NCBI GenBank assembly: GCA_045837725.1
Contig: JBEWZL010000119.1
Coordinates: 1-64,000, forward strand
DNA length: 64,000 nucleotides
Direction: 5' to 3'
DNA from: Vermamoeba vermiformis
Taxonomy: Eukaryota
Shown: piece after piece, positions 1 to 64,000 of the stretch
Layout: every line of letters begins with the position of its first letter
Numbering within the stretch: the first letter of the stretch is position 1
Translations under genes and position numbers: made by a program
Notes under the pieces: generated by a model
What the model was told of the DNA's origin: nothing
What the model saw: the letters and a program-made list of their open reading frames with translations, nothing else
The model's database searches: none

Positions 1-725
1 CAACTGGACATATTATTTAAGGATTACATCAGTGCAAAGGTAACCTAGCTATCTATCAAGATAAAAGCTTATTCATCTTTATAGGAAAAAAGTTATCTCC
101 CGGCAAAGTCCAAATTAAAGCCCAAAGAAATGCATCCAAAGAATGCAAATGTTAACCAACCACCTCGTTCTTCTCGTTCTCCTCCTGTGAAGAGTGTGCC
201 AGTAATCAAAAAAGGTATAATCAAAAACATCAGTAGTATCATCTAATAACCTTGAACTTAGAGCTAAAGCAAGCAATCCCTCAGGCACTGCGTCGAAGAA
301 AGGAGCGCAAGCCAGCTCCAAAGATATTACCTGACTCCTCATCCTCTGACTCGGAGAGCTCTGTTAGTGTCAAGCCAAAGCCAAAGCAACAAAAGAAAGT
401 GATGGAGGCTCCAAAGCTCAAGCCAGAGACGCTGCTCAAACCAACCCAACCATTGAGTGATAGTGCTCTTCAAAATGCACCGTCTCTTTCTAATCAAGAT
501 TGTTCTCCAAATCCGATTGCTTTGGAACCTGCCACGCACAATGTCACTCCACTGTTCAACGTACCATTCCAGCTTCAAAAACTGCTAGAGCTTCAACAAG
601 TGCACCATCGGCATGCAATGGCACAACAACAGGCTAATTTCATGTTGTTGTTACAACAGCAACAGCAAGCTGAGTCTCAAGAGGCATTCAGTGCAGTAGT
701 GCAAACCTTCTCGAAATTCAAATAA
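1..725 (+). CDS. 3' part of an uncharacterised low-complexity (Lys/Pro/Ser/Gln-rich) protein; 5' end not resolved
   Basis: ORF 252-725 with poly-Q tail; plausible GT-AG intron 214-261 joins an upstream open frame; no recognisable domain. Confidence 0.45.
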
Positions 726-903
726 TTAGTTCCTGACGTTCTGCGAAATTCTTGCTAGTTAAATAAAATGAGAAACTTCTAGAAGTAATAGATTTCGTTG
801 ATTTTTCGTCAAAATTTCGCTGACTTTCTAAAATAGTAGGGTATAAAAGGAGAATTCTTAGCAAACTGTCATTTTTAAATTGATTCTAAAGACAACACAA
901 CAA

Positions 904-1947
904 ATGCCAGAATACCTTGAAAACAAGCTAGATGCAAGTGCCATCAATGCCAAAGCAAAGGGCCACAAGTTCAACTCAATATCCACTGGTCCATACAAAG
1001 TACCTACTTCTTCAGAGCCCCTACCTACCATGAATGGACAGTATACTCTCTCTGCCTCTGCCATTGGAAAGTGGCTTATTATCAAGCTGCGGCAAAAACG
1101 TCAACTTAAGCACACTCTCTACATCTCTCTCAGCATGAAAGGACAAGTTGTGTTTCTTACCCCTGAACAGTATGAAGCTGAAAGCAAATTTGTGGCTATT
1201 GCTTTCCATCGTGCAGATGGCTTGGTCATTGGACTCTTCCACAAGCCCAGCAACCACATTGTTATATATGTGGATTACAAACCTGACACTCTTTCACATG
1301 ACTTCTTCCTTGAACCATCAGCATTCAAAAAGCACCTGCAACAGAAGTTGAAAGCTACCCGCAAGAACCTGGCTACTACTCCTCTCTGTGTATTGATGCT
1401 GGATCAAGACTTCTTTCCTGGAGTTGGAAACTATCTGCGTGCTGAAACTCTCCATAAGGCAAACATTCCACCTTTCACTCCTGCTAGCCTCCTGAACGAA
1501 CCTCAGTTTTTGCAAACTCTGTTGGATGCTCTACATGCAATTGTGATGGAATTCATTGCCAAGTTACCAGATCACTACAACATGCAAGATGCTCAAATGA
1601 AAACTTGGTTTGAGAATGATTTCCTGAAGGTGTATGGCAAACAAGACTCCCAACGTGCCTTTGACTCCAGTGGAAAGAAGATTTGGTGGAAAGGACCAGG
1701 GGGACAGCTTCCCTATGTACCAACAGAAGATGTATCCAAAGAATCTGTTGGTCCTTATAGTGGATGGGCAATGGAGCTGGAACAAACTGAAATTACTCAC
1801 CAGGACAAGCAAGCTCTTCACTATGCAGTGCGCAAAGGAAAGCGTGGACGACCTAGAGTGATACGCAACTCTATTGGAAGACCAAGCCTGGGCCGCCCTC
1901 AATACAATAATAGAAGAGCAAAGCAAAAGTTTATGTACCGTAAATAA
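904..1947 (+). CDS. Fpg/Nei-family DNA glycosylase, NEIL1-like (zincless finger type), intronless
   Basis: N-terminal MPEYLE (catalytic Pro2/Glu3), YTLSASAIGKWL, H2TH motif LDQDFFPGVGNYLRAETL..IPPF, C-terminal LKVYG..DSSGKKIWWKG aligning to NEIL1 LRCYG..DRHGRTIWFQG; basic tail. Confidence 0.85.
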   Translation: MPEYLENKLDASAINAKAKGHKFNSISTGPYKVPTSSEPLPTMNGQYTLSASAIGKWLIIKLRQKRQLKHTLYISLSMKGQVVFLTPEQYEAESKFVAIAFHRADGLVIGLFHKPSNHIVIYVDYKPDTLSHDFFLEPSAFKKHLQQKLKATRKNLATTPLCVLMLDQDFFPGVGNYLRAETLHKANIPPFTPASLLNEPQFLQTLLDALHAIVMEFIAKLPDHYNMQDAQMKTWFENDFLKVYGKQDSQRAFDSSGKKIWWKGPGGQLPYVPTEDVSKESVGPYSGWAMELEQTEITHQDKQALHYAVRKGKRGRPRVIRNSIGRPSLGRPQYNNRRAKQKFMYRK

Positions 1948-2655
1948 ACTAAATGTACTCAAATGCGTTTTTACAATACTTTTCGATTGGATGTCTTCGA
2001 ACTTACGTGACGCTTGATTTGTGTTATTGTTATCAGCCATTCAAAGTACTCTTTAAACAATAAATAATTATTAGTGTAATACTCTTTGTGTGTCCTATTT
2101 GGTAACCATCGAAAATAATGTTACGAACTAGATCGCGCTAGAAACACCACTGAAAGTCAAAATTACATCATCAACTGCATTATTTAATTACTGTAATACA
2201 ATTTTAATCATATTATTATTATGTATGGTAGGCCATGGCATGCGTTGGCGTTGTAGCGTAAAACGTCTTATATATGAATCCCCACGCTCGCCTACTCGGT
2301 ATGATTCATATGCCCACAAGAGTTATAAGAAACAAAGATTTTATCAAATAATAAACACCATTCCAAATTGCTTCAACTTGTTTTGCTTTACGACTTCTTT
2401 GGCAGTTTACAGTAAATAAAACTCAGTACAAGTTGGAATTGAGTTTGTCCCGTTGCTTCAATACAACGTATCTACTGCAAATAACGAGCACAAGATGTTT
2501 ATATAATTGACTTGGCGTTTGTAAATTAGAGTGACGTCCGTTTGAACTTTATTACAACGTAGTAATGCTAATGCCTACGTGATTTTCGTAGGGCTTCAGT
2601 AACTATACAATTAGATCGATTGAGAAGTGTTGTTTTATTTTCGAAACTGAAATGC

Positions 2656-5114
2656 TTAAAAATAAACAAATTCGACTTTGCTGTTCATACCACAAGGGTT
2701 ACCAGTACGACCTGATATAATAATAACGTTAATAATTTGATTTGATCGCGTGCCAACTCCAATTATTCCTAGAATTGCAAATTCTTAATTAATGACTTAC
2801 GAATGCGCATGTAACCGCCTTCTCCCCACCAGTTGCCCCATGAGTTACGAATAATCCAGTAGTCCTTGCCGGTCGAATATTCGGTGCCATAGCCAACAAT
2901 AGTAATAATGTGATTTAACGAACCACCGCAGTCACTACCCGGTTCGTAAACACCGCCTTTGTAGGCTATGAAGCTGTTGCTGGCAAGAATTCCAGCAGTG
3001 GCAACGCCTTGGTTGACCCAGTAGATAAGGTTCGGGTCAGTTGTCCTGCCTTTGTCGGTGATCAGCACGGTTCCCGCGAGCGCACCAAGGCCAGAAGATC
3101 CTCTTCGGCAAGAACCTTTAGCGTTTTGATAAGGATAATCCGAGTCATAAGCCAAACCTCCGTTCGACCTGGCGAAGGCCCATGCATTTTTCATGTCACC
3201 ACCTGATAATTTGAAATGATATTAGTAACTTTTCTTATTAATATCTTCAAGCTCATAGCAATGCATTGTATTATTACCCATCTATTTTGTAAGATCCGAT
3301 GAAATTTCTAATCATTACGTACCGCTGCAGCTGTAACCATCGGAGCAATCAAGAACTTGTTGCGGTGATAAGACTGGAGGTGGTTTTTGGTTTTTGATGG
3401 CCCAGTTAGTCTCAATACTAGTTGTTGTTGCAAAAGCCCAGCAAGATCCGCAACTGTTCTGGTACTTCACCGGTGACGAATAACCTCGATCGGTCCACGA
3501 GAACTTGTTATCTTGAGGCACTGATACTGGTGGGTTCACTGGAGGTGGTTCAGGAATCGGAATGGGAGTGGATGCGACTGGAGCGGCAACAGGGGTCGGC
3601 GCTACTGGCACAGGGGTCGGCGCTACTGGCACAGGCATTGGCGTTGGAATTGGCGTAGGCGCAGGAATAGGTGGATTGTCATCGATGCATTGTTGAACAA
3701 ACTTGTAAATGTTGTTGCGCCATCCACCACCGCACATCTGATCGCCGTTTCCAGCACAAGGGACGTTGCAGTCACTTTCGGAGGCTTGACCGTACGCACC
3801 GAACGAACTGCCGCAGAAACATTGCGTGGCGAACTGAAGACCTGCAACAGCAAAGCCTTGTTGATTGCACGTTTGCGTGCACAACTCAACGGTCATGTCG
3901 TTAGAGATGTAGACTGATCCTTGCAGATCTCGATTGGCATCGTCGACGAAACAGCCCTGGTATTGCGCCACCATGACACAACTGCTCGCGATGAACTTGG
4001 GGTCATCTTCTCGAGGCTTAAGGCTGTACACTGAATTGCGCCACCAAGCACCGCATTGTTGATACGCGTTACCATAGCACGGCATGTAACACTCGGAATC
4101 GGAAGCAGTTCCGAATTGACCGTAACTGTTCGAACAGAAGCACTGATTGCCTGCTTGAAGGGCTGCGTACGTGTAGCCACCGTTGCCGCAAGCAGTAGTG
4201 CACATATCGACCGTCATGGCCCAGTGCGAGAAGTACATGTTGGATAAGTCACGCAGATAAGAGTCGATGAAGCATCCGACGTATTCAGTAGCAGGTGGTG
4301 CAGATGCGCCAAGGCATGCGCCAGAAGTGCACTATAATAAAAAATGAAGTTCAGATCCGATTCAGGATGCGGTCGGTAACTCTCGAACTAAAGAGATACG
4401 TACACCAGTGTCGCAAGGAGCTCCGCAAGTAACCATCTGACATCCATCGGATACACGACCACAAGTAACGTTGCCGCATGGATTAAGTTGTGGGACGCAA
4501 GTGCTGTTGTGGGGCTTGACTCCTCTGAAGTTGCCACGAGGAGCCCAAGTGCAGTGCCAGTATTCACCAAGAGTAGGGCAGATGGCCAAAGCGCATCCTA
4601 CTCGGTTGCTACAGATTAAAATAACCGTTAGAACAGAATTCAAGTTGCGCGTCCGATTTAAACGTTGACTTACGTGGACCACCAAACCATTTGAGTATAG
4701 TTCGATGCTTTGTATGCGTTGTTGTCATCACCACGGTAGTTTACGTACTCAGCTTCCCAAGCCGTGAGCACCTAAAAGGATTTACAAATTAATTTAAGTA
4801 TATTATTTTAATTTTAAACTTACTTGTTGATAGTTAACCGGCTTATTCGCTCCAGCAATGTAATACGTCTGTCCTCGAACGCCTCTTAATGAAGGGTCCA
4901 AGCCAGCTTCGCATTGACTAACCCAGTTCAAAGACTCTTGTTCCAATTTGTCGTCCCAAGTAATAGCCTTCATATTAGCAGGTGGGGGAGTTACTCGAGC
5001 ACGGATAGCCTTGATGTAATCCAATACATTAGATTTATCGCTATCGGTAAGTTGGTTGGCACTCTCCGCAATTGCCGCGAAAAGAATTACGCTCAGAATT
5101 AACAAAACACGCAT
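2656..5114 (-). CDS. Secreted multidomain protein: signal peptide - CAP/SCP domain - Cys-rich linker - 2x WSC - Pro-rich linker - papain (C1A) catalytic domain; no I29 propeptide
   Basis: Spliced exons give MRVLLILSVILFAAIAESA; CAP motifs ANMKAITWDDKLE, NYTQMVW, RVGCA, CTWAPRGN; WSC motifs YVGCFID..MTVDMC..QCFCSN..C..PC.GN..QQCG (twice); papain QNSCGSCWAF, LNHIITIVGYG, YWIIRNSWG..WGEGGY; last exon RTGNPCGMNSKVEFVYF*. Confidence 0.85.
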
Positions 5115-5325
5115 GTTGTGTACGTGCAAGCTAGATCGATAGATATAATTAATACTTTGGCACGAAAAAATTAAGATACTTGCGAGTCCATAAATTTTTG
5201 TACTGATTGGTCGACTCGCTATATTTTTTTTGCCCGCCGCAAATTTCGAAGTTATTTTCCTAGACCGAATAGCAGTAAACCCGCTTTATAGCAAACATTT
5301 ACCATTCTAGGCATCATTTTACATC

Positions 5326-5949
5326 ATGAGAACCAGCATCTACTGCGTAGTATTGCTTTCCGTCCTCAGCGTTTCGCTCGCTTGGACGGATGTCGAGTTG
5401 CAAGAAGTATTCGATGCTTTTAACGAAAACTATGGCTACTCTTTCAAGGCCGGCGACGAGTATAATAATGCATTCGAGAATTTCAAAACAAATCTTCAAG
5501 ATGCGGCTTCACAATCCGGTAACGGAGGTAAAAAAATATATGAATTGCATAAATAAATATAATACTAACCGTTATAATGCCTAGTCGAGTACGATATCAC
5601 TCCTTATAGCTATATGAGCCAAGCAGAACAGATGGCAATGCTTACGACGGTTATTCCTGAAGTCGCGGTTGCTGCCGCTCTAACTGAAGGCGCAATTGCA
5701 GGCATCGTTGTTGGATGCGTCGGTGCTGCTGGATTGGCCGTTGGAGGTGTATTCCTTGGCTTGCACTTGAAGAAGAAGAAGGAAGAAGAGAAGAACGCTG
5801 GATCCACCGAGATGACCCCTACGACCAGCACTACGAGTGCTACTACGACTACCAAGCCTGCCAAGGGTGTTGATATCTATCCTAGCATTGAAGGTCGTCA
5901 TCAATCCATTACTGCTAGAGCTCCTGCTATCAAGAAGACTCCTCAATAA
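5326..5949 (+). CDS. Type I membrane protein with extracellular I29 (cathepsin propeptide)-like inhibitor domain
   Basis: Intron 5528-5584 (GT..TACTAAC..AG) joins ORFs 5326 and 5614 in frame: signal peptide, FDAFNENYGYSF..DEYNNAFENFKTN (ERFNIN-like), YDITPYSYMSQAE (GNFD-like, cf. GITPFSDLT.EEF), TM AIAGIVVGCVGAAGLAVGGVFLGL, stop-transfer KKKK, short cytoplasmic tail. Confidence 0.7.
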
Positions 5950-6115
5950 GCATTTGTACTGGCCTCGTTCTCCTCTGTATTTCATTCGTCAGTCGAATTA
6001 AACGCTTAATCTTTCATTTGGGTTCAAGACTTACTTATTCATTAATTCATCCGGTCTTTATCCGGTCAGATGTTAAGTAACGCGGTTTAACGTTCGGATC
6101 AGTATTTAGACTTGA

Positions 6116-6757
6116 CTCGACATCGTCACCCCAAAAGTCACAAAGAAATTCGGCGTGGTCTACCTCACTGGGGGAGAAGTGCTGAAGTCAGCCGACATAC
6201 TCTACTCGCAACGCATTGAATTGAGTAAGTGCGCGGGCAATAATAATCAGCAAGACTTACTTAATTCGCAGGTTTGACCAACGAGTCGTTTGGAGTCTTC
6301 ACGTTCATTCCAGAAGGATTACCTGGAACGTTCTACGACGTAATATCACTTAGCGTTCCGTCATCCTCTCAGCGCTACCCAATTTCAAGTTGTCCAATCA
6401 AGTTAGAGCAGCACACCGCGTTGCCACCATTAGCGAGATCTGGCTCGGTTTGGACCCGTGTAGAGTATGGCGATACCCAAACTAAGCAAAAATAATACAT
6501 TGGGTCAACAGAGGTCAACTTTATTATCAGGGTATTATTTAACTAGTAAATTCCAAATAATTATAGAATCGCGTATAATAGTATTGTGTTTACTAATATA
6601 TTTGCTGAAAATTATTTTTATTTATTCTAAAATAATATTTTTAGCCAACTTACCATTAGAGTTAGCCCGCGATTTTTGGCAAGGCCACAATGTGCATTTC
6701 AAAACGAACTTCAAAGGCCCGTTCAAATTCGATTCGAAGACAGTGCCGAAGTATTGA
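6116..6757 (+). pseudogene. Possible degraded gene relic of unknown product
   Basis: Canonical intron ~6225-6271 (GTAAGT..CGCAG) joins two open frames in phase, but there is an in-frame stop just upstream and a frame break before 6467-6757. Confidence 0.25.
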
Positions 6758-7099
6758 GGTGCTCATCGTTAATTATTGAGGCCTTCATGACTCTATTTTT
6801 GCAACGCATGCTCGAACACCGCTCGCAGTATTCGCTCAAATGCAACAGACACGTGAAATATTCTTCTACCTCGCGTTGGCAGACGGGAAAGTTCTACCCG
6901 CGTCTATGTGAAGTTGTAGAGAGTCCACCGGACACCTGCAAGACCAACAGGAGGAAATTAAAAATTTTCGGGGTCAAGCCCGGGGAGGTGTTTTTTTTTT
7001 TTGGTTGGGGGGGGGGTCTGGCCCGGGTGGGAGTCAAAAAAATTGCCCGCCTTTTTTTGATTTAAATCTCGTTACCAGCGACACGCACGGCGACTTTTT

Positions 7100-9702
7100 A
7101 TGGAACAATATAATCTAGATGACGAGGAGCCCGATTTGCTAGGTATCGGTTATTCTTTTTAGGAAAATCTTAAATCAATGCAATTTATTCCAAAGATAAT
7201 GAACACGAAGGTGAAAGCAAAAATTCGGGGGTAGCTTATTGCGAAAAAAAATGGAAGGAGGTTGCTGAAGATCCCAATAATTCGTTTTGGAATGCAGTCG
7301 CCTTTCGAAAAGTACCTGGGTACGTTGTTTAATAATTAATTAAATATACATAAATAATATCGATGCGCTAATAATGTTATTTAAAGGGCAACTGGAGCAG
7401 AACTTTTATCAAAATGGCGGATTTGTCCCGTTGTTCAGTCTAATCCACAAGGCGTTTTACCAAAGCAGCGTTTCGCTAAAATTGAGGAACAAATCGCACC
7501 GTTGAATAAGAAAGGTTATATCACAGAGGATGACGTTTCAAAACTGACCGAGTCGATTTTTGCGTTACTTCCTCCGAGCTTTCAAAATCGCAATCCACCT
7601 CTACGTTTAAAAGAAGGCATCAATACATACCTCAGCGCCCTGGTTAAGCTAACGCATGCCAAAAAGCAGAAGTGGACCGAAATGGATTGGACGACAGCGA
7701 TCTATGCAGCGATCCAAAACTTTTTCTGGTTGTTTGAGAACCGTTCGTAAGTCAAAAATATTGTAAAGTGAAAAAACAATTGCTTATATCTACATTAGTA
7801 ACTCTGAGATAAACGCTGACCATTTCCCTTCTTGGATCACGCCGAGTGTGAAGCCAGATTTCTGCAGCTCGAACAAACGACCATTTCTCATCGCTGAGTA
7901 TGGTCTAAAGAAGAAGTCGGCGACTCACAATGACCTTTTCAAGCTGCTTCAAACAATGCGCTCAATCATTCGTCGATGGCAATTGGATTATCCGAATATT
8001 TATCAAGTTACGACAACGTTTTTGGTCTACTGATTGGTGCAGACTCTGCGACGGTATTTGAGATGTATTACGATGCCACGCATGACGTATATAATTGCTG
8101 CGTGTTTTTGGAAGACAGTGATGATCGTTCCACATTCACCTTATCGATGTCCGAGCAAGACGTCTTCGCTTCTCTGAATGTCGTGCTGTCAATTATACAA
8201 TTGGCCTCGGTGCAAGCATCGTGGGGCAAGAAAGTAGCAGGAAAGAGGAAGATGCCGACAGAGGAATCGCCCAGCAATGTTCAGCCTGCGATTGACACAC
8301 CCAACACGGACAAGAAGATGGCTGCGTTGCGATCTTCAACCAACAAATCACCATCCAGACTTTCAGACAACACTCGTATCAATTCCTCAGCGAGTGATGC
8401 TAGCGTCGGTGAACTAATTAAAGCCTTGTCATCGATGGAATTATCTTCAGAACAGGACCGCAAAGACGATGGCAGCGACGATGACGATGATGGCAACGAC
8501 GATTATGACCGTAATAAGACCAACAAATCCGCGAAGAAGCAGACACAAGGGCCAGTTCAAACGACGAACACAAAATCTCTCGCGAATAATGCTCCCAAAG
8601 GAACGGCGACAAACGTTAATACGGAAGAAAAAACAGATTCCAATCGAGAATATGTTCACCGTCGATGACCCAGAGTTGTATGTTCGTCCCTTGGGCATGT
8701 TTTTGGTCGTGGCCAATTTAACCAGGCACGCACGAGTAGTCGTTCTGTATGACGGCTCAGGGACCAAATATTTAGCGAAGGTAACGTAAAAATCAAATTA
8801 TTAGTGTCAGCTTTAAAGCTAATTAAACGACTTTTGCAGCTCGATGCCCGCGACGCACCAATCGAAGTGGAAGTTTTGAAGCGACTTGGTGCTGACAACA
8901 AAAAGTTCATTCATCCTGTAGTTACGCAACTCGTTAACGGCGTGCACGTGACTCTATTTGAATGGAAAGAAAATAAGATTCGTGAAGCCAAGTCGAATAT
9001 TCCGCAGGTGCGAAGAATAGCCAAACAGGTGCTCGAGGCACTTGTGGACATGCACGCCATTGGTATCTGCCACGGAGACGTTAAATTCGACAACGTTATC
9101 GATACACGCGACCAGGCCTACTTAGTAGACTTTGATTTGTCATATGAGCCGAGAGTAAGTCGTGGCATTCGTGCGTCGAAGTTGCAGATCTGATCCGTTA
9201 AATTTCTACAGGTTTACCGCCCAAACTCACGTGGAACAACGGGTTATCGTGCGCCAGAGGTCGTCACAAGAAAGCATTACTCCGAGAAGGCGGATATTTA
9301 TGCATTTGGAATCTTTGTTCTCGAAGTTGTAAGATCCGGTACCATTCTCAACATCTAAAAATGATTAACGCTTCTTTTGCAGCTGATTGGTGAACCAATC
9401 TACCGTTACACCAAAGAAAAGGACGAAATAAAGGTTTACACGTGGCTCAGAGACGAGGTCATTGGGTAAGCAAAACGAGTCCGGCCTTCGCGAATTTTCT
9501 AACTTTAGCATGTTAAAGCTTGGTAGAAGACAAATCATTGCAGCAATTAATATCGCGATGTTGGACCGAGGATGAAAATGTTCGACCTTCTGCAGCAGAA
9601 TTACTACGAGACGAGTTTTTTAACGCAAGATCTACGAAAGAGGCTGGAAAAGTTAGCAAAGCAAGACAGCCGCTAGAAGACGTTACAAATAAGGTTCATT
9701 AG
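7100..9702 (+). pseudogene. PD-(D/E)XK/REase-like domain + protein kinase (Crinkler/CR-effector-like architecture), with two apparent frameshifts
   Basis: Spliced from ATG 7100: VKPDF..FLIAEYG..HNDLFKLLQTM..VFGLLIG..VFEMYYD; kinase YLAK|..IEVEVL..HGDVKFDN..DFDLS..GTTGYRAPE..DIYAFG..RPSA; frame changes near 8010 and 8630 lack a clear intron. Confidence 0.6.
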
Positions 9703-9709
9703 CTTATTC

Positions 9710-9983
9710 GACAATCCGATTGTTGGTTAAAGGCCAGATGCGTTACTTTGTCAAGGTAAGACAACACTATTATAACGATTTGCATATTCGCTGAAACTAC
9801 TGTTAGATCATGCCTCTCAGTGCCGATGGATTGTTGCCACTCAAATATCACATACCGATGAAGTTAGATCACCCTAATATCCGCAAGCCCATCGAGATGA
9901 TCAAATACGAGGAGACTAAGAAGTGTTGGTGTTATGTAGACCACATGAGTGTCTGTTGTCGCGTGTTTGCCTGGCCTGAATAG
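9710..9983 (+). pseudogene. Truncated protein kinase relic (N-lobe only)
   Basis: VKGQMRYFVK | intron from ~9756 | ..KLDHPNIRKPIEMIKYEETKKCWCYVDH then stop; intron follows the catalytic-Lys motif as in the upstream kinase. Confidence 0.4.
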
Positions 9984-10384
9984 TTCGTTCCAGTGTTGCT
10001 CTGCGAAGAAGATTTTATTTGTTCTTGTCCGGACAAGCTTCTTTCTTCCTCCAAGCCAAGAGGAGGCAAGTCGCAGCAAAAGCCGAAGCCAAGCCAAGGC
10101 ACATCGATCAACGTCCTTAGTTCCCAGTGTGTTCACCTTTGAACCGAACAACAGAGCATCTTTCCTGAGTTTTTACTCTCATTGTTCGCAGATGGAAATG
10201 AATTAAGACAAAGAGTGATATAATCTGCTTGTAGTTCTCAGGCGAGTACGAATGTTATATGGCAGCTCATATCCAGCAAAAGAGGTGAATTCAGAAATTA
10301 ATAACACATTCATCAACTACTCAGCTGACAGTATTTCATTAAAACCGCATTATTTTCTTATGTACAAAAATATTTACACTAGTA

Positions 10385-12113
10385 TTACAGGTGTTCATTT
10401 GGAAATGAGTCCCCAAATATGCCATCAAAGCTGAAAGAATCGAAGATATCGGTGCCAGTCGACGAAGCAAGTTCTTGAATGTATCGTTCAAACAGTGCAT
10501 CTGTCGTGGGCTCAATGCAGTTATTGTACTCTCCTCGCCGCAGCGTGTCAAGCTCTTCTTGTAAAAACATTTCTTCGCGCAAGAACATCTCATCGTTGTT
10601 GTCAATTGGGGCCATATAGTCCATGCTATCAACAGTGGGCACTTCTTTTGGCACGTTGTTGGCCTTGCTCACACTGTCTTGAGGAACGTATGCAGTGCGT
10701 GACTCGGTTGGGTTACTGCGTAATGAGACACCGTGGAATGGAGCCAACACAACAGTGCCTGCTGGCTGCGCTGGGGTTCCTGGCCGCGAAGGAAGATCAG
10801 TGCACGGTGTCGAGTGACTGCTAACGCTCAACATCATGTCGTCTGATTCCACTCCTGCCGAGTCATTGGCAGTGCTTGGTGTGAGGACCACGGAGCACGA
10901 GTCATCGATCGATGGACTTCTGTCAGAGTCGTGAATAGACAGCTGCAGAGCCAAGTGCGTGATGCTCTCACTGCTGTCTGTCCTCTTCATTGTGCCGCTG
11001 CGGAATGTCTGTTCGCCGCTGGACTCGAAACTAAGTTCGCTGTTGACCGACTGGCAGCTTGATTTGCGCGACAAGGCTCGTTCGTACTCCGCGCTGCTGA
11101 CGCTCGACCTGCGCAGTTCATCACTACTATTGCTCTTGCGCACGCGAGTGATGGCACTATCTGAGTGACGTAAACTGATGCGGCCCATGTTTGCGTCTGC
11201 TTCTTGCGAGTCACTTTCGTCGTCCAAATCACCGCTGACGAGGGCTCGTGCATCCACGTGCGAAGTTTGCTCGCTTATGACAGCAAAGGTAAATTCGACT
11301 GAAGTGAGGCGTTCTTGCTTGTCTGAATATGCTTGCATTAATTTACGCAATTCAATGCATCGATTGGTCGCCAGCAAACTTACCACGGAGGAACGTTAGG
11401 ATCTTGTGGGATTTGTAGCAACCCTCGCCCAAATAACGCACATGGCCATTATTGAAAGGGTGACTAAATAACAATACTTTCTTCTGACGAGTTTGATGGT
11501 CTTTGATGGCGGCATTAATTGCAATAGCATTCAGATCACCTGAACGTAAATCCGGTTAGTACGCAACAAAAAAAGGAAAATAATGCGCCAAAATTTTATC
11601 TTACCCTCTCGCCCAATTGTCGTATATATATACGATGTATTGTTCTCCTAATTGATCACGATCAGCAAGAGGCGAGACGATCGTTACAAGTTCCGAATAA
11701 CTTACTTGGAAACCATCTCGGAAATAATAAAATGACTTCGATTTCTTACTATGAGCAAATAAGAAAATAAAGGGATAGCACGAAGCGATCGATATTCCAC
11801 CTCGTTGGGAGCCTGTAAACCAAAAAAACGGTTAGGTATTACGAACAATCGCGGTCTAAGTTGTATATAATACCTCCGTAGTGCTCATGTATATGTTGAC
11901 GTAGGTACACTTGACCGACGACAAAAGGAATCGTTCCATCCATTCCTAAAAAAATCAGTTGGTACAAAATCCGCATTCGGACCGGAAGATGAAATTAATA
12001 AACAAATGCAACTTACCTTCGCTAAAACTGGACCTTCTTTTTTTCTTGGGCTTTGAATTTTCTTTTTCGGCCCGTTTGCGTTTATTCGCCGGACTCGGCG
12101 GATTAGCATACAT
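10385..12113 (-). CDS. Nuclear protein: bipartite NLS + ScoMcrA-type SRA domain + long Ser-rich disordered region + acidic/aromatic C-terminus
   Basis: Six exons splice in frame: MYANPPSPANKRKRAEKENSKPKKKRR..VGQVYLRQHIHEHYGGSQRGGIS..PFIFLF..YFRDGFQENNTSYIYTTIGREGD..NAAIKDH..KVLLF..VRYLGE..DKQERLTSVEFTF, matching the bacterial SRA-HNH-type SRA pattern. Confidence 0.7.
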
Positions 12114-12338
12114 TCGTCAAAAAGCTCCGCAGAATATTTTTGGTGATACGCCTCGGGCAAAAATACCTCGGGTAAGCACGCGTAATTCTAGTCGTGGTCT
12201 TCTTCGCGTACAGAAAATGGAATTGTCATTATTTTTCGGCGCGTGTTCTTTTTGGAAGTTTTTTTTTAGCGCTGCTGCGGACCCAAAAAAAGGCGGAGAA
12301 CTGCACTTACAATATTAGCAAAAACGACCACAACAAGA

Positions 12339-13437
12339 ATGGCAAAGACTACCTCGCTCACGCTTTTAAAGCTTGGTAGTTCTTTTTTGTTCTTTTTGGT
12401 GGGCTTTCTCTGGGACGGTAAGATCTGATCATCTTGTTCTCTGACTCCTCGATCTAATACTATTATTATCAGATATAATGACCGGCGTTGCAATGTATCG
12501 TGCTCGCAACTTACTTTCGAACCCAAAAGACAATCCAACCTTGCCAGACATGGGATTCGATTTACTTCCTTACGCAAATATCTGTAAGGAAAGTATGCTA
12601 CCTAGCTTGGTTCTATTAGCATTTATGTGTAAGTATCTAAATGGTGATGAATTTTCGAACGAAATAATTGATTTTAATTCGATCAATTTTTTTAGTGGCC
12701 ACACTGTTCCGCCATATGATTTTCGATAAGCAAAATGGCTTGGTGAATTTTTGTAGATTTTGTATTTTAGATGGCATTGGTAAGTGATAAACAAAATTCG
12801 TAAATATCTAATTATTATTTTGTTACAGTGATGTCTTTACGTGCCACAACTGTCGCCCTCACTTCGGTATGTTTCACGTGTGGTATTTTGTTGGTTTCTG
12901 ATTAGCTAATCAATAATTATTTACTAGCTGAACAACCCTTGGCCGCAGTGTGACTTCTGCGGAGGAGTGGATGCAGGTCACTGTCCACAATCACTCTTCG
13001 AATCTATTTGGCTCACAGTGCAAAAGTTTCCGCTGTTTGACTGCGGTGATTTGATCTTCAGCGGACACACCGTGCACTTCTTGTTGTGTGCGTTCATTTG
13101 GGACGAGGCAGGCTGGGGACTCAGACGTCGCGCACAAAAACTCGCCGCGCATGGACTGTGGCGCGCGTTGCTGTGGATCTACGTCATCTGCGGCGTGTGC
13201 ACGCTGATCATGTGCCGATTCCACTACTCGGTTGATGTCGTAGTCGGCGCGTACATTTCATTCTTAGTGTGGAAATACTACGACTATTTGCACCTCTCTG
13301 GCGATGACGGATATCTAGCGCGATTCATCACGTGGATTGAGACACCTAACAGCGCGCTGATTGACGAGATTGAGGACAAACAGCCCCTCACTTACTGGCA
13401 ACACACTCGCCGCTTCGCACAAGGCAGCAGGCAGTAA
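12339..13437 (+). CDS. Sphingomyelin/IPC synthase-like (PAP2_C) membrane enzyme
   Basis: LPDMGFDLLP, CGDLIFSGHT, RFHYSVDVVVG catalytic motifs; multiple TM segments; several short introns. Confidence 0.85.
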
Positions 13438-13527
13438 ATTCAATCACTTGTAAATAAATCAAACGGCTTTCATTGGCCGAGGATCTGTGTTAAATTCGCG
13501 CTTTATTGTTATTTAGAATTATTTCAC

Positions 13528-15488
13528 TTAATCACTTTCACTGTCCGAGCTGTCTGAAGCCAACTTGAGGTGACCAGATCTCTCTTGAGGAGCGTCAATA
13601 ATGCGACCCATCTTAGGTTCTTTTTTCTGTTCGTAGTGTCGTTAGCATACGTGTTATCAAACCATTAAAAGTCTTACCTTAGTAGCCATATTGAATTGAT
13701 ACAAATCTTGGGGTACGACTTGATTGGTTTGTTTTAAGATGGCCACAAGACCAGCAGCGTGATGCTTGTCGAACTTTGTGAAGAACATGTGCGCAATGCC
13801 TTTACGACCTGCACGGCCTGTACGACCGATACGATGCACGTAGTCCCTACGTAGACAATTAATATTACTTTCGAATATAATAGTATATTATAGTTACGTA
13901 CTCCAAAGTGAGTGGAGCAGCGAATTGAATGACAGCTTCAACGGCGGGAATGTCAAGACCGCGAGCAGCAACATCGGTGGCGACGAGAATGGGAGCATTG
14001 CCACCTTTGAATTCAGCCAAGTTGCGCGTTCTCTCGGCTTGACCTCGATCACCCGATAAGGCAACGACGGGCCACTTGCGGGAGGTCAACACGCGCTGCA
14101 AACGATCGACTTCTTTGCGATGGGTGGCGAAGATGAGAATGCGACGCATGCCTTGGTCCCAGTACATCTGCAAGACCTGCAACAAACGAGCATCACGAGC
14201 GGTGTCTTCGAGCACCTCCACCACTTGTGTAATATTCTGATTGGCTGCCAAACGAGTGGAGCCAACACCAATCTTGACGGGATTGTTCAAGAACTCGCTG
14301 GCCAATTGTTGAATAGACTCGGGCCAAGTAGCGCTGAACATGAGTGTTTGACGTTGTTTCTGACAGGCGCCAATCAACTTGCGAATGTCTTGTTCGAAGC
14401 CGAGATCAAGCATGCGATCAGCTTCGTCCAAGACCAAGTAGTTGACTCCTCCCAAGCGACAGACACCGTCGTTCATCAAGTCAATCAAGCGACCAGGTGT
14501 GCCAATCACAACATTGATTCCTCCGCGGAACAACTTAATTTGCGGTTCTTTGGGCACACCTCCGTAGACACAGACACTCTTCAGACCGCAAGGACGGCAC
14601 ATTTCTTCGCAGATATCAGCTGTTTGTTGCGCCAATTCACGAGTGGGTGCGAGAATAAGAATAGAGGGCTGAGCTTTCTTGAACTTCTCGGGACTTTGTT
14701 TCATTTCTTTGAGCAAATGACCCAGAATTGGCAAGCTGAACGCTAGAGTTTTGCCAGAACCAGTCTCCGCAATACCGATCTGCCAACAACATCAGTACTG
14801 AATGCAATTAGATTATAGTAGTGCACATACGACGTCGCGGTTGGCGAGCAATGGAGGCCAGCACAAGCTTTGGATCGGGGTTGGTCTATTTTGATTTAAA
14901 TTAGCTGGTGAATTACAACGAACGAATCGTATTAACTTACTTTTCGAATTTTTTGCAGTAGTCCATTAGCTCTTTGGGAATAATCGGCTTGAGTGTTTCA
15001 AAAGAGTTGATGGGTTCGAACTGATCGTTATCTTTGTTAAAATCACCGTCGAATCTCAAGGCTCCCCTAATTAATGGCAATTAATTAGAAGCAATTTTAA
15101 AGAACAATACATTGTTTGGTAACCCGATCAAAGTTGGATCGAAGATGGATCGACGAACTTACTTGTCTCCTTCTGCCTCTTCATTGTCCTCTCCGTTCTC
15201 TTCATCACTTTCTTTTTTCTTCTTATCTTTCTTATCCTTCTTATCTTTTTTGTGCTTTTTTGTTTCGCGATCGTCAACTTGATCGGTCGAATCTCTTTTT
15301 CTCTTCTTTTGATTTTCTCCCTCATGAGAATGACCGTTAGTACCATTAGTACCATTAATTTGATCCTTTGTTTCTTGTTCGTTGGCTTGATCGGGATCTT
15401 CTCGTTTTCTCTTTTTATCTTTTTTGTCCTTCTTATCCTTCTTGTGTTTTTTGTCTTTTTTATCCTTTACTCGGTGTTCAACTTCCAT
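13528..15488 (-). CDS. DEAD-box RNA helicase, DBP3/DBP2 subfamily, Lys/Asp-rich N-terminus
   Basis: [45 protein letters not shown] motifs across spliced exons. Confidence 0.9.
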
Positions 15489-15758
15489 TTTTATTTGATT
15501 ATGAAAATAATTAACTTCACGGATCGTTGATCTAATCCAACACTAAGGGTTCGTAACTTAATTAATTGACCCGCGTGGTCGTGGTCGTGGTCGTGGTGGT
15601 GGTGAGGTAGCAAACCAAAAAGTAAGCTGACTGAACATAAATGTCAAAATAACGCCAAACAAACCAAAAAAAATAAAATTGATAAAAAACGAATCTGAGA
15701 GAGCTGACTAATTAAGGAAACTTTATAATTTAACGATTTTACATATTAGGTCAACGCC

Positions 15759-18046
15759 TTATTTGCGTCGCTTGCCACCTCGCTTCTTGCCACCGCGTCC
15801 TCTGCCACGGCCTTTACCACCACCACGGCTTTGGCTCTTGCCACCGCGCGGGGCATTTTGGTTGGCAGCGGGCTTGTCTTCTTCACCCTCACCAGACTCA
15901 TCGTCTTCACCTTCACCTTCTTCAGCCTTAGTCTCAGCTTGACCCTCGGTCTTATTCTCGGGCTCGCTTTTGGCTTCTTCGGGCTTGGTCTCCTCGGCCT
16001 TGGGCTCTTCAGTCTTGACCTCCTCAGTCTTGACCTCAGCAGCAGGTTGCGGCTCTTCAGTCTTGGTCGCAGGCTCAGCCTTCACAGGAGAGTTCTTGCC
16101 CTCCTTTTCCTTGCGCAACTTCTCCATAAAGGCAAGTTTTTCTTGTTCGAGTCTCGCGGCTTCTTCGTCAGCAGCTTGTTGGGCTTGGTCAATTTCTTGA
16201 CGGCTGGCCTCTTCCTTTTCACGGCGCAACTTCTCCATGAACTCTTGCTTGGCACGCTCTTCGTCACTCAAAGCTTGTTCTACTTGTTGGGCATCTTCTT
16301 GCTTGATCTTTTCAGCTTCTTGCTTCAACTTTTCTTCCTCAGCAAGAGCAGCTTCACGCTTTTGTCTTTCTTCTTCTTCGTGTTGTTGCAATTCAGCTTG
16401 ACGTTGCTTCTCAGCCTCTTCGCGTTGTTGTTGAGCACGAGCTTCTTCCTCTTCCTTTTGTCTCTGTTCCTCAGCAAGAGCAGCTTCACGCTTTTGTCTC
16501 TCCTCTTCTTCGTGTCGTTGCAATTCAGCTTGACGTTGTTTCTCAGCCTCTTCGCGTTGTTGTTGAGCACGAGCTTCTTCCTCAGCACGAGCAGCCTCTT
16601 GCTTCTGTCTCTCTTCTTCTTCTTCCTTTTGTCTTTGTTCTTCAGCAAGAGCAGCTTCACGCTTTTGTCTTTCTTCTTCTTCGTGTTGTTGCAATTCAGC
16701 TTGACGTTGTTTCTCAGCCTCTTCGCGTTGTTGTTGAGCACGAGCTTCTTCCTCAGCACGAGCGGCCTCTTCTTTTTGTTTTTGCTCTTCCTCTTGACGC
16801 TTTCTCTCGTCTTCTTCACGTTGAAGTCTTTCGGCCTCTTCCTCACGTTGCTTGGCTTGTTCTAAGGCCTCTTGTTGCTTGCGTTGTTCTTCAGCGAGTT
16901 CAGCTTCACGTCTTTGACGATCTTCCTCTTCACGTTGTTTTTGTTCGGCCTCAGCCTTTTGTCTCTGTTCCTCAGCAAGAGCAGCTTCACGCTTTTGTCT
17001 CTCTTCTTCTTCGTGTCGTTGCAACTCAGCTTGACGTTGCTTCTCAGCCTCTTCGCGTTGTTGTTGAGCATGAGCTTCCTCTTCTTCTTTTTGGCGTTGC
17101 TGTTCAGCAAGAGCAGCTTCACGTTTTTGTTTCTCTTCCTCTTCACGTTGTTGCAGCTCGGCTTGACGTTGCTTTTCGGCTTCCTCGCGTTGTTGTTGAG
17201 CACGAGCCTCATCATCTTGTGTTTGAGGGGTAGCCGTAGGAGTCTCGGTTTGAGTCTTGGTCTCGGTAGCAGTCACATCGGACTTGGTAGTGGTGCGTGT
17301 AACACCTGAAGGATAGTGTTGCTTGCAATAGAGCACACCTTCAAGAGATTGATAGTTCTCAACTTTCAGCAACAAATTGCATGCTGAGCAACGCAAGCAA
17401 GTCTTGTGATACGCCTGAACACAAATCATACTTAGAACCTTTGCGCGTAGTACTACACGATATGACACGTACCTTGCCGTTAACATCGACCCTGTCGGTG
17501 AAGTACAAAATCTTCGCGCACTTGTCGCAACGTTCCAAAGAGCCACCAAACTTGGGCTTAGCAGTGGCCGCTGCTGTGTCATGCGGACTGGGCTCAGCAG
17601 CACGAGGACTGGGTTGAGTCGCTTCAACGGGCTTAGTTTCGAACACTTGCTTCAAGTCGCGAGCGGAGACTTGTTTCTTCAACTGAGGCTCGCTGCTGGT
17701 AGTAGTCTCAGCAGCAGGCGTGGGATTGTTCGCGGCTTGTTGCGCAACTGAGGCTTGGAAACCACTCTCGTAGTTGCCCTTCAACTTGAACAGCTGGGTG
17801 TAGTGGGGCTTGCAGTAGACTTTGTCGCCAACGGATGACACTTGACCGACTTTCAAAGTAGTGCCGCAGTGTGCGCATTTGAAGCAACCCTGACAGAAAG
17901 GTAAGGACAGATTCGGACCCCACAAAAATATAACTAAATCTTACTCTGTGGTAATGACGACCCTCTACAGTAACGCGCTCAAGAGGATAAGCTGTTTTTC
18001 CACAGTTTACGCACTTGCCAGTTTGGCTGTTGATATTACTGCTCAT
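15759..18046 (-). CDS. Two LIM domains + long E/Q/R-rich repeat helix + RGG-like tail (cytoskeletal protein)
   Basis: CVNC..YHR.CFKCAHC..YCKPH and CDKC..YHKTCLRCSAC..YCKQH LIM signatures; charged repeat region; GRGRGRGG tail. Confidence 0.85.
16335..17210 (-). repeat. Coding tandem repeat, ~5 copies of ARAQQQREEAEKQRQAELQ.HEEEERQKREAALAEE
   Basis: Near-identical ~110-bp DNA units visible in the LIM gene. Confidence 0.9.
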
Positions 18047-18766
18047 CTGTGCATCAGAAAATCATTAATAAATTTCGGTCGAATTGACTAAATTGTAAAA
18101 AACTTGGTCCTCAATAACGAAACTAATCACTGGAAAAAAGTAATAATTACAAATTAAAGTAAAGCGAGTCGCAGTCGTAGATCCTTTCGCGCCACTCCAA
18201 CAAAAAAAAAATTAAACAAAACGGCACTTACTATAATCTAGCGAGTCTGAACGTGGAACAGTTGTTGTTACGAACAGTATATGTCAAAAATAATAAAAGC
18301 AATCAATCGGAGTAACGGTAAAAAAAAAAAAAAGATTTTGTGCCCTGGCAGAGGAGCTCAATAAAGCTAACAAGTTTGATGAAACGACACAACACGACTA
18401 CTACTTGAGCCCACACCACTGCTACTATTGCACTCGAACTACCCTGATGGGATTGATGAACAACGCATGCTGTTCGATCAAAGCCACTTACTCGCGAGTA
18501 GCAATACGGAAGCTCTTAAGAGCCTAAATTTATTTTGCGAGTATACATTATTGCCAGTGCAGGTGCGTAAGCAAGTGTTGGACTCGCAAATAATATTCGC
18601 ACACAATTTTCAAAATATTTTGGTTTCGTTTGAGTTTTCGACTGTTATTCGCGCAATTAAACTAACTTGGTGCACCACATCGCCTTAGCTTCAATACTAC
18701 ATTTTATTTTTATTTCTATCTTTTAACATCAACCACAACTCGTTCGACAACGAAAAGCTGCCAGAG

Positions 18767-20350
18767 ATGGAGACCATGAAACAATTCCCGCCAATTTTGC
18801 TTCCCAAGCCAGTGGTGACAGAAGAAGACGCCTTGCTAGGAATGGTGAATAACAAGCTGCTTAGTGACTTCTACATCATTGTAGAACCTGACCATAACGC
18901 AGATCAGCAGGACCACGATCACTCGCAGTGGTATGTCAATTTCGGCGTCAAATTGAAAATTAAGAATTAATAACTCTTTATTATAGTTGTGACGATCATA
19001 TTATCTATGCACATCAGTTCGTGCTTGGCATTCATAATGAGTATTTTATGACTTTGTTCAAAGGTACCTTTGGAGAATTTATATACAACGATAGACGCAT
19101 TAACTATACTAATACATTCTTCTCTGGTCAATCAGGTGAATTTTTTAAAGAGAGGTAAAACTCGATTAGTAGCTGATTGTATTTTGAACGATTGCGCTAA
19201 CATTGCATCAGAAAATGCTTCCATATCAATTGCACCGATGAGCTGACTTGGGGTGCGCAGTGGCCAGTCGACGAGTTCAAACAAGTTTTCGTCCATCTGC
19301 TGCGCTATATTTATTCAGGGCTTCATGGTCTGAAAAACATCAAATTGAGCACCCAGCACTTTATATTGCTATGCAGGTAAGAGGTCATGTCATTAAATGA
19401 ATACTGGATATGCGTGTCAGTACTCGCGACTAATAGTTTTGCGCGCCAAACAGAATGGTGAATTTCTTCCGCGCCACGACGCGATTGAATCAAAGCTTTC
19501 AAGCATTCATTGCCAAGTGGTTGAGCGAGAATGATTTGACCGAGGGCTACTTTGAAGTGTTGCGCTGTCTCAAACAACTCAGTCTGATCGAGACTGTTGA
19601 TGCCGTGCTCGAAGGTGAGTTCTAATCTAGACGCGTTGTTGTAGCATTAACCGCACTATAAGTCGCTACTATGCACATATATTGCTTCGTCGTTGCATGT
19701 CTAATCCATGGTGTTCAGACATTTTTCGCACCAAGTTGCGCGAGTCCATCAAGCGTCAAGTGTGGGGCAAGCTGTTCCCCTTTGTCAGATCCACGTCACT
19801 CACCTTTGAAGGGCGCGTGATGAAGCACTTTGTCTTCGAGGACTTTGTGTTCTATTACTCCATCGTCAAGTGCATGCACACTTCGTCCAAGTTCTTGAAC
19901 AAATATCTGCGCAATGCCTTCGACGAACTAATGAGCGAGTTGTATTCGCAAGTCAAGGCCGCGGAGAGCGATGCCAATGAAGAGAGTCGACGCGTCATTG
20001 TGCGCGAACAGATCCGCAACTTGATCAAGTGCATCGTCACCTCGGCCAAAGAGTTGCAAGAGTCTTCAGCTCCTCCCGCACCAGTCAAAGTCAAAGACCC
20101 CAATTCACCGCGCGGCAAAGGCGAAGTTCCCAATGATATGCAGCTGCGTGAGGCCGTCAAGTTCTTGCTCTGCTTGTTGGGTGTGATCGAGAACCGCGAT
20201 CAGTTGCGCGGCTTGTTGACGGAATGCAAAGTGAATCAATATTGGGACAAATTATATCCCTTCGATAATTATGCCAGCAGTCGTTCAAGCAAGTTGGTCA
20301 TCAAGGATTTGGATCTGTACCAGCTCCTTGGCGAAGCGGCTGCGCACTAA
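18767..20350 (+). CDS. BTB/POZ domain protein
   Basis: NNKLLSDFYIIVE..IYAHQFVL..SEY-like..F..LLRYIYSG; several short introns. Confidence 0.7.
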
Positions 20351-20542
20351 AAACAAATTTTGTGGAACATCTACCATTGTAAATATGTGATATAGCGATG
20401 TAAATAAACGGTTGTAACTGTATTTATTTTTGTTTATGTGGCCGTGGGAAATCTTTCGGGTGCATATCTATTTTTGGAACTCGTGTACCGTTATCGTGGG
20501 AGAACTTTTGATTAACTTTTAATACAAATATACTAGCATAGA

Positions 20543-22493
20543 ATGACGATGCAACAGTCTGTCACTAAGAAGACCAATGGGTACTTCCAGATCGACTTCT
20601 CGCAGATCATGGAGAGGCAGGATTCGCCAATAATCTCCAGACAACGAGCCTCTTTCGTATTGTCTAAGCTAGGGTATGTGGATTTCGATGATATGCATCC
20701 GGTCTGATTTGAAAATTTGTTTTAGAGAGTCCCCAACAAAAGAAAATGCTGTGAGCAAATCCGTACCAATCGAAGTTAAAAAAGAGTGGCTGCGTCCTGG
20801 ATACACCTTGGAACGAGCAGTCTATGATAAAACTGTCATGGCTGCATTTCGGGAGTATTTAATTTCAATCCAAGCTAGAGAGTCCCTTGCGTTCTGGTTA
20901 GAAACTGGTAATGTTCACCACATTATTATATATTACGGGTCACATCATGCCACTATATTCGCTTTAATAATTAATTAATTTACATAAAATAACCGTTTTG
21001 AGATCCAAAACTAATTTGCTGCCAAGCTACAGAAGCCGTAAAGCATAATTTCAATGCATCGTTCTAACAATTAATTAGCTATTTATCGCACTTTGACCGC
21101 CAATCAGCAACAACGTCGTGCACGAGAGATATACGACAAATATTTCAAAACGGGCGGTGAATATGAACTCGCGATCGAGAATTTGGATATCAAGGTACTT
21201 AATTCATCGTATTAAGCTTCGTAGAGCAATTTTGTACACATTTGTCACGTGGATCTGACCCTAGCTTCACTAGACCCTGCAAGAGAACATTGAGCGCGGG
21301 GCCAATGAGAACACATTCGCCGAGTGTCAGAACGAGGTGTGGACAGTGCTCTCCATTCAGTGCTTCCCGCGCTTCAAAAAGTCACAGTACTGGGAGGACC
21401 TCATTTCAGGGGTGGACTCGACGAGCATCACCAACAAGAGCAACCGTCGCAACACATTAGGACACCTCGACAAGTATCTCAATCGCAAAGCAGGGGCTGG
21501 CAAGATGATGCTGTCACCGCGCGAGGCAGAACTCGGCGCAGAGGACTTGTTGTACCACCGCAACATGTTCATCGACTTCACCAATCACTTCAAGGGCACT
21601 GACTGCATTTTGTACTTCTCGTTCTGGCTCGCTGCCGGTAAGTGACATACATCAAGCCGTAGTGCTCGTGCTAATAGGACATTGCACAGAAATCTATCGT
21701 GCCAAGGCTGACGCAGATCTGGCCAGTGAAGCACAGCGCATTTGGAGCAAATATTTCGCCGCTGAACCCAAATTAATTCCTCCGCACGTCGAGCACTTGG
21801 TACGCGCCACATATTGGCAGCGTCGTTGATCTAATCGCGTTCATTCAGGCATTTTTACGTGAAGTCCAATCACGTCCCTCGAAGCAGACTTATGTCCTCG
21901 CGCAAAACAATGTGTGGCGCAACATCAAATTGAAGTTTTTCCCGCTCTACCTCGAGACCAAGACATTTAGCGATTTCTTGAATGGCACCAAGCCTGATCC
22001 ACTGCACCGCGAAGTACTTGAAGTCTACGACAAGTACGTCACCTTCCGCAACAATGCACTCGCGGACGACATTGAACGACGCGATGCAATTGCAGTGGTG
22101 GAGAAGAAGTTGCTCGAGTGCAAGATTAAGCGCGGCATTGTGACGATGCGTGACATAATGTTAGATCGTCGCTTCTGTCCTGCACTGCGCGACTTTTTGC
22201 ACAAATGTTACGCAGATGAGCTACTCTCGTTCTACATTGACGCAGAGTTGTATGAAGTGTACGAGGGCGAGGCACGCGCTCAACACTTGGCTGCGATGAA
22301 GAGCAGATTCTTTGACAAAAGCAGCGACTATTACTTGGAGACGGAGCACACCTTGACCGACGAGGACTTTGCTGCCGCGAAACCAGATCTGTTCGAAGGA
22401 CTGAAAGTAGAAGTGTTCAAAACTATCAAAGAGCAGTATTTAAACAACTTCCTTGCTACGGAGGAGTTCAAACAATTGCATTTAGGTATGTAA
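20543..22493 (+). CDS. Protein with three tandem RGS domains
   Basis: AFREYL..ESLAFWLE..EIYDKYF; FTNHFK..FSFWLAA; ALRDFLHKCYADELLSFYIDAELY..FLATEEF. Confidence 0.75.
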
Positions 22494-22845
22494 CGGTTTA
22501 ATATATTGAAAGTCTCAATGTATTGACTTGCCTTGCAGTCCTACATAAGCAACCTACTTTAACACGAAATGGAACTATTGCACGATTAGAAGAATTGCGT
22601 CGGTAAGTAGCGCATCGCTCTGCACTGTAAATGCATCGTATTGACCTGCAACAGTTGGAATCAAAGTGACGATCAGAGTCAAATGGAGTCCTTGAGCGAA
22701 AGCAAAGAGATGATTAACAACACGAATGAACTGCCTGCAAACAACAACTAAGAGAGTTGACTTCATGTACAGAGCGCGTTTGGCACGAATAAATAAGGTT
22801 TATTTATAGAACACTGCTGACATTGTGCAACAGTGCGACACAAAT

Positions 22846-25800
22846 TTACAAGAGAGAATAGACGGAGCTGATTGACCAGAAGAAGTACAAGTCAGTGATG
22901 CGCTGATTGCCTTCTTTCACTTTGCACATCATGCTGCCACGCAACAGTCGTTCTTCGCCCGTGCCAGGGTAGTCCCACAGTTGTCCTTTGTGCGTGCCAC
23001 GTGCCAGCCAGCGGATGAACACGTTGACGCCATCTGCGACCAGATCTTCAATGTAAAAGACCAGATCAGGAAATGCATTCTGTAGTTCTAATATGTGTTG
23101 CTTGACTGCATCGCGGCCTTGATGCACCGCACCGGCCAGTGAACTGCCGTACACGAGACAGTCCTCGGTGAACAAATCTTGCAGCTCTGAGGAACCGAGT
23201 TAAATAACAGCACGCTACAATTATGACTCCTGAACTTACGATCAAATCGGCGTTGATTGAGCACTTCATTCAAAAATCTCGCGACAATGGTCTTGCGAGC
23301 ACGTACGTCAGGTCGGTCACGGCGCGAGGGCACTGTGCGACCAGAGGCAGGCATGCGCGGTCGTTGTCGCAGTGGGTTCTCAAGCACCGTGTCTGCGCGT
23401 CGTGCGGGCAGTGGAATGAAGAGCTTGAGTTTGGAGGGATAGACGAACAGATTGGTGAGCGACTTCTTCACCAGACCGAACAAGAAGCGTCGCAGCTGCG
23501 GCAACATGCCGAGACGAGTGTTGCGTCCGACCACCGTGATGAGGAAGTCGAATTCAATGTCTGGCGGGGCCACGAAACAGATCTCCATGCGCGTGTTCAC
23601 TTCTGGCGGGAATCTGAAGTGCCACTGCATGTCGCGTCAGTACAAATGTGCGAGTGACACGTGTCACTTACCGTGCCAATGCACTTCTCGATGGACACGC
23701 TGACTTCGAGGGGAATGACAGCGGTCATGGGCTTGGGCCAGTTGACGTAGAACTCGCACGCAGCCGTGAGTCCAAAGCCCTTTTCGTACGTGACCAGTGC
23801 CTCGCCCACCACCTCGTCTGGCGTGCTCGTCGGCATGAAGCGCAGATTGTGGAATTTGAAGAACTGCTCGCCAAAGTCAAAGTTCTTGAGCACCACAGGG
23901 CCCTGATCGATCCGCTGTTAACGGCTGTGTGAGCCATATATGGAGCTACTTACCATAAATGTGCGCTTGGGAATCTTTTCGAACTGATCGCGAATCTTGG
24001 TCTTAATCTCCTCCAAAAATATCTGACAGGTCTGCATGTCGCGGAATATGCGGCCCAAAAACACGTTCAACCAATCACCGCCCGCGCCTGATGTCGCTTC
24101 AGCCCCGACACGTTGCAGCGGCTCTATTTTTAGCTCTGTTGCTTTGCTTTCACTGATCACATCCTCGCCGTCCAAATCTTTCAATTCTTTTTCCAAGAAC
24201 TCGACTTGTGCCTCTTGCAAATCATCACGTGACTCGCTGCTCTCAGTGCTCGCGAGAACTGCATCCGAATCACGTGTTGAGACTGGCAATGCGCGTGCTG
24301 ATTGGCTGACAACGCCTGGCACTGAATCGAGCAAGCCGATCTTCGAGTGCAGCGGCAGATTGGGCACTGAACCCGTCAAATTCTTTTCCCTAATTAGGCA
24401 ATGCCTTATTAATCCAGTCTTCACAGTGCCAGACTGGGTGTTTGCACTTACTTTTTGAGGCCGTTGACAGCATCGACCTTGTCCGAGGACTCAGACTTGC
24501 TGTCCTCATCGTCTGACTTGAGACTGGTCTCGTCGTCCGAGTCACTCACCTCGGTGACAGCTGTCAACATGGCACTCTCGCTGTCAGAGTCGACGTCCTG
24601 ATCCGCACCGTTCTTCGAGTCCCTGCGCTCTTCCACTGTGGCCACACCGCGTGACTGCAGTGCACCGACCCACATGTCAAGCATTGCTTTTGTGGCTGCT
24701 TTGAGCTGATATTTCCTTTTTTGGGCATCCTTTTTCTGTAACAAATCGGGATCAGTATTGATTCGTTCAGTGAAAATCGAGTGCATTACCCCCACTGGAT
24801 CTTGTTGCGAGTCAGGTGACACAGTGACGTGCGGACTGGTCACGTGATTGCTGTGCGTGACGGGAATTTCCACGCTGAAAGTCTTCTTCTTGGTGCGACT
24901 CTTGCGCACTTTGGCTGCAGTGAGATCGATGACACCGAGGGGCAGCGGATCATTGCCGAGCGGTGCAGTCTTGAAGTACTTGAGCTTGTTGCCCTCGAGC
25001 ACAAACCACAGCTTCTCTTTGTTGCTGCTGCCAGGGCGCGGTGAGGTCTTGTCGCGCTTCATCTCCAGCCAGCCCTTCATCGCCATGTTCACATCGTGAT
25101 GCTTCTTGCGCGCACTCAGCGAGCCTGTCTCCGAGGCAAAGGACTCCTCTTCACTAATGGACGGTTCAGTGAACGGTGCGTCGCTGTTGACGCTGTCACG
25201 TCGTGCGCTGAGTGATCGCGCGCTGTCGCGGCTGGTGAGTGAGCGCGCAGAATTGGTCTGCAGCGTGTCCTGCTTGTTGCTCGCACTGCTGGCCGCGAGA
25301 TCACTGACGAATGAGAGCGAGGTCGATGTGGCAGCACGTGACATGGCGAGCGAGGCACTGGAACTCTCTGACTCGCGCACACTCGACTCGGACTGTTCGC
25401 CGCTGTGTTCTTCTTTCTTCTGACGCTTCTCTTCGCGCTTGCGCTCTTTCTTCTCGCGCTCTTCACGCTTCTTCTCGGCCATGCGCTGACGGCGATCTTC
25501 TTTGTCTTTTTTCCTAATAAGGCAAGTCAGTCACTCGCCACCGGTGGTCAGTCAGAGCTGGCACTTACTTGCGCTCTTCGCGTTCTTTGCGCCGCTCTTC
25601 TTTGTCTTTGTCGTCTTTGTCCTTGTCCTTGTCACGCGCCCGCGCTTCTTTTTCGCGCTTTTTGTCGCGCTTGCTCTTGACGGAGAGCGGCAAGTCGCTG
25701 TTGAAATCTACCAGGGTCAATTGCAAGCGCAACTCACCCTGCGACTTGACTTTGCCTTGTTTGGTGCTGGCAACACCCTGAAAAGGCAAGTACAAATCTT

Positions 25801-26773
25801 TGGGGTGGTCTTTCACCAACTCTGCGAGGGACACTGAAATTTCACCCTGACGAGGACAGCGCACTTAGTCACGTGACATGCGCGCTAAAAATAGCAGCAA
25901 TGATACGTACGAGTGGTTCTTTGGGCTTGTCACCGTCAAACAGCTGCACTTCGAGCTTGTCAGCCTGCGCGTCCTCCACCATCAACACGAAGCTCTCACC
26001 CCACTGCAACAAGCGCTGTCAGTCACTGCATCACGTGCTCCACACACGTGCATCACGCGATCACGTGACGGTGTTGGGCATCATCGACCAGGGCTACTTA
26101 CCTTGGGTGTCAAAGTATTCAATAGCGTGCGTGTCTTCACGGTCTGGTCGTTCAATTTTATCTTCAAGAATGGATCTGGCATGCCTGATAATAGTACCGC
26201 ATTAATATAGTGCTTCGTTCAGTGCTGCGCTGACTGGAATTCTGAATCCAAATCCGTTGACGGACCGGAGCAAATAAAATCTCAAAGCTGCGTTACAGTC
26301 GACCAGTAATAATGTTTTGTGAATTATATAGCAAATATTGTTGCTTTGGAATTTTTAAAAATCAAAAATAATAGCACAAAGTCTTCGTATTAATTAAATT
26401 ACCGTTGTTATCGGCTGCTACAATTCCAGAGGCTTCAAATACTTCACATATTAACTATAAACATGCAAATAATCGTTAGGATCAAATTCCGACAGAGTAT
26501 CTTTACGGGCGCAGACGTTGATCGGCTTACCTTGCGCTGTTTGCTGTCTTGCAAAATAGTCGCTGAGGCTGCTGACCCAACAGTGGGGGGCAGCTTAATT
26601 ATTACTGGTGCTTGTTTGGGCAAGTTCTTCGCGCCTAAGTCCGGGAAGGTTGCAATCTGCCGTTCAATCTTGCGTGTTTTGTCGTTAAGGAACCAGATGA
26701 GCAACGTGCCAACACCAACGACCCCACATATCATACCCGATATGAATAGGGTTACTGCAAATACGAAGCCCAT
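22846..26773 (-). CDS. Membrane contact-site protein: N-terminal TM - C2 - PH - SMP (TULIP) - SnoaL-like/NTF2-fold domain
   Basis: TM MGFVFAVTLF..; C2 PDPFLKIKL..WGESF..GEISVSLAEL..GELRLQL; PH KGWLEMK..WFVLEGNKLKYFK..MWVGAL; SMP DWLNVFLGRIF..NFDFG..LFVYP; C-terminal AFPDLVFYIEDLVADG..RWLARGTHKG..PGTG. Confidence 0.8.
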
Positions 26774-27771
26774 GGCTAGTGCGTTGTTCTGTGTTGCATC
26801 GTCACGGATTTCAATTCGTTTGTAATTTTTACGGCAGTTCACTTCGCACACAACACAATCTTAGTCAAAGAATGGTCGTGATTCTCCTCCGAATGGTCAT
26901 ATGACTGGCTAAACGTTTAGCCACGTCAGACAATCGCAGGCTAAGAGTATTTCATTGAAAATCATTTTGTACTCGGAAGCGGCGTTAGATCCGACAAGTT
27001 TTGAATTCGACGTTTATTTCGAGTCTTTACGGAATTCTTTAGGCCATATTATTAATTCGATGATACTATTTCAGTCAGCGCGATCCAGAGCGGGCCGTTG
27101 AGTACGAAAATGGATGCAATCTTTATATTTGTCAATTCTCAAGGAACCGAATGCAGCAGGAACAGAACGTTGATGATAACACCACTGAGTTAATATAGCC
27201 AAACAATAGTTAGAGCACTCCGCCAATAAAAGAAGACACCAATATTAATCGCAGATAGGCACCCTGGGAGTGCCCGCACCGTTTTGATTAGTTCGTGAAA
27301 CAAACAAAAACACGGACATGGCCACAGCTCAGCACTGCGGCACTATATTATATAAGTTTGTGGTGCGCTCATTATCAATTTAAGGTGCCGAGTCAGATCG
27401 AGCGCCGGATTTTTCTGTCTATTTTGCTTAAAAAAATTGAATTTAAGGAAAGACAATCAATTTTGGGTGCAACCGCTTTAGTCACACCAGCGAAAATTAA
27501 TTAAAATATTAAAGAAGCCCTCCCTAAGCACTAGTTTTCCGTCTTCATTTGTGGTGCTCCTCAAAAATAAATGTTTGGGCGCAAAGTCAACGTCAATCAG
27601 CGTCGGGAGTTAGAAATTTGGTAGAACGTATCAGCTATTCTATGACGTTTTGTAATTCACAAAAGTGGTGATTCAAAGACCAAATTTTACGGTAACTATT
27701 GTTTGGCTATATTATTTATTTTACAAGGGTTTATTTACAATTAACGCTTCGTAATACGAGCAGATACGTTC

Positions 27772-28806
27772 TTAATGGTGTTTGTCTTTATCGTGATGAT
27801 GGTGATGGTGCTTGTCCTTCTCCTTCTCCTTATCTTTGTCCTTGTCCTTGTCCTTATCTTTGTCTTTGTCTTTCTTGTCTTTGTCTTTTTTCTTGAAGAT
27901 CTTGCTCAGCGCGAAGGGACGTTTGTTCTTGCGCTCGTTATTCGCAGTCATTTGTGCCGCAGCACTGGGGATGAGTGCTGCGAGTAGATTTTGACCAGTC
28001 TGCGGTGCTCCAAGCGGGAAATCAAGCGAGATCGAGCGCTGCCCACGCTGTCGCTCTTGTCGCTTGGCGCTCGTCGATTGACTGCGCTGATTGCGCTGCT
28101 GTTCGACGCTGTTGATCACCATCTCGATCTGCACATCGCGCGCTAGCTCCTCGGTGTCGGTGAAGGCCACGCTCTGCATCAAGAGCAGATCGAAACTGCG
28201 CGCTAAGACTTGGTGCCGCACAAACTTGATCGTCGTCAGATCTGCTTCTAATTCCTGCAAGAAGTGTTAGAAAGTCGGTCATACTACACATGACTACGCA
28301 CCTCGCGTTTATTGAGCACAAACTGCTTGCTCAGCAACAAAGCCGACAACATCTGCCGCGCACTGTTCTGCTGCGCGATGAGCTTGCTGTACAAGAGATG
28401 GAAATTAGAGCTCGTGTAATGAAGGTGATGTGGTGTATAAGTACCTTTTGATAGTGCGTTGCTTTTCAAGTTTAGTTTCGAGCTCGGTCGATTTCTGCTC
28501 CAAATCTGACAACTTATCGCGCAGTCGTTGGAGCTGAGTATTATCATTATATTGTTCATTGTTATATTATTTTCGAATTACCTCGTCATTTTCTTTCTTC
28601 TCTTTCAATCGTTGATAATTATAAAGCAAAGCAATAAATTGATCGTCCAATATTTTTTTAATTTGTTGTGGATCTGTAATAATCGTTTCGTTCTTTTTGC
28701 CAGTAGATCCTGGCTTGCGTTGTGCATTTGCTGCCAATCGGAACAACAGCACTTCATTCCGTCGCTTCATTCGGTCACGCCACCGATCTTCGAGGGTAGC
28801 GCTCAT
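27772..28806 (-). CDS. Uncharacterised coiled-coil protein with KD-repeat and poly-His tail
   Basis: ORF segments joined by plausible short introns; no recognised domain. Confidence 0.55.
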
Positions 28807-29007
28807 TTTCACTCGTGTTGCTTTACTACAGCTGTATTGTCGAACTGAATATTGATGTGCCTTCAATATGGTAGCATTATCAATCTTATATTGTGTGCGT
28901 CGCAACGGTCAAATTTAAATCACTGCCGACAAGTTATCGGTCAATTTGAACAGGGGAGACTAGTGTCGCTGTATATTAACAAGTTTATGACAATTTTGTA
29001 CAAGAGA

Positions 29008-32000
29008 TTAGAAGCCGAATTCACTGGGCTTGTGCTTGCCCTCGCCGAACAATTCGTTCCAGCGATGCAGCTCGGCAATGGAAAGTGATTTGTCCGAGAC
29101 CGTGGGCTTGACTTCATTCAGCGCGGCGAGGAAGTCGGCGTGGTTGAGTGGTCGCAAGTACTCCGAGCCCACTGCACCAGTGGCGCTGTTGTTGCCCTCG
29201 TTCTGACGCAGATCCGACATGAACTTGCGCACGGCTTGGTACGAGGCCGCTACACAGAGGGCCTTGAGATCACTGCCTGAATAGCCCTGTGTCTTGCTCG
29301 CGATCTCAGTCAAGTCGACATCCGCTGCGAGCTCTTCGTGCTGCAGTACTTTTTGCAAGATCTGCACGCGCGCAGCTTGATCGGGCAGATCCACCAACAA
29401 ACGACGCGAGAGACGACGCAGCACGGCATCATCGAGATCGAAGGGCCTGTTCGTAGCGGCCATCACGAGCACCTTGTTGCCCGAAGCAGACTTGAGTCCG
29501 TCCCAGTGCGCCATGAACTCGTTCTTCATGCGACGCGAGGCCTCGTGTTCAAAGCCACCGCGCGCCGAGAGCAGCGAGTCTACTTCGTCGATGAATATGA
29601 TCGAGGGGGACAGCTTGCGCGCGAGTGAGAACAGCCCTGAGACGTACTTCTCAGCATCGCCGTACCACTTGGAGGTGAGCGAGGACATGCTGATGTTGAT
29701 GAAGGTCGCGTGGGACTCTTTGGCCACGGCCTTGGCGAGCATGGTCTTGCCGGTGCCGGGGGGACCGAACAGCAAGATGCCACTCGAGGCACGGCGCAAG
29801 GTACCGCGCGAGAACAGCACGGGGTGTGTCATGGGCAGGATGGCGAGTTCGTGCAGCGCTTCTTTGACCTTGGGCAGCGCACCAATGTCGTTGAATGTCA
29901 CGTCAATCTCGTGCGGATGAACGACAGCGGCGAGCAAGTTCTGTTCGTACTCGGTGAGATCGGACGATTTGATCTTCTTCGCCACGGGGTCTGCTGTTTG
30001 CAGGCGCGCGAACACGTGTGCGGCGTGTGAGATGGACTCGCTGGAGAGTGGCACGGGCTGCTTGTTGTTGTGACTGCGCGTCAGTTCTTTGACGAGCTTG
30101 TGCGTCATGGCGTGGTGATTCATCGCCCAGGACACGACCAGCTCGAGTTCTTTTTGCGTCAGACGCTAAACATAGTGTCAGTGAGCGATGACAGGTGTCA
30201 AAGTGCGATCAGTGTCACGTACTCGTTCAGTGAGAATGTCATTCGCAATGCCGTCAATGACTTGAATGTTGTTCTTGTCGAATATGCTCTGCAGACGCAC
30301 AATGTTGCGCATGGGAATGTAGCTCTTGTGATCGTTCTCCAACATGGTCTTCCACTGCTCTTGCTGCACGACAATAAGAAGGTTAGTGCGCGCTAATCAA
30401 TACGAACTAATGCTGAGCAGTCACGTGCCTCGTCTACATTGCGCGGCGGTGAAATGTCAATGGGGCTCGTGGACATGTCGCGCACTATTTGCTGCACTTG
30501 TTTGGCATTCTGTTGCGAGGCCATCAGAGCTGCAAATGGATCGTCCATCACCGCATCTTTCTTTGCAGATCCGCCCTGACGGAAGAGCGGGAATATCGCT
30601 GCTTGCACTTCACCTTCTTTTTTGGTCTTTTCTTCTTGTTGTTTGATCGATGACACTGCACGCAAGTCAGTATTTGACACGTGTCACTCTCCGCACATCA
30701 CTACGTACCGACAAACACGACGGGCAGTGTGTTGCGCTGATGATACCAAGCGGTGTTTTTGATGGCAGGCAAGAGCTGCTTGTACACGAGGGGACTGACA
30801 TTGCGAATGAACACCACGGCGGGTGTGCGGGCCTCTATGCTGCGTGCTTGTTCGCGTGTCAGCAGCGTGAACAGCGCTCGACTGAGTGGTGCGGGTTAGT
30901 ATTTGACACGTGTCACAGGCACTGAACATCACTTACACGGCGAGTGTGGCCTCGTCAGATTGCGAGCGTTGTTGTGAGCGACGAATCAAGCGATCAAAGT
31001 ACGCAGCTTCATCTTGATCTGCGCGCTCATCGTCGAATTCGTCCTCCTCGTCCTCGTCTTCGTCTTTGCGCGCACTCTGCTTGCGCTCATCGTCCTCCGC
31101 ATCGTCGTGCTTGTGGCGCTCTTGCAGCTGGGCCAGTGCTTCAAACAGTCCGCCCTGTCCGCCCAAGTCCTTGGCGTCGTGCTGCTCTTTGAGATCCAAG
31201 CGCTCCACGTCAAAGTCCACAAACACGGCGTTGTGGTGCTTCGCCAGTGCTTTGCACAGCTGTTCTTGGTACAGCTCGGTGCCGCGCGGACCGAACAGAC
31301 TGATGACGGGCTTGTTGATGGCGCTGTACTGCCGCTTGACGAGCAGTTCGGGCTGTTGCAGTGCCACGTGACTGCTGTGTATCAGCGCGCTCTGCAGGGA
31401 CTCGTGCAGCGGATAGGGGAAGCTGTGGAAGGAGACGGTGATGTCCTTGGCACTGGTGGTGAGTTGCAGCAGTGTCTGCGTGTATTGTTTGAGCGCGCTC
31501 TGTTCGTGCATGGACAGCGGGGGAGGCACTTGCGCCCCACGTCCCCCACTGCCACCAAACTTGTTGTACAGCGAGGGCATGCGCTTGCGGAGCCTGAAGC
31601 GGTGTTAGTGTGCATGCGTGGCAGTGACACTCAACACAGCACCCATGTGCGCGGTACTTACGTGCGCTTGATTGGAGCACGTGACTCGAGTGTGACAGGC
31701 TGATCTGTGATCGAGACTGCATTGGCTGTGTCTGAGAATCGGGTGAGGACTTGGTGTTGCGCTGCACATCGCATTAAATACGTACTAGTTTGTTTGTCGG
31801 ACTTCTTCAACAGCCACAGACTCGTTGTCAGTGTTCGTTGCTCCATCCGCTGAAAAATTTCGTGGTTAGCAAGCAAAATTTTCTCAATATTAATAACATA
31901 ATATATATGATATGTATTAACAATAATAATGGATGGCGATAATATTACAAATTATTTGTAAATAGAAAATTAATTTTGGATCAGCTTACTGGCAAGGGGC

Positions 32001-32052
32001 TGCGAATTTTGAGAGAACGACAACGAGCGACTATATTGGCTAGTGTGTACAT
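29008..32052 (-). CDS. AAA+ ATPase of the MSP1/ATAD1-related clade with long N-terminal extension
   Basis: VTFNDIGAL, GILLFGPPGTGKT, IFIDEVDS, KNEFMAHWDG, AATNRPFDLD.AVLRR, W..LFGEG; start codon tentative. Confidence 0.85.
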
Positions 32053-32311
32053 GCTGTGTGTATTTATATAGTGAATAGGACTACTGTCTCGCTGGTGCTG
32101 AGGTTACGAGTTGTTTGATCCGCTAAACTGAGTGAGGTCAGATCGAATGGCCGTTATATTTGTGGATCGTATAATCAGTTCTATACAGTGGTATTCACAT
32201 ATACAAACAAGAGCTGAAATAACTGCGCGCAGATCAAGCAGAAAATTATTGCACGGAACACAGAATTATTTTTTATTTTATTTACACGACAATAGGAGAG
32301 TGTTGAATATC

Positions 32312-32983
32312 ATGGGCGGAGGTCACGGAGATCACCCTGCTTATCCTCGTCGTGTGTGGACTCCTTATGGAGGCTGGTGGTACACGCCTGCGAACTGGCA
32401 GAAAAACACTCAAATCGGCTTGATCGGCGCTGCTGTTCTCAGCTTTGGTGTGCTTATATACTCATCTAATAGAGAGGTATTTTATCGTATTATTCTGTTG
32501 TATTTCATGACTCTGTTGGTCAATTTTTATTATTGATATTTTTTGATAATAATTGTTTTAATTATTGTGCTGGTATCAATACCGTTATATATTGTTCTAG
32601 TAACATATTAATATACAATACACAATATTATGCTGCTTATTATGAATTACAACAACTTTTTATTCCATATTATTTGATTATTCACCCTAATAATTCAAAT
32701 CGCGTTCAATATTAATAATATGCACTCTATGCACGTAGAATAGGAAATATAATTATATACATGTATTTTATAATGCGACTATAACACGATGATGTAGCAA
32801 TATTAACTGGTCTTACCGCAGCGTCGATTACGAAACCCAGTCCGTCCAGTGCCCACGCAACTGATCCAAAAACACACGCTGACGGACATGCCAGACTATT
32901 ATGAGAAGAAAGCGGAATATAACAAGAACAAAAAATCAATTTTCAAGCGCATCTTCCCCACCGCTGAAGATGAGGAACATTAA
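32312..32983 (+). CDS. Small mitochondrial membrane protein resembling complex I accessory subunit NUUM
   Basis: MGGGH..YPRRVWTPYGGWWYTPANWQKNT + single TM + RE|RR; one 345-nt AT-rich intron 32477-32821. Confidence 0.65.
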
Positions 32984-34128
32984 GTGCTGCAGTCTGATTT
33001 AACAGTCCAAAAGCAACGTTATATATTGTACATGTGACATAAATATTTATCGAATCCATATCAGCGTTTTTAAACGACAACCAGCAACCAAGATCCGATC
33101 AGATCCAAAATTAAAATTAAAAAATATGCCCCAATAACCCCCCATATCCCATATTAATTTTTTTAAATATTATTGTTAATGTTGCTGCAAAACGGATCGA
33201 AAACCTCATAGAACAACTCGGCCAGGAACGAGATTGCAGCGGTTGCTTTACCGACACGACGCGAGGACCCACACAGATGTGCGTGGTGCTGCTCATAACG
33301 AACAACACCTGCACTCATGCGCGTCCCATAGTACGTCACATCGGCTATCAACTTGAGTGTGTTGCGATGATTTTTGCGCCTTTTGTGCCTGATCGCCACT
33401 ACAACCGTTGTGGGACAAACAAGAGGGTTGAGGCCTCGTCGATTAGAGTTAGAGGTAGTGTTAGTGGTAGTGTTAATGCTTCATCAATAGCGCACTCGAG
33501 TACTTAACACTAGCACAGAGCTCGTTAGTCGTTACATGATCACCAATGAGAGTAATTTAGTGCCCCATCGCCCAACGGTGGATCTGAATAAGGCAAGTGA
33601 GCTCGATGGTGCATTGGTGTGCAGTAAACGTTCAATTCGGAGGTTATCTGTCATCGAACAGTTGCAATTCTTAATTAGGACTAATTTCCGTGAGATTTCA
33701 CTCGTCGATATTAAGCATTGCTAGCACTGTAGCAGCTCAGCGAGCATCGATTGATTGAATATGCAATGCCTACATATTGTCCTGGAATACAGACTCCTTA
33801 GCTGTTGCATTGTCATCTGTACGGAACTGATCGGATCTCCTCAGACACTAAACAGGTAAATGAGCTTATGAGAGCACAGTATCAATGCACCAGTATTCAG
33901 TTCGATTGTAAGACGGCCAGTTGAGGCACCAGACAGAGAACTCTCGTAGTTTTCAAGCACGTGTCAAGTCGGACACAACGCAGCTGAAAAAAAGTTTTGT
34001 ATTTGTTTGTTTACATAGTAGGACTAGTGGCAGCACCTTATGACCCTCTGTTAGGACAGTATTCATCGAGGGGACTATTCAATTTACATCGGAGGAACCA
34101 GTCAATTTTGATTAAACACTACAACGAG

Positions 34129-36259
34129 ATGAGTAAATCTCCATCACGCACTGTGCCTCAAGCATGCTTTTTGTGTCTGGTAGGCGCATATACTATTTGC
34201 ATATTCATAGGCACTATCGGCACTTATTTCTCGAGAATACAAAATGATTCGCTGCGCTAATTGCAGATCCAGCAATCGATTCAATTTGGTCCAATATGCC
34301 ATGCCATATAACACTGCAGATTAATAACGAATTTTGACCGGTTTTTTCTCAATTTACAGAAAGAAGGAGGCGAATGCGATCTGCAGCGACCGTGTGGACG
34401 GTGCAAGGGCCTGAATGTGCCGCACATGTGTTTCGGCGTGGAACTCAATCAGAAAGGACCGCACCAGAGCAGCGCGAGCACCACTAGCACCACTCCTAAG
34501 GACGACAAGCTCGGACCCTACGGCATCAACAAGAAACGCAAGCGAGGTACGTGTTGAGCTGTTGGACGTTGCAGCGCACGATTATACCACGCATTTAATA
34601 TGCTATTCTCACTTGTTGCTCCAAATTGAGTGATTTTACTGCTCGATCCAACAAATTTGAAATTGAATGGTGCCATAACTGTAACGGCGATTATTAACAA
34701 AGCAATATTAACGAGCACCGTCGCGGCTATTAATATAGATACTAACGACGTATATTGCAGCGGATTTGAGCGTTGAAATACAGACCTACGGCAACATGAC
34801 GCCGCAGAGTCCGACCAACAACTCGATCAGCGCGCCACCGCCCATTGGACCGGGCTTTGAGACTAAGGAAGATATGATGAAGATCAACGTCTTTCTCATG
34901 CAAGAAATACGCAAGATTAAGCAAGATCAGCTGCGGATGCAAGACGAAGTGAGCTACTTGCGCCACCAGAACGACGTGCTGATCGACAAGCTGAACAAAC
35001 TCTCCGTCTCAGGCCTCAACAATCTGCCGCCACCCACGCCCAATCCTGCACTCCCTGCTGGCACACAGCCCGCTCCGAGCAGCGCGGCCACACCGAGCAG
35101 TCGCGTGGAGGGGTCGATGGCGCAGATGCTGGCCACTGACCGCGCGATGGTGGTGTTCGATCTGATCAAGAGCCCCGCGATTGTACTCACTGCCAACGAG
35201 CACTTCTGTCAACTGTTCGGCTACAAGCTCGAAGAAGTGATTGGCATGCCCTGGAAGAAGTTCATTCACCCCGACTACCTCGAGCGCACCACCGCCATTC
35301 TGCGACAGAAGAACTTGCAAGCGGCGATTCAATTCACGCAAGTGTACCGCAACAGCGAGGGCATGACCTTTGTGGCCCTCGACACGCACTCGTTCTTCTT
35401 CGGCAATCACGGCACACCGCGCGCTGATCTCGTCACCGTGCAGCCCTTGCAACCCTCGCTGCAGACTGCACTGCCCTCACCGGCCTCGCGTCACTACTGG
35501 CCCGTGTCTGGCTCCACGCAGGGCACGCTCGCTGGTCAACCGCCGAGTGCGCTGCCCAATGCGAGTGGTCAAAGCGTGCCCCCGCAGCAACAGATGCAAG
35601 CACCGCAAACAGCGCAGCCAGTCAGCGGTCCATTCGGCATTCCCATCGACGTCAATGCCTACAACGCGCAGGGCATGACGCACAGTGGCCATCAGTCGCA
35701 CGAGCAGCACGAAAGCGAGGCGCAGAAGAGACCAGTCGCAGCACCGCAGTCCAATCCTCCGCGCGGCACTCAGAACACCGCGTCCATCGAGCCCATGTCG
35801 CCGCAGATCACCGAACACATTGGCAGCACCGCGAACATGACCATCACTAGCACGCAAGAGATTTTGGACGACGAGCCGCACGACAACTACGTCGGATCAA
35901 TGCACGGTCACGGACACATGAACGGACACATGACTCACAGTCACGTGCCTGTCACTCCGCAGATGTCTGGACACATGGCACACGCACAGAGCGCGCAGAA
36001 CAGTCACGTGCCTGTTTCACCGTCCCCCGTGCCACTCTCACCCAATGTCTTCGCACAGAGTGATCGCGCTATTTATGGCAATGGCATGTTCCCCTCGATG
36101 GGCGCATACGACGCCACGACTGCTGGCTACATGCCATCACCTTATATGTACAGTGCCAGTCCCAATCCTGGCAATGACCCGCACGTGCAAGGCGAGTCAC
36201 TAGAATCACTGGAGGGTCTGGATCAGGACGACGAAATTATCTCGCACTTCTTCAGGTAA
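34129..36259 (+). CDS. Zn(II)2Cys6 binuclear cluster + coiled coil + PAS domain transcription factor (Ert1/Rds2/Gsm1-like architecture)
   Basis: Spliced ACFLC-LKEGGE-CDLQRPCGRC-KGLNVPHM-C; NLS KKRKR; PAS ANEHFCQLFGYKLEEVIG..FIHPDY; acidic C-terminus. Confidence 0.8.
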
Positions 36260-36373
36260 AAATCGAATGTAATGTCAATCTTGTAAATAGTAACTTAAAT
36301 TAAACGTGTATTAAATATAACACTTGAGCTTTATTTACAAGGGTAGAACATATGTACAATCGGGTGCACTGCT

Positions 36374-37834
36374 TCACGCTGTCCATTTCAGGGCCCATTG
36401 TTGTAGTGCAGTGGGTGCGTAGCTGTGCTCGCTGACTGCACGGCGGATCTGACTCGGAAATACCGCTGCTTTGACCGCTTGAAAGGGCTTGGGCACACCA
36501 GTGCGCGAGTGGTGCGTGCGCTTGACGAGTTCGAGATCGATCAGCCGCTCAAATGCTTTGAAACAGACTGACTTCTCGTAGTGAAAGAAAGCAAAGGACG
36601 AATCTGAGCGAATAAAGTCCTTGTACTCTTTGTAGATGAGTTGAAAGTTGTACTCGCGAATGTCACGCTCCTCCAGCTTGTGCATCGTCACCAGCAGCGA
36701 GAGTTCGAGCACGGAGAGACCTTTCATCACTTCCACTTGCGGATCGATGCTCAACATGCGATAGGCGTACTTGACGTCCTCGCTGGTCAAATAGGGATGT
36801 GCGGCACTCAAGCGCGTCACTGCCAGCTCCTAATAAAGGACATGTCAGTGAGTGACACGTGTCAAACCGAGACTCGTACCAACAAGTCCAAGTAGCGTCG
36901 TCTGTCTTTGCTCCAATCAGCCATGCGCGCACACACAGTGCTCAACTCGTCGTGCAGTGCTGTCACGCGCGCATTGAACCCCGTGCAGTACCGATGCATC
37001 GCCCCCTCGCACTCGCGCACTGGCACCTGCAGCACTGCGAGCACATCTTGCAGCAGTGTGCGCTCCTCTGGCCACTCCATCATCACCACACCCTGCGCCA
37101 TACGACTGCGCACACGCTTGTCTAGCGCTGCTTCAGCGACATCGAGTCGCGCGGTGAGTGCCAGCACTGACACGTGACCTGGATGTGTCATCGGCAGTTC
37201 GGCGAGGGCGTAGGCAAGTGACTGATCGCGCGACTTGCCCGTGCCCCAGACCTCCAGCCCTTCAATCACAATGCACACGCGGTGCTTGGTCTCTTTCAGC
37301 GCTTGTTGCAGTCGTTCCAGTGCCGCGGTGAATTCGACCTGCATCCAGCGTCAGCTCCCTTGTTATAGAGTGCACCGAGTACTTACATTGCGATACGATG
37401 CGTGTGTCTCATTCACCACGTCCTCGTCATCAAACGTCGTGTTCAACAGCTCTGCTTCGTGTGCTTGCTCGCCGTACTGACGCAGCAGCGAGTTGACAGC
37501 GCGACTCGGATTCTGAATGAGACTACTGCGCAGTGTGAGTACGTAGAGTGCAGTGCCTGTGCGATAGTGATTGACGCAGTGTTGCACCAGCGATGTTTTG
37601 CCGACTCCTGGAGGACCCACGACGATCGCAGTGCCTCCTTCGTCGATCAGCTTGCTAAATTACCGTGGTCAATAAATAGCATCAATAATGCAATCTCTAT
37701 GGCATTACTGCTTACTTGAGTCGTGAGATGTGATTTTCATCAAAATTTTTGCGATCTGCGCTTGGCGTGCGACGAAATTGACGTTTTAATATAGATACGA
37801 GTTCATTGACTTCATCGTCAGTTGGTGCACTCAT
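36374..37834 (-). CDS. ORC4: Origin recognition complex subunit 4
   Basis: Walker A GPPGVGKT, LDKRVRSR, C-terminal winged helix LSVLELSLL..YNFQLIYKEY..AFERLIDLEL. Confidence 0.8.
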
Positions 37835-38143
37835 TTATGTAGTGAGTTTGCTATTCTTATAATAATGTATTGTTTGGCAGTTGTGTTTGTGTAATTCAAA
37901 TCAAATTAATTTTAAAATTGTGCTTGTAAAAAGGCGGCAAATCGCTATCAATTCTGCGAAGGTTTATTATGCATAGCTGATTACAATGACTATAGCAACT
38001 GTACTCATAATCCATGTCCACAGTCATAGAGAAGTACTCGCATTGTGCAGTACTTCCGATCCAAGCTTCGATCCCGGGATCCCCACTGGGAGGATGCTAT
38101 CTGGCCTATATATAGGTATGCATACTAACACAATCGTATATGT

Positions 38144-40919
38144 CTAATATCGTCTGCCTCGCTGATTAGATCTAAACCGACCGCCACCTCGATCAGATCT
38201 GAATCCACCACCGCGTCTGTTGTTATTGTGGTAGTTGTTACTGTGCCCTCTGAATCTATTATTACCACCGTTGTTGTTGTTGTTGTACTGTCTGTTGTTG
38301 CCGTGCTGTCCCCCGCGGTAGTTGTACTCGCCCTGATAGTCAGTGTGGTACTGATGAGCGCCGCTACTATTGTGGTACTCTGGCTCGTACTGCTGGTACG
38401 TGTGTGGCGCGTTGTACTCGTCGTACTCGCGGTAGTCGTTGTATTCTTCGTACTGCTCCGCGGAATTATTCATGCCCGTGTACGGTACTTGGCCGTGCGG
38501 TGCAGCGGAATAACTCTGCGGGGGATAGCCCCTGTTCTGCGGGGGCGGGACATACGGCGCGGGGTTCGGGTTGAAGGGCGCATTCGGACCTGCACCCGAC
38601 ACAGGTGGCACGAGTGCTTGACCAATCAGATTCGAGAGCAGTGATTGCAACTGCGGGGGCAAGAATGTCGTCGGGTTCGGGGTCAGATTCGGGTTCGGGG
38701 GCTGCAATACATTCGGGGGCTGCACTGCGGGGGCGCGCACATTGTTCGGGACAGGTTTCGGTTCGGGGAGTGGTTGTGCCTTGGGCGCGGGGTGAGATTG
38801 CGGGGGCGGGACGTGAACTTCGGGCACGGGAGTTGCGGAGTGTTTCGGGGTGCGGGGAGGTCGTGCGGGGAGTGCAGCAAGGTCCGTGCGGCGCGTGAGA
38901 AACACACCGAGCAAGAGCTCGTCGGACTGACCAATCAGATGACGGTGAGCGGGCGAGTCAGCCAGGGCCCTGAGCGCGGACTGGATGAATGGCGGGGGCG
39001 AGTGACGCTGCACGGGCACGAGATAGACCTCTTTGAAGAGTTCGGGGTTGAAGGTGTGTTCATCGACGCGTATCACCCCTCCGCGATTGATGGAGGTGAG
39101 GTGCTCGTACATGCGATGATAGTACTCGTCGTAGCCCACTTCGGGCTTGAACAGCAGTGTGGTGCGCTGTCGTGACTGCGAGAGATCGATCTGCGGCAAG
39201 TAGTCCAACAGCTTGTGCAGGTCCATGCGGCCATCGATCATCAGCTCCTCGCCGATCAAGTGCTCCACTTTGGCACCCTCCAAGTGCACTGAGCGCAGCG
39301 CCACATCGGGAATCAGCTTCTGATAGGTCAGCAGACCTTTCCATATTTGGTCAACGTATTCACTCGGCTCCACGTGCTCATCAGCCACCACTGACGCATC
39401 GTCCTCGTCGTTCATGCTCGCATCGGGGTCGTAGAGGTCGGCACTCTGTGGTTCGGGGGCGGGGTTGTGAGCGGGTTCGGGTTCGGGAGGCGGTTCAGTG
39501 AATTCAATGGGCTCGAGCGACTTCTCATCGACCTTGACGTCAATCTCAATGTCGTCCAGGGCAATGTTCGGGCCAGTCACGTGCTCGCTGTCACTGTCGT
39601 CATCCAGGGCCTGATAGGGCGAGCCTGGAGGTGTCTGTTGGGGTGCTGCATCGGTCACGTGATTTTTGCGCTCGGCGGATGAATCACGTGACACAGCATC
39701 ACGTGACAGCTCATCGTGCACCGCAGACTCGCTCCGTTCATCGCGCTTGTCCTCGCTGCTCTTCTCTTCGCCCTCACCTGTCACGTGCTCGTCACTCTTC
39801 TTGCTGTCACTCGTCGCGGTCTCGGCTGGTGGCACCATGCCAGTGGATGTTGTCACCTCGTCGTCAGTGGGCTTGACGGGCAAGTAGTGCTGGTACTTGG
39901 CGCGCAGGTCCTGCAGTGCTTTGGGTGCCCACTGCTCCTCGTCCATGCGCACCAAGGCACTGCCACTCACTGCACCGCGCAACACGTCACTGCACAGCTC
40001 GCTGTTCTTCGGCAGACTCAGCATCAGTGCGCGGAACTTGGACAGGTACTGCGCGCGCGGCACGTGCTCGGCGAGCGTGTCTTCAATCTCGCGCGCAATC
40101 TCCTGCAGTCGCGTGTCACTCGTGTCAGTGTCGGCGAGTTGAGTGTCCGCACTGACGCGCTGCAGCATGGCGACTAGTTTGCTGCGCACACCTTCGCGCT
40201 GTTGCTGCCACTGCGCTTCACTGGTGCCCGAGGAGTGGCGCAGCGGTGGGGGCGAACTGGCACTCTTGTTCGACTTGTCGCTCTTCTTCAGTGCACTGCG
40301 ACCCTCTTTGCTCGTCTTGAGCGCATTCTCTTTGTGCTCGCTGGGCTTGATATCGCTGCTCTTAGTCTCGCTCTTCGCACGCTTCACTTCAGGGCCAGAT
40401 GTGCTGTCCTCTTCGCGCTTTCTCTTGCGCGGCTTGTCGTCCTCATCGCGCGTGTGTGACTGTCGCTGCGTCGTGTTGCTCGTCTTCTGCGTGCCATTGC
40501 GCTTGGGGTGGTGCGTGACGGGGGTCGGAGTGATGCCTAGCCACGCGTCAGTGCTGCACTGGCTGCGATTAGTAAGAGGTACGTACCTGCTTTGAGCTTG
40601 GCCTCGCAGAATGGACAGACCCATCGCTCGACCTCTTTGACCTTGCGTCGCGTGACTTGAATGCACTTGCCGTGGTACCACTCGGTGCAGCGATCGCACT
40701 GGATCATGAATGTACCGTCATCACGTCCGCGACATATGCAGTATTCGTTGTCGTCATATTCGTCGCTGTCAACCTCCGCACCTGCATCGGCCTGAATTTA
40801 AACGCAAAATGTTAATAAATTCCTTTATCGAAGAGCTGATGCGATCTACGCACCTCCGAGGACTCGTCATGCTCGATCTCTTCATCTTTATTATGCAACT
40901 TATCTGCAGTTTCTGACAT
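38144..40919 (-). CDS. PHD - TFIIS central - SPOC protein (BYE1/DIDO1/PHF3-like)
   Basis: YCICRGRDDGTFMIQCDRCTEWYHGKC..WVCPFC; IAREIE..YLSKFRALMLSL..LVRM; IWKGLL..IDGRM..LLDYL..EVYLVP. Confidence 0.85.
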
Positions 40920-41148
40920 AATTGCTGAATTAATTGGTGTTGAATTTCAGTTCGAATATTCTTCGCCTTCTCGCGATCGAATCTGTCTATTGACCGAACT
41001 GAGACAGGTTCAGCTATAATGTATGGATAATTAAATACTGCCACAAAGAACTGTTTGGCTAGTGTTCTCTGGTCGCACACTCAAAATACAGAGCTAGATC
41101 TGCGCGACAAAAAATCATTTTTTATTTATTTTCAAACAAAGTACAACC

Positions 41149-41667
41149 ATGTCTCAACTCACGCGCGGATTAAAGACATTTTGGGAGAGCAACAGAAGCA
41201 AGCTGGAACACTTCTTCAAAGTGAGCTTTGAAATTGGCAAGGGTCAGTTCCCCGAGAAGAAACAATACCGCTATCCAGCCCCTGCGAATCAAGCCTCGCC
41301 GGACTTCACTCTCAACTTCCCCGTCAAGACCGAGACACTTTCGAATCAACGCTACGCTGAGCGCATTCCTCGTCTCGTTGATGAAGCGCACAAGCCCGAG
41401 ACTGAAGCGATCAGCACCGCCAATCCCAACTTGTCCACTGTGCCCGCTGCGCAGCTGGCTGAAGTGATGCACAAACTGCCTTCGAATCCCAAAGTCGATC
41501 CGCGCAATGTTTGGTTGAATATCAATGCTACTCCTCAACGCAACTTGCACTTCTCACGCGTGACATTTGAAGAGTTAGATGTAGCTCGATTCCACGGCTT
41601 AGATCCAGCAGTTGAACAGCAATTAGTCAAGGAAGTCACTGAAGAGAAGCGAGAGATGATGCATTAA
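41149..41667 (+). CDS. Small intronless protein, weakly reminiscent of complex I accessory subunit NUZM/NDUFA7
   Basis: 172-aa ORF with host-like codon usage; YRYPAP motif only, product uncertain. Confidence 0.4.
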   Translation: MSQLTRGLKTFWESNRSKLEHFFKVSFEIGKGQFPEKKQYRYPAPANQASPDFTLNFPVKTETLSNQRYAERIPRLVDEAHKPETEAISTANPNLSTVPAAQLAEVMHKLPSNPKVDPRNVWLNINATPQRNLHFSRVTFEELDVARFHGLDPAVEQQLVKEVTEEKREMMH

Positions 41668-41986
41668 TTCAAATAATGATTATTATTAATAATTATTACA
41701 AAATACCAATTAATTCAATATTTATCACAGAACAGCTCAATATTAATTAATAATACTCAAGTTATTAATGCGATAATTAGCTGCGCCGTTTATTCACGTC
41801 GTATTATATATTTTCCAATAATAACTATGCATATTGTATGACGCGAACTGTACAAAAATTAAACCCCCTTTAACCCACACCAATACAACTCCTAATGCTA
41901 TAATATTCAGCGGTTTAATTTACAAGTGTTTCTGCGTACTGGTCGCAGAAAGAGAATGTACAAATAAGGAAATATTCTTCAGTGAA

Positions 41987-44900
41987 TTACGATTGTTGTT
42001 CAGCGCGCAACAGATCGCATCTATCGCGCACTTGTTTGTTGAGATCAGCGTAGCACTTCTCCACCATCTCTTGGAACTTCTTCTGCTGCTGGTTGTCCAC
42101 GATCAGCGAGTTGTTGAACTTGATCGCAAATCCAGCTTGACGCACAAAGGACTCCATGGCACTCATTAAGCGCAGTACATGACGTCGCTCGTACATGGTG
42201 TTCTTAATCGCGCCAGGACAGAGGAATATGTCGAGTATCTTGAGGGGTCCAGCATTCACCATCGGCACGACGCTGCCTTGAATCACCTGCTGCAGCGTGA
42301 CAATACGCGTCGGATAATTATGCAGCTCTTCAGTCAGCTTGCCAGTCTGACGCACAATCAGCTCAATGGCGTTCTCAATCGGCGACAAGATGACCGTCTC
42401 CTTGCTGATCACCTCCACTCGGTTCTTCAAGTAGGGGAATATAGCGCGCGTGGTGAATATCGTCTTCTTCTTCTTCTGCAGCGAGAGGTCGTCAGTCTGT
42501 GACTTGCCGGCATCGGTGAAGCCTGTCTCGAACAGGAACTTGTCTGGCGGTGCAGCGGTCAGTATTGGGTACTCGGTGCGGATGTGGTTGTCTACTTACT
42601 GATATTGAAGTTCTGTTCGGTGCGCGTCACTCGCTCTTCTGCTTCTTCGTGCGTAAAGTGCGGGGAGACAGATCCGACTTGGATGTACACTTTGCTCGGA
42701 TCCAGCTTGAGATTTGGATTGTAATCGCGCGCACCAGTGCCAGGATTGACAATATAAATGTCTTCATTCGTGGTGAGCACTTCTACCTTGTCACCAAACT
42801 GTTTGTTGTACTGATCCAGCAAATACTTCTTGAAGTTGGGCAAATTGAACTTGGTACTCTTTTTGTATATGAACTCGCGACCATTCATCTCTGCCCAACC
42901 AGTGCCGTAGAATCCCACGCGATAATAGACGGGATAAGCGCGCTCAGGCGGATCTTTGTCGTTGTTGAGTCGCACGCAGAGACTCTTGTAGCGATCCAAG
43001 TTCTGAATCACTTCGAGGTACTTGATCTTGCGCTGCGCCTTGTAGATGAGTCCGAGCAGCGTGTAGACCTCGATGCAGCACTCGTACTTGGTCGCGGTGT
43101 CGAACAGTTCAATGGCCTCGCGCAGGGTGTGGATCAGCTTCTTAATGTTCCAATTGTCGCTTTGCACGAGCTGATTGGCCGCTTGACTAGTCTGCTCCTC
43201 GTGCTCGAACAGCTTCTGCTCCTCGCCAATGAAGGGTGAGATGAAGGGGAAGTAGCACCAGTCCGCAGACATCTTGTTCAAGAAGTAGTGCTGCGAGCTC
43301 AAGTACTGCGCCACTAGCGACGCAATCTGCATCTTGCACTGCGCGGCCTCCTCCCAGTTCTCTTGCGTGCGGTGGTACTGCGCCAAGTTGTCGAGCCAGG
43401 CCAGTCTGAGGTCCGGTGTGGCCGTGAATCCCGTGCTGATCATGTAGTAGAGGTCTTGCGTCATCTCTTGGTCGTGACTCGAGTGCTCGATCTGCGTGTT
43501 GTACGAGATGAGATTGAACACGCGCGTCATCATGTCGTCCACGCCCTGCGTCAGCTTGGTGTTGGCTGCATCGCGTTCATGAAACAGATTCTTGATGTTC
43601 GTCAAGCTGTTCTGCAACATGTCCAGCTCCTTGTTCTTCTTGTTGCCCTTGCCCACAATCTTCGATATCGCCACCGTCGCGGCGTTGTGCGTGCGCGTCA
43701 AGTCGTTGGTCACTTGATAATTTTTCTGCAAACAACGCGTTCAGTGAAAAGCTGTCACAGTGACAGGTGGCAATGCGACACTTACCGAGATGGCGAGATA
43801 GAGCAGGGCAGCAGCACGTGCGCGGATGGTGGGATCGAAGTGATTGCACTGTCGCATCAGCTCGTAGATGAGTGTCTCGACGAATTCTGACTGCACATCT
43901 GCAAAGATTGGTCTGGGACACGTGTGCAGCAACAAGCGCAGTGTGGCGAACAGGACCGAGAGCATGTTGCTGGTGGTGTCGAGCTGTTCCTCGCCCTTGT
44001 GGAAGATGCGCTGCAGGGTGAAAGTGATGCGCTTGAGCAGTGCACTGGCCTCGTCCTTGTCCTCCGCACTGCCGTAGTGCTGCAAGTAGTGCGCGATCAG
44101 ATCCAGCGCCACGAGGTCAATCTGTCTGCTCAGTCCGCCCTTGACAAAGGTTTTCACGGACAGATCGATCAGCGCGAACAGATTCAGACAGCGCTTGTGT
44201 GGCTCGAGTGTCAGCCAGCTGTGCACTGCAGTGCGCGGAGTGTTCTTGAGCACGTACATGAAGCACACGAGCCACTCTTCGAGCTCAATCTCGGGCAGCG
44301 AGGACAGCATGCCGTTGTGATCTTCCAGCAGCTGTGCGGAGGTTAGTCAGCAAGCAGATACGCACCCTATGAGGTCACACTACGCACCGTGAGCATGTAC
44401 GGGAAGTACAGGGCAGCAATGCGCTCTTGACAGACGCGATTGCGATAGCGCAGATCTGACTCGTGTTTGACGAGCAGGGCACGCAGCACAATCATGAGCT
44501 GAGTGCGCAACAGGGCATCGCTCTTGGGGTCGTTGATTGCGAGCTGAAAGTAGTGGCCCACCTCATCGAGAATCATACCTGCCAGCACGTGACGGTCTTT
44601 GATGGCACGACCCAGCTGCGCGAGCTCGGTGTCCGTGACGGTGCTGAACTGTGCGGGGGGCAAGTTGAGCGGAATGTAGTGCTCGTACTGCGAGAGGATC
44701 TTGAGGAACAGGAACTTGAAGGTCTGGAACAGCGGCGAGGTCGCGTGTTGTCGCTTCATGTGCTCCATGTAGCGCCAGATCTGTGCGCGGAGTGAGTGCT
44801 GGATTATGATTATTACGATCGATAATACACTTACAATCGAGAACACAATGCCGCGGTCCAAGAAGGCGAACAAGTCCTTGAGGAACAGTGCCATCGATGA

Positions 44901-47900
44901 GATGTAGTCCACACCACCAGGATCGCGTTCACAGAGCAGATGATTCATCAGCGCATTCACGCCGTGCACGTACTCGTCGCTGAATCTCTTGCGTCTGTCG
45001 CGCTCGAGCGGTGCAGTGCTGGTGAGCTTGAGGGCCATGGACTTGACGATGAGCCCGAACAAGAACCAGTGCATGTCGAAGTTGGTCACGGTGGCATTCT
45101 TCTCGGGCAACAGTGCCACGTAGTGCTTCACGATGGCCTCGTAGGGAGTGTGCGTCACACTGCTGTTCAGCGCGGGGTTGTCGAACACGTAGTTCATGTA
45201 GGAGCGCAGCAGCGGACTGTACTTGCCCATGTTGGACACGTTGTTCACCGTCTTGATCACGTGCAGCAGCGCCAAGAACGCCTCTTTGCCCGTGCGCGGA
45301 TCATTGCCGCACATGAGCTTGATGAGGATGTTCAGCACCAGCGGGAAGTGGCGCAACAGCTCGAAGCCATCCGCGAGCTGCACAGCCTTGACAGCAGGGA
45401 TGAGCGAGAGATAGAGCGAGGGGTTCAGCGTGCTGCTGTCTTGCTGGGCCTGCGAGTACTCGTGCAGCAGATTGCTGATCTGCACGTCTTGCGAGTAGAG
45501 CGAGGAGACGAGCTTCAAGCGCACATTGAACACGCGCTTCTGTGCCTCGAGCCACTTGATGTGCTGCTGCTGCTCGGGCTCCAAGTAGTTGTTGGGCAGT
45601 TCTGCAGCGAGCATGAGCGACTGTTCCTCTTCGAGCACCACTCTGCCCTCGTGCGTGAGTGGCAGAATGGCGTATCCGACAATGGTGCGCTTGTACTTCT
45701 TGGGGTCAATGGCGTAGAGGATGAACAGCAAGTGCAGCTTGGGCGTGGTGAGCACGGGGGGCAGACACAGCTTGATCTCGTCGTGGAACTCTGGCCGCTT
45801 GTCCACCACTTGAATGGTGGTCAGTCCTTGCGTCACGTGCTGCGAGTACGAGGTGAGGGTGGGGGCAGCAGGGACGGGCACGGACACGGTGGGCGGGGCT
45901 GTGTTGCTCGCGATAGGTGGAGGCGGGGGTGGCAGTGTGCTGGGCGGGGGCGGCAGTGCGAGGACCGTGTCGCTGCTCTCGACGTCGTAGTTGGTGTCGC
46001 GATCACGCAGCTTGACCGCGAGCTGAATCTGTCCCACCTTGCCGAGTGACTTGGCGCCAGTGATGTGCTGCGGATAGACGAACAGCTGGTGCGTGTACGA
46101 GAGCAGCACGTCTTTGTTCTGCGGCGTGAGATCTTGCACTTCACGCGTCAGCATGCCCGCAGCAGTGGGGACAGGAGGTGGGGGTGGGATGGGCGGCTGC
46201 ACGGTGAGGGTCGGTGCGACGTTGGGCGGATTCAATCTGCCCGAGGAATTGCCGCGCGGCACCACAGAGTTCTGCGGCGTGTTGAGATGTGGCTCGCTGA
46301 GTGCTTTGGTCTCGTCCACACTCAGTCGGTAGCGCGGACCAGGAGCAATGTTCATCGACTGTTGCGCTGCACTGCCGAGCTGAGTGCGCAGTGGCACGCC
46401 GCAGGGCGAGTAACAGCCTGGTGGACGCGTGTCTGGGTCCGTGTGACGCGTGACTTTGAGCGTGAGAGTGCCGGGCATGGTCTTGATCTTCTTGAGCTCC
46501 TTGTCATTCGACAGCACTTCGTACAGTGTCGCGTCGTCAGGGGCACTCTTCACGGGCGCGAGATTGGTGATGGCCGAGGGCAGCGTGCCGTGCACTGACA
46601 CGAGTGCAGGACTGTGCGTGAGCGAGACGGCGGGCAGTGGCACGGGATCGCTGTGTGCGAGCTGACCAATCACACCGGGACTGAGACTGGAGCCCGCGCC
46701 AGTGAACAGCTGCACTGCACCCCAACACCAGGGTGTTCGGAAGGTGTCGAAGATGGAGCCAGACATGGTCTGACTGCCGCCCTGTGAGCCACTGTCGTCG
46801 GAATTGGCGCCCTTGCTGCCGTGCTTGTCTTTCTTGTCTTTCTTCTTCTTCTCGTCGCTCGGTGTCACACTGCCACTCTTCTTCTTCTTGGCGAACATGC
46901 CCATGAATCCGCCGCTCTTGATCTTCTCTTCGTCCTGCAGCACGCGATTGATGCGCAGCACGAGATAGATGTGCTCATTCACCTCGCCGCTGATGCTGAA
47001 CAGACAGCGTCGTGCGAACAGTGACAGGTCGTTGGCGGGACAGTTGTCCTCGCGCGAGAACAGTCCGCGCAGTGCGAGTGGTGTGACTTCAAAGTGAAAG
47101 TCCTCGCTCACTCTGCGCCGCTTGGCAATGTCGTGAATGGACAGCGTGCAGAACACGGGCTCGTCTTTGATGCCCGCACCCTGCAGCTCACCAATCTCCA
47201 CCAGCAGCTCGGTCTTGTTCAGGCTGCGAGCGGTGGTTAGTCGAGTCTATTTATAGCGCAGTACATCACGTGACTCACCCTGCCGAGCTGAATGGACGCT
47301 TGATGAGCACGCGATTGAAGTCCGTGATCTCTTGCACGCCCAGCTTCTTGGTGCTCGTGTCGTACTCGCTGAACAGATCGCTCATTTGCATCCACTGCAA
47401 ACATGTCAGTACCTTGCCGCTGACACCTGTCAAACACACTTACGCGTTGTTTCTCATCACGTGACACATCCTCAGCGCTGTACGGGCCCAGCAGTGACGC
47501 GTCCAATTGTCCCGCGCTGTCACCACGTGTCACATCGTCATTGCGGCGCGGAGTTTTGGGTCGGTCCCAGACAGGCTGACATCGATCGACACCAAAGCCG
47601 TACTCCGCGTCTTTGAAGTGCAGCACTTTGTAGTGTGCTTGCTTGCTCAGCGCAGCACTCTCGCGCACCGAGCCGGGCAATTGATCTGAGGTCTGTAACG
47701 AGGTCTGAGGGAGGTGTTAGTGGCACTGTGGCTAGACGTCACGACAGCGATATGATTGGTCAATTATCACGTGATAAATGCGCAGATAATTTTAAAAAAA
47801 AATTAAATGACGATTCACGTTTGATTGATATACCAAGTGAATGAGAAATGAATTCGCTTGGTGACAATTTGCATAAATAACACTGAGAAATGTCAATCGA

Positions 47901-48442
47901 ATAAGATTAATCGTAATTCGTGCGCAACAAAAGTGTTTACTCACGGGGAGCGGATTAATTTCTTCTCGGGAGATCCGTTCTTCTTTGACTATTTCGATAT
48001 CATCAGGAAATATGACTAACTCTGGTTGTGGGTCTTTTTGACTTTCAATGTTTGCAACTGTCTCCTCGTAGTTGTTGTAAAAAGTGCGTGCATATTTAAC
48101 CATAAACGATCCTGCTCCAACTTTGGCGTGGCTCAAATTTTTGGCCGAGACACGCTTTTTAAATCCACTAGCTCTATGTCTAGACGTGGAACGAGTCGTA
48201 CCAGACTAAGAATAAAATTAATTATTATTATTACCTTTTTTTTTTCAATTTTCCACCGTTGAGGGGGAGTAAATTTGTATTTCTGTACATACTACAACAT
48301 CGGTGTCTTCTGATGTTTCGACGCTCTCTTCAGCTGTATCTAAGTGCGATGTCGGTGTTGGTGTCGTCGAAAGTGGTGCTGAATCACTGTTGGCAGTTGA
48401 TTCGAGGTCACTCGTAAGCGGGCTACTATTTTGGTGACTCAT
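41987..48442 (-). CDS. DOCK-family (Zizimin-like, DOCK-C/D) Rho GEF
   Basis: DHR-1 C2 YTHQLFVYP..PEFHDEIK..HLLF; DHR-2 PDLRLAWLDNLA..YYRVGFYG..REFIY..LSPIENAIE..LQQVIQGSV..VNAGP. Confidence 0.9.
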
Positions 48443-48664
48443 TTAGTAGCCCATTTGATTTTACAATCTGCGCGTGTAGTGTACAATCGATTCTTCTTAA
48501 AACCACCAGCGGCGCACGAGAAATTGAATGCACACTAAGATTCGTGACTTAACTGCCGAACCAGAGCGTGACTTAACTGTTGCGCGCCTTCCGACCGTTG
48601 GAGCAGAATTCAAATTTTTTGGTTCGATATTCATAGCCAAAAGTAATATAACTATCAAGACCAA

Positions 48665-50688
48665 ATGTCGTTCAGTGTTTATATTGACGACAAAGAGAAT
48701 CTTGTCAATTCACCCGGACCACTAGCTCCACGCAGCCCCACTAAATTTCGAGCAGATGTATCACCAAAGAAGAAGCTTTTTTTCTCACCTAGTAACAGTG
48801 GATTATCACCGCTACTCCCTACTAAGAAGAGAGCGCTGTCTCCTCATATCAAGAGCCCGATCAACAGAACTCTTAGTCCTTCCAAAGTTTATCGCTCTAC
48901 AACTCCCGTGAAACGAACACTTGAGGTAGCTTCACCTAATAAGAGCGCTAGTGTCATAGCAGAACATGTTCCCACGAACAATCAAGATGAATCCATTATT
49001 TCAGAGTATTCCTATACCTCATTGTACGATAGATATGGCTTTCTAGTATCTGATCAGCGATGTACCGAGCTGCAGTAAGTAATACATCACTATAGTAGCG
49101 AATTGGTGCCTAATTAATCGAAATTTCTAGCAGCCCAGCAACTGAGCACGACGAAATGTTCTGGCGCGAGATGCTTAACAATTGGGACGTGTACTGGCGA
49201 GCACCGGTACCTGGACCTGCATTGCAGAACAACACGTTCTTTGGTGCACTTTGTAGCAGTCCAATTCCGGATCAATTGCGTCTAACCGTTTGGCAAAAGA
49301 TATTGAACACTGCGCAAGTACAGCAAAACATCGCGCAAAAATTGAACAAAGCAGTAAATGAGTCATACGCACATCTAGTAGCTCTTCCCGAGAATGAATG
49401 GTGCAATCAAATTCGTCTGGATCTGCATCGTACCTTTGCTACACATCGATTGTTTTTACAAGAGATCGGGTAAGTACACTGACATGCCATCCTACATAGT
49501 ATTCTAAACAATATCTAGGCAAGAGAAGATGTATCGTATTCTCAAAGCCTATTCAGAGTGGAACACTTCGCTCGGCTATTGTCAGGTGCGTAATGCAGTC
49601 CAGTGCAGAGTGTGTAGCTGATTGGTCAATCAATAGGGTCTTTCATTTATAGTCGCAGGCCTGATGGTTGCACTCACTCTCGACGAAGAAACACTCTTCT
49701 ACGTGCTGGTGGCACTGCTCGATCAGTTGGATCTCAACAAGTACTTTGAACCTGGCATGCAAGCCCTGGTAGATGACACGCGCAAGCTGTCGCGCATATT
49801 TGAAGTGACCAATCCGGAGCTGGCCCAATCGATTCGCGAGCAAGGAGTAGATATGATCATGTTCACTTCGCGCTGGTACTTGACGCTGTTCACTGACCTG
49901 CCCGAGTGGAGTCACGTGCTGCGCTTGTGGGATGTGATCGTCTATCTGTAAGTCATTCGCTCGCATCGTTATTGTACCGATTCATCGTGTGACTGATCCT
50001 TCGTGCGCGCAGAGGTGTACCAGCAGTGAACGGCATTGCACTCGCCATGCTGCAGCTCAGTCAACGCGAGCTCGTGTCACGTGATTCGATTGAACTCACC
50101 GTGCCGTTCTTGCTCAATCTGCAGTCCTCCAATCTCAAGTTCGACAAGATTGCTGCACTGCTCGCTTCATATGATCTCCCCGCACTCGAAGCTCAAGCAT
50201 TGACACGTGTCAATCCCCCACCTCAACGCAAACGCAAAGCCAGTGAAATTTCCAAAGACACGCCGCGCCCTCGAGGACGTGCAGCCAGCGTCCAATCACG
50301 TGACACGCCGCGTCCACTGAACAAGTCGAGTGGTGGGCTGTTCGATCGCTTGGAACTGTTTTGGGACCGACTCACCACGCCGAACAAGCGCCGTCGATTG
50401 ACGAGCAGCGAGGGCAGCAAGGACTACGCGCGCTTGGACAGCACTCCTGCACGTGCTCGCAACGACTTGAGTGTCAACAACACCCCAGCACGTGATCACG
50501 TGACATTTGATCAGGAAGAGCGTCAGGCACTCATCTCATTCACCACGCCGCAGAAACGTCGCGATGAACAGCAGATGCGCAGTGCACACAAGACGAGTGC
50601 GCGCAAGTCACGTGACACACCGCAGCATTCAGAGAACGACAGTCCCGTGCGACCTGCACTCGAAATGAAGAGCTTCACGCGACTGTGA
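48665..50688 (+). CDS. TBC-domain Rab GTPase-activating protein
   Basis: YDRYGF, IPDQLR..W, QIRLDLHRTF, GYCQG (intron-split), FTSRWYLTLF..LRLWD. Confidence 0.9.
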
Positions 50689-50944
50689 AGAATTGCGGTT
50701 ATTTTTGGACATTTCTATTTATAGTCATCTCATGTGACAGCTCAATCAAGTTTGCAGCTGTTATCATCGAGGTCCATTGTATTATAGTCACTGAGTGTAT
50801 TGTTGTATTAAAAAAATTGATTTCTGCACGGTATAGTGCCACACGACAGATTTCCTAATATAGAAAGTGCGCGCATTCAGTGACTGACATTCAGTGAAAG
50901 GAATTATATTACAAGAGAGGGTGACATTACACTGCACAGCGCGA

Positions 50945-51580
50945 CTAATACTGCGTGATGTCGTCGAATCCAGTCTCCATGTTCATGCCGCGGTCCAACA
51001 TGATCTTGCGCTTCATCTTGGCCTGCTCCTCTTTGACGCGCTTCTCCTCATTGGCCAGCTGTTCAATCTCCGCCACACTCACTTGCGTCATCTTGTTGAA
51101 CGCGGCGTGCTCTTTGTCGTCGTCCTGTCAGCGCGGTGAGTGGCAGCTACACGCAGCAGTACTCGCAGCACTTACGATCTCGCCGAGCAGCACGACATTC
51201 TCGCCGCGAATGATGAATAGGCCCAGTCGCTTCTCACCCCACTTGTCACCCACGATAATGCGCTCGAAGGTGTTCTCCAGCACCACATTCGCTGTGGTTG
51301 CGTGTTAGTAGGCAGGGATGGCGTGAGATAAATACAGAGAATATTATTTGAATTTTTTAGAATATTGTTAAAAATTATTACCGAATTGGTCAAATGATCT
51401 GAGGACGCCAACGATTTTTCTGCCATCTCGCAGTACTACTAATAGCCTCTCTATTTGATAGACATATTATATAAATATTTATCGCAATGGAGTGCATTTT
51501 AATATCTTACTATCGACCTCTTCTATCAAGCTTGTTGTAGCAGTGTGTAAAAATGATGTTCCTAATAGCCCTTCTGTCAT
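50945..51580 (-). CDS. LSM1: Sm-like protein LSm1
   Basis: Spliced [59 protein letters not shown]. Confidence 0.9.
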
Positions 51581-51693
51581 ATTTATATGATTATTATTAT
51601 TCTTGGTTATTGTTGTCAATAACGCGCAATAGATCTTATCAAAATCAACTTTAGTTCGCTTATTTACAAATATTTCAAACAAACAATGTATTA

Positions 51694-53662
51694 CTATTTT
51701 GAAGACTTTTTGGTCTTCTTACTTGCGACCTTCTTTTTCGCTTTCTTCGGCTGAGAGCTCTTCTCTTCGAGCTGTGGATCTGGTAACGCGCGTTCAGTAG
51801 CAGTGAAGCCCAGCAGTTCCTGTTCGTGGACTTCTCGCGACAGTTGTTCAGAATGTGGCATGAGATTCTTTGCACTGAACTCGAGCTCCGATTCTGCGCC
51901 GTGTACCACCTCCTTCAAATGTTCGGCCAGATCTTCTAACTCCAGACCTCCTTCTTTCGCTGATAGAGCCCATAATGTGAGATGTGCAAGGTCTGAGCGC
52001 TCCTTTAGCTTCGCTCTGAATGCGCGCAGATGTTTCGATGCCTCAGGCAGATCCATCTTGTTCGCAATCACGAGCTTGATCTGCTTGCTGAGCCCTGGTC
52101 GATAGTGCTCCAGCTCGCTGCACAACACGACAAAGTCTTGCCACGGCGAACGAGACTCGCTGCCTGCCATATCGAGCACAACAGCGAGGGTCTTGGCGCG
52201 TGTCACGTGTCGCAAGAATTCCATGCCGAGCCCGCGATTGAGGTGCGCAGCTTCAATCAGCCCTGGTAGATCTGCCACGCGCACTTGACTGCCTGTAGGA
52301 TCGCGGTACATCACCGTGCCGAGCTGCGGGGCCAGGGTCGTGAAGGGATACGGCGCTATTTTTGGCGTGGCACGTGTCAATCGTTGCAGTAGTGTCGATT
52401 TGCCCGCATTAGGAAAGCCAATTAATCCGACATCGGCGATCAGATTCAACTCCACGACAAAGCTGCAACGATGAACTGCTGTCAGTAACGAACGATAACA
52501 ATCTGTGTTTGACACGTGTCAATGCGCGTACCTCTTCGTCTCGCCCAACTGACCACGTGTCATGGTCTCCGGTGAGCGGTTAGTGCTCGAGGCAAAGTGT
52601 GCATTGCCCAGTCCTCCGCGACCTCCGCGACACGCGAGATAAAAATCACCTTCCTTTTCGAGCAATGTGCCCTGGCCGAGTCGAATCACGTGCTTGTCTT
52701 CCGTTGTCAACTTGCGCGTGACAGTCTTGTTGCCACGTGACTCCACTGCGCGCTCCTCTTGTGCCACCAAGTCACTGACACGTGTCAATTTGCCATCAGC
52801 CCAAATATAGTCATGCCCTGGTGGATATTGCTTCAGCAGCGACAAGTCATTCAAGTCACGTGCCCAGTCCTCCAGTGGTGCCGGTCTCAGCACGAGCTCG
52901 TCCTCCGACTCCTCCGCATTGTTCCGCTTGACATATTCGGTAATCAGCGTGCCCGGAGGTACTCCGATGCGCAGATCTGCACCGTTCTTGCCGCGTCTGT
53001 TGCTCGCTGCACCGTTCTCACCGCGCGCTGCTGTCAATTGCTGCGCTGTCAACAGTCCACCGAGGTCAGTGAGCTGACTCTGCACTATAAATAGCACATT
53101 GCCACCACGTCCCCCGTCCCCGCCATTCGGTGCTCCCACGCGCTTGTGGCGCTGGCGGTCAAATGACACGCAGCCGTGGCCTCCACTGCCTGCACGGACT
53201 CGTTAGTCATACTACTAGACACTATATCGCATCACTATGCACTATACTATGCCCTATACTACACACGTACCAGACACCAGAGTGATGCGCACTTTGTCCA
53301 CGATCTTCTTCTTGCTGGATGCAGCGCCCTGTGCATTGTCTTGCGTGCCTACTGATGTGCGCTCGAGATGCTGTTTCTGGAGACATATATAGTCGTGTTA
53401 ATACTGCATCAGTCACCGCTGTGAGTTCACTGCTGGATCTGCTGGTCGATCAACTTACCACTCGATCAAAGCCCAATTTATTCAACGTAGCTTCTATTTG
53501 ATCGTACATGGCCTCGCGCTCTGGCTCCAGTGGCGGTGCTGCCTCGTCGTGGGGCTTGTGGCTGTACGATGCGCGCTGCACGAACAACGTGCTCACCGCG
53601 GATCTGCTTCGCGTAACAGAGCGCGTTAAGCGTGCACTATGATTGATGAGTGCCCGCAGCAT
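51694..53662 (-). CDS. Mitochondrial Obg-family GTPase (MTG2/GTPBP5-like)
   Basis: Transit-peptide-like N-terminus, GGDGGRGG Obg fold, ADVGLIGFPNAGKST, YPFTT, DLPG, NKMD. Confidence 0.9.
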
Positions 53663-53827
53663 TAATATTACAGAGGTATATTACAACACTGGATCTGTGT
53701 TGCTTGCGCGGAATAAAAGGGTAGAAATGTTTTTTTCACAGCTGTGAAATTTAACTTGTAAATTGTTGTCGTCAACCACAATACTTATTAATTAGATATT
53801 AATATCAGCCCTATTAATAAGTGCAAT

Positions 53828-54442
53828 ATGGCGAGCTGGACTGTTGAAGAGAAACAAATTCCCGAACAACATCTGTTGAGTATTCGTCTCACCACCAAAG
53901 AGGACCAAGTACGTATTCATACGACCAGCTGTTTAAAGGATATGAAGCTAGTATAGCAATTTAACGCTTATTATTCAGCTTTCAGAATTATTTTTGAAAT
54001 TTAATTTTTGTACGCAGCGTTTAAATTCAAATACTAACACACCGTGAAGGTTGGATCAATTACCTCTGCTTCATTTATCAAAATGATGGTCTATTTGGAA
54101 GAGAAACAAGCCAAGACGCTGTTATCAGGCCGACCGTTCAGCCGCATCCACTCCACCACCGACGAGACCGTGGATTTGGAGCTCTGCATGCCTTTGTCTG
54201 CTGCTAGCGTGCCAGCTCGCGGAGAAATCAAAGTTGAACACGAGGCAGCACACACAGCAGCTACAGTGTTGGTGCAGGGCTCGTACAATCAACTGGACGA
54301 CGCCACCGCGTTCTTGATCCAATGGGCGAAAGAACACAGCAAACAGAGCGCTGGACCTGTGAAGACAGTGTATTTGGTCGGACCTGCTGAGTCTAAGAAC
54401 ATTGCGGACTTCAGGACCGAGCTGCAATTGCCCCTAAAATAA
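53828..54442 (+). CDS. GyrI-like small-molecule-binding domain protein
   Basis: MASWTVEEKQIPEQHLLSIR + intron 53909-54049 + GRPF..DLELCMP..GSYNQL..W..VYLVGP..FRTELQLPL. Confidence 0.75.
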
Positions 54443-55120
54443 TGAGGGCGTGCCAGTCAATGAAGCTAATAAACTTGTAATTATTAGAATGTTTGCTGCG
54501 AACCAGGCAAGAGTGTCTGGACGTGATTTTCTGTTATCAGACATTTGGACTCGCAAAGACTGACTCTGATACTTTGTAAATTTGCAGAACTGTGTCAATG
54601 GATAACCTCTCCATGGTACTTGCAAGCACTTTTATTCTGTATACAGAATTGCATGTATACAACTAAGGTAACTGATCCAAGTAGTCTCCACGACCTTCCA
54701 AACTTAAGTTCAATCAAAAGTGGACTACTGCTGCCCATAACCTGTAGACACTGTTTCAGTTTTCGTATTGGTATAGTGACAAATTGAATTGTTTGAGTAA
54801 CTGTTACAGTCCCTGAGTAACAAAAGGATCAAAGCATCAGTCAGTATCACGACAATATCATTTTGCAGGATGGCCTCTGTTCAATATGCTGTATCATAGC
54901 CATGCTACCAAGATGCATTGAAACCAATGCAATTGTTGTGTACAGAACTTGAAGGCAGCGTCCAGTTAGGCATCTGGGGCTAGCTGGAAGGTGGAAATGT
55001 TGCAAATGAAGGTAACAAAGTTTTGAGATGCCATTTCCAACTCATTACTGTATGGCGCTGTGGGCACAAATTGGATCTGGATCTGCCTTAGCAACAGGTC
55101 AGCTGGCTGACGATCCAAGT

Positions 55121-56196
55121 GATTTTAACACAATTGCCATGTTATTATTAAGCTATTTCTTATATAAAAAGGATTTGCCACCAGCTGGACAAGTTACAAA
55201 AATTTTCATACTATATGGCGGACGTCCCGTCCGCCAAAAATTTTTCGTCCGTCCGTGGACATTGCGTCCGTCCGAGGTCGCTGCGTCCGCTGATGTTAGT
55301 AATTGACCAACTTATACCAAACTTTGCCATTAGCATTAGTGGACCCAAGAAGCACTACTATTGGCATCAGGAGGCTTTGGGCTAAACGCCAGAGGCTGAA
55401 AATGGCAATGTTCTGCAAAGAACTTAAGTACTAGAACTTTGTTCTATTGGCTGCAATACCATTGAAACTTTGGAAACTCCTAGACCTATCACTATCTAAC
55501 AAGAAAATATAAGTAATCATCAAAGATATTGTAGTGGCAGCAAATTGTAAATTTTCAGCATTAAGTATGAACCCACCCACCAGCACATGTTTGGTACAGG
55601 ACAACTATACGTATTTTATGCAATCCTGAACTTTGGCTACAATACATAGTCACCTAGCTATGAATTTTTTTTTGAATCATCTATCCTTTTTTATGTTGTA
55701 ACTTTGTCCAGTATGGTGGCAGACCTTGTTATAATGAAGGGATATGCTTAATCATATCCATGGCATATAGAAATCTTGTTAAAATCTTCATACTATATGA
55801 TGTATGGTCGGCGGACGCGCGGTCCGTGGCGGACGTCCAATTTTTGCCGGACGGGACGTCTACGCAGTTTGTATCTTTTTTCTTTTTTTTTTTTTTTTTT
55901 TTTTTCTATGTGGTCGGCAGACACACGGTCCGTGGTGGACCGGACATGCAAACTCAATATGTTGTGTTCAGTACGTTGCCATCTCACAATCACTACAATC
56001 TTGATGATTCCAACCTCCACTTTGGGTGTGCTAGTACTAGCTGTGCCAACGTGGTATTGCAGCAATAAGAACAAAGGGGTGGAAGTTCTTTGCAGAACAA
56101 TCCCAATTTCAGCCTCCAGCACCTAGCCCAAAGCCTCCTGAGCAATGGTACTCTTCTTGAGCCCAGTAGTGCCAATTGCAAAGTTCAGTATAGGGG
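55121..56196. repeat. Composite degenerate repeat cluster with three inverted module pairs, a 13-bp direct repeat and a poly-T tract (probable non-autonomous TE relics)
   Basis: 55121-55202 ~ revcomp 55696-55786; 55217-55275 ~ revcomp 55808-55860; 55311-55540 ~ revcomp 55988-56196; TTCATACTATATG at 55205 and 55787. Confidence 0.8.
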
Positions 56197-56335
56197 TGGC
56201 CAGTCCAGCTCAGCTCGGCTATCTGGGACGTTTCGGCTAGCCAGAGGCAGGTAGTGGAAACTTGGGTTGGTAACTACGCAGATGTCCCAGGTTCATCCCA
56301 GCTGGCATACCTGATTTTTATTATTTGTATGGCTC

Positions 56336-56403
56336 GGTACCTGCTCAAGGTGGACTGAAACCGTCAACACACGAGGTCATGGGTTTAAATCCTGTGGGTA
56401 GCA
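56336..56403 (+). pseudogene. Degenerate tRNA-like sequence (Val-AAC-like pseudogene or SINE head)
   Basis: GGTACCT/GGGTAGC acceptor-like stem, CCGTC-AAC-ACACGA anticodon arm, GGTC variable loop, ATGGG-TTTAAAT-CCTGT T-arm with decayed TTCGAAT. Confidence 0.4.
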
Positions 56404-57151
56404 TTTATTAGTATCCCCATAGTTGCATGATCTTTGTTGCTTTTTCAGCTAGTAGGTTCATAATTGAAGGAACCAATGGTTACTTAGTGCATTGGAGGGC
56501 GCATTATGGTACCCAACACAAAAATAAGTTCTTTGCAAACCCTCCATATCTTATCCAGAGTTTTTACCTGTCCAGGACAGGCAACTTGTCCGGGCCGGAT
56601 ACGTTAGATGGGCTGGACATCTCACCCTGGCTGGCTATGTCATCCACGCTGGATTGGCCATCCTCCGAAAGCGGCCAATTAATAACATCAGTGATGGCTG
56701 CCGCCAGACGGCAATTTTGACAGACAAGTCCGCCAGAGAGAAAAGGGATCAGTTACTGCACCAGTAGCAATTCTTACTACTAGGTGAATTAGCTGCATAA
56801 CAGGAGTCACATGGTTATTTGAAACGCTGGCCCTACCAACCTCCAAGCAGAGCAGTTTTGAATATGGCGTGTTCCGACAAAGGACAGGGCAGCTTGGAAA
56901 GTTTGCACAAAAAATGTGGTAGAAGTTCATTGACATTTGGCTTCAACAATGTCACTCCCTCGGATTAAGGCTGACACCATCATTATTTTGAGCCTTAATC
57001 CTGGAACCCTTAGCTAGAAGAGAGCCAAGCTCCCTATCTTGCTAAAGCAGCAACACTTCTTAAATGAGGGGAGTCTTTACTCATCTGCGAAGGTAAGGAC
57101 AGGTTTTGTAACGCGCCACTTGGGTGATAAATACATGATTGACAAGTTTAT

Positions 57152-58681
57152 TTACTGAATCTCCTCCAACATCTTGCTCAAGTTGTCAATCTTCTCGATG
57201 GGCAGTGGTTTGATTTCTTTTTGGAAGTGTTGTTGAATGGCTAACATCACCTTGCGCGAGCTGTCGTCGTGAATCAAGTTGATGGCAATGCCGTGTCGTC
57301 CGAATCGACCAGATCTGCCAATGCGGTGCAAGTAGGTTTCAGGATCTGGTTGATTGTCGCCCGTGAGTGGCAAGTCGAAGTTGATGACGAGCGACACTTG
57401 CAATATATCAATGCCACGTGCCAGCACGTTGGTGGTGATGAGCACACGTGTCTTGTTGGCGCGGAAGTCGTCAATCACCTTGTCGCGCTCTTCAGGGGCC
57501 ATGTCAAAGCCGTGCAGCAGCGAGACTTGATGACCCTCCGCTTGCATCTTCTTGCTCAGCTCTTGCGCGGTCTTGCGCGTCTGCACGAAGATGATGCTGG
57601 CACCGACCGTGATGAAGCCGTAGATCTCAGAGAGGATCTTGAACTTGTTGTCCTCGGTCTTGCAGTCAATGTAGTACTGTTGTATCTTCTCCAGCGACAG
57701 CTCTTCAGGCTTGAGACGAATCACCACTTTGGGATTGGGCACCACTTTGGCCGCGAATTGCGTCACTTTCTCTTTGTAGGTGGCAGAGAAGAGTGCGATC
57801 TGACAGCTCTTGGGCAGTGACTTTTGAATGCGCGTCGATTGATCCGCCAGACCTTGAATGTCCAGCATCACATCGGCCTCGTCCAGCACGTAGATCTTGA
57901 TCGCTTGCGTCTCGATCGCGCGTCGTCGAATCAAATCGATAATACGACCAGGAGTGCCGATAATAATCTGCGCATCGGTCTTCTTGGGCACTGGCGAGTC
58001 CTTCACGACGAGCAGCACTTCAAACGTCGTGAATTTGGCCAGCTTCTTCACCTCTTCGTAGATCTGACGCGCCAATTCACGCGTCGGGGCGCAGCAGAGT
58101 GCTTGTGTCTTCTTGACTGCTGGATCTGCGCGCGAGAGCATGGAGAGCGAGAAGGCACAGGTCTTGCCAGTACCACTCTGCGCCTGACCGATGAAGTGCT
58201 TCATTGGATCTGCTAAAATATTGGGAATCGAGTGCTCTTGAATGCGACTCGGCTTGTTGTATTTAAGTGCATATATAGCTTTCAGTAGTTCTGGACGCAA
58301 GTTCATCTCTTCGAATGATTTCGTACTGTACAGCGGTGAGTTCGGATCTGATTGTTCGATCATCAATTCTTGTTTTTCTTGGCCTGGACGAAGACCTAAA
58401 TTCTTCAACGCGAGAGGTCCTACATAACATCCAATATTAAGAACATTGCAGCCACAATTAATCGACGTAGAAAATTGTAAATTAATTAACAAAATATTTA
58501 AAATTCACGTTGAATTGCATAGTTGTCATTTGAAATAGTGAACACTAGCATCGATCGCATTAAATGTAATATTAGCTGCGCTTAACACACCTTCTTCTTC
58601 GAGCGTGGCCTTTGAGTCCACTTCACTAGCGAGTTTGTCAGCCTCGTCAGCTGCATCCGCCCAATTTGTTTTTTCTGACAT
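57152..58681 (-). CDS. DBP5: DEAD-box RNA helicase DBP5/DDX19 (mRNA export)
   Basis: DPNSPLYS.KSFEE, AQSGTGKT, DEADVM, FSAT, VINFDLP..PDPETYLHRIGRSGRFGR. Confidence 0.92.
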
Positions 58682-58853
58682 TGTTGTATGTGGTTGTCTT
58701 GTTGTTATGATCGTCGATGCTGCCAAGACCTGTCCCTCCTCCCAGTTGAATACTTTTCTGGCGACGAGTCATATCGCCAGTCAGCAGGTGAGACTGAAAA
58801 GTATGTTCTTTTTTTTTTTGGCTCGATCGCGGTGTAGTTGACTGGCCAGCACC

Positions 58854-61800
58854 ATGAACAAGAGGACACGTGCGCAGAAAGAGAAGAATAAATACGCCGA
58901 GCTCCATCGGTTGATTAGACCACATGTGGACTCGTTCAATTACTTTTTGGATGAGGGCCTTCAGCAAGCCGTTGCAGATCTCGATCCAGTTGAAGTGACG
59001 AGTAGTGATGGAAAATCATTAACATGTATCCTTTTTTATAGATATTATTTATAGCCCATTCACCTGTCATTAATAATTTGCTTTTTTATTTTTCTTTGAC
59101 CGATCAAATCCAGTTTGGATCGAGGAGTGCACTATTGGTGTTCCGTCTAAAAAAACATTGGATGATAAATTATTTCCTAATGAGGTATGTACGAAAATAA
59201 ATTACTATTTTCGATTTCATGCGAGTTGGATCTGGATCTTCAATTTAGATCGGATCGTTCTCAGTAATTTCCGCGCAAATTAGCCCTATTGTCCGCCATT
59301 ATTACTCACCACTCTCGCAGTGTCGCCAAGCCTATCTGACCTATGGTGGCAGCATGCACGTCAAGATCTGTCGCCAGTACGGCGGTGGTCAGAGCAGCAG
59401 CACGCTGCAGAAGTACATTGGTCGCATGCCCATCATGGTGCGGTCCAAGCGCTGTTCACTCGGTGCACTCGGCGCCACTGGGGGCACGGCGACCATGCAG
59501 CGCCACGGCGAGGACCCCGCAGAGATGGGCGGCTACTTCATCATCAACGGCAACGAGAAGGTGATTCGCATTCTCGCAGCGCAGCGCCGCAACTATCCCC
59601 TCGCCCTCAAGCGCGATCACTATCAGAACAGCGGCAAGGGCTTCACGCCCTACGCACTCTCCATCCGCTGCTGCAGACCCGATCAGAGCTCCGTCTCGCT
59701 CTCCCTGCACGCACTCAACAACGGCGACTGTTCGATTCGATTCAGCATGCGCAAGCAACAGTACTTCTTGCCCGTCGTGGCGGTGATGCGCGCACTGATC
59801 GACACCACTGATCGCGAGATTTACGAGCGGATCGTGCAGCAAGATGTGGACAACACATTCATCACGGACAGAGTGGAGAGCATGCTGCGCGAGTCACACA
59901 AAGAGGGCATATACAGTCGCGAGCAGTGCTTGGCATTCATTGGCAGTCGATTCCGCACTGCCCTCGACAACGTGCCCGAGCGCTGGACGGATGTGCAGAT
60001 CGGCGAGCACCTGTTGAAGAAATACGTGCTGGTGCATCTGACGAACAACCAGGACAAGTTCAATCTGCTCGTATTTATGATCCGCAAGCTCTACGCACTG
60101 GTGAGCGGTGATTGCGCCGAAGACAACCCGGATGCGCCCAACACGCAAGAACTGCTGCTGCCGGGACACTTGATGCTGATGACACTCAAAGAGAAGCTGC
60201 AGGAGTGGCTCGGCAACATCAAAGCAGTGATTGCCAAGGATCTGCGCCAGGGCAAGGCAGTGAATATACACGACGAGACGTACTTCAAGAACAGCTTGAA
60301 CAAGACCTTCGATGTCGGCAGCAAGCTCGAGTACTTCCTCAGCACGGGCAATCTCAAGTCACCCACGGGACTCGATCTCAAACAGGCCACTGGCTTCTCC
60401 ATCGTTGCGGACAGACTCAACTTCCTGCGCTTCTTGTCGCACTTCAGATCCATTCACCGCGGTCAGTTCTTCACTGAAATGCGCACCACACAGGTACGCA
60501 AGCTGTTGCCTGAGGCGTGGGGCTTTGTCTGTCCCGTGCACACCCCTGACGGCGGGCCCTGCGGTCTGTTGAATCACTTGGCACACACCTGCCACGTCAC
60601 CAACACTGTCTACGGCGCACAACTCGCCCTCGAGCGGCACGTGATCACTGCGGGACCACTGCTGCCCGCTGCACACCCGCATCACCCTGGTGGCACGCAC
60701 GTGCCGGTGCTGCTCGACGGAAAGTTCCTGGGCTCCGTGGCCCTGACACGTGCACGACACTTTGTGGAGACACTGCGCCGCTTCAAGCTGGAGAACTCCA
60801 CGCCCAACTACCACGAGGCTGTGGAGCGCATGATGCAGAAGCTCGCCGCCAACACTGTGAGCAGCAATCCCGTGCCGCCAGACATGGAGATCAGTTACGT
60901 GTCCCCCGACAGTCGCCAGTACGCGTGCATCTATCTCAGCACGGCCCCCACGCGCATGATGCGTCCAGTGCTGCAGCTGGAGAGTGGCAAGGTGGAGTGG
61001 ATCGGCACCCTCGAACAGCTCTACCTGCGCATAGCCCTGCACGACGAACAAGTGCTCGGCGGCTACAGTCACCAGGAGATCATGCCCACCAACATCTTGA
61101 GTGTCGTGGCCAATCTCACGCCCTTCTCGGACTTCAATCAGTCACCGCGCAACATGTACCAGTGTCAGATGGGCAAGCAGACCATGGGCACGCCTTGCTA
61201 CGCCTACACGCACCGCACCGACAACAAGCTGTACCGCATTCAAACACCGCAAGCACCGATTGTGCGCACCAGTGCCCAGGACCGCTACTGCTTCGACGAG
61301 TACGCGCACGGCACCAATGCAGTGGTGGCAGTCATCTCCTACACGGGCTACGACATGGAGGACGCGATGATCATCAACAAGGGCGCGTATGATCGTGGAT
61401 TCAAGCACGGCACCATCTACAAGAGTCAAGTGATCGATGTGACGCAAGAGGGCGACAAGAGCGAGGGCCTGCAGCAGTACTTCCACAACTGCATCGAGGG
61501 CACCGCAGCGCTGTTCGAGCCCAAGTTGGAGGAGGACGGACTGCCCGCCCCCGGCACCAAGCTGCAGAAAGGCGATCCCTTCTACTGCGTGTGGGACGAG
61601 GCCAGCAAGCGCCACATTGTCACGCGCTACAAGTCGAGTGAGCCGTGCATTGTGGATCAAGTGCTCGTGCTCGGCATGGGTGACACGCCGCACCTGCCCT
61701 CCGACGAGCTGTCACGTGTCAGCAAGGTCGTCATCAAGCTGCGCTATCGTCGCACACCCTGGCGCGGTGACAAGTTCTCCTCGCGCCACGGACAGAAAGG

Positions 61801-62708
61801 TGTCATGTCGCAGCTCTGGCCGCAGGAGTCGATGCCGTTCAGTGAAATGGGCGGAATAACTCCCGACGTGATCATCAATCCCAACGCCTTCCCCTCGCGC
61901 ATGACAATCGGTATGTTGGTCGAGTCCATGGCTGGCAAGAGCGGCGCACTGCACGGGCTGTGGCAGAATGCCGATCCGTTCAGCTACAACAACCGTCCTG
62001 CCGAAGAACAGCACAACGATCCGACGCGCAGCAAGTTCACGGCTGTGGACTATTTTGGACAACAACTGCTCAAAGCGGGCTACAACTATTATGGCAATGA
62101 GCCCATGTACAGCGGAATAACTGGCGTGGAGTTCGAAGCGGACATTTACATCGGCGTGGTGTACTATCAGCGCTTGCGACACATGGTCGGTGACAAGTAT
62201 CAAGTGCGTGCCACTGGTCCTAAAAATAGACTCACGCGACAGCCCATCAAGGGTCGTAAGAAGGGTGGTGGCATTCGTTTCGGAGGTAATTATTCCGCAC
62301 TCATTCTTTATTCTTGACACGTGACTCACGGTGCTATTACCAGAAATGGAAAGAGACAGTTTGCTGGCACACGGCGCGTCGTTCCTGTTGCAAGACAGAC
62401 TGTTCATGTCCTCCGACTTCCACATTGCGCACGTGTGTCGCACGTGTGGCTCAGTGCTCAGCACTTCCATCTTTCAGAGCGTGAACAACAGTCTGCACGT
62501 CTCGGAGTACTCCGAAGCACGCCGCGCAGAGAACAAACAAGTGCTCTGTCGCTACTGTCTCGACGGCAATGTTGAAGCTGCCAACACGCAAGGTGCCACT
62601 TCCAAAAAAGGCAAGAATGTCACGCGCATCTCCATGCCATTCGTGTTCCGCTACCTGATCTCGGAGCTGGCAGCGATGAACATTCGCATTTGCGTCGACG
62701 TCGAATAA
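58854..62708 (+). CDS. RPA2: RNA polymerase I second-largest subunit
   Basis: HVDSFNYF, GGYFIINGNEK, RSIHRG.FF.EMRTT.VRKLLPE.WGF.CPVHTPDG, GDKFSSRHGQKG, PSRMTIG, GGIRFG|EMERD. Confidence 0.95.
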
Positions 62709-62849
62709 GAATTCAATTCTCGGGGCTATAAATAGCACCAAACCTGCGAAATACTTGTAATAAATTCACTTTTAACCTCTTATATTTATCAACTCTATTG
62801 CACAAACAACTACACAAGTGACGTCTCTGGTGACTAAGTACAACATGAA

Positions 62850-64000
62850 CTACTCCTGCTTGTCAGGCTTGCTGTCCACACTCTCCTCAGAGATGATCGC
62901 ATCTGCTCCGTTCGTGGTCGGATCCGCATCCACGGTGCCATTGAGTGCCAGACGCGCACGGTCCTCGTCCTTGAGGGTCTTGGGGTCCAAGTGGTCCCAG
63001 CGCCATATGAATGCCTCGGTGACGAACAAGACGTGCCTGCAGTGCGCGCTGAATGCACAGGCCCGCACACTCTGTCGCGCACGCTTGTGTTCGAGCGCGT
63101 GAATGCACTCGCCACTGCTCAGCTCGTAGATGTACACCACACCGGTCTTGGAGCCCACGGCGAGGTACTGGCCGTCACTGCTCACATCGAACAGCGTGCG
63201 CGCACCACTCGTCTCGCTCTTGCCCTTGACACGCAGCTCGCGCTCGATGCTGTCGTGCTGCCAGTCCCACACCACCACTCTGTTGTCCACCGACTTGCTC
63301 ACCACGCGTGCGTCGTCGAGACAGCGCAGACAATCTGACATGTGACACCTGTCAATCACGTGCGCGCAGTAACTACATGTAAGATGCACAGCTACGTACC
63401 GATCTCAGATTTGTGCGGAGATTTCAAAGCACGTGATTCAGTGACCTCCACGGGCACCGACAAATCACGTGTCACTTGCTCAGCTTTGCGCTTCTTCGAA
63501 TCACTTCCATTTAAGGCAGGTGCCACCACGTGATTCAAGTCCCAGATCTGCACCGCGCCCTGTTTGTTGGCGGTCAACAGCACAGTGCCGTGCGCTGCAG
63601 GTACAAAGGTCTGTGTGTGCGTCAGTGCGGAACAGTCAACAGCGCGACACGTACCATGGCCGTGGTGTGCGGGGCGTGCAACACAGCGATGCACGGATTC
63701 AAGTCGTCTTCGCGCTGCTCGTCACTCGTCTTGACGCGCTTGCTGGCACGCTGTTGGTACCACTCGCTGTCCGGTGCGAAGGCAGAGATCTCCCATATGC
63801 GCACTGTGCCGTCGCGCGAGTACGATGCGAGCAGTTGACGCGCGTACTTGGCTGCATTGTGCTCGTTCTGATCGCAGCTCGGCAACACTACATCTGTGCT
63901 GCACATCTGTTCAATCGTGTCGTCGTGACCTGTAGCGATGAGTACATGCTTTATCTTAATATAGTTAGCACTATTTACCGTGCAAGATGTGAAAAGCGCG
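62850..64000 (-). CDS. WD40 repeat protein, EED/ESC/FIE-like C-terminal blades; 5' end outside window
   Basis: DCLR..VVSKSVDNRVVVW, YLAVGSKTGVVYIYEL, LEHKRARQSVRACAFS..IWRWD parallels EED DCVRW..LSKSCEN..LALGNQVGK..IRQTSFS..IWRWD. Confidence 0.6.

Follow-up and report, generated by a model that had tools for sequence, protein, structure and literature searches.

In papain-family proteases, the propeptide is normally used once, as part of the same chain as the enzyme, and is then destroyed. Two adjoining genes of the amoeba Vermamoeba vermiformis raise the question of whether a propeptide can also be kept in the membrane, encoded separately, and serve a protease that lacks its own. Both lie near the start of the window analysed here, i.e., the first 64,000 nucleotides of contig JBEWZL010000119.1 (assembly GCA_045837725.1), whose genes are densely packed and interrupted by short GT..AG introns, as in a compact eukaryotic genome, and whose GC content is 48%. 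One of them encodes a papain-type protease without a propeptide, and the other a membrane protein with a domain of the I29 propeptide family and no protease. The domain complementarity of the two genes is real; what it means for their function is the subject of the following paragraphs.

The protease gene occupies positions 2656..5114 of the minus strand. Its open frame, Pfam matches, propeptide profile and RNA contigs describe six exons (5114-4824, 4771-4674, 4608-4404, 4331-3323, 3202-2801 and 2711-2656, all five introns being GT..AG) and a product of 686 residues. Exons 1 to 3 (4404..5114) encode a signal peptide, a CAP domain recognized by Pfam on exon 1 (22.5 bits vs a cut-off of 21.1) and a cysteine-rich linker. 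The 5′ part of exon 4 (3681..4331) encodes two WSC domains (two stretches, E 1.9e-37, Pfam), which are followed by a stalk of about 56 residues rich in Pro, Val and Ala (3513..3680). This stalk lies where a propeptide would be expected and passes directly into KFSW at the start of the mature papain domain. The papain domain (2659..3512) is interrupted by introns 4 and 5, and its two main exons score 56 and 109 bits with Pfam Peptidase_C1 (cut-off 20.7), which places it in family C1A. Alignment with ananain locates the catalytic residues C495 (codon 3443-3441), H632 (2912-2910) and N654 (2846-2844) as well as the oxyanion residue Q489; Cys, His and Asn are all intact. Among solved structures, those nearest to it are ananain, bromelain, ficin and cathepsins S and L, but the domain is at most 38% identical to 17 fetched relatives and sits on a long branch in a tree of 18 papain domains that lacks resolution. 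A home-made propeptide profile, for which the proregions of 17 fetched cathepsins were used, gives the whole protease -2.1 bits. The protease is thus a C1A member and not a proenzyme of the cathepsin L type.

Transcripts bear directly on this gene structure. The joints of introns 3, 4 and 5 are found in RNA contigs of three runs, one from each of three studies, introns 1 and 2 being predicted only; the intron 3 joint, between exons 3 and 4, shows that the CAP-side exon and the WSC exon belong to one transcript. The contigs of the three studies jointly cover positions 3323-3938 gap-free, and one of them spans 3803 to 3044, which takes it from the second WSC domain across the stalk and into papain; all that it lacks of this stretch is intron 4 and a 21-nt repeat of the stalk. 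Because these contigs run unbroken from the second WSC domain via the stalk into the papain domain, there is no hidden propeptide exon. An earlier, sequence-only reading of this DNA had described a gene that goes straight from a Pro-rich linker into a papain domain with intact His and Asn and without an I29 propeptide, and had named a propeptide exon in cDNA as evidence that would overturn it; the profile score, the residues and the contigs uphold that description. The stalk itself is variable: three of the synonymous changes that make up 6/8 of the base differences in the protease RNA contigs fall in it, and one copy of its 21-nt tandem repeat (3589-3630) is absent in runs X1 and X3 and in the recorded proteins P0005 and P0195, so stalk length varies between strains.

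The same data weigh on the most prosaic alternative, namely that mis-assembly or a misread gene structure has created the pair, the protease having a propeptide after all or the neighbouring I29 gene being a dead relic. Protease transcripts are present in three of the four runs examined out of 18, with 63%, 40% and 33% of the coding sequence covered at a depth of 2-4.5, whereas the runs examined contain RNA contigs neither of protease exons 1 and 2 nor of this I29 copy, which would suit an artefact; RNA contigs show presence only, and holes prove nothing at such a depth. The raw-read run X16 gave 8 poor reads and comes from another organism or is uninformative. Against the artefact stand the gap-free coverage described above and the near-identical exons P0001, P0005 and P0195, which come from independent assemblies. 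Together with the diverged homologues considered below, which keep both architectures, and with an I29 frame that is open and conserved, these observations largely refute the artefact, and we regard it as very unlikely.

The neighbouring gene, here called I29-TM, lies on the plus strand (5326..5949) and comprises two exons (5326-5527 and 5585-5949) separated by an intron that is predicted only. Its open frame, propeptide profile and ESM Atlas matches describe a predicted type I membrane protein of 188 residues, in which a signal-like start is followed by an I29-like ectodomain (residues 20-89; 5383..5649), a short stalk, a membrane helix (residues 103-129; 5689..5769; hydropathy above 2.0) and a cytoplasmic tail of about 59 residues (5770..5949). 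According to the profile and a structural model, helices 1 and 2 of the ectodomain are encoded by exon 1, and the strand and the cleft-covering helix by exon 2. Comparison with the homologue P0003 divides the tail into a Lys-rich stop-transfer, a variable Thr-rich stretch and a strongly conserved end of 30 residues.

Several lines of evidence identify the ectodomain. The spliced protein reaches 36.8 bits on the home-made propeptide profile, in an alignment that crosses the splice site, against 10.9 for the best of 1,000 shuffles and 1.3 for the reversed sequence; the I29 identity of the spliced 5326-5949 product, which the sequence-only reading had proposed to check by HMM search, is thereby borne out on this profile. 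The Pfam scan covered exon 1 only, which by itself scores 18.3 bits with Inhibitor_I29 (E 0.003), below the cut-off of 24.4. The top three ESM Atlas hits for exon 1, all at 0.93, comprise two named I29 and a third with I29 on 33% of its members. The exon 1 model (pLDDT 88.6) folds into the expected pair of helices (3-17 and 25-46), and the only PDB chains found at E<=10 are propapain (4qrg) and the Toxoplasma cathepsin L propeptide (3f75_P). These matches (TM 0.89, rmsd 1.1-1.2) have E values of 4-5, which are not significant, and come from a model of exon 1 only that was built on a cathepsin alignment.

The motifs are another matter. With positions assigned by the motif spacing that we assume, only 3/6 residues of ERFNIN and 0/4 of GNFD are retained: R, I and N of the former and G, N and D of the latter are altered, the ERFNIN Arg being Ala49, the GNFD Asp Tyr77 and the Phe after Glu82 Gln; the Arg of the salt bridge is thus lost. 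The core aromatics F29 and F53 are kept, as are E45 and E82, and Ala at the place of the ERFNIN Arg also occurs in one intact cathepsin, P0033. For crammer, the equivalent bridge (R28-E67) is described as critical to orienting the helix towards the cleft (PMC3551606). The gene thus encodes an I29 domain by profile and shape, yet one that fails by motif. The architecture that had been read from the sequence, i.e., signal peptide, I29 domain and membrane helix at 211 bp from the protease gene, stands; its ERFNIN/GNFD-like character proves loose, and the tail, taken to be short, is about 59 residues long.

Homologues show which parts of the two proteins are kept. P0003, a homologue of I29-TM with 72% identity to exon 2, shares 9/12 residues of the cleft-covering helix (residues 78-89), among them its unusual SQA-Q residues, whereas identity in the flexible parts is 15/42 (a post hoc comparison, Fisher p 0.02, the segments having been chosen after the alignment was seen). 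Identity amounts to 23/27 in the membrane helix and 26/30 in the last 30 tail residues, as opposed to 11/29 in the Thr-rich stretch. Since the helix, the membrane helix and the tail end are better conserved than the flexible parts, the gene is probably alive, and the cleft-covering helix is probably still under selection. The tail end (5860-5946) contains a Tyr and several Ser/Thr and matched no known family; it is a candidate sorting or signalling motif. Among longer proteins, no homologue of exon 1 was found. On the protease side, P0006 (49% identity overall) has the second WSC domain, a stalk of about 18 residues and then papain, again without a propeptide, from which it follows that loss of the propeptide is old and tolerated. 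In the profile search with exon 4, multi-WSC proteins crowded the results, and P0006 was the only one of the best 150 to have a papain domain. Both halves of the pair therefore appear to be under selection. Papain domains without a propeptide of their own occur in another setting as well: the recorded parts of the fetched proteins P0023, P0026 and P0196 contain tandem papain domains and at most one propeptide, and the second domain is preceded by a short linker that has no I29.

This pattern of conservation can be read in a second way. The I29-like domain might have been repurposed so as to bind no protease, in a protein for signalling or adhesion of which it would be the small folded ectodomain and the tail the conserved part. 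Its altered motifs and an exon 1 below the Pfam cut-off would be expected on that account, as would the fact that the tail end and the membrane helix are the most conserved parts of the protein. It also receives some support from P0002 and P0004, JGI proteins that are variants of I29-TM exon 2 and are apparently frameshifted just after the cleft-covering helix (helix 3). In the shifted frame, 8/11 and 7/11 of their residues fit the P0003 helix, and 8 was reached by 1/2,000 shuffles; they may be broken copies or the source of a soluble, crammer-like I29. But the cleft-covering helix remains conserved and the profile match spans the whole domain, and a domain that has ceased to bind proteases altogether seems improbable to us.

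Does the position of the two genes tell more? Their start codons are 211 bp apart, and the AT-rich gap between them (5115..5325) is a putative shared promoter. The head-to-head layout alone says nothing of partnership, because 8/26 neighbour pairs in the window are divergent according to a rough, hand-made gene list, which is the chance level and agrees with the caveat entered in the sequence-only reading that such pairs are common here. That a stand-alone I29 gene should adjoin a propeptide-less papain gene would seem unlikely to be chance. Other features surround the pair. Downstream of the protease gene lies a short inverted repeat with arms of about 9 bp (2272-2310, found by eye), and further out an intron-less gene of lower GC (904-1947, plus strand) for a DNA glycosylase of the Fpg/Nei type (Pfam), possibly foreign, for which no close relative was found in the viral sequence collection. 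Beyond I29-TM, positions 6116-6503 (plus strand) hold the 3′ part of a spliced gene with a 47-nt intron (6225-6271) and no Pfam match. RNA contigs from three runs match it at a depth of 10-50 with about 15 differences and extend 5′ by up to 783 (X1) or 1,467 (X3) bases that are absent from the window; the window appears to contain a shortened duplicate of a gene that is well expressed.

A shared origin offers an explanation of the adjacency. We lean slightly towards the view that the two genes are halves of a re-shuffled cathepsin, separated by one inversion. The ancestral locus would have held a cathepsin gene (signal-I29-papain) head-to-head with a surface-protein gene (signal-CAP-WSC-WSC-stalk-membrane helix-tail), and inversion of the middle, with breaks after the stalk and after I29, would have swapped the 3′ ends and left both present genes, still head-to-head. 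A Pro-rich stalk precedes papain in one product and a similar Val/Pro/Ala stalk precedes the membrane helix in the other; similar stalks at both presumed junctions fit such a swap. The membrane helix of I29-TM presumably resembles those of WSC surface sensors. No unswapped ancestor (a CAP-WSC-TM-tail protein) occurred among 196 fetched proteins, and no telling inverted repeat was found at the possible breakpoints. Because one inversion would by itself yield the two genes in the orientation observed, their adjacency does not have to mean that they are partners; an origin by inversion would be compatible with a partnership and would not require one.

The third alternative is the most serious. 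The adjacency may be a fossil and the two products may have independent jobs, the protease folding and working without a propeptide, and I29-TM being a general membrane-bound inhibitor of other cathepsins, whether lysosomal enzymes of the cell itself or enzymes of its prey or predators. A single inversion would suffice for the layout, of a kind common in the window; stand-alone animal I29 proteins act on ordinary cathepsins; and P0002 and P0004, together with a 74-nt piece in run X1 that is 90% identical to the I29-TM tail and comes from a paralogue or a related species, suggest more than one copy of I29-TM. The X1 contig (5869-5942) was also considered as a tail paralogue with another ectodomain, which was rejected, its unaligned 99 nt being the variable Thr-rich stretch only. 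Nor does the premise that C1A proteases normally need their propeptide, as the sequence-only reading had put it, hold throughout: cathepsin L is described as requiring its proregion for folding and ER exit, and falcipains as folding without their prodomain (both PMC4842899).

Among the points in favour of a partnership, near-identical versions of both genes (P0001 and P0005) are each recorded on a contig of 5,218 bp, probably one and the same contig of another strain. The longest contigs recorded for P0003 and P0006 measure 559,078 bp and 67,060 bp, whereas the sizes should match if the exons lay together and both were called; since eukaryotic exons are missed by gene callers and the two possibly belong to different species, this is a weak point against conserved linkage of the homologues, and in favour of independent jobs. 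Two metagenome scans for the same locus were blank, and viral scans were blank or gave membrane-helix noise; 20 matches in a scan of prokaryote genomes were likewise disregarded as membrane-helix look-alikes. Across 17 cathepsins, similarity to the I29 part and similarity to the papain part show no correlation (rho 0.27, p 0.31, n 16), and complex prediction with exon-sized chains without alignments, in which the fold of the partner is uncertain, gave a score of 0.01, which speaks neither for nor against binding. On the other side, both products have signal-peptide-like starts and can thus meet. A secreted cysteine protease without a cap passes the ER and Golgi unguarded, and a dedicated guard would therefore be useful. 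The SQA-Q residues in helix 3, shared with P0003, fit a special partner. On this evidence, we consider independent jobs a real possibility, though a less likely one than a partnership.

The best explanation of the pair remains a membrane-tethered propeptide that acts in trans on the neighbouring protease, and we give it an even chance. Both products would enter the secretory pathway, where the anchored I29 protein would bind the papain domain in the manner of a propeptide and keep it folded and silent in transit. Where the complex goes would be decided by the conserved cytoplasmic tail, and pH or proteolysis would loosen the contact and release the protease at its site, its hold being perhaps weakened, or altered in pH sensitivity, by the lost salt-bridge residues. 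CAP and WSC domains would then retain the released enzyme on glycan-rich targets; fungal WSC domains are reported to bind beta-glucan (PMC9252488), and possible targets of the enzyme are therefore fungal walls or the coat of the cell itself. Tethered action in trans, combined with the origin by inversion, gives the fullest account, a cathepsin split into a two-gene system of a glycan-targeted, propeptide-less protease and a dedicated membrane propeptide that acts on it in trans to fold, silence and route it, with a shared promoter and a tail deciding the site of release; this combination is put forward tentatively. The effector/immunity-like module proposed in the sequence-only reading survives in so far as the complementarity is real and both halves are apparently under selection. 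It is weakened by an adjacency that one inversion explains equally well and by an I29 domain without the salt-bridge Arg, and the labels "attack protease" and "immunity" would follow from the CAP and WSC domains and the analogy with bacteria only.

The pair has a real and unusual anatomy, which diverged relatives retain, and the partnership is plausible. If it is true, the anchored propeptide, working in trans, would serve as an off-switch that can be used repeatedly and sorted within the cell. The pair would then provide a test, set up by nature, of whether I29 can fold and inhibit a protease when it is encoded by a gene of its own, and the locus would be a clear case of one inversion making two lasting chimeric genes. 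Even without a partnership, neither the type I membrane I29 protein nor the CAP-WSC-WSC-papain protease was found described in the open-access literature, most subscription papers lying outside it. Neither WSC nor a split I29 comes up in the accessible part of a papain-family survey (PMC10380794), and no eukaryotic pair of a protease and a tethered propeptide was found in the same open-access literature.

Comparison with known systems places each half of the pair separately. With the cathepsin L-like C1A proenzymes (signal-I29-papain), the protease shares a papain domain with Gln, Cys, His and Asn, but the propeptide is replaced by CAP-WSC-WSC-stalk and the domain lies on a long branch. Falcipain-2/3 are C1A enzymes described as having a membrane-spanning sequence in a prodomain that is not needed for folding (PMC4842899); that prodomain is part of the same chain, whereas here the propeptide-like part would be a separate type I membrane protein. 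Separate genes for cathepsin-propeptide homologues are known as mouse CTLA-2alpha/beta, Drosophila crammer and Bombyx BCPI (MEROPS I29). CTLA-2alpha, which has a signal sequence, is reported to inhibit and also stabilise cathepsin L in trans, and these stand-alone inhibitors are described as acting on ordinary cathepsins, no membrane anchor being mentioned in the accessible text (PMC4089206); I29-TM, in contrast, has a C-terminal membrane helix and a tail, lacks the conserved Arg and is encoded beside a propeptide-less protease. Cysteine protease genes that adjoin an inhibitor gene have been described in bacteria, i.e., SpeB-Spi of Streptococcus pyogenes, in which Spi is a propeptide analogue, and Bfp-Bfi of Bacteroides, in which some of the inhibitors are predicted membrane-tethered lipoproteins (PMC2873492). 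According to the same account, the bacterial pairs are co-transcribed, belong to family C10 and consist of zymogens with their own propeptide, Bfi being staphostatin-like, whereas the pair in Vermamoeba vermiformis is eukaryotic, divergent and of the C1A/I29 type and has a protease without a propeptide. Among these systems, SpeB-Spi is its nearest precedent.

Follow-up and report, generated by a model that had tools for sequence, protein, structure and literature searches.

The window, as we call the whole 64-kb stretch of DNA that was analysed, holds on its minus strand (12113..10385) six exons that join into one open frame of 470 codons and a stop. The start ATG at 12113 is the first ATG downstream of an in-frame stop, the stop codon occupies 10385-10387, and the five introns are all GT..AG and measure 71, 61, 58, 65 and 61 nt. 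A sequence-only reading of this DNA had predicted five short introns here, and the peptide pieces that it quoted were all located in minus-strand frames of 10385..12113. The 470-residue product has four parts: a basic stretch, one folded domain, a Ser-rich disordered linker and an acidic/hydrophobic C-terminal module. The features are given below with the evidence for each, drawn from contigs of one public run (X1), a raw RNA run (X14), an orthologous metagenome contig (L001) and the orthologs P0074 and P0076.

10385..12113, minus strand: whole coding region, 6 exons and 5 introns (X1 contigs, L001, P0074, P0076)
12114..12202, minus strand: 5' untranslated region of at least 89 nt (a spliced X1 contig, 12016-12202, extends to 12202)
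12017..12113, minus strand: exon 1, residues 1-32 plus 1 nt (joint 11944/12016 in an X1 contig and one X14 read)
12033..12083, minus strand: basic, bipartite NLS-like stretch KRKR-x8-KKKRR, residues 11-27 (pattern; conserved in P0076 and L001)
11946..12016, minus strand: intron 1, 71 nt, GTAAGT..AG (X1 contig joint)
11264..11945, minus strand, exons 2-6: ScoMcrA-type SRA domain, residues about 36-178 (profile envelope 38-178; SRA fold of the model)
11874..11945, minus strand: exon 2, in which the SRA-like domain begins (six-exon model, X1 contigs)
11813..11873, minus strand: intron 2, 61 nt, GTATTA..AG (X1 contig)
11706..11812, minus strand: exon 3, SQRGGIS..IFLF..YFRDGFQ (open frame, ortholog alignment)
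11749..11800, minus strand: optional 52-nt GT..AG intron within exon 3 (one X1 contig)
11648..11705, minus strand: intron 3, 58 nt (X1 joint)
11605..11647, minus strand: exon 4, ENNTSYIYTTIGREG, carrying the altered family motif (open frame, ortholog alignment)
11540..11604, minus strand: intron 4, 65 nt, with a branch-point-like word TACTAAC (X1 joint)
11384..11539, minus strand: exon 5, DLNAIAINAAIKDH..VRYLGEG.. (open frame; source of the tblastn lead to an Azospirillum HNH endonuclease)
11323..11383, minus strand: intron 5, 61 nt, with the acceptor giving ..FLR|DKQERL.. (X1 joint 11322/11384, L001, P0076)
10385..11322, minus strand: exon 6, with the last domain strands, the Ser-rich region, the acidic C-terminal module and the stop (open frame)
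10613..11263, minus strand: Ser-rich region, predicted disordered, residues 179-395 (pLDDT below 50 on the model of ortholog P0076)
10388..10612, minus strand: conserved acidic/hydrophobic C-terminal module, residues 396-470 (ortholog conservation, charge)

The X1 contigs show directly that this gene is transcribed and spliced as modelled, since all five predicted introns are removed in them. The metagenome contig L001 carries its five introns at positions identical to those of the window gene, the introns being 55-61% identical and the domain exons 77%. Moreover, P0074 and P0076 (on contigs of 4726 and 1463 nt, respectively) are uninterrupted 470-aa ORFs that match the spliced window product across every junction. 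The intron 5 acceptor was picked from four in-frame candidates; those giving introns of 52, 70 and 85 nt are ruled out by the X1 joint, L001 and P0076. Likewise, an intron 3 acceptor giving 61 nt is ruled out by the X1 joint, and both P0076 and L001 read Q-E-N-N there. The public gene calls P0001-P0004, at this locus and in its orthologs, span no more than the last exon or exon 5, as the remark that the domain is absent from the ORF track had anticipated. The SRA domain is thus hidden from ORF-based annotation, and where such calls hold only the last exon, domains of this sort are systematically missed. A word-index search with exon 5 found the orthologous fragment P0004 as its sole match.

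Only one X1 contig crosses exon 3, and from it a further 52 nt bounded by GT..AG (11800..11749) are missing; in X1 record 4, intron 2 and the 52 nt are both removed, and the nine letters left between them are 11803-11811. Removal of the 52 nt shifts the frame and brings a stop after residue 91. The 52-nt segment is covered by no contig of run X1, which leaves the productive isoform without direct observation in this species. The raw RNA runs X13-X15 gave 7, 11 and 17 aligned reads that are mostly 90-95% alike; such reads come from a relative and carry little weight.

That the only X1 contig across exon 3 is frame-shifted, and that gene callers miss the domain, could be taken as signs of bacterial contamination, a dead relic or an unproductive locus. 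We regard this as barely credible and as largely refuted. The five spliceosomal introns lie at conserved positions, the ORFs of the orthologs are uninterrupted and full-length, and the GT donor of the 52-nt intron is absent at the matching place in L001. The neighbours argue against it as well: other ORFs of the window are eukaryotic (Rpa2, DOCK-C2, TFIIS_M+SPOC, LIM, PAS, DEAD-box, PAP2_C, WSC+papain). Furthermore, the domain is 87-90% identical among three orthologs versus 60-79% for the middle region, and synonymous sites are saturated (pS 0.82-0.84) while pN is 0.066 for the domain and 0.22 for the middle. No part of the protein is more conserved than the SRA domain, which is under strong purifying selection, and the locus is a nuclear gene of an intron-rich eukaryote. 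A search of the 64-kb window with Rfam returned no family.

Ahead of the domain, residues 11-27 read KRKR-x8-KKKRR, as the sequence-only reading had noticed. The classical bipartite nuclear localisation signal consists of two basic clusters about 10-12 residues apart, and this pattern fits, KR-x10-KKKRR being readable within KRKRAEKENSKPKKKRR. By this pattern, residues 11-27 are a putative nuclear localisation signal. Behind the domain, residues from about 178 to 395 are 21% Ser and form the least conserved region of the protein. The C-terminal module is 80% identical among the orthologs, is modelled in P0076 with helices at 401-419 and 431-446 at low confidence, contains the end motif DIFDSFSFDGIF and has the terminal DIFDSFSFDGIFGDSF. 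An acidic/aromatic segment had been described there, and the last 80 residues have a net charge of -15 with 27 bulky hydrophobic residues. It is this composition that marks the tail as a candidate acidic transcriptional activation domain. Neither Pfam (last exon; ortholog P0076) nor the ESM Atlas (C-terminal 86 residues, no usable match) nor a comparison with the tail of a Balamuthia protein introduced below (no similarity, best E 6) detected a relative of the tail besides the orthologs.

In animals and plants, 5mC is classically read by SRA domains, which flip the base out, and relatives of these domains are used by bacterial restriction enzymes. The only folded domain of the window protein is an SRA (PUA-like) domain of the subfamily that precedes the HNH nuclease in bacterial type IV enzymes such as ScoMcrA. 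Several lines of evidence lead there. The spliced protein aligns with an Azospirillum HNH endonuclease at 63.9 bits (34% identity over 109 aa), unbroken across exons 2-5, and matches a profile of 36 bacterial N-domains with 76.9 bits (E 1.4e-21, Z=20000). A phmmer search of ortholog P0076 against 1.84 billion representatives gave 438 matches at E<=1e-3, 41 of them at E<=1e-10, and all except the orthologs lie on residues about 36-178. These relatives, with E down to 2e-15, are of the HNH-fused prokaryotic type. When the Azospirillum N-domain was searched, all 65 matches bore the precomputed label PF26348, which we take to be the Pfam entry 'ScoMcrA-like SRA domain', and 53 of the 65 also bore HNH (PF01844). 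A Pfam scan of 81 top matches found HNH in 30, HNH_2 in 4, EVE domains beside the ScoMcrA-type SRA domain in 3, and weak matches to PF02182 below the cut-off in 3.

Against the PDB, the bacterial profile found ScoMcrA (5zmm residues 264-556, E 1.4e-24; 5zmn, E 1.9e-8) and TagI (E 1.7e-5), and a profile that included eukaryotic sequences found 5zmm residues 264-391 (E 3.6e-7) and 5zmn (E 2.3e-7). P0076 alone had nothing in the PDB at E<=1 by phmmer, so the link to ScoMcrA runs through profiles. Single exons, being too short alone, gave no useful match in Pfam or in the PDB. A tblastn search with exon 5 gave four matches, of which those in Azospirillum and Thermus are real leads despite E-values of 3-4; those in Selenomonas and Rhodovulum are due to chance, as is the lone match of exon 3 among plasmids, which lies under an MBL-fold gene. 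The N-domain of the bacterial relatives has no name in the copies of Pfam and NCBIfam that were searched; a weak hint of DUF3427 (Thermus, E 0.077; P0093, E 0.00095) stayed below the cut-off.

The fold agrees with this assignment. In an AlphaFold model of ortholog P0076, residues 35-177 reach pLDDT 85-96, although its input alignment consisted almost wholly of bacterial family members and the modelled fold is therefore not independent of the homology. Foldseek, which the sequence-only reading had named as a check for an SRA/PUA-like fold, placed ScoMcrA first (E 9e-7), followed by AspBHI, MspJI, LpnPI, SUVH5, TagI, SauUSI and UHRF1. With VIA-align, AspBHI, LpnPI and ScoMcrA scored Z 11.6-11.2, and the first 46 entries listed were all SRA-domain proteins (Z 11.6-8).

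We also considered whether the gene encodes an ordinary eukaryotic SAD/SRA protein, like UHRF1 or SUVH, that was inherited vertically and has diverged. The canonical readers UHRF1/UHRF2 and SUVH/KRYPTONITE (PF02182) do have the fold in common with the window domain (VIA-align Z 10.9 for SUVH5 and about 9 for UHRF1), and a profile matched SUVH5 weakly (E 0.13). However, P0076 has no match to PF02182, the canonical SAD_SRA family, at E<=10; Pfam found no RING, PHD, Tudor, SET or other partner domain in P0076 or the window's last exon, where no family passes; and the SRA subfamily of the window protein is another one, with prokaryotic restriction enzymes as its closest relatives. The NKR finger and thumb loops of canonical SRA domains, which occupy the space vacated by the flipped base, are reported absent from ScoMcrA-SRA (PMC6224610). 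We consider descent from a UHRF1/SUVH-type protein very improbable, and the call of a ScoMcrA-like domain made from the letters alone was borne out by profile, phmmer, PDB and fold comparisons alike. Three outcomes had been named as refuting that earlier reading, namely no SRA/PUA-like fold, a grouping with canonical eukaryotic SRA proteins and unsupported splice junctions, and none of them was observed. What the two kinds probably have in common is the mode of action, a modified cytosine flipped into a Tyr/Asp/Tyr pocket (described in PMC6212794), and both would be nuclear readers that lack a nuclease and are coupled to an effector.

The nuclease of the bacterial relatives is gone, as had been proposed: Pfam finds no HNH in the last exon or in P0076, and an HNH profile run against all six frames of the window gave only negative domain scores. 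The protein is not a member of the SRA-HNH type IV restriction endonucleases. In ScoMcrA, the SRA domain follows the SBD (residues 91-260) and precedes the HNH domain (PMC6224610). Compared with this Streptomyces coelicolor SBD-SRA-HNH enzyme (PDB 5ZMM/5ZMN), whose domain family is shared by profile, the window protein lacks the head domain, the sulfur-binding domain and the HNH nuclease; it adds the NLS-like stretch, the disordered linker and the acidic tail, and its gene has introns. The two SRA domains have the same length and the same order of secondary structures, and ScoMcrA ties for the best VIA Z (11.4; rmsd 3.2 A, 132 aligned), whereas in a pairwise comparison the sequences are too dissimilar for phmmer to pick up ScoMcrA itself. 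The N-domains of the two-domain SRA-HNH endonucleases (Azospirillum brasilense P0006; L004-L083) and of TagI (PDB 6GHS) are up to 42% identical to the window domain, with common blocks Y..R..H..GG..GGI, IFLF, D-G, Y-T, GD, N-A-I..H, LF and R..I.F. Those endonucleases are annotated 'HNH endonuclease' or '5-methylcytosine-specific restriction enzyme A', are bacterial and archaeal, occur in many prokaryotic phyla, and have 270-300 aa with a C-terminal HNH that the window protein does not have.

In the profile alignment, the family positions G-Y-x-D and Y-T align with those of SUVH5, and PMC6212794 describes in TagI and UHRF1 a Tyr/Asp/Tyr base pocket that is the counterpart of these family positions. 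At the predicted pocket positions the window protein has F87, D89, Y100 and T101. It keeps the family positions Y46, G57, G62, D89, Y100, G104, G107, D108, N115, A117, H121 and F131, and nine positions that are invariant in 38/38 aligned sequences are kept, among them D89, G104, G107, N115 and H121, which surround the predicted pocket. Six nearly invariant positions are altered in all three orthologs: G86Y, Y87F, G102T, E103I, Q105R and G114V/I. The replacement of YTGEG by YTTIG that the sequence-only reading pointed out is real and fixed in these orthologs, with the neighbouring pocket-type residues kept. The family G-E-G-Q reads T-I-G-R, so that the loop after the pocket tyrosine also differs from that of ScoMcrA. 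Judged from the alignment, this change may alter the base or the sequence context that is read.

The same observations bear on two other readings of the domain. One, which we regard as rather unlikely, is that this SRA-type domain no longer reads base modifications and simply binds DNA or dimerises as part of a nuclear scaffold or regulator. When ScoMcrA SBD-SRA was in complex with DNA, its SRA domain was responsible for dimerisation and did not touch the DNA (PMC6224610), and the six replaced positions include the G-E-(G)-Q beside the pocket tyrosine. Against this stand the nine invariant positions that are kept around the predicted pocket, the preservation of pocket character by F87, Y100 and T101, and a constraint on the domain that is stronger than on the rest of the protein. 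The other reading is that the domain recognises modified RNA bases, or a DNA mark on a base other than cytosine, for example 6mA, in the manner of the PUA-like EVE, YTH and ASCH domains. The altered loop by the pocket could change specificity in such a direction, and EVE domains do accompany the family domain, as noted above. However, D89 is kept, and in TagI the conserved aspartate is argued to select the Watson-Crick edge of cytosine, with which purines would clash (PMC6212794); the best structural matches are, moreover, all DNA-binding SRA domains. We hold a reader of RNA or 6mA to be improbable.

The preferred reading, that the protein is a reader of modified DNA, is one that we think probable, and it would be a kind undescribed in eukaryotes. 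In the open-access literature we found no paper on eukaryotic members of the ScoMcrA-type SRA subfamily. The gene is not a one-off, however. HNH-less relatives occur in Pharyngomonas kirbyi (EP00761_P009344, P0081), in Balamuthia mandrillaris (KAL6079700.1, P0096) and in a metatranscriptome-like source (P0111), and they form with the window protein a small eukaryotic family of HNH-less proteins. The idea of a domesticated reader thus stands insofar as a eukaryotic gene carries the domain without the nuclease, but not as a lone case. All three relatives have the same domain at only 26-32% identity to the window protein; P0081 and P0096 have basic clusters just before it, and P0111 has a K-rich stretch there. 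P0081 and P0111 also have in common with the window protein one or more extra residues in the loop before the pocket tyrosine; they are short (221 and 251 aa), without a tail, and keep G-E-(G/E)-Q. The architecture of Balamuthia P0096 is analogous to that of the window protein: it carries the same domain, its N-terminus is basic, its middle is S-rich and its tail is acidic-hydrophobic.

In unrooted trees, P0081 and P0111 group with the window clade (support 93/86), while P0096 is placed elsewhere with weak support; all six eukaryotic-type rows do not come out as one clade, but a test of their monophyly does not reject it either (AU p 0.48). A genome contig scan with the bacterial alignment found the ScoMcrA-type SRA family across many bacterial phyla, and its distribution in eukaryotes is patchy. 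It is this contrast in distribution that speaks for the horizontal acquisition proposed earlier, the trees being unrooted. The proposal is otherwise left without a source: the best identity to a prokaryotic N-domain is the 42% given above and the top-scoring named loci belong to unrelated phyla and one archaeon, so no donor lineage can be named.

Distribution is also relevant to the possibility that the protein, retained from a restriction enzyme but lacking the nuclease, senses modified DNA of foreign origin, for instance from viruses or endosymbionts, in eukaryotic defence or signalling, rather than reading the host epigenome. In bacteria, the relatives are enzymes that defend the cell against phage DNA carrying modifications (PMC6212794, PMC7461809), the HNH-less relatives in Balamuthia and Pharyngomonas belong to free-living amoeboid protists, and the patchy eukaryotic occurrence would suit such a role. 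By contrast, a scan of viral contigs with four eukaryotic-type sequences gave 75 pattern matches and confirmed none of them as a viral relative, and within the window there is no neighbourhood of defence genes. A dedicated sensor of foreign DNA seems to us unlikely.

Taking the parts together, we give about an even chance to the whole of our best explanation, a nuclear reader of modified cytosine with a recruiting tail and no nuclease. The protein would enter the nucleus, where the SRA domain would flip out and bind a modified cytosine, 5mC or 5hmC as in the bacterial relatives, in a pocket predicted to be lined by F87, D89, Y100 and T101. ScoMcrA is reported to restrict DNA with 5mC and 5hmC, with cuts clustering near methylated sites (PMC7461809). 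The window protein would not cut; its acidic C-terminal module would recruit other proteins and in this way affect transcription or chromatin, and the T-I-G-R loop may have shifted base or context specificity.

The significance of the locus lies in the presence of a bacterial SRA subfamily of the ScoMcrA type in eukaryotic nuclear genes, nuclease-free and constrained, with an NLS-like stretch and an acidic tail. If a modified base is bound, eukaryotes would have a further type of reader for DNA modifications, new to science and found in lineages whose canonical readers are poorly known, and a defence sensor would have been reused without its effector. We also entertain, as a doubtful proposition, that the undescribed small family as a whole kept the type IV sensor and replaced the nuclease by signalling or recruiting tails, its members being nuclear sensors of methylated or hydroxymethylated, possibly foreign (viral), DNA. 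On that equally speculative footing, the response would be a change in transcription or chromatin, not cleavage, in the source lineage, Heterolobosea, Amoebozoa and perhaps elsewhere. If true, SRA would have been recruited a second time into the epigenetics or immunity of eukaryotes, independently of UHRF1/SUVH. At about 145 aa and well folded, the SRA domain is an easy target for work in vitro.

The peptides that a sequence-only reading had quoted for a domain hidden by five short introns are all present on the minus strand of 10385..12113, and joining six exons yields one uninterrupted reading frame, 470 codons long and closed by a stop codon.

Exons of the SRA-type gene
12113-12017, minus strand: exon 1 of the joined open frame
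11945-11874, minus strand: exon 2 of the joined open frame
11812-11706, minus strand: exon 3 of the joined open frame
11647-11605, minus strand: exon 4 of the joined open frame
11539-11384, minus strand: exon 5 of the joined open frame
11322-10385, minus strand: exon 6 of the joined open frame

An in-frame stop immediately precedes the ATG at 12113. The introns measure 71, 61, 58, 65 and 61 nt; all five run from GT to AG, four start with GTAAG, and intron 4 contains the word TACTAAC. Introns 3 and 5 each offer several in-frame acceptors, between which evidence from outside the window sequence decided. Three independent lines back the junctions: contigs of a public sequencing run (X1), the introns of an ortholog on a metagenome contig (L001), and two uninterrupted orthologous proteins (P0074 and P0076). 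After shifts of the cut, X1 contigs (98-100% identical to the window) show the joints 11322/11384, 11539/11605, 11647/11706 and 11945/12017, and one extends the 5' UTR to 12202. Intron 2 is also absent from an X1 contig, within a 122-nt skip whose nine intervening letters equal window 11803-11811. Since its contigs lack introns, X1 is presumably cDNA-like, the run type being an automatic guess. The five introns of the L001 ortholog (71, 73, 54, 55 and 57 nt) fall at matching codon positions, and the ortholog is 55-61% identical to the window in introns, against 77% in domain exons. P0074 (4726-nt contig) and P0076 (1463-nt contig), both of 470 aa, belong to the 90%-identity cluster of the public gene call P0002; the shorter contig has no room for a coding sequence of 1413 nt together with introns totalling 316 nt and is thus intron-free, and P0076 aligns gapless with the spliced window protein at every junction. 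As had been anticipated, ORF-based annotation misses the domain: the public gene calls at the locus and its orthologs (P0001-P0004) comprise only the final exon (299-324 aa), or else exon 5 with intron read-through (96 aa). ORF-based protein collections lack the SRA domain except where transcript contigs were called, as for P0074 and P0076.

Within exon 3, 52 nt (minus strand, 11800..11749) are absent from the sole X1 contig crossing this exon. The skipped piece runs from GT to AG, with a pyrimidine tract ahead of the latter; its removal shifts the frame, and the product stops after residue 91, within the SRA domain. No X1 contig covers 11749-11800, and the productive mRNA is not directly seen in the window species; X1 depth at the skip is only ~3, from which no isoform proportions are derivable. 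The residues encoded by these 52 nt are nearly identical across the three orthologs, and the GT of the extra donor is missing at the matching L001 position. We read the skip as an unproductive isoform, minor or regulated; it could also be noise.

Single exons gave no match in Pfam or the PDB. A tblastn search of plasmids with exon 5 returned two weak leads (E 3-4), an Azospirillum brasilense ORF and a Thermus 'HNH endonuclease', the former being an unannotated ORF for a 294-aa HNH endonuclease (P0006). The spliced protein aligned with the N-terminal half of P0006 at 63.9 bits (34% identity over 109 residues), unbroken over exons 2-5. A search with this Azospirillum N-domain collected 65 proteins, all 65 carrying the precomputed label PF26348, which we take to be the 'ScoMcrA-like SRA domain', and 53 carrying HNH (PF01844); several sources name members '5-methylcytosine-specific restriction enzyme A'. 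An N-domain profile built from 36 of the 65 matched residues 40-161 of the spliced window protein with 76.9 bits (E 1.4e-21, Z=20000). An exhaustive phmmer search of 1.84 billion representatives with P0076 returned 438 proteins at E<=1e-3, 41 of them at E<=1e-10; besides orthologous fragments, every one matched at residues ~36-178, with up to ~40% identity. Among the 81 top matches, Pfam found HNH in 30 and HNH_2 in four, and NUDIX, EVE, AAA_5, NOV_C or Mrr_cat in a few; such fusions are architectures of prokaryotic modification-dependent systems.

The link to solved structures runs through profiles, because P0076 alone had no PDB match. The bacterial profile matched ScoMcrA 5zmm (residues 264-556, E 1.4e-24), 5zmn (E 1.9e-8) and TagI (E 1.7e-5), and EcoKMcrA through its HNH domain only. 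Another profile, built from 30 sequences that are mostly single-domain and include P0076, P0074 and the Pharyngomonas kirbyi homolog P0081, matched ScoMcrA over residues 264-391 (E 2-4e-7) and, weakly, SUVH5 (E 0.13). PMC6224610 puts the SBD of ScoMcrA at residues 91-260, with the SRA domain between SBD and HNH. An AlphaFold2 model of P0076 (alignment A3) had pLDDT 85-96 at residues 35-177 and <50 nearly everywhere else. In a Foldseek comparison of this model, ScoMcrA came out on top (E 9e-7), followed by AspBHI, MspJI, LpnPI, SUVH5/6, TagI, KRYPTONITE, SauUSI, AbaSI and UHRF1. VIA-align gave Z scores of 11.6 for AspBHI, 11.5 for LpnPI, 11.4 for ScoMcrA (rmsd 3.2 A, 132 aligned), 10.9 for SUVH5, 9.3 for TagI and ~9 for UHRF1; its top 46 entries are SRA-domain proteins only, and Z falls to 6 thereafter. 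These matches identify the predicted fold as SRA. Because prokaryotic and eukaryotic SRA domains lie within 1-2.5 Z, structure alone cannot tell them apart, and the assignment to the ScoMcrA-type subfamily rests on sequence. The rival reading as a diverged canonical SRA is nearly excluded by the evidence as a whole; the canonical eukaryotic family SAD_SRA (PF02182) had no P0076 match at E<=10. The earlier distinction between a ScoMcrA-type and a UHRF1/SUVH-type domain thus held, and we conclude that the domain is almost certainly an SRA of the ScoMcrA type.

The profile alignment sets the family blocks G-Y-x-D and Y-T-G-E-G against their counterparts in SUVH5; in the window protein the sequences there are Y86-F87-R88-D89 and Y100-T101-T102-I103-G104-R105. 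At the first aromatic wall of the predicted pocket Phe replaces Tyr, with Asp and the second Tyr-Thr retained. The proposed change of YTGEG to YTTIG was recovered, each of the three orthologs having T-I-(G)-R where the family has G-E-(G)-Q. The retained positions include nine that do not vary across all 38 aligned sequences (Y46, G57, G62, D89, G104, G107, N115, H121 and F131). The retained Asp, Tyr-Thr and invariant positions are compatible with a pocket that would still work with a remodelled rim, which does not in itself prove binding; a rival reading of the domain is recognition of another mark, or of RNA. ScoMcrA restricts 5mC and 5hmC DNA and cleaves near methylated sites (PMC7461809), and a sensor of foreign modified DNA is a further rival. 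In the ScoMcrA DNA complex, as PMC6224610 describes it, the SRA domain is dimerised and makes no DNA contact; a third rival is a role in scaffolding or dimerisation that involves no reading of modifications.

The absence of an HNH nuclease was borne out: Pfam found no HNH in the last exon or P0076, and the six frames of the window hold no remnant. Ahead of the domain, KRKR-x8-KKKRR has the paired basic clusters typical of a bipartite NLS and is conserved in each of the three orthologs; this much of the NLS claim stands, nuclear entry being what we infer from it. Also as described earlier, the domain is followed by a Ser-rich region (~218 residues, 21% Ser, low model confidence) and an acidic end, whose last 80 positions carry a net charge of -15 and include 27 bulky hydrophobic residues. 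The C-terminal module of 75 residues has 80% identity among orthologs and two weakly predicted helices; Pfam, protein-sequence and ESM Atlas searches found no relatives of the tail beyond the orthologs.

Conservation by region (identity among three orthologs; pN, window versus L001)
SRA domain: identity 87-90%; pN 0.066
C-terminal module: identity 80-81%; pN 0.15
Basic N-terminus: identity 72-81%; pN 0.13
Middle region: identity 60-79%; pN 0.22

Synonymous sites are saturated (pS 0.80-0.84). By identity and pN, the SRA domain is the most tightly selected part of the protein, which counts against a relic, a reading that the evidence as a whole nearly excludes.

A pattern scan in which each prokaryotic species was represented by a single genome confirmed at least 366 relatives. 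The 80 loci kept from these come from Proteobacteria, Acidobacteriota, Actinobacteria, Firmicutes, Chloroflexi, Planctomycetes, Bacteroidota, Cyanobacteria and one archaeon, and the P0076 domain matches 79 of the 80 (31-42% identity); the best-scoring belong to unrelated phyla, and no donor can be named. The 148 phmmer matches listed include three more HNH-less eukaryotic-type proteins, so the window gene is not a one-off: P0081 (Pharyngomonas kirbyi, 221 aa, EukProt transcriptome), P0096 (Balamuthia mandrillaris, 536 aa, NCBI KAL6079700.1, 556-kb contig) and P0111 (251 aa, three contigs of ~1 kb). P0096 is built analogously to the window protein, with a basic N-terminus, SRA domain, S-rich region and acidic-hydrophobic tail; its record is titled 'HNHc domain-containing protein', and Pfam found no HNH in it. 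Aligned by eye, P0081, P0111 and the window clade share one additional residue in the loop that precedes the pocket tyrosine, where the window protein and P0111 both have F-Q-E-N-N, and a longer loop after the IFLF strand.

A maximum-likelihood tree (89 domain sequences, 138 columns, LG+G4) comprised two subtrees of interest and 12 Azospirillum-type rows, the rest being left out; orthologous fragments, P0132, P0144 and matches covering <95 profile positions were excluded from trees. The window clade grouped with P0111 and P0081 (ultrafast bootstrap 93, SH-aLRT 86), a grouping open to long-branch attraction because the window-clade stem measures 1.2 changes per site. P0096 was placed elsewhere with weak support, and forcing all six eukaryotic-type rows together was not rejected (AU p 0.48, lnL difference 2.9). 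There may have been a single acquisition followed by spread, or several separate ones. The excluded P0144 (1200 aa) matches P0076 in 19 separate stretches, with sub-threshold unrelated Pfam families and no accepted stretch, and is probably repetitive or of low complexity.

The SRA-type gene of the window is a transcribed, constrained nuclear gene; in its product only the ScoMcrA-type SRA domain is folded, and the nuclease is absent. Such a protein would, in order of decreasing security, bind DNA, recognise a flipped modified cytosine through its SRA domain, reside in the nucleus, and recruit other proteins through its acidic C-terminal module; the entire chain could equally well hold or fail. 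SRA readers of eukaryotes are already well known, as are bacterial fusions of SRA to a nuclease; we found no description of the bacterial ScoMcrA-type subfamily in nuclear genes of several distant eukaryotes, where it lacks the nuclease and is combined with an NLS-like stretch and an acidic tail. Searches of the open-access literature returned only papers on the bacterial enzymes or general reviews.

Two plasmid loci bear on annotation of the family. At L002:1300-2079 (Thermus thermophilus plasmid pHC11), the annotated 198-aa HNH protein begins in the middle of an SRA-type domain, and the frame carrying the family motifs extends beyond that start on its upstream side, in the direction of a transposase gene ending at 1436; the locus looks like an SRA-HNH gene truncated by an insertion sequence. 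L003:1285-2169 (Azospirillum brasilense plasmid NZ_CP059450.1) is a complete 294-aa SRA-HNH gene without a listed feature in the plasmid gene table, which gives just one feature for the entire 2-Mb record.

The window is eukaryotic. Its large ORFs match RNA polymerase I Rpa2, DOCK-C2, TFIIS_M+SPOC, LIM, PAS, two DEAD-box helicases, PAP2_C and WSC+papain, its GC content is 40-59%, and the SRA-type gene is flanked by ordinary genes, with no paralog in the window. The WSC domain, together with short introns and the TACTAAC word, suggests that the source is a fungus or a related protist. A plus-strand PAP2_C gene diverges ~230 nt upstream (interval 12114-12340; coding ORF 12928-13434, first exons likely from ~12340), and the two genes may share a promoter region. 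At 3318-4331, minus strand, two WSC domains and the start of a papain-family (Peptidase_C1) domain lie in one frame, an unusual pairing.

Follow-up and report, generated by a model that had tools for sequence, protein, structure and literature searches.

CACGTG at high density in introns and exons of a gene-dense eukaryotic locus: a putative site for a dimeric DNA-binding protein

Why should a single six-base palindrome, CACGTG, recur through the genes of one part of a locus, and what acts on it there? The window, which is the whole 64-kb stretch of DNA analysed and sets the scope for this organism, has 76 copies, where 100 dinucleotide-preserving shuffles gave 22.66 +/- 4.95 (largest 36) and none reached 76. 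Eight copies lie before position 22,990 (6850-21246) and 68 between 22,998 and 63,527, close to an earlier note on this DNA that had counted about 65 in the region from ~23 to 63.5 kb and about 8 before it. On both strands together, the part from 22,990 to the end has 136 occurrences, where Markov models of orders 1, 2, 3 and 4 predict 36.7, 40.9, 66.7 and 104.3; positions 1-22,989 have 16, where the same models predict 10.4, 10.1, 10.2 and 9.8. Under the order-3 model CACGTG has the highest z of all hexamers (8.5), and its one-mismatch neighbours show no enrichment in this window. The two parts are as follows.

22998..63532: motif-rich, gene-dense domain of about 41 kb with 68 CACGTG (site list, Markov nulls and class ratios)
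1..22877: contrast region of ordinary cellular genes, 8 CACGTG, background level (counts, CDS ratio and tripeptides)

Predicted CDS in the first 23 kb has 2 CACGTG against 2.58 expected, none of the 18 compatible tripeptides there is encoded with the word, and neither TCACGTGA nor TGACANNTGTCA occurs in 1..22877; the genes of this region have lower GC3 and longer introns. The excess is an unusual trait: it is absent from 751 kb of DNA from 80 control eukaryotic loci, where 127 CACGTG were counted against 174 expected and the maximum z was 1.2.

Predicted coding sequence holds 51 copies, against 13.5 when codon order is shuffled and 22.5 when synonymous codons are shuffled; by reading frame they divide into 23 (frame 0), 25 (frame 1) and 3 (frame 2). 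The earlier note had proposed comparing the enrichment with nulls aware of di- and trinucleotides and of codons, and looking at the frame distribution. The excess survives these nulls, and the word is not limited to one reading frame. The gene and intron boundaries used throughout were predicted with an HMM and splice rules of our own and are unsupported by transcripts. RNA runs of a 95-99% relative have a depth below 1 across most of the stretch.

Observed/expected ratios in the motif-rich domain differ by class: 8.85 in introns (9 copies against 1.0 expected), 3.06 in predicted CDS and 2.70 in other DNA. The 150-nt 5' flanks of genes (3.5 kb) have 7 copies against 0.57 expected, and the 3' flanks (3.3 kb) have none, although just 0.38 were expected. 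Deep intergenic DNA (22 kb) has 6, of which four lie in ORFs that the HMM did not call coding (a Pfam match was found only in the kinase ORF) and one in the first exon of Rpa2; nearly all of such DNA is without excess. The distribution of CACGTG follows genes, not neutrality. Along genes of unrelated function, up to 5.7 kb long, the sites are evenly spaced at about 1.3-2.8 per kb, with relative positions from 0.03 to 0.96 and no 5' bias. Their density per kb is higher with GC, and GC3 is a weak predictor (Spearman 0.44, p = 0.046). The sites in 5' flanks may belong to 5' UTRs or precede the transcription start.

Beyond 22.9 kb, 9 of 28 predicted introns carry CACGTG and 19 are without it, so that its reported occurrence in introns as well as in several frames holds. 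Each intronic copy lies downstream of the 5' splice site and ahead of the branch point. The splice signals of the organism are GTAAGT or GTACGT, ACTGAC or ACTAAC, and CAG, and CACGTG is unlike these. The introns are spliceosomal, and the organism is a eukaryote.

Five clusters had been named earlier, and all five are present: 24226-26062 (8 sites), 39578-39782 (5), 50078-50609 (7), 52204-52857 (8) and 63357-63527 (4). Gene by gene, the sites are grouped as follows.

24226..26067, minus strand: PH-domain protein gene, 8 sites in exons, one intron (site 25870) and upstream, where sites 26032, 26045 and 26062 lie 15-45 nt before the first predicted coding base (site list and gene model)
30013..31683, minus strand: AAA-ATPase (Vps4-like) gene, 6 sites in it and just upstream, with one TGACACGTGTCA in each of two adjacent introns (families D2 and D6) (site list and gene model)
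35942..37176: 5 sites, 3 in the 3' part of a PAS-domain gene (plus strand) and 2 in the next gene (minus strand), one of them intronic
39371..40066, minus strand: TFIIS_M/SPOC gene, 7 sites, 5 in an acidic disordered linker (HVT and SRD peptides)
43815..47773, minus strand: DOCK-family gene, 9 sites, in exons, in intron 47224-47278 and, in one case, 74 nt upstream of the predicted start
49913..50614, plus strand: gene P0121 (disordered protein, no Pfam family), 8 sites in about 700 nt; at 7.7 CACGTG per kb the densest gene
52204..52862, minus strand: Obg-family GTPase gene (GTP1_OBG and MMR_HSR1 domains), 8 sites, one intronic
58867..62446, plus strand: RNA polymerase I subunit 2 (Rpa2) gene, 8 sites: one in codons 5-7, 4 in the main exon, 1 in the 58-nt intron 62286-62343 and 2 in the last exon
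63357..63532, minus strand: WD40-repeat gene, 4 sites, one intronic

With its flanks the word reads R-[T/G/A]-CACGTG-[A/C/T]-Y, the strongest forms being TCACGTGA (14 against 1.48 expected) and TGACACGTGTCA (7 against 0.00 expected). In sense orientation the flanks are almost mirror-symmetric: G or A is found at -2 in 52 of 63 sites, and its mirror at +2 in 55. Full 8-nt palindromes make up 27 of the 63, where 18.2 would be expected if the flanks were independent, and GTCACGTGAC with at most one mismatch occurs 25 times against 2.78 expected. The symmetry is broken at -1 on the sense strand, where C precedes CACGTG in 0 of 63 sites, whereas the mirrored G stands after it in 10; CCACGT, with 1 against 10.7, is depleted. 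The exact 12-nt palindrome and its one-off variants are at the following positions.

23655..23666: exact 12-nt palindrome TGACACGTGTCA, intron 23625-23671
30675..30686: exact TGACACGTGTCA, intron 30656-30708
30904..30915: exact TGACACGTGTCA, intron 30882-30936
36853..36864: exact TGACACGTGTCA, intron 36830-36879
50201..50212: exact TGACACGTGTCA, predicted CDS, peptide LTRVN
52510..52521: exact TGACACGTGTCA, intron of the Obg gene starting GTACGCGCAT
52776..52787: exact TGACACGTGTCA, predicted CDS of the Obg gene
30189..30200: one-off variant TGACAGGTGTCA, low-scoring predicted intron
47421..47432: one-off variant TGACAGGTGTCA on the minus strand, intron 47395-47443
63343..63354: one-off variant TGACAGGTGTCA on the minus strand, same intron as site 63357

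The word has left an imprint on codons and proteins. Among [STPA]-R-[VADEG] tripeptides, 25 of 63 are encoded xCA-CGT-Gxx, where 2.4 would be expected; CGT makes up a 0.20 share of Arg codons, and 25 of 100 CGT codons lie inside CACGTG. The recurrent peptides quoted in the earlier note can be read directly from the sequence as DEHVTG, ELSRDAVSRDSS, KNHVTD and SEHVTG. CACGTG favours poorly conserved protein segments, yet it overwrites conserved residues too. For example, 4 of the 6 coding sites of Rpa2 encode lineage-specific residues, common to a 97% relative and to 0-2 of the other 119 homologues; at one of them SRV stands where 40 of 120 homologues have SEL and most others keep E. In orthologues of P0121, site residues are conserved in 19/20, 15/20 and 8/18 cases, against 0.90, 0.81 and 0.69 for other residues; there is no extra conservation at the sites, and the positions of CACGTG are not individually conserved. 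In a 66% relative, 8 peptides are compatible with the word where 2.44 would be expected (p = 0.001), and most of these are in new places. Across orthologues the positions turn over and the density is retained. That a process at the DNA level, and not protein selection, underlies the pattern had been suggested before and is borne out by the use of two frames and introns, the bias among synonymous codons and the replacement of conserved Rpa2 residues. The results support a pressure on the DNA itself.

The reading that we favour, tentatively, is that CACGTG is a putative binding site of a symmetric protein dimer and that its number, not its position, is what is kept. On double-stranded DNA it would be recognised by a symmetric dimer, most simply an E-box-binding factor of the bHLH-Zip type, and a high density would be maintained around gene starts and throughout gene bodies in this lineage. 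The quantity maintained would be the number per gene and not the positions, so that sites would gather where the cost is least, with introns first, disordered protein segments second and synonymous codon choice third. Even so, the pressure would suffice to alter residues that are conserved in other organisms. We infer both the binding of a protein and an effect of that binding; as for function, our guess is that the word supports expression or organises chromatin from within genes.

Binding by a Cbf1/bHLH-type dimer would fit the symmetric flanks and the excess in 5' flanks. The bHLH-Zip factors Cbf1, USF, MiT/TFE and Myc-Max prefer T-flanked CACGTG, and to our knowledge the TGACACGTGTCA form corresponds to no flank preference of any bHLH. 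The E-box or G-box sites of yeast Cbf1, USF, MiT/TFE ('CLEAR', GTCACGTGAC) and Myc-Max have the same palindromic core, symmetric flanks and T/A beside the core, and the excess just upstream of genes in our window is a further likeness; GTCACGTGAC also occurs in papers that concern TFEB/TFE3 and Cbf1. However, known E-boxes act in the promoters or enhancers of particular regulons. Here the word runs through unrelated genes, exons and introns alike, at about 2 per kb, and it alters codon choice and residues. Our literature search returned no precedent for a regulatory site at this density through coding sequence, and no HLH domain was detected in the only PAS protein of the window. Other points against a dimer site are the background level of the genes in the first 23 kb, with GC3 only a weak predictor, the lack of a 5' bias along genes and the sense-strand asymmetry at -1. 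As a regulatory reading it is also strained, since a weak benefit would have to account for the replacement of conserved residues, which a drive explains more easily.

Such a drive, the main rival, would consist of biased repair or gene conversion, possibly tied to transcription or recombination, that turns near-matches into CACGTG, by analogy with the build-up of HIP1 or uptake sequences in bacteria; we consider it possible, if on the unlikely side. In one version, the allele with the bound word would be shielded from meiotic breaks, and the unbound allele would be cut and converted to CACGTG. Drive could account for the fixation of slightly harmful changes, as in Rpa2, for the use of the non-preferred CGT codon, for positions that turn over without extra conservation as density is kept in the 66% relative, and for the peak of the excess in introns, the least constrained transcribed DNA. 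Bacterial uptake sequences, moreover, are reported to co-evolve with proteomes (PMC2817400). Against it, unconstrained deep intergenic DNA and 3' flanks are essentially without CACGTG, so that drive would have to act at gene starts and in gene bodies alone, and the first 23 kb is at background level. Non-coding GC is alike in both parts (0.409 and 0.402) and thus gives no sign of regional GC-biased conversion. There is no trace of VSP-like repair in the window, where CATGTG has an observed/expected ratio of 0.99 (order 3) and its deficit is that of CATG in general, nor of methylation-linked decay, CpG observed/expected being 0.93-1.2 in every one of the 16 bins except the first (4 kb, 0.76). 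We know of no such drive in eukaryotes, and our literature searches turned up no eukaryotic example. A eukaryotic counterpart of HIP1 and uptake sequences, in which a protein-bound palindrome spreads through genes by transmission bias (for example by 'cold-spot drive'), is in our view unlikely. If true, cold-spot drive would be the reverse of the hotspot paradox, with codon usage and conserved residues rewritten clade-wide, and certain chromosomal domains, the first 23 kb among them, would have it switched off.

An element at the RNA level, with CACGUG in pre-mRNA bound by an RNA-binding protein or pairing with other copies, and a role in splicing, in export or in telling the cell's own transcripts apart, seems to us quite improbable. 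The word does lie in DNA that is likely transcribed (possible 5' UTRs, exons and introns) and is scarce in non-transcribed DNA, about one third of the short introns carry it in the constant location described above, and the small asymmetry at -1 is on the sense strand. However, flanks mirrored out to 10-12 nt fit a duplex-bound dimer and not a single-strand binder, no site falls in the 3' flanks, where 3' UTRs should lie (0.38 expected), most introns are without one, and the word does not resemble the splice signals. Relics of mobile elements (MITE, introner or transposon footprints with the palindrome in their ends or core) have very little chance of being the source. Such an origin could be suspected from TATTTGACACGTGTCAC, which is common to two neighbouring introns of one gene (family D6), and from the intronic location of 5 of the 7 exact 12-mers. 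But similarity ends at about 12-17 nt, and the best flank match among CACGTG sites, 23 of 40 nt, is at the random level (maxima of 50 random sets: mean 21.3, highest 24). Terminal repeats and target duplications were looked for around the sites and none were seen, and most copies are coding, in frame and made by codon choice; a dispersed repeat is therefore largely refuted. There is next to no chance that composition, codon usage, protein motifs or alternating sequence prone to form Z-DNA gave rise to the word as a by-product. The frame-0 codons are indeed common (CAC is 0.90 of His, GTG 0.64 of Val) and density increases with GC, but every null fails to explain the excess, and the word arises in introns as well as in two frames. 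As a class, alternating pyrimidine-purine hexamers show no enrichment in the window: with CACGTG left out there are 1552, where 1809 would be expected under order 1 and 1564 under order 3. For this window the by-product reading is refuted.

HIP1 (GCGATCGC) of cyanobacteria is described as likewise a short palindrome far above composition and inside coding sequence; the available accounts call it abundant and recognised by DNA methyltransferases, with its function being worked out (PMC4390886, PMC13756078). The likeness to HIP1 drawn in the earlier note stands in part: a short palindrome exceeds composition, also within genes, but a uniform genome-wide neutral bias is not supported, because no excess is found in the first 23 kb, in 3' flanks or in DNA deep between genes, and the spread of HIP1 over coding and non-coding DNA is thus not seen within the window. 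Unlike HIP1, the word belongs to a eukaryote, is limited to gene starts and bodies and has a neighbouring 23 kb at background; and, set against recognition of HIP1 by methyltransferases, CpG here shows no decay.

Uptake sequences are not known to be palindromic, and we know of no machinery for sequence-biased DNA uptake in eukaryotes. The USS and DUS of competent bacteria are likewise over-represented, lie in several frames and are reported to co-evolve with the proteome (PMC2817400), and CACGTG here uses several frames and marks the proteome. Their drive is sequence-biased uptake plus recombination, which has no known eukaryotic counterpart. Signals of intron-mediated enhancement are, like CACGTG here, short DNA words over-represented in transcribed sequence. 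For example, TTNGATYTG of Arabidopsis is reported to act from transcribed sequence independently of splicing, and the reach of such signals to be limited to about 1 kb from the transcription start (PMC6760150). CACGTG is enriched in transcribed DNA but shows no 5' bias along genes, and unlike those signals it is evenly distributed over genes as long as 5.7 kb.

The earlier note had described, by eye, an excess of the palindrome CACGTG between ~23 and 63.5 kb, and both the excess and its uneven placement were confirmed by counting. The window contains 76 sites, against 22.66 ± 4.95 in 100 dinucleotide-preserving shuffles (largest count 36), with 8 sites before position 22,990 and 68 after it. 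In what follows, the first part of the window is 1-22877 and the second, gene-dense part is 22878-64000. On both strands of the second part, 136 occurrences were observed, where Markov models of orders 1 to 4 give expectations of 36.7, 40.9, 66.7 and 104.3; the corresponding figures for the first part are 16 observed and about 10 expected. No hexamer departs further from the order-3 model than CACGTG (z = 8.5), and the top of the 8-mer list is occupied by its extensions CACGTGAC (34 copies, 4.6 expected) and CACGTGTC (28 copies, 4.1 expected). Longer forms are also found, all beyond 23 kb, namely TCACGTGA with 14 copies (1.48 expected) and the exact 12-nt palindrome TGACACGTGTCA with 7 (0.00 expected). 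As a control, we took 80 loci of other eukaryotes, fetched in a metagenome scan with Rpa2, the gene for RNA polymerase I subunit 2, at no more than 50% identity and amounting to 751,407 nt. CACGTG was not enriched in these 80 loci (127 observed, 174 expected, median observed/expected 0.44, largest z 1.2), so that the trait is unusual; all the statistics on CACGTG cover one 64-kb window.

The window is nuclear eukaryotic DNA with short spliceosomal introns, typically 45-65 nt long, which start with GTAAGT or GTACGT, carry the branch site ACTGAC or ACTAAC and end in CAG. Pfam matches beyond 23 kb include DOCK-family, TFIIS_M/SPOC, Rpa2, DEAD-box helicase, AAA ATPase, PAS, Obg-family GTPase and WD40 proteins, and those before 23 kb a Fapy-type glycosylase, a WSC/papain protease, a kinase, PAP2, a DEAD-box helicase, LIM and RGS. 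No RNA genes were detected in the window with Rfam or ARAGORN. Among the database matches of Rpa2 (with CACGTG sites at 58867..62446, + strand) there is one relative at 97% identity, all others (fungi, Amoebozoa, other protists) being at ~44-55%. Three RNA runs carrying the same species label and one DNA run were mapped to 35,001-55,000, where 101, 70 and 164 RNA reads could be placed. These reads are mostly 95-99% alike to the window and therefore derive from a relative; most bins were covered at a depth below 1, and the reads yielded no intron joints in this interval. Gene models were therefore taken from a seven-state frame-aware HMM trained on the window itself, and are approximate and without transcript support. 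A segment was taken as an intron if it had GT..AG ends and a branch site and kept the reading frame continuous, and the Rpa2 model was checked against homologues by tblastn. Known errors are a call at 52356-52553 that fuses an intron with an exon and a site at 23658 that was at first labelled coding; in addition, the HMM was trained mostly on GC3-rich genes and under-calls genes of the first part, for example the kinase ORF at 8753-9190, which it missed. The only read joint reported links 36853 to 39572 on opposite strands (6 reads from the three RNA runs, short side 20 nt). It connects two motif sites and is probably a mapping effect of the shared palindrome, not a rearrangement.

Judged against class-specific order-1 expectations, the second part has 52 sites in predicted CDS (16.97 expected), 9 in short introns (1.02 expected) and 7 in other DNA (2.59 expected), and the first part has 2 (2.58), 0 (0.22) and 6 (2.66) in the same classes. 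A site is present in nine of the 28 introns predicted beyond 22.9 kb, where it invariably sits downstream of the 5' splice site and ahead of the branch point, and is missing from two additional introns of Rpa2. The 150-nt 5' flanks of predicted genes contain 7 sites in 3.5 kb (0.57 expected), and the 150-nt 3' flanks contain none in 3.3 kb (0.38 expected). Deep intergenic DNA has 6 sites in 22 kb (3.38 expected), of which four fall in ORFs missed by the HMM, one of them a Pfam kinase ORF, and one falls in the first exon of Rpa2. The word is thus almost absent from unconstrained non-genic DNA, and the excess is highest in 5' flanks and introns, with exons next. No 5' bias of sites along genes was seen. 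Density is about 1.3-2.8 sites per kb in functionally unrelated genes and reaches 7.7 and 4.3 in two others. The association with genes suggests a role, or a process, that is coupled to transcription units. GC3 and codon bias were discarded as an account of site density, since GC3 predicts it weakly (Spearman 0.44, p = 0.046) and sites are absent from two GC3-rich genes at 19.5-22.4 kb. A splice-signal reading was also rejected, since a string resembling a 5' splice site occurs within 30 nt at only 13 of the 76 sites and the splice consensus is unlike CACGTG.

When the sites are oriented with the sense strand, their flanks are near mirror images of each other. At position -2, 52 of 63 sites have G or A, and 55 of 63 have the mirrored bases at +2; position -1 is T in 24, G in 21, A in 18 and C in none, and the mirrored +1 is T in 26, A in 14, G in 13 and C in 10. 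Full 8-nt palindromes number 27 (18.2 expected). There is one asymmetry, in that C never precedes CACGTG on the sense strand (0/63), while CACGTGG occurs 10 times. The predicted introns hold five of the seven exact TGACACGTGTCA copies and all three of the TGACAGGTGTCA variants, and the pattern TGACANNTGTCA has 11 copies where 0.31 are expected. Such symmetric, extended flanks point to duplex DNA that would be recognised by a symmetric dimer. One-mismatch neighbours of CACGTG are not enriched. The flanks of different sites are no more alike than those of random positions and repeat families end at about 12-19 nt, so the sites are not copies of a mobile element, and an origin from repeats, MITEs or introners was rejected on these grounds. 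A repair signature of the VSP type was rejected because the CATGTG deficit reflects a general deficit of CATG (observed/expected 0.61 for CATG; 0.99 for CATGTG under order 3). CpG decay driven by 5mC was not seen, with observed/expected CpG of 0.93-1.2 in 15 of 16 bins. Z-DNA propensity was rejected, since alternating pyrimidine-purine hexamers are not enriched as a class.

The peptides that the earlier note quoted from the disordered linker of the TFIIS_M/SPOC protein (gene with sites at 39371..40066, - strand) are present as claimed, and its proposal that the pressure acts on DNA rather than on protein is upheld by codon-aware nulls, codon choice and the residues of Rpa2. The 51 sites in predicted CDS beyond 22.9 kb compare with 13.5 ± 3.4 after shuffling of codon order and 22.5 ± 3.2 after shuffling among synonymous codons only, each from 300 shuffles. 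The sites use the three frames 23, 25 and 3 times, the third being the one that would require Thr followed by Cys, Trp or a stop. Tripeptides of the form [STPA]-R-[VADEG] in the second part are written xCA-CGT-Gxx in 25 of 63 cases, where codon usage predicts 2.4; 25 of the 100 CGT codons are part of a CACGTG site, and 23 of 30 His-Val pairs are written CACGTG (17.2 expected). In Rpa2, four of the six coding sites give HV, HV, TRA and SRV, residues that the 97% relative shares and that otherwise occur in 0-2 of 119 homologues. The SRV position is SEL in 40 homologues, and most others retain the E; the remaining two sites encode residues common in the family. Under the synonymous-shuffle null, sense-strand CCACGT is depleted in the predicted CDS of the second part (1 vs 10.7), as are many other hexamers containing CC. 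CACTGC is as deviant as CACGTG under this null (40 vs 11.6, z = 9.3). It lies outside the top 25 hexamers under the order-3 Markov null, and its excess was treated as an effect of codon context or repeated codons.

Conservation was compared at the protein level only, the loci fetched with Rpa2 being at most 50% identical. The gene densest in sites (49652-50685, + strand) encodes P0121, a disordered protein without a Pfam family for which public data offer a graded series of orthologues. It has seven sites, and its orthologues are at 99, 90, 77 and 66% identity, with one partial. In these five orthologues, conservation is no higher at residues that sites encode than elsewhere in the protein (20/20 vs 198/200, 19/20 vs 178/198, 15/20 vs 157/194, 8/18 vs 137/199 and 6/12 vs 95/167). 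At the peptide level, the 66% relative has 8 motif-compatible peptides where shuffling gives 2.44 (p = 0.001), mostly at other positions, for example ISRDT where the window has ISKDT. Between the TFIIS/SPOC protein and P0123, a relative at 68%, six of seven site peptides are retained, which is not significant at a local identity of ~78% estimated from the alignment. Taken together, these peptide comparisons suggest that the clade appears to hold site density while positions turn over.

The first part has ordinary genes with the same intron signals as the second. Its non-coding GC is equal (0.409 vs 0.402) and thus gives no sign of regional GC-biased conversion as the source of the contrast. 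None of the 14 copies of TCACGTGA or the 11 of TGACANNTGTCA lies there, and none of its 18 compatible tripeptides is written with the word; in the second part 25 of 63 are (Fisher p = 0.0009, with the boundary set after seeing the data). The two parts differ in predicted coding share (about 30% in the first, where the HMM under-calls, vs 62%), in predicted intron length (104-227 nt vs mostly 45-65 nt) and in GC3 (0.42-0.70 vs 0.58-0.83). We found no evidence for a chimeric assembly; tetranucleotide usage correlates between the parts at r = 0.81, while 0.70 is the highest value that any of 25 control loci attains against the second part. For non-coding halves the correlation is 0.51-0.64 between different parts and 0.65-0.74 inside the same part. 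The word-poor first 23 kb argues against a process that is uniform across the genome and against a requirement of every gene, and provides a built-in control for a study of selection or drive.

For this window, an origin at the protein level, in composition, in repeats or in Z-DNA is excluded. Our tentative preference, from sequence patterns, is that a density of putative binding sites for an E-box-type factor is maintained. The main rival is a conversion-type drive, which we hold to be possible but rather unlikely: it would account more readily for the replacement of conserved residues, but a further assumption is needed for it to spare intergenic DNA. A role at the RNA level seems improbable because the flanks are symmetric. 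Binding sites and drive can also be combined, with the bound word gaining a transmission advantage. The motif-rich part also encodes a PAS-domain protein (PAS_3, PAS_9) at 34404-36254 (+ strand). The ORF examined showed no HLH domain, and the protein is therefore not an evident bHLH-PAS candidate for binding CACGTG.

Short over-represented words that shape proteomes are known in bacteria, such as uptake sequences, HIP1 and Chi. The closest known systems are E-box elements, HIP1 (PMC4390886, PMC13756078), uptake sequences, for which co-evolution with proteomes is reported (PMC2817400), and signals of intragenic enhancement (PMC6760150). In the portions of these sources that we consulted, none of E-box elements, HIP1, uptake sequences or intragenic enhancement signals has all the features of CACGTG described here. 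The literature search, as far as the retrieved excerpts go, gave no eukaryote in which a 6-12-nt palindrome recurs in exons and introns with a density near 2 per kb, accounts for a quarter of the usage of one codon and also overwrites conserved residues. If selection maintains the word, it would represent a new kind of intragenic cis-code marking or supporting genes, with consequences for how genes of this lineage are designed, codon-optimised and annotated. If drive maintains it, this would be the first sequence-specific conversion drive of such a kind in eukaryotes, and a natural system in which to measure how far a DNA-level force pushes proteins off their optimum.

A second over-represented word, GATCTG, occurs 94 times (39.1 ± 6.9 in shuffles) in both parts of the window, and in ten copies it makes up CAGATCTG, a palindromic octamer expected 1.74 times. 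GATCTG is also the core of TTNGATYTG, the intron-enhancement signal of plants. Of the related CAGATCCA there are 21 copies, where 2.76 are expected; 18 lie beyond 22.9 kb, and neither a strand nor a class is clearly preferred. The palindrome AGTACT has 20 sites in the second part where about 6 are expected, about 3-fold over order-1, and this excess may come from adjoining intron signals GTAAGT and ACTGAC. Nested inverted repeats at 55221-56141, in an AT-rich gap without CACGTG sites, look like a foldback or terminal-inverted-repeat element.

Other words and repeats in the window
9185, 21714, 22384, 28237, 38194, 44451, 44776, 52972, 57310 and 63543: examples of the over-represented word GATCTG
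55367-55425 / 56083-56141: inverted-repeat arms, 59 nt, 86%
55221-55251 / 55830-55860: inverted-repeat arms, 31 nt, 87%
55437-55461 / 56052-56076: inverted-repeat arms, 25 nt, 88%
27191-27212 / 27693-27714: perfect 22-nt inverted repeat in an intergenic gap, 480 nt between arms
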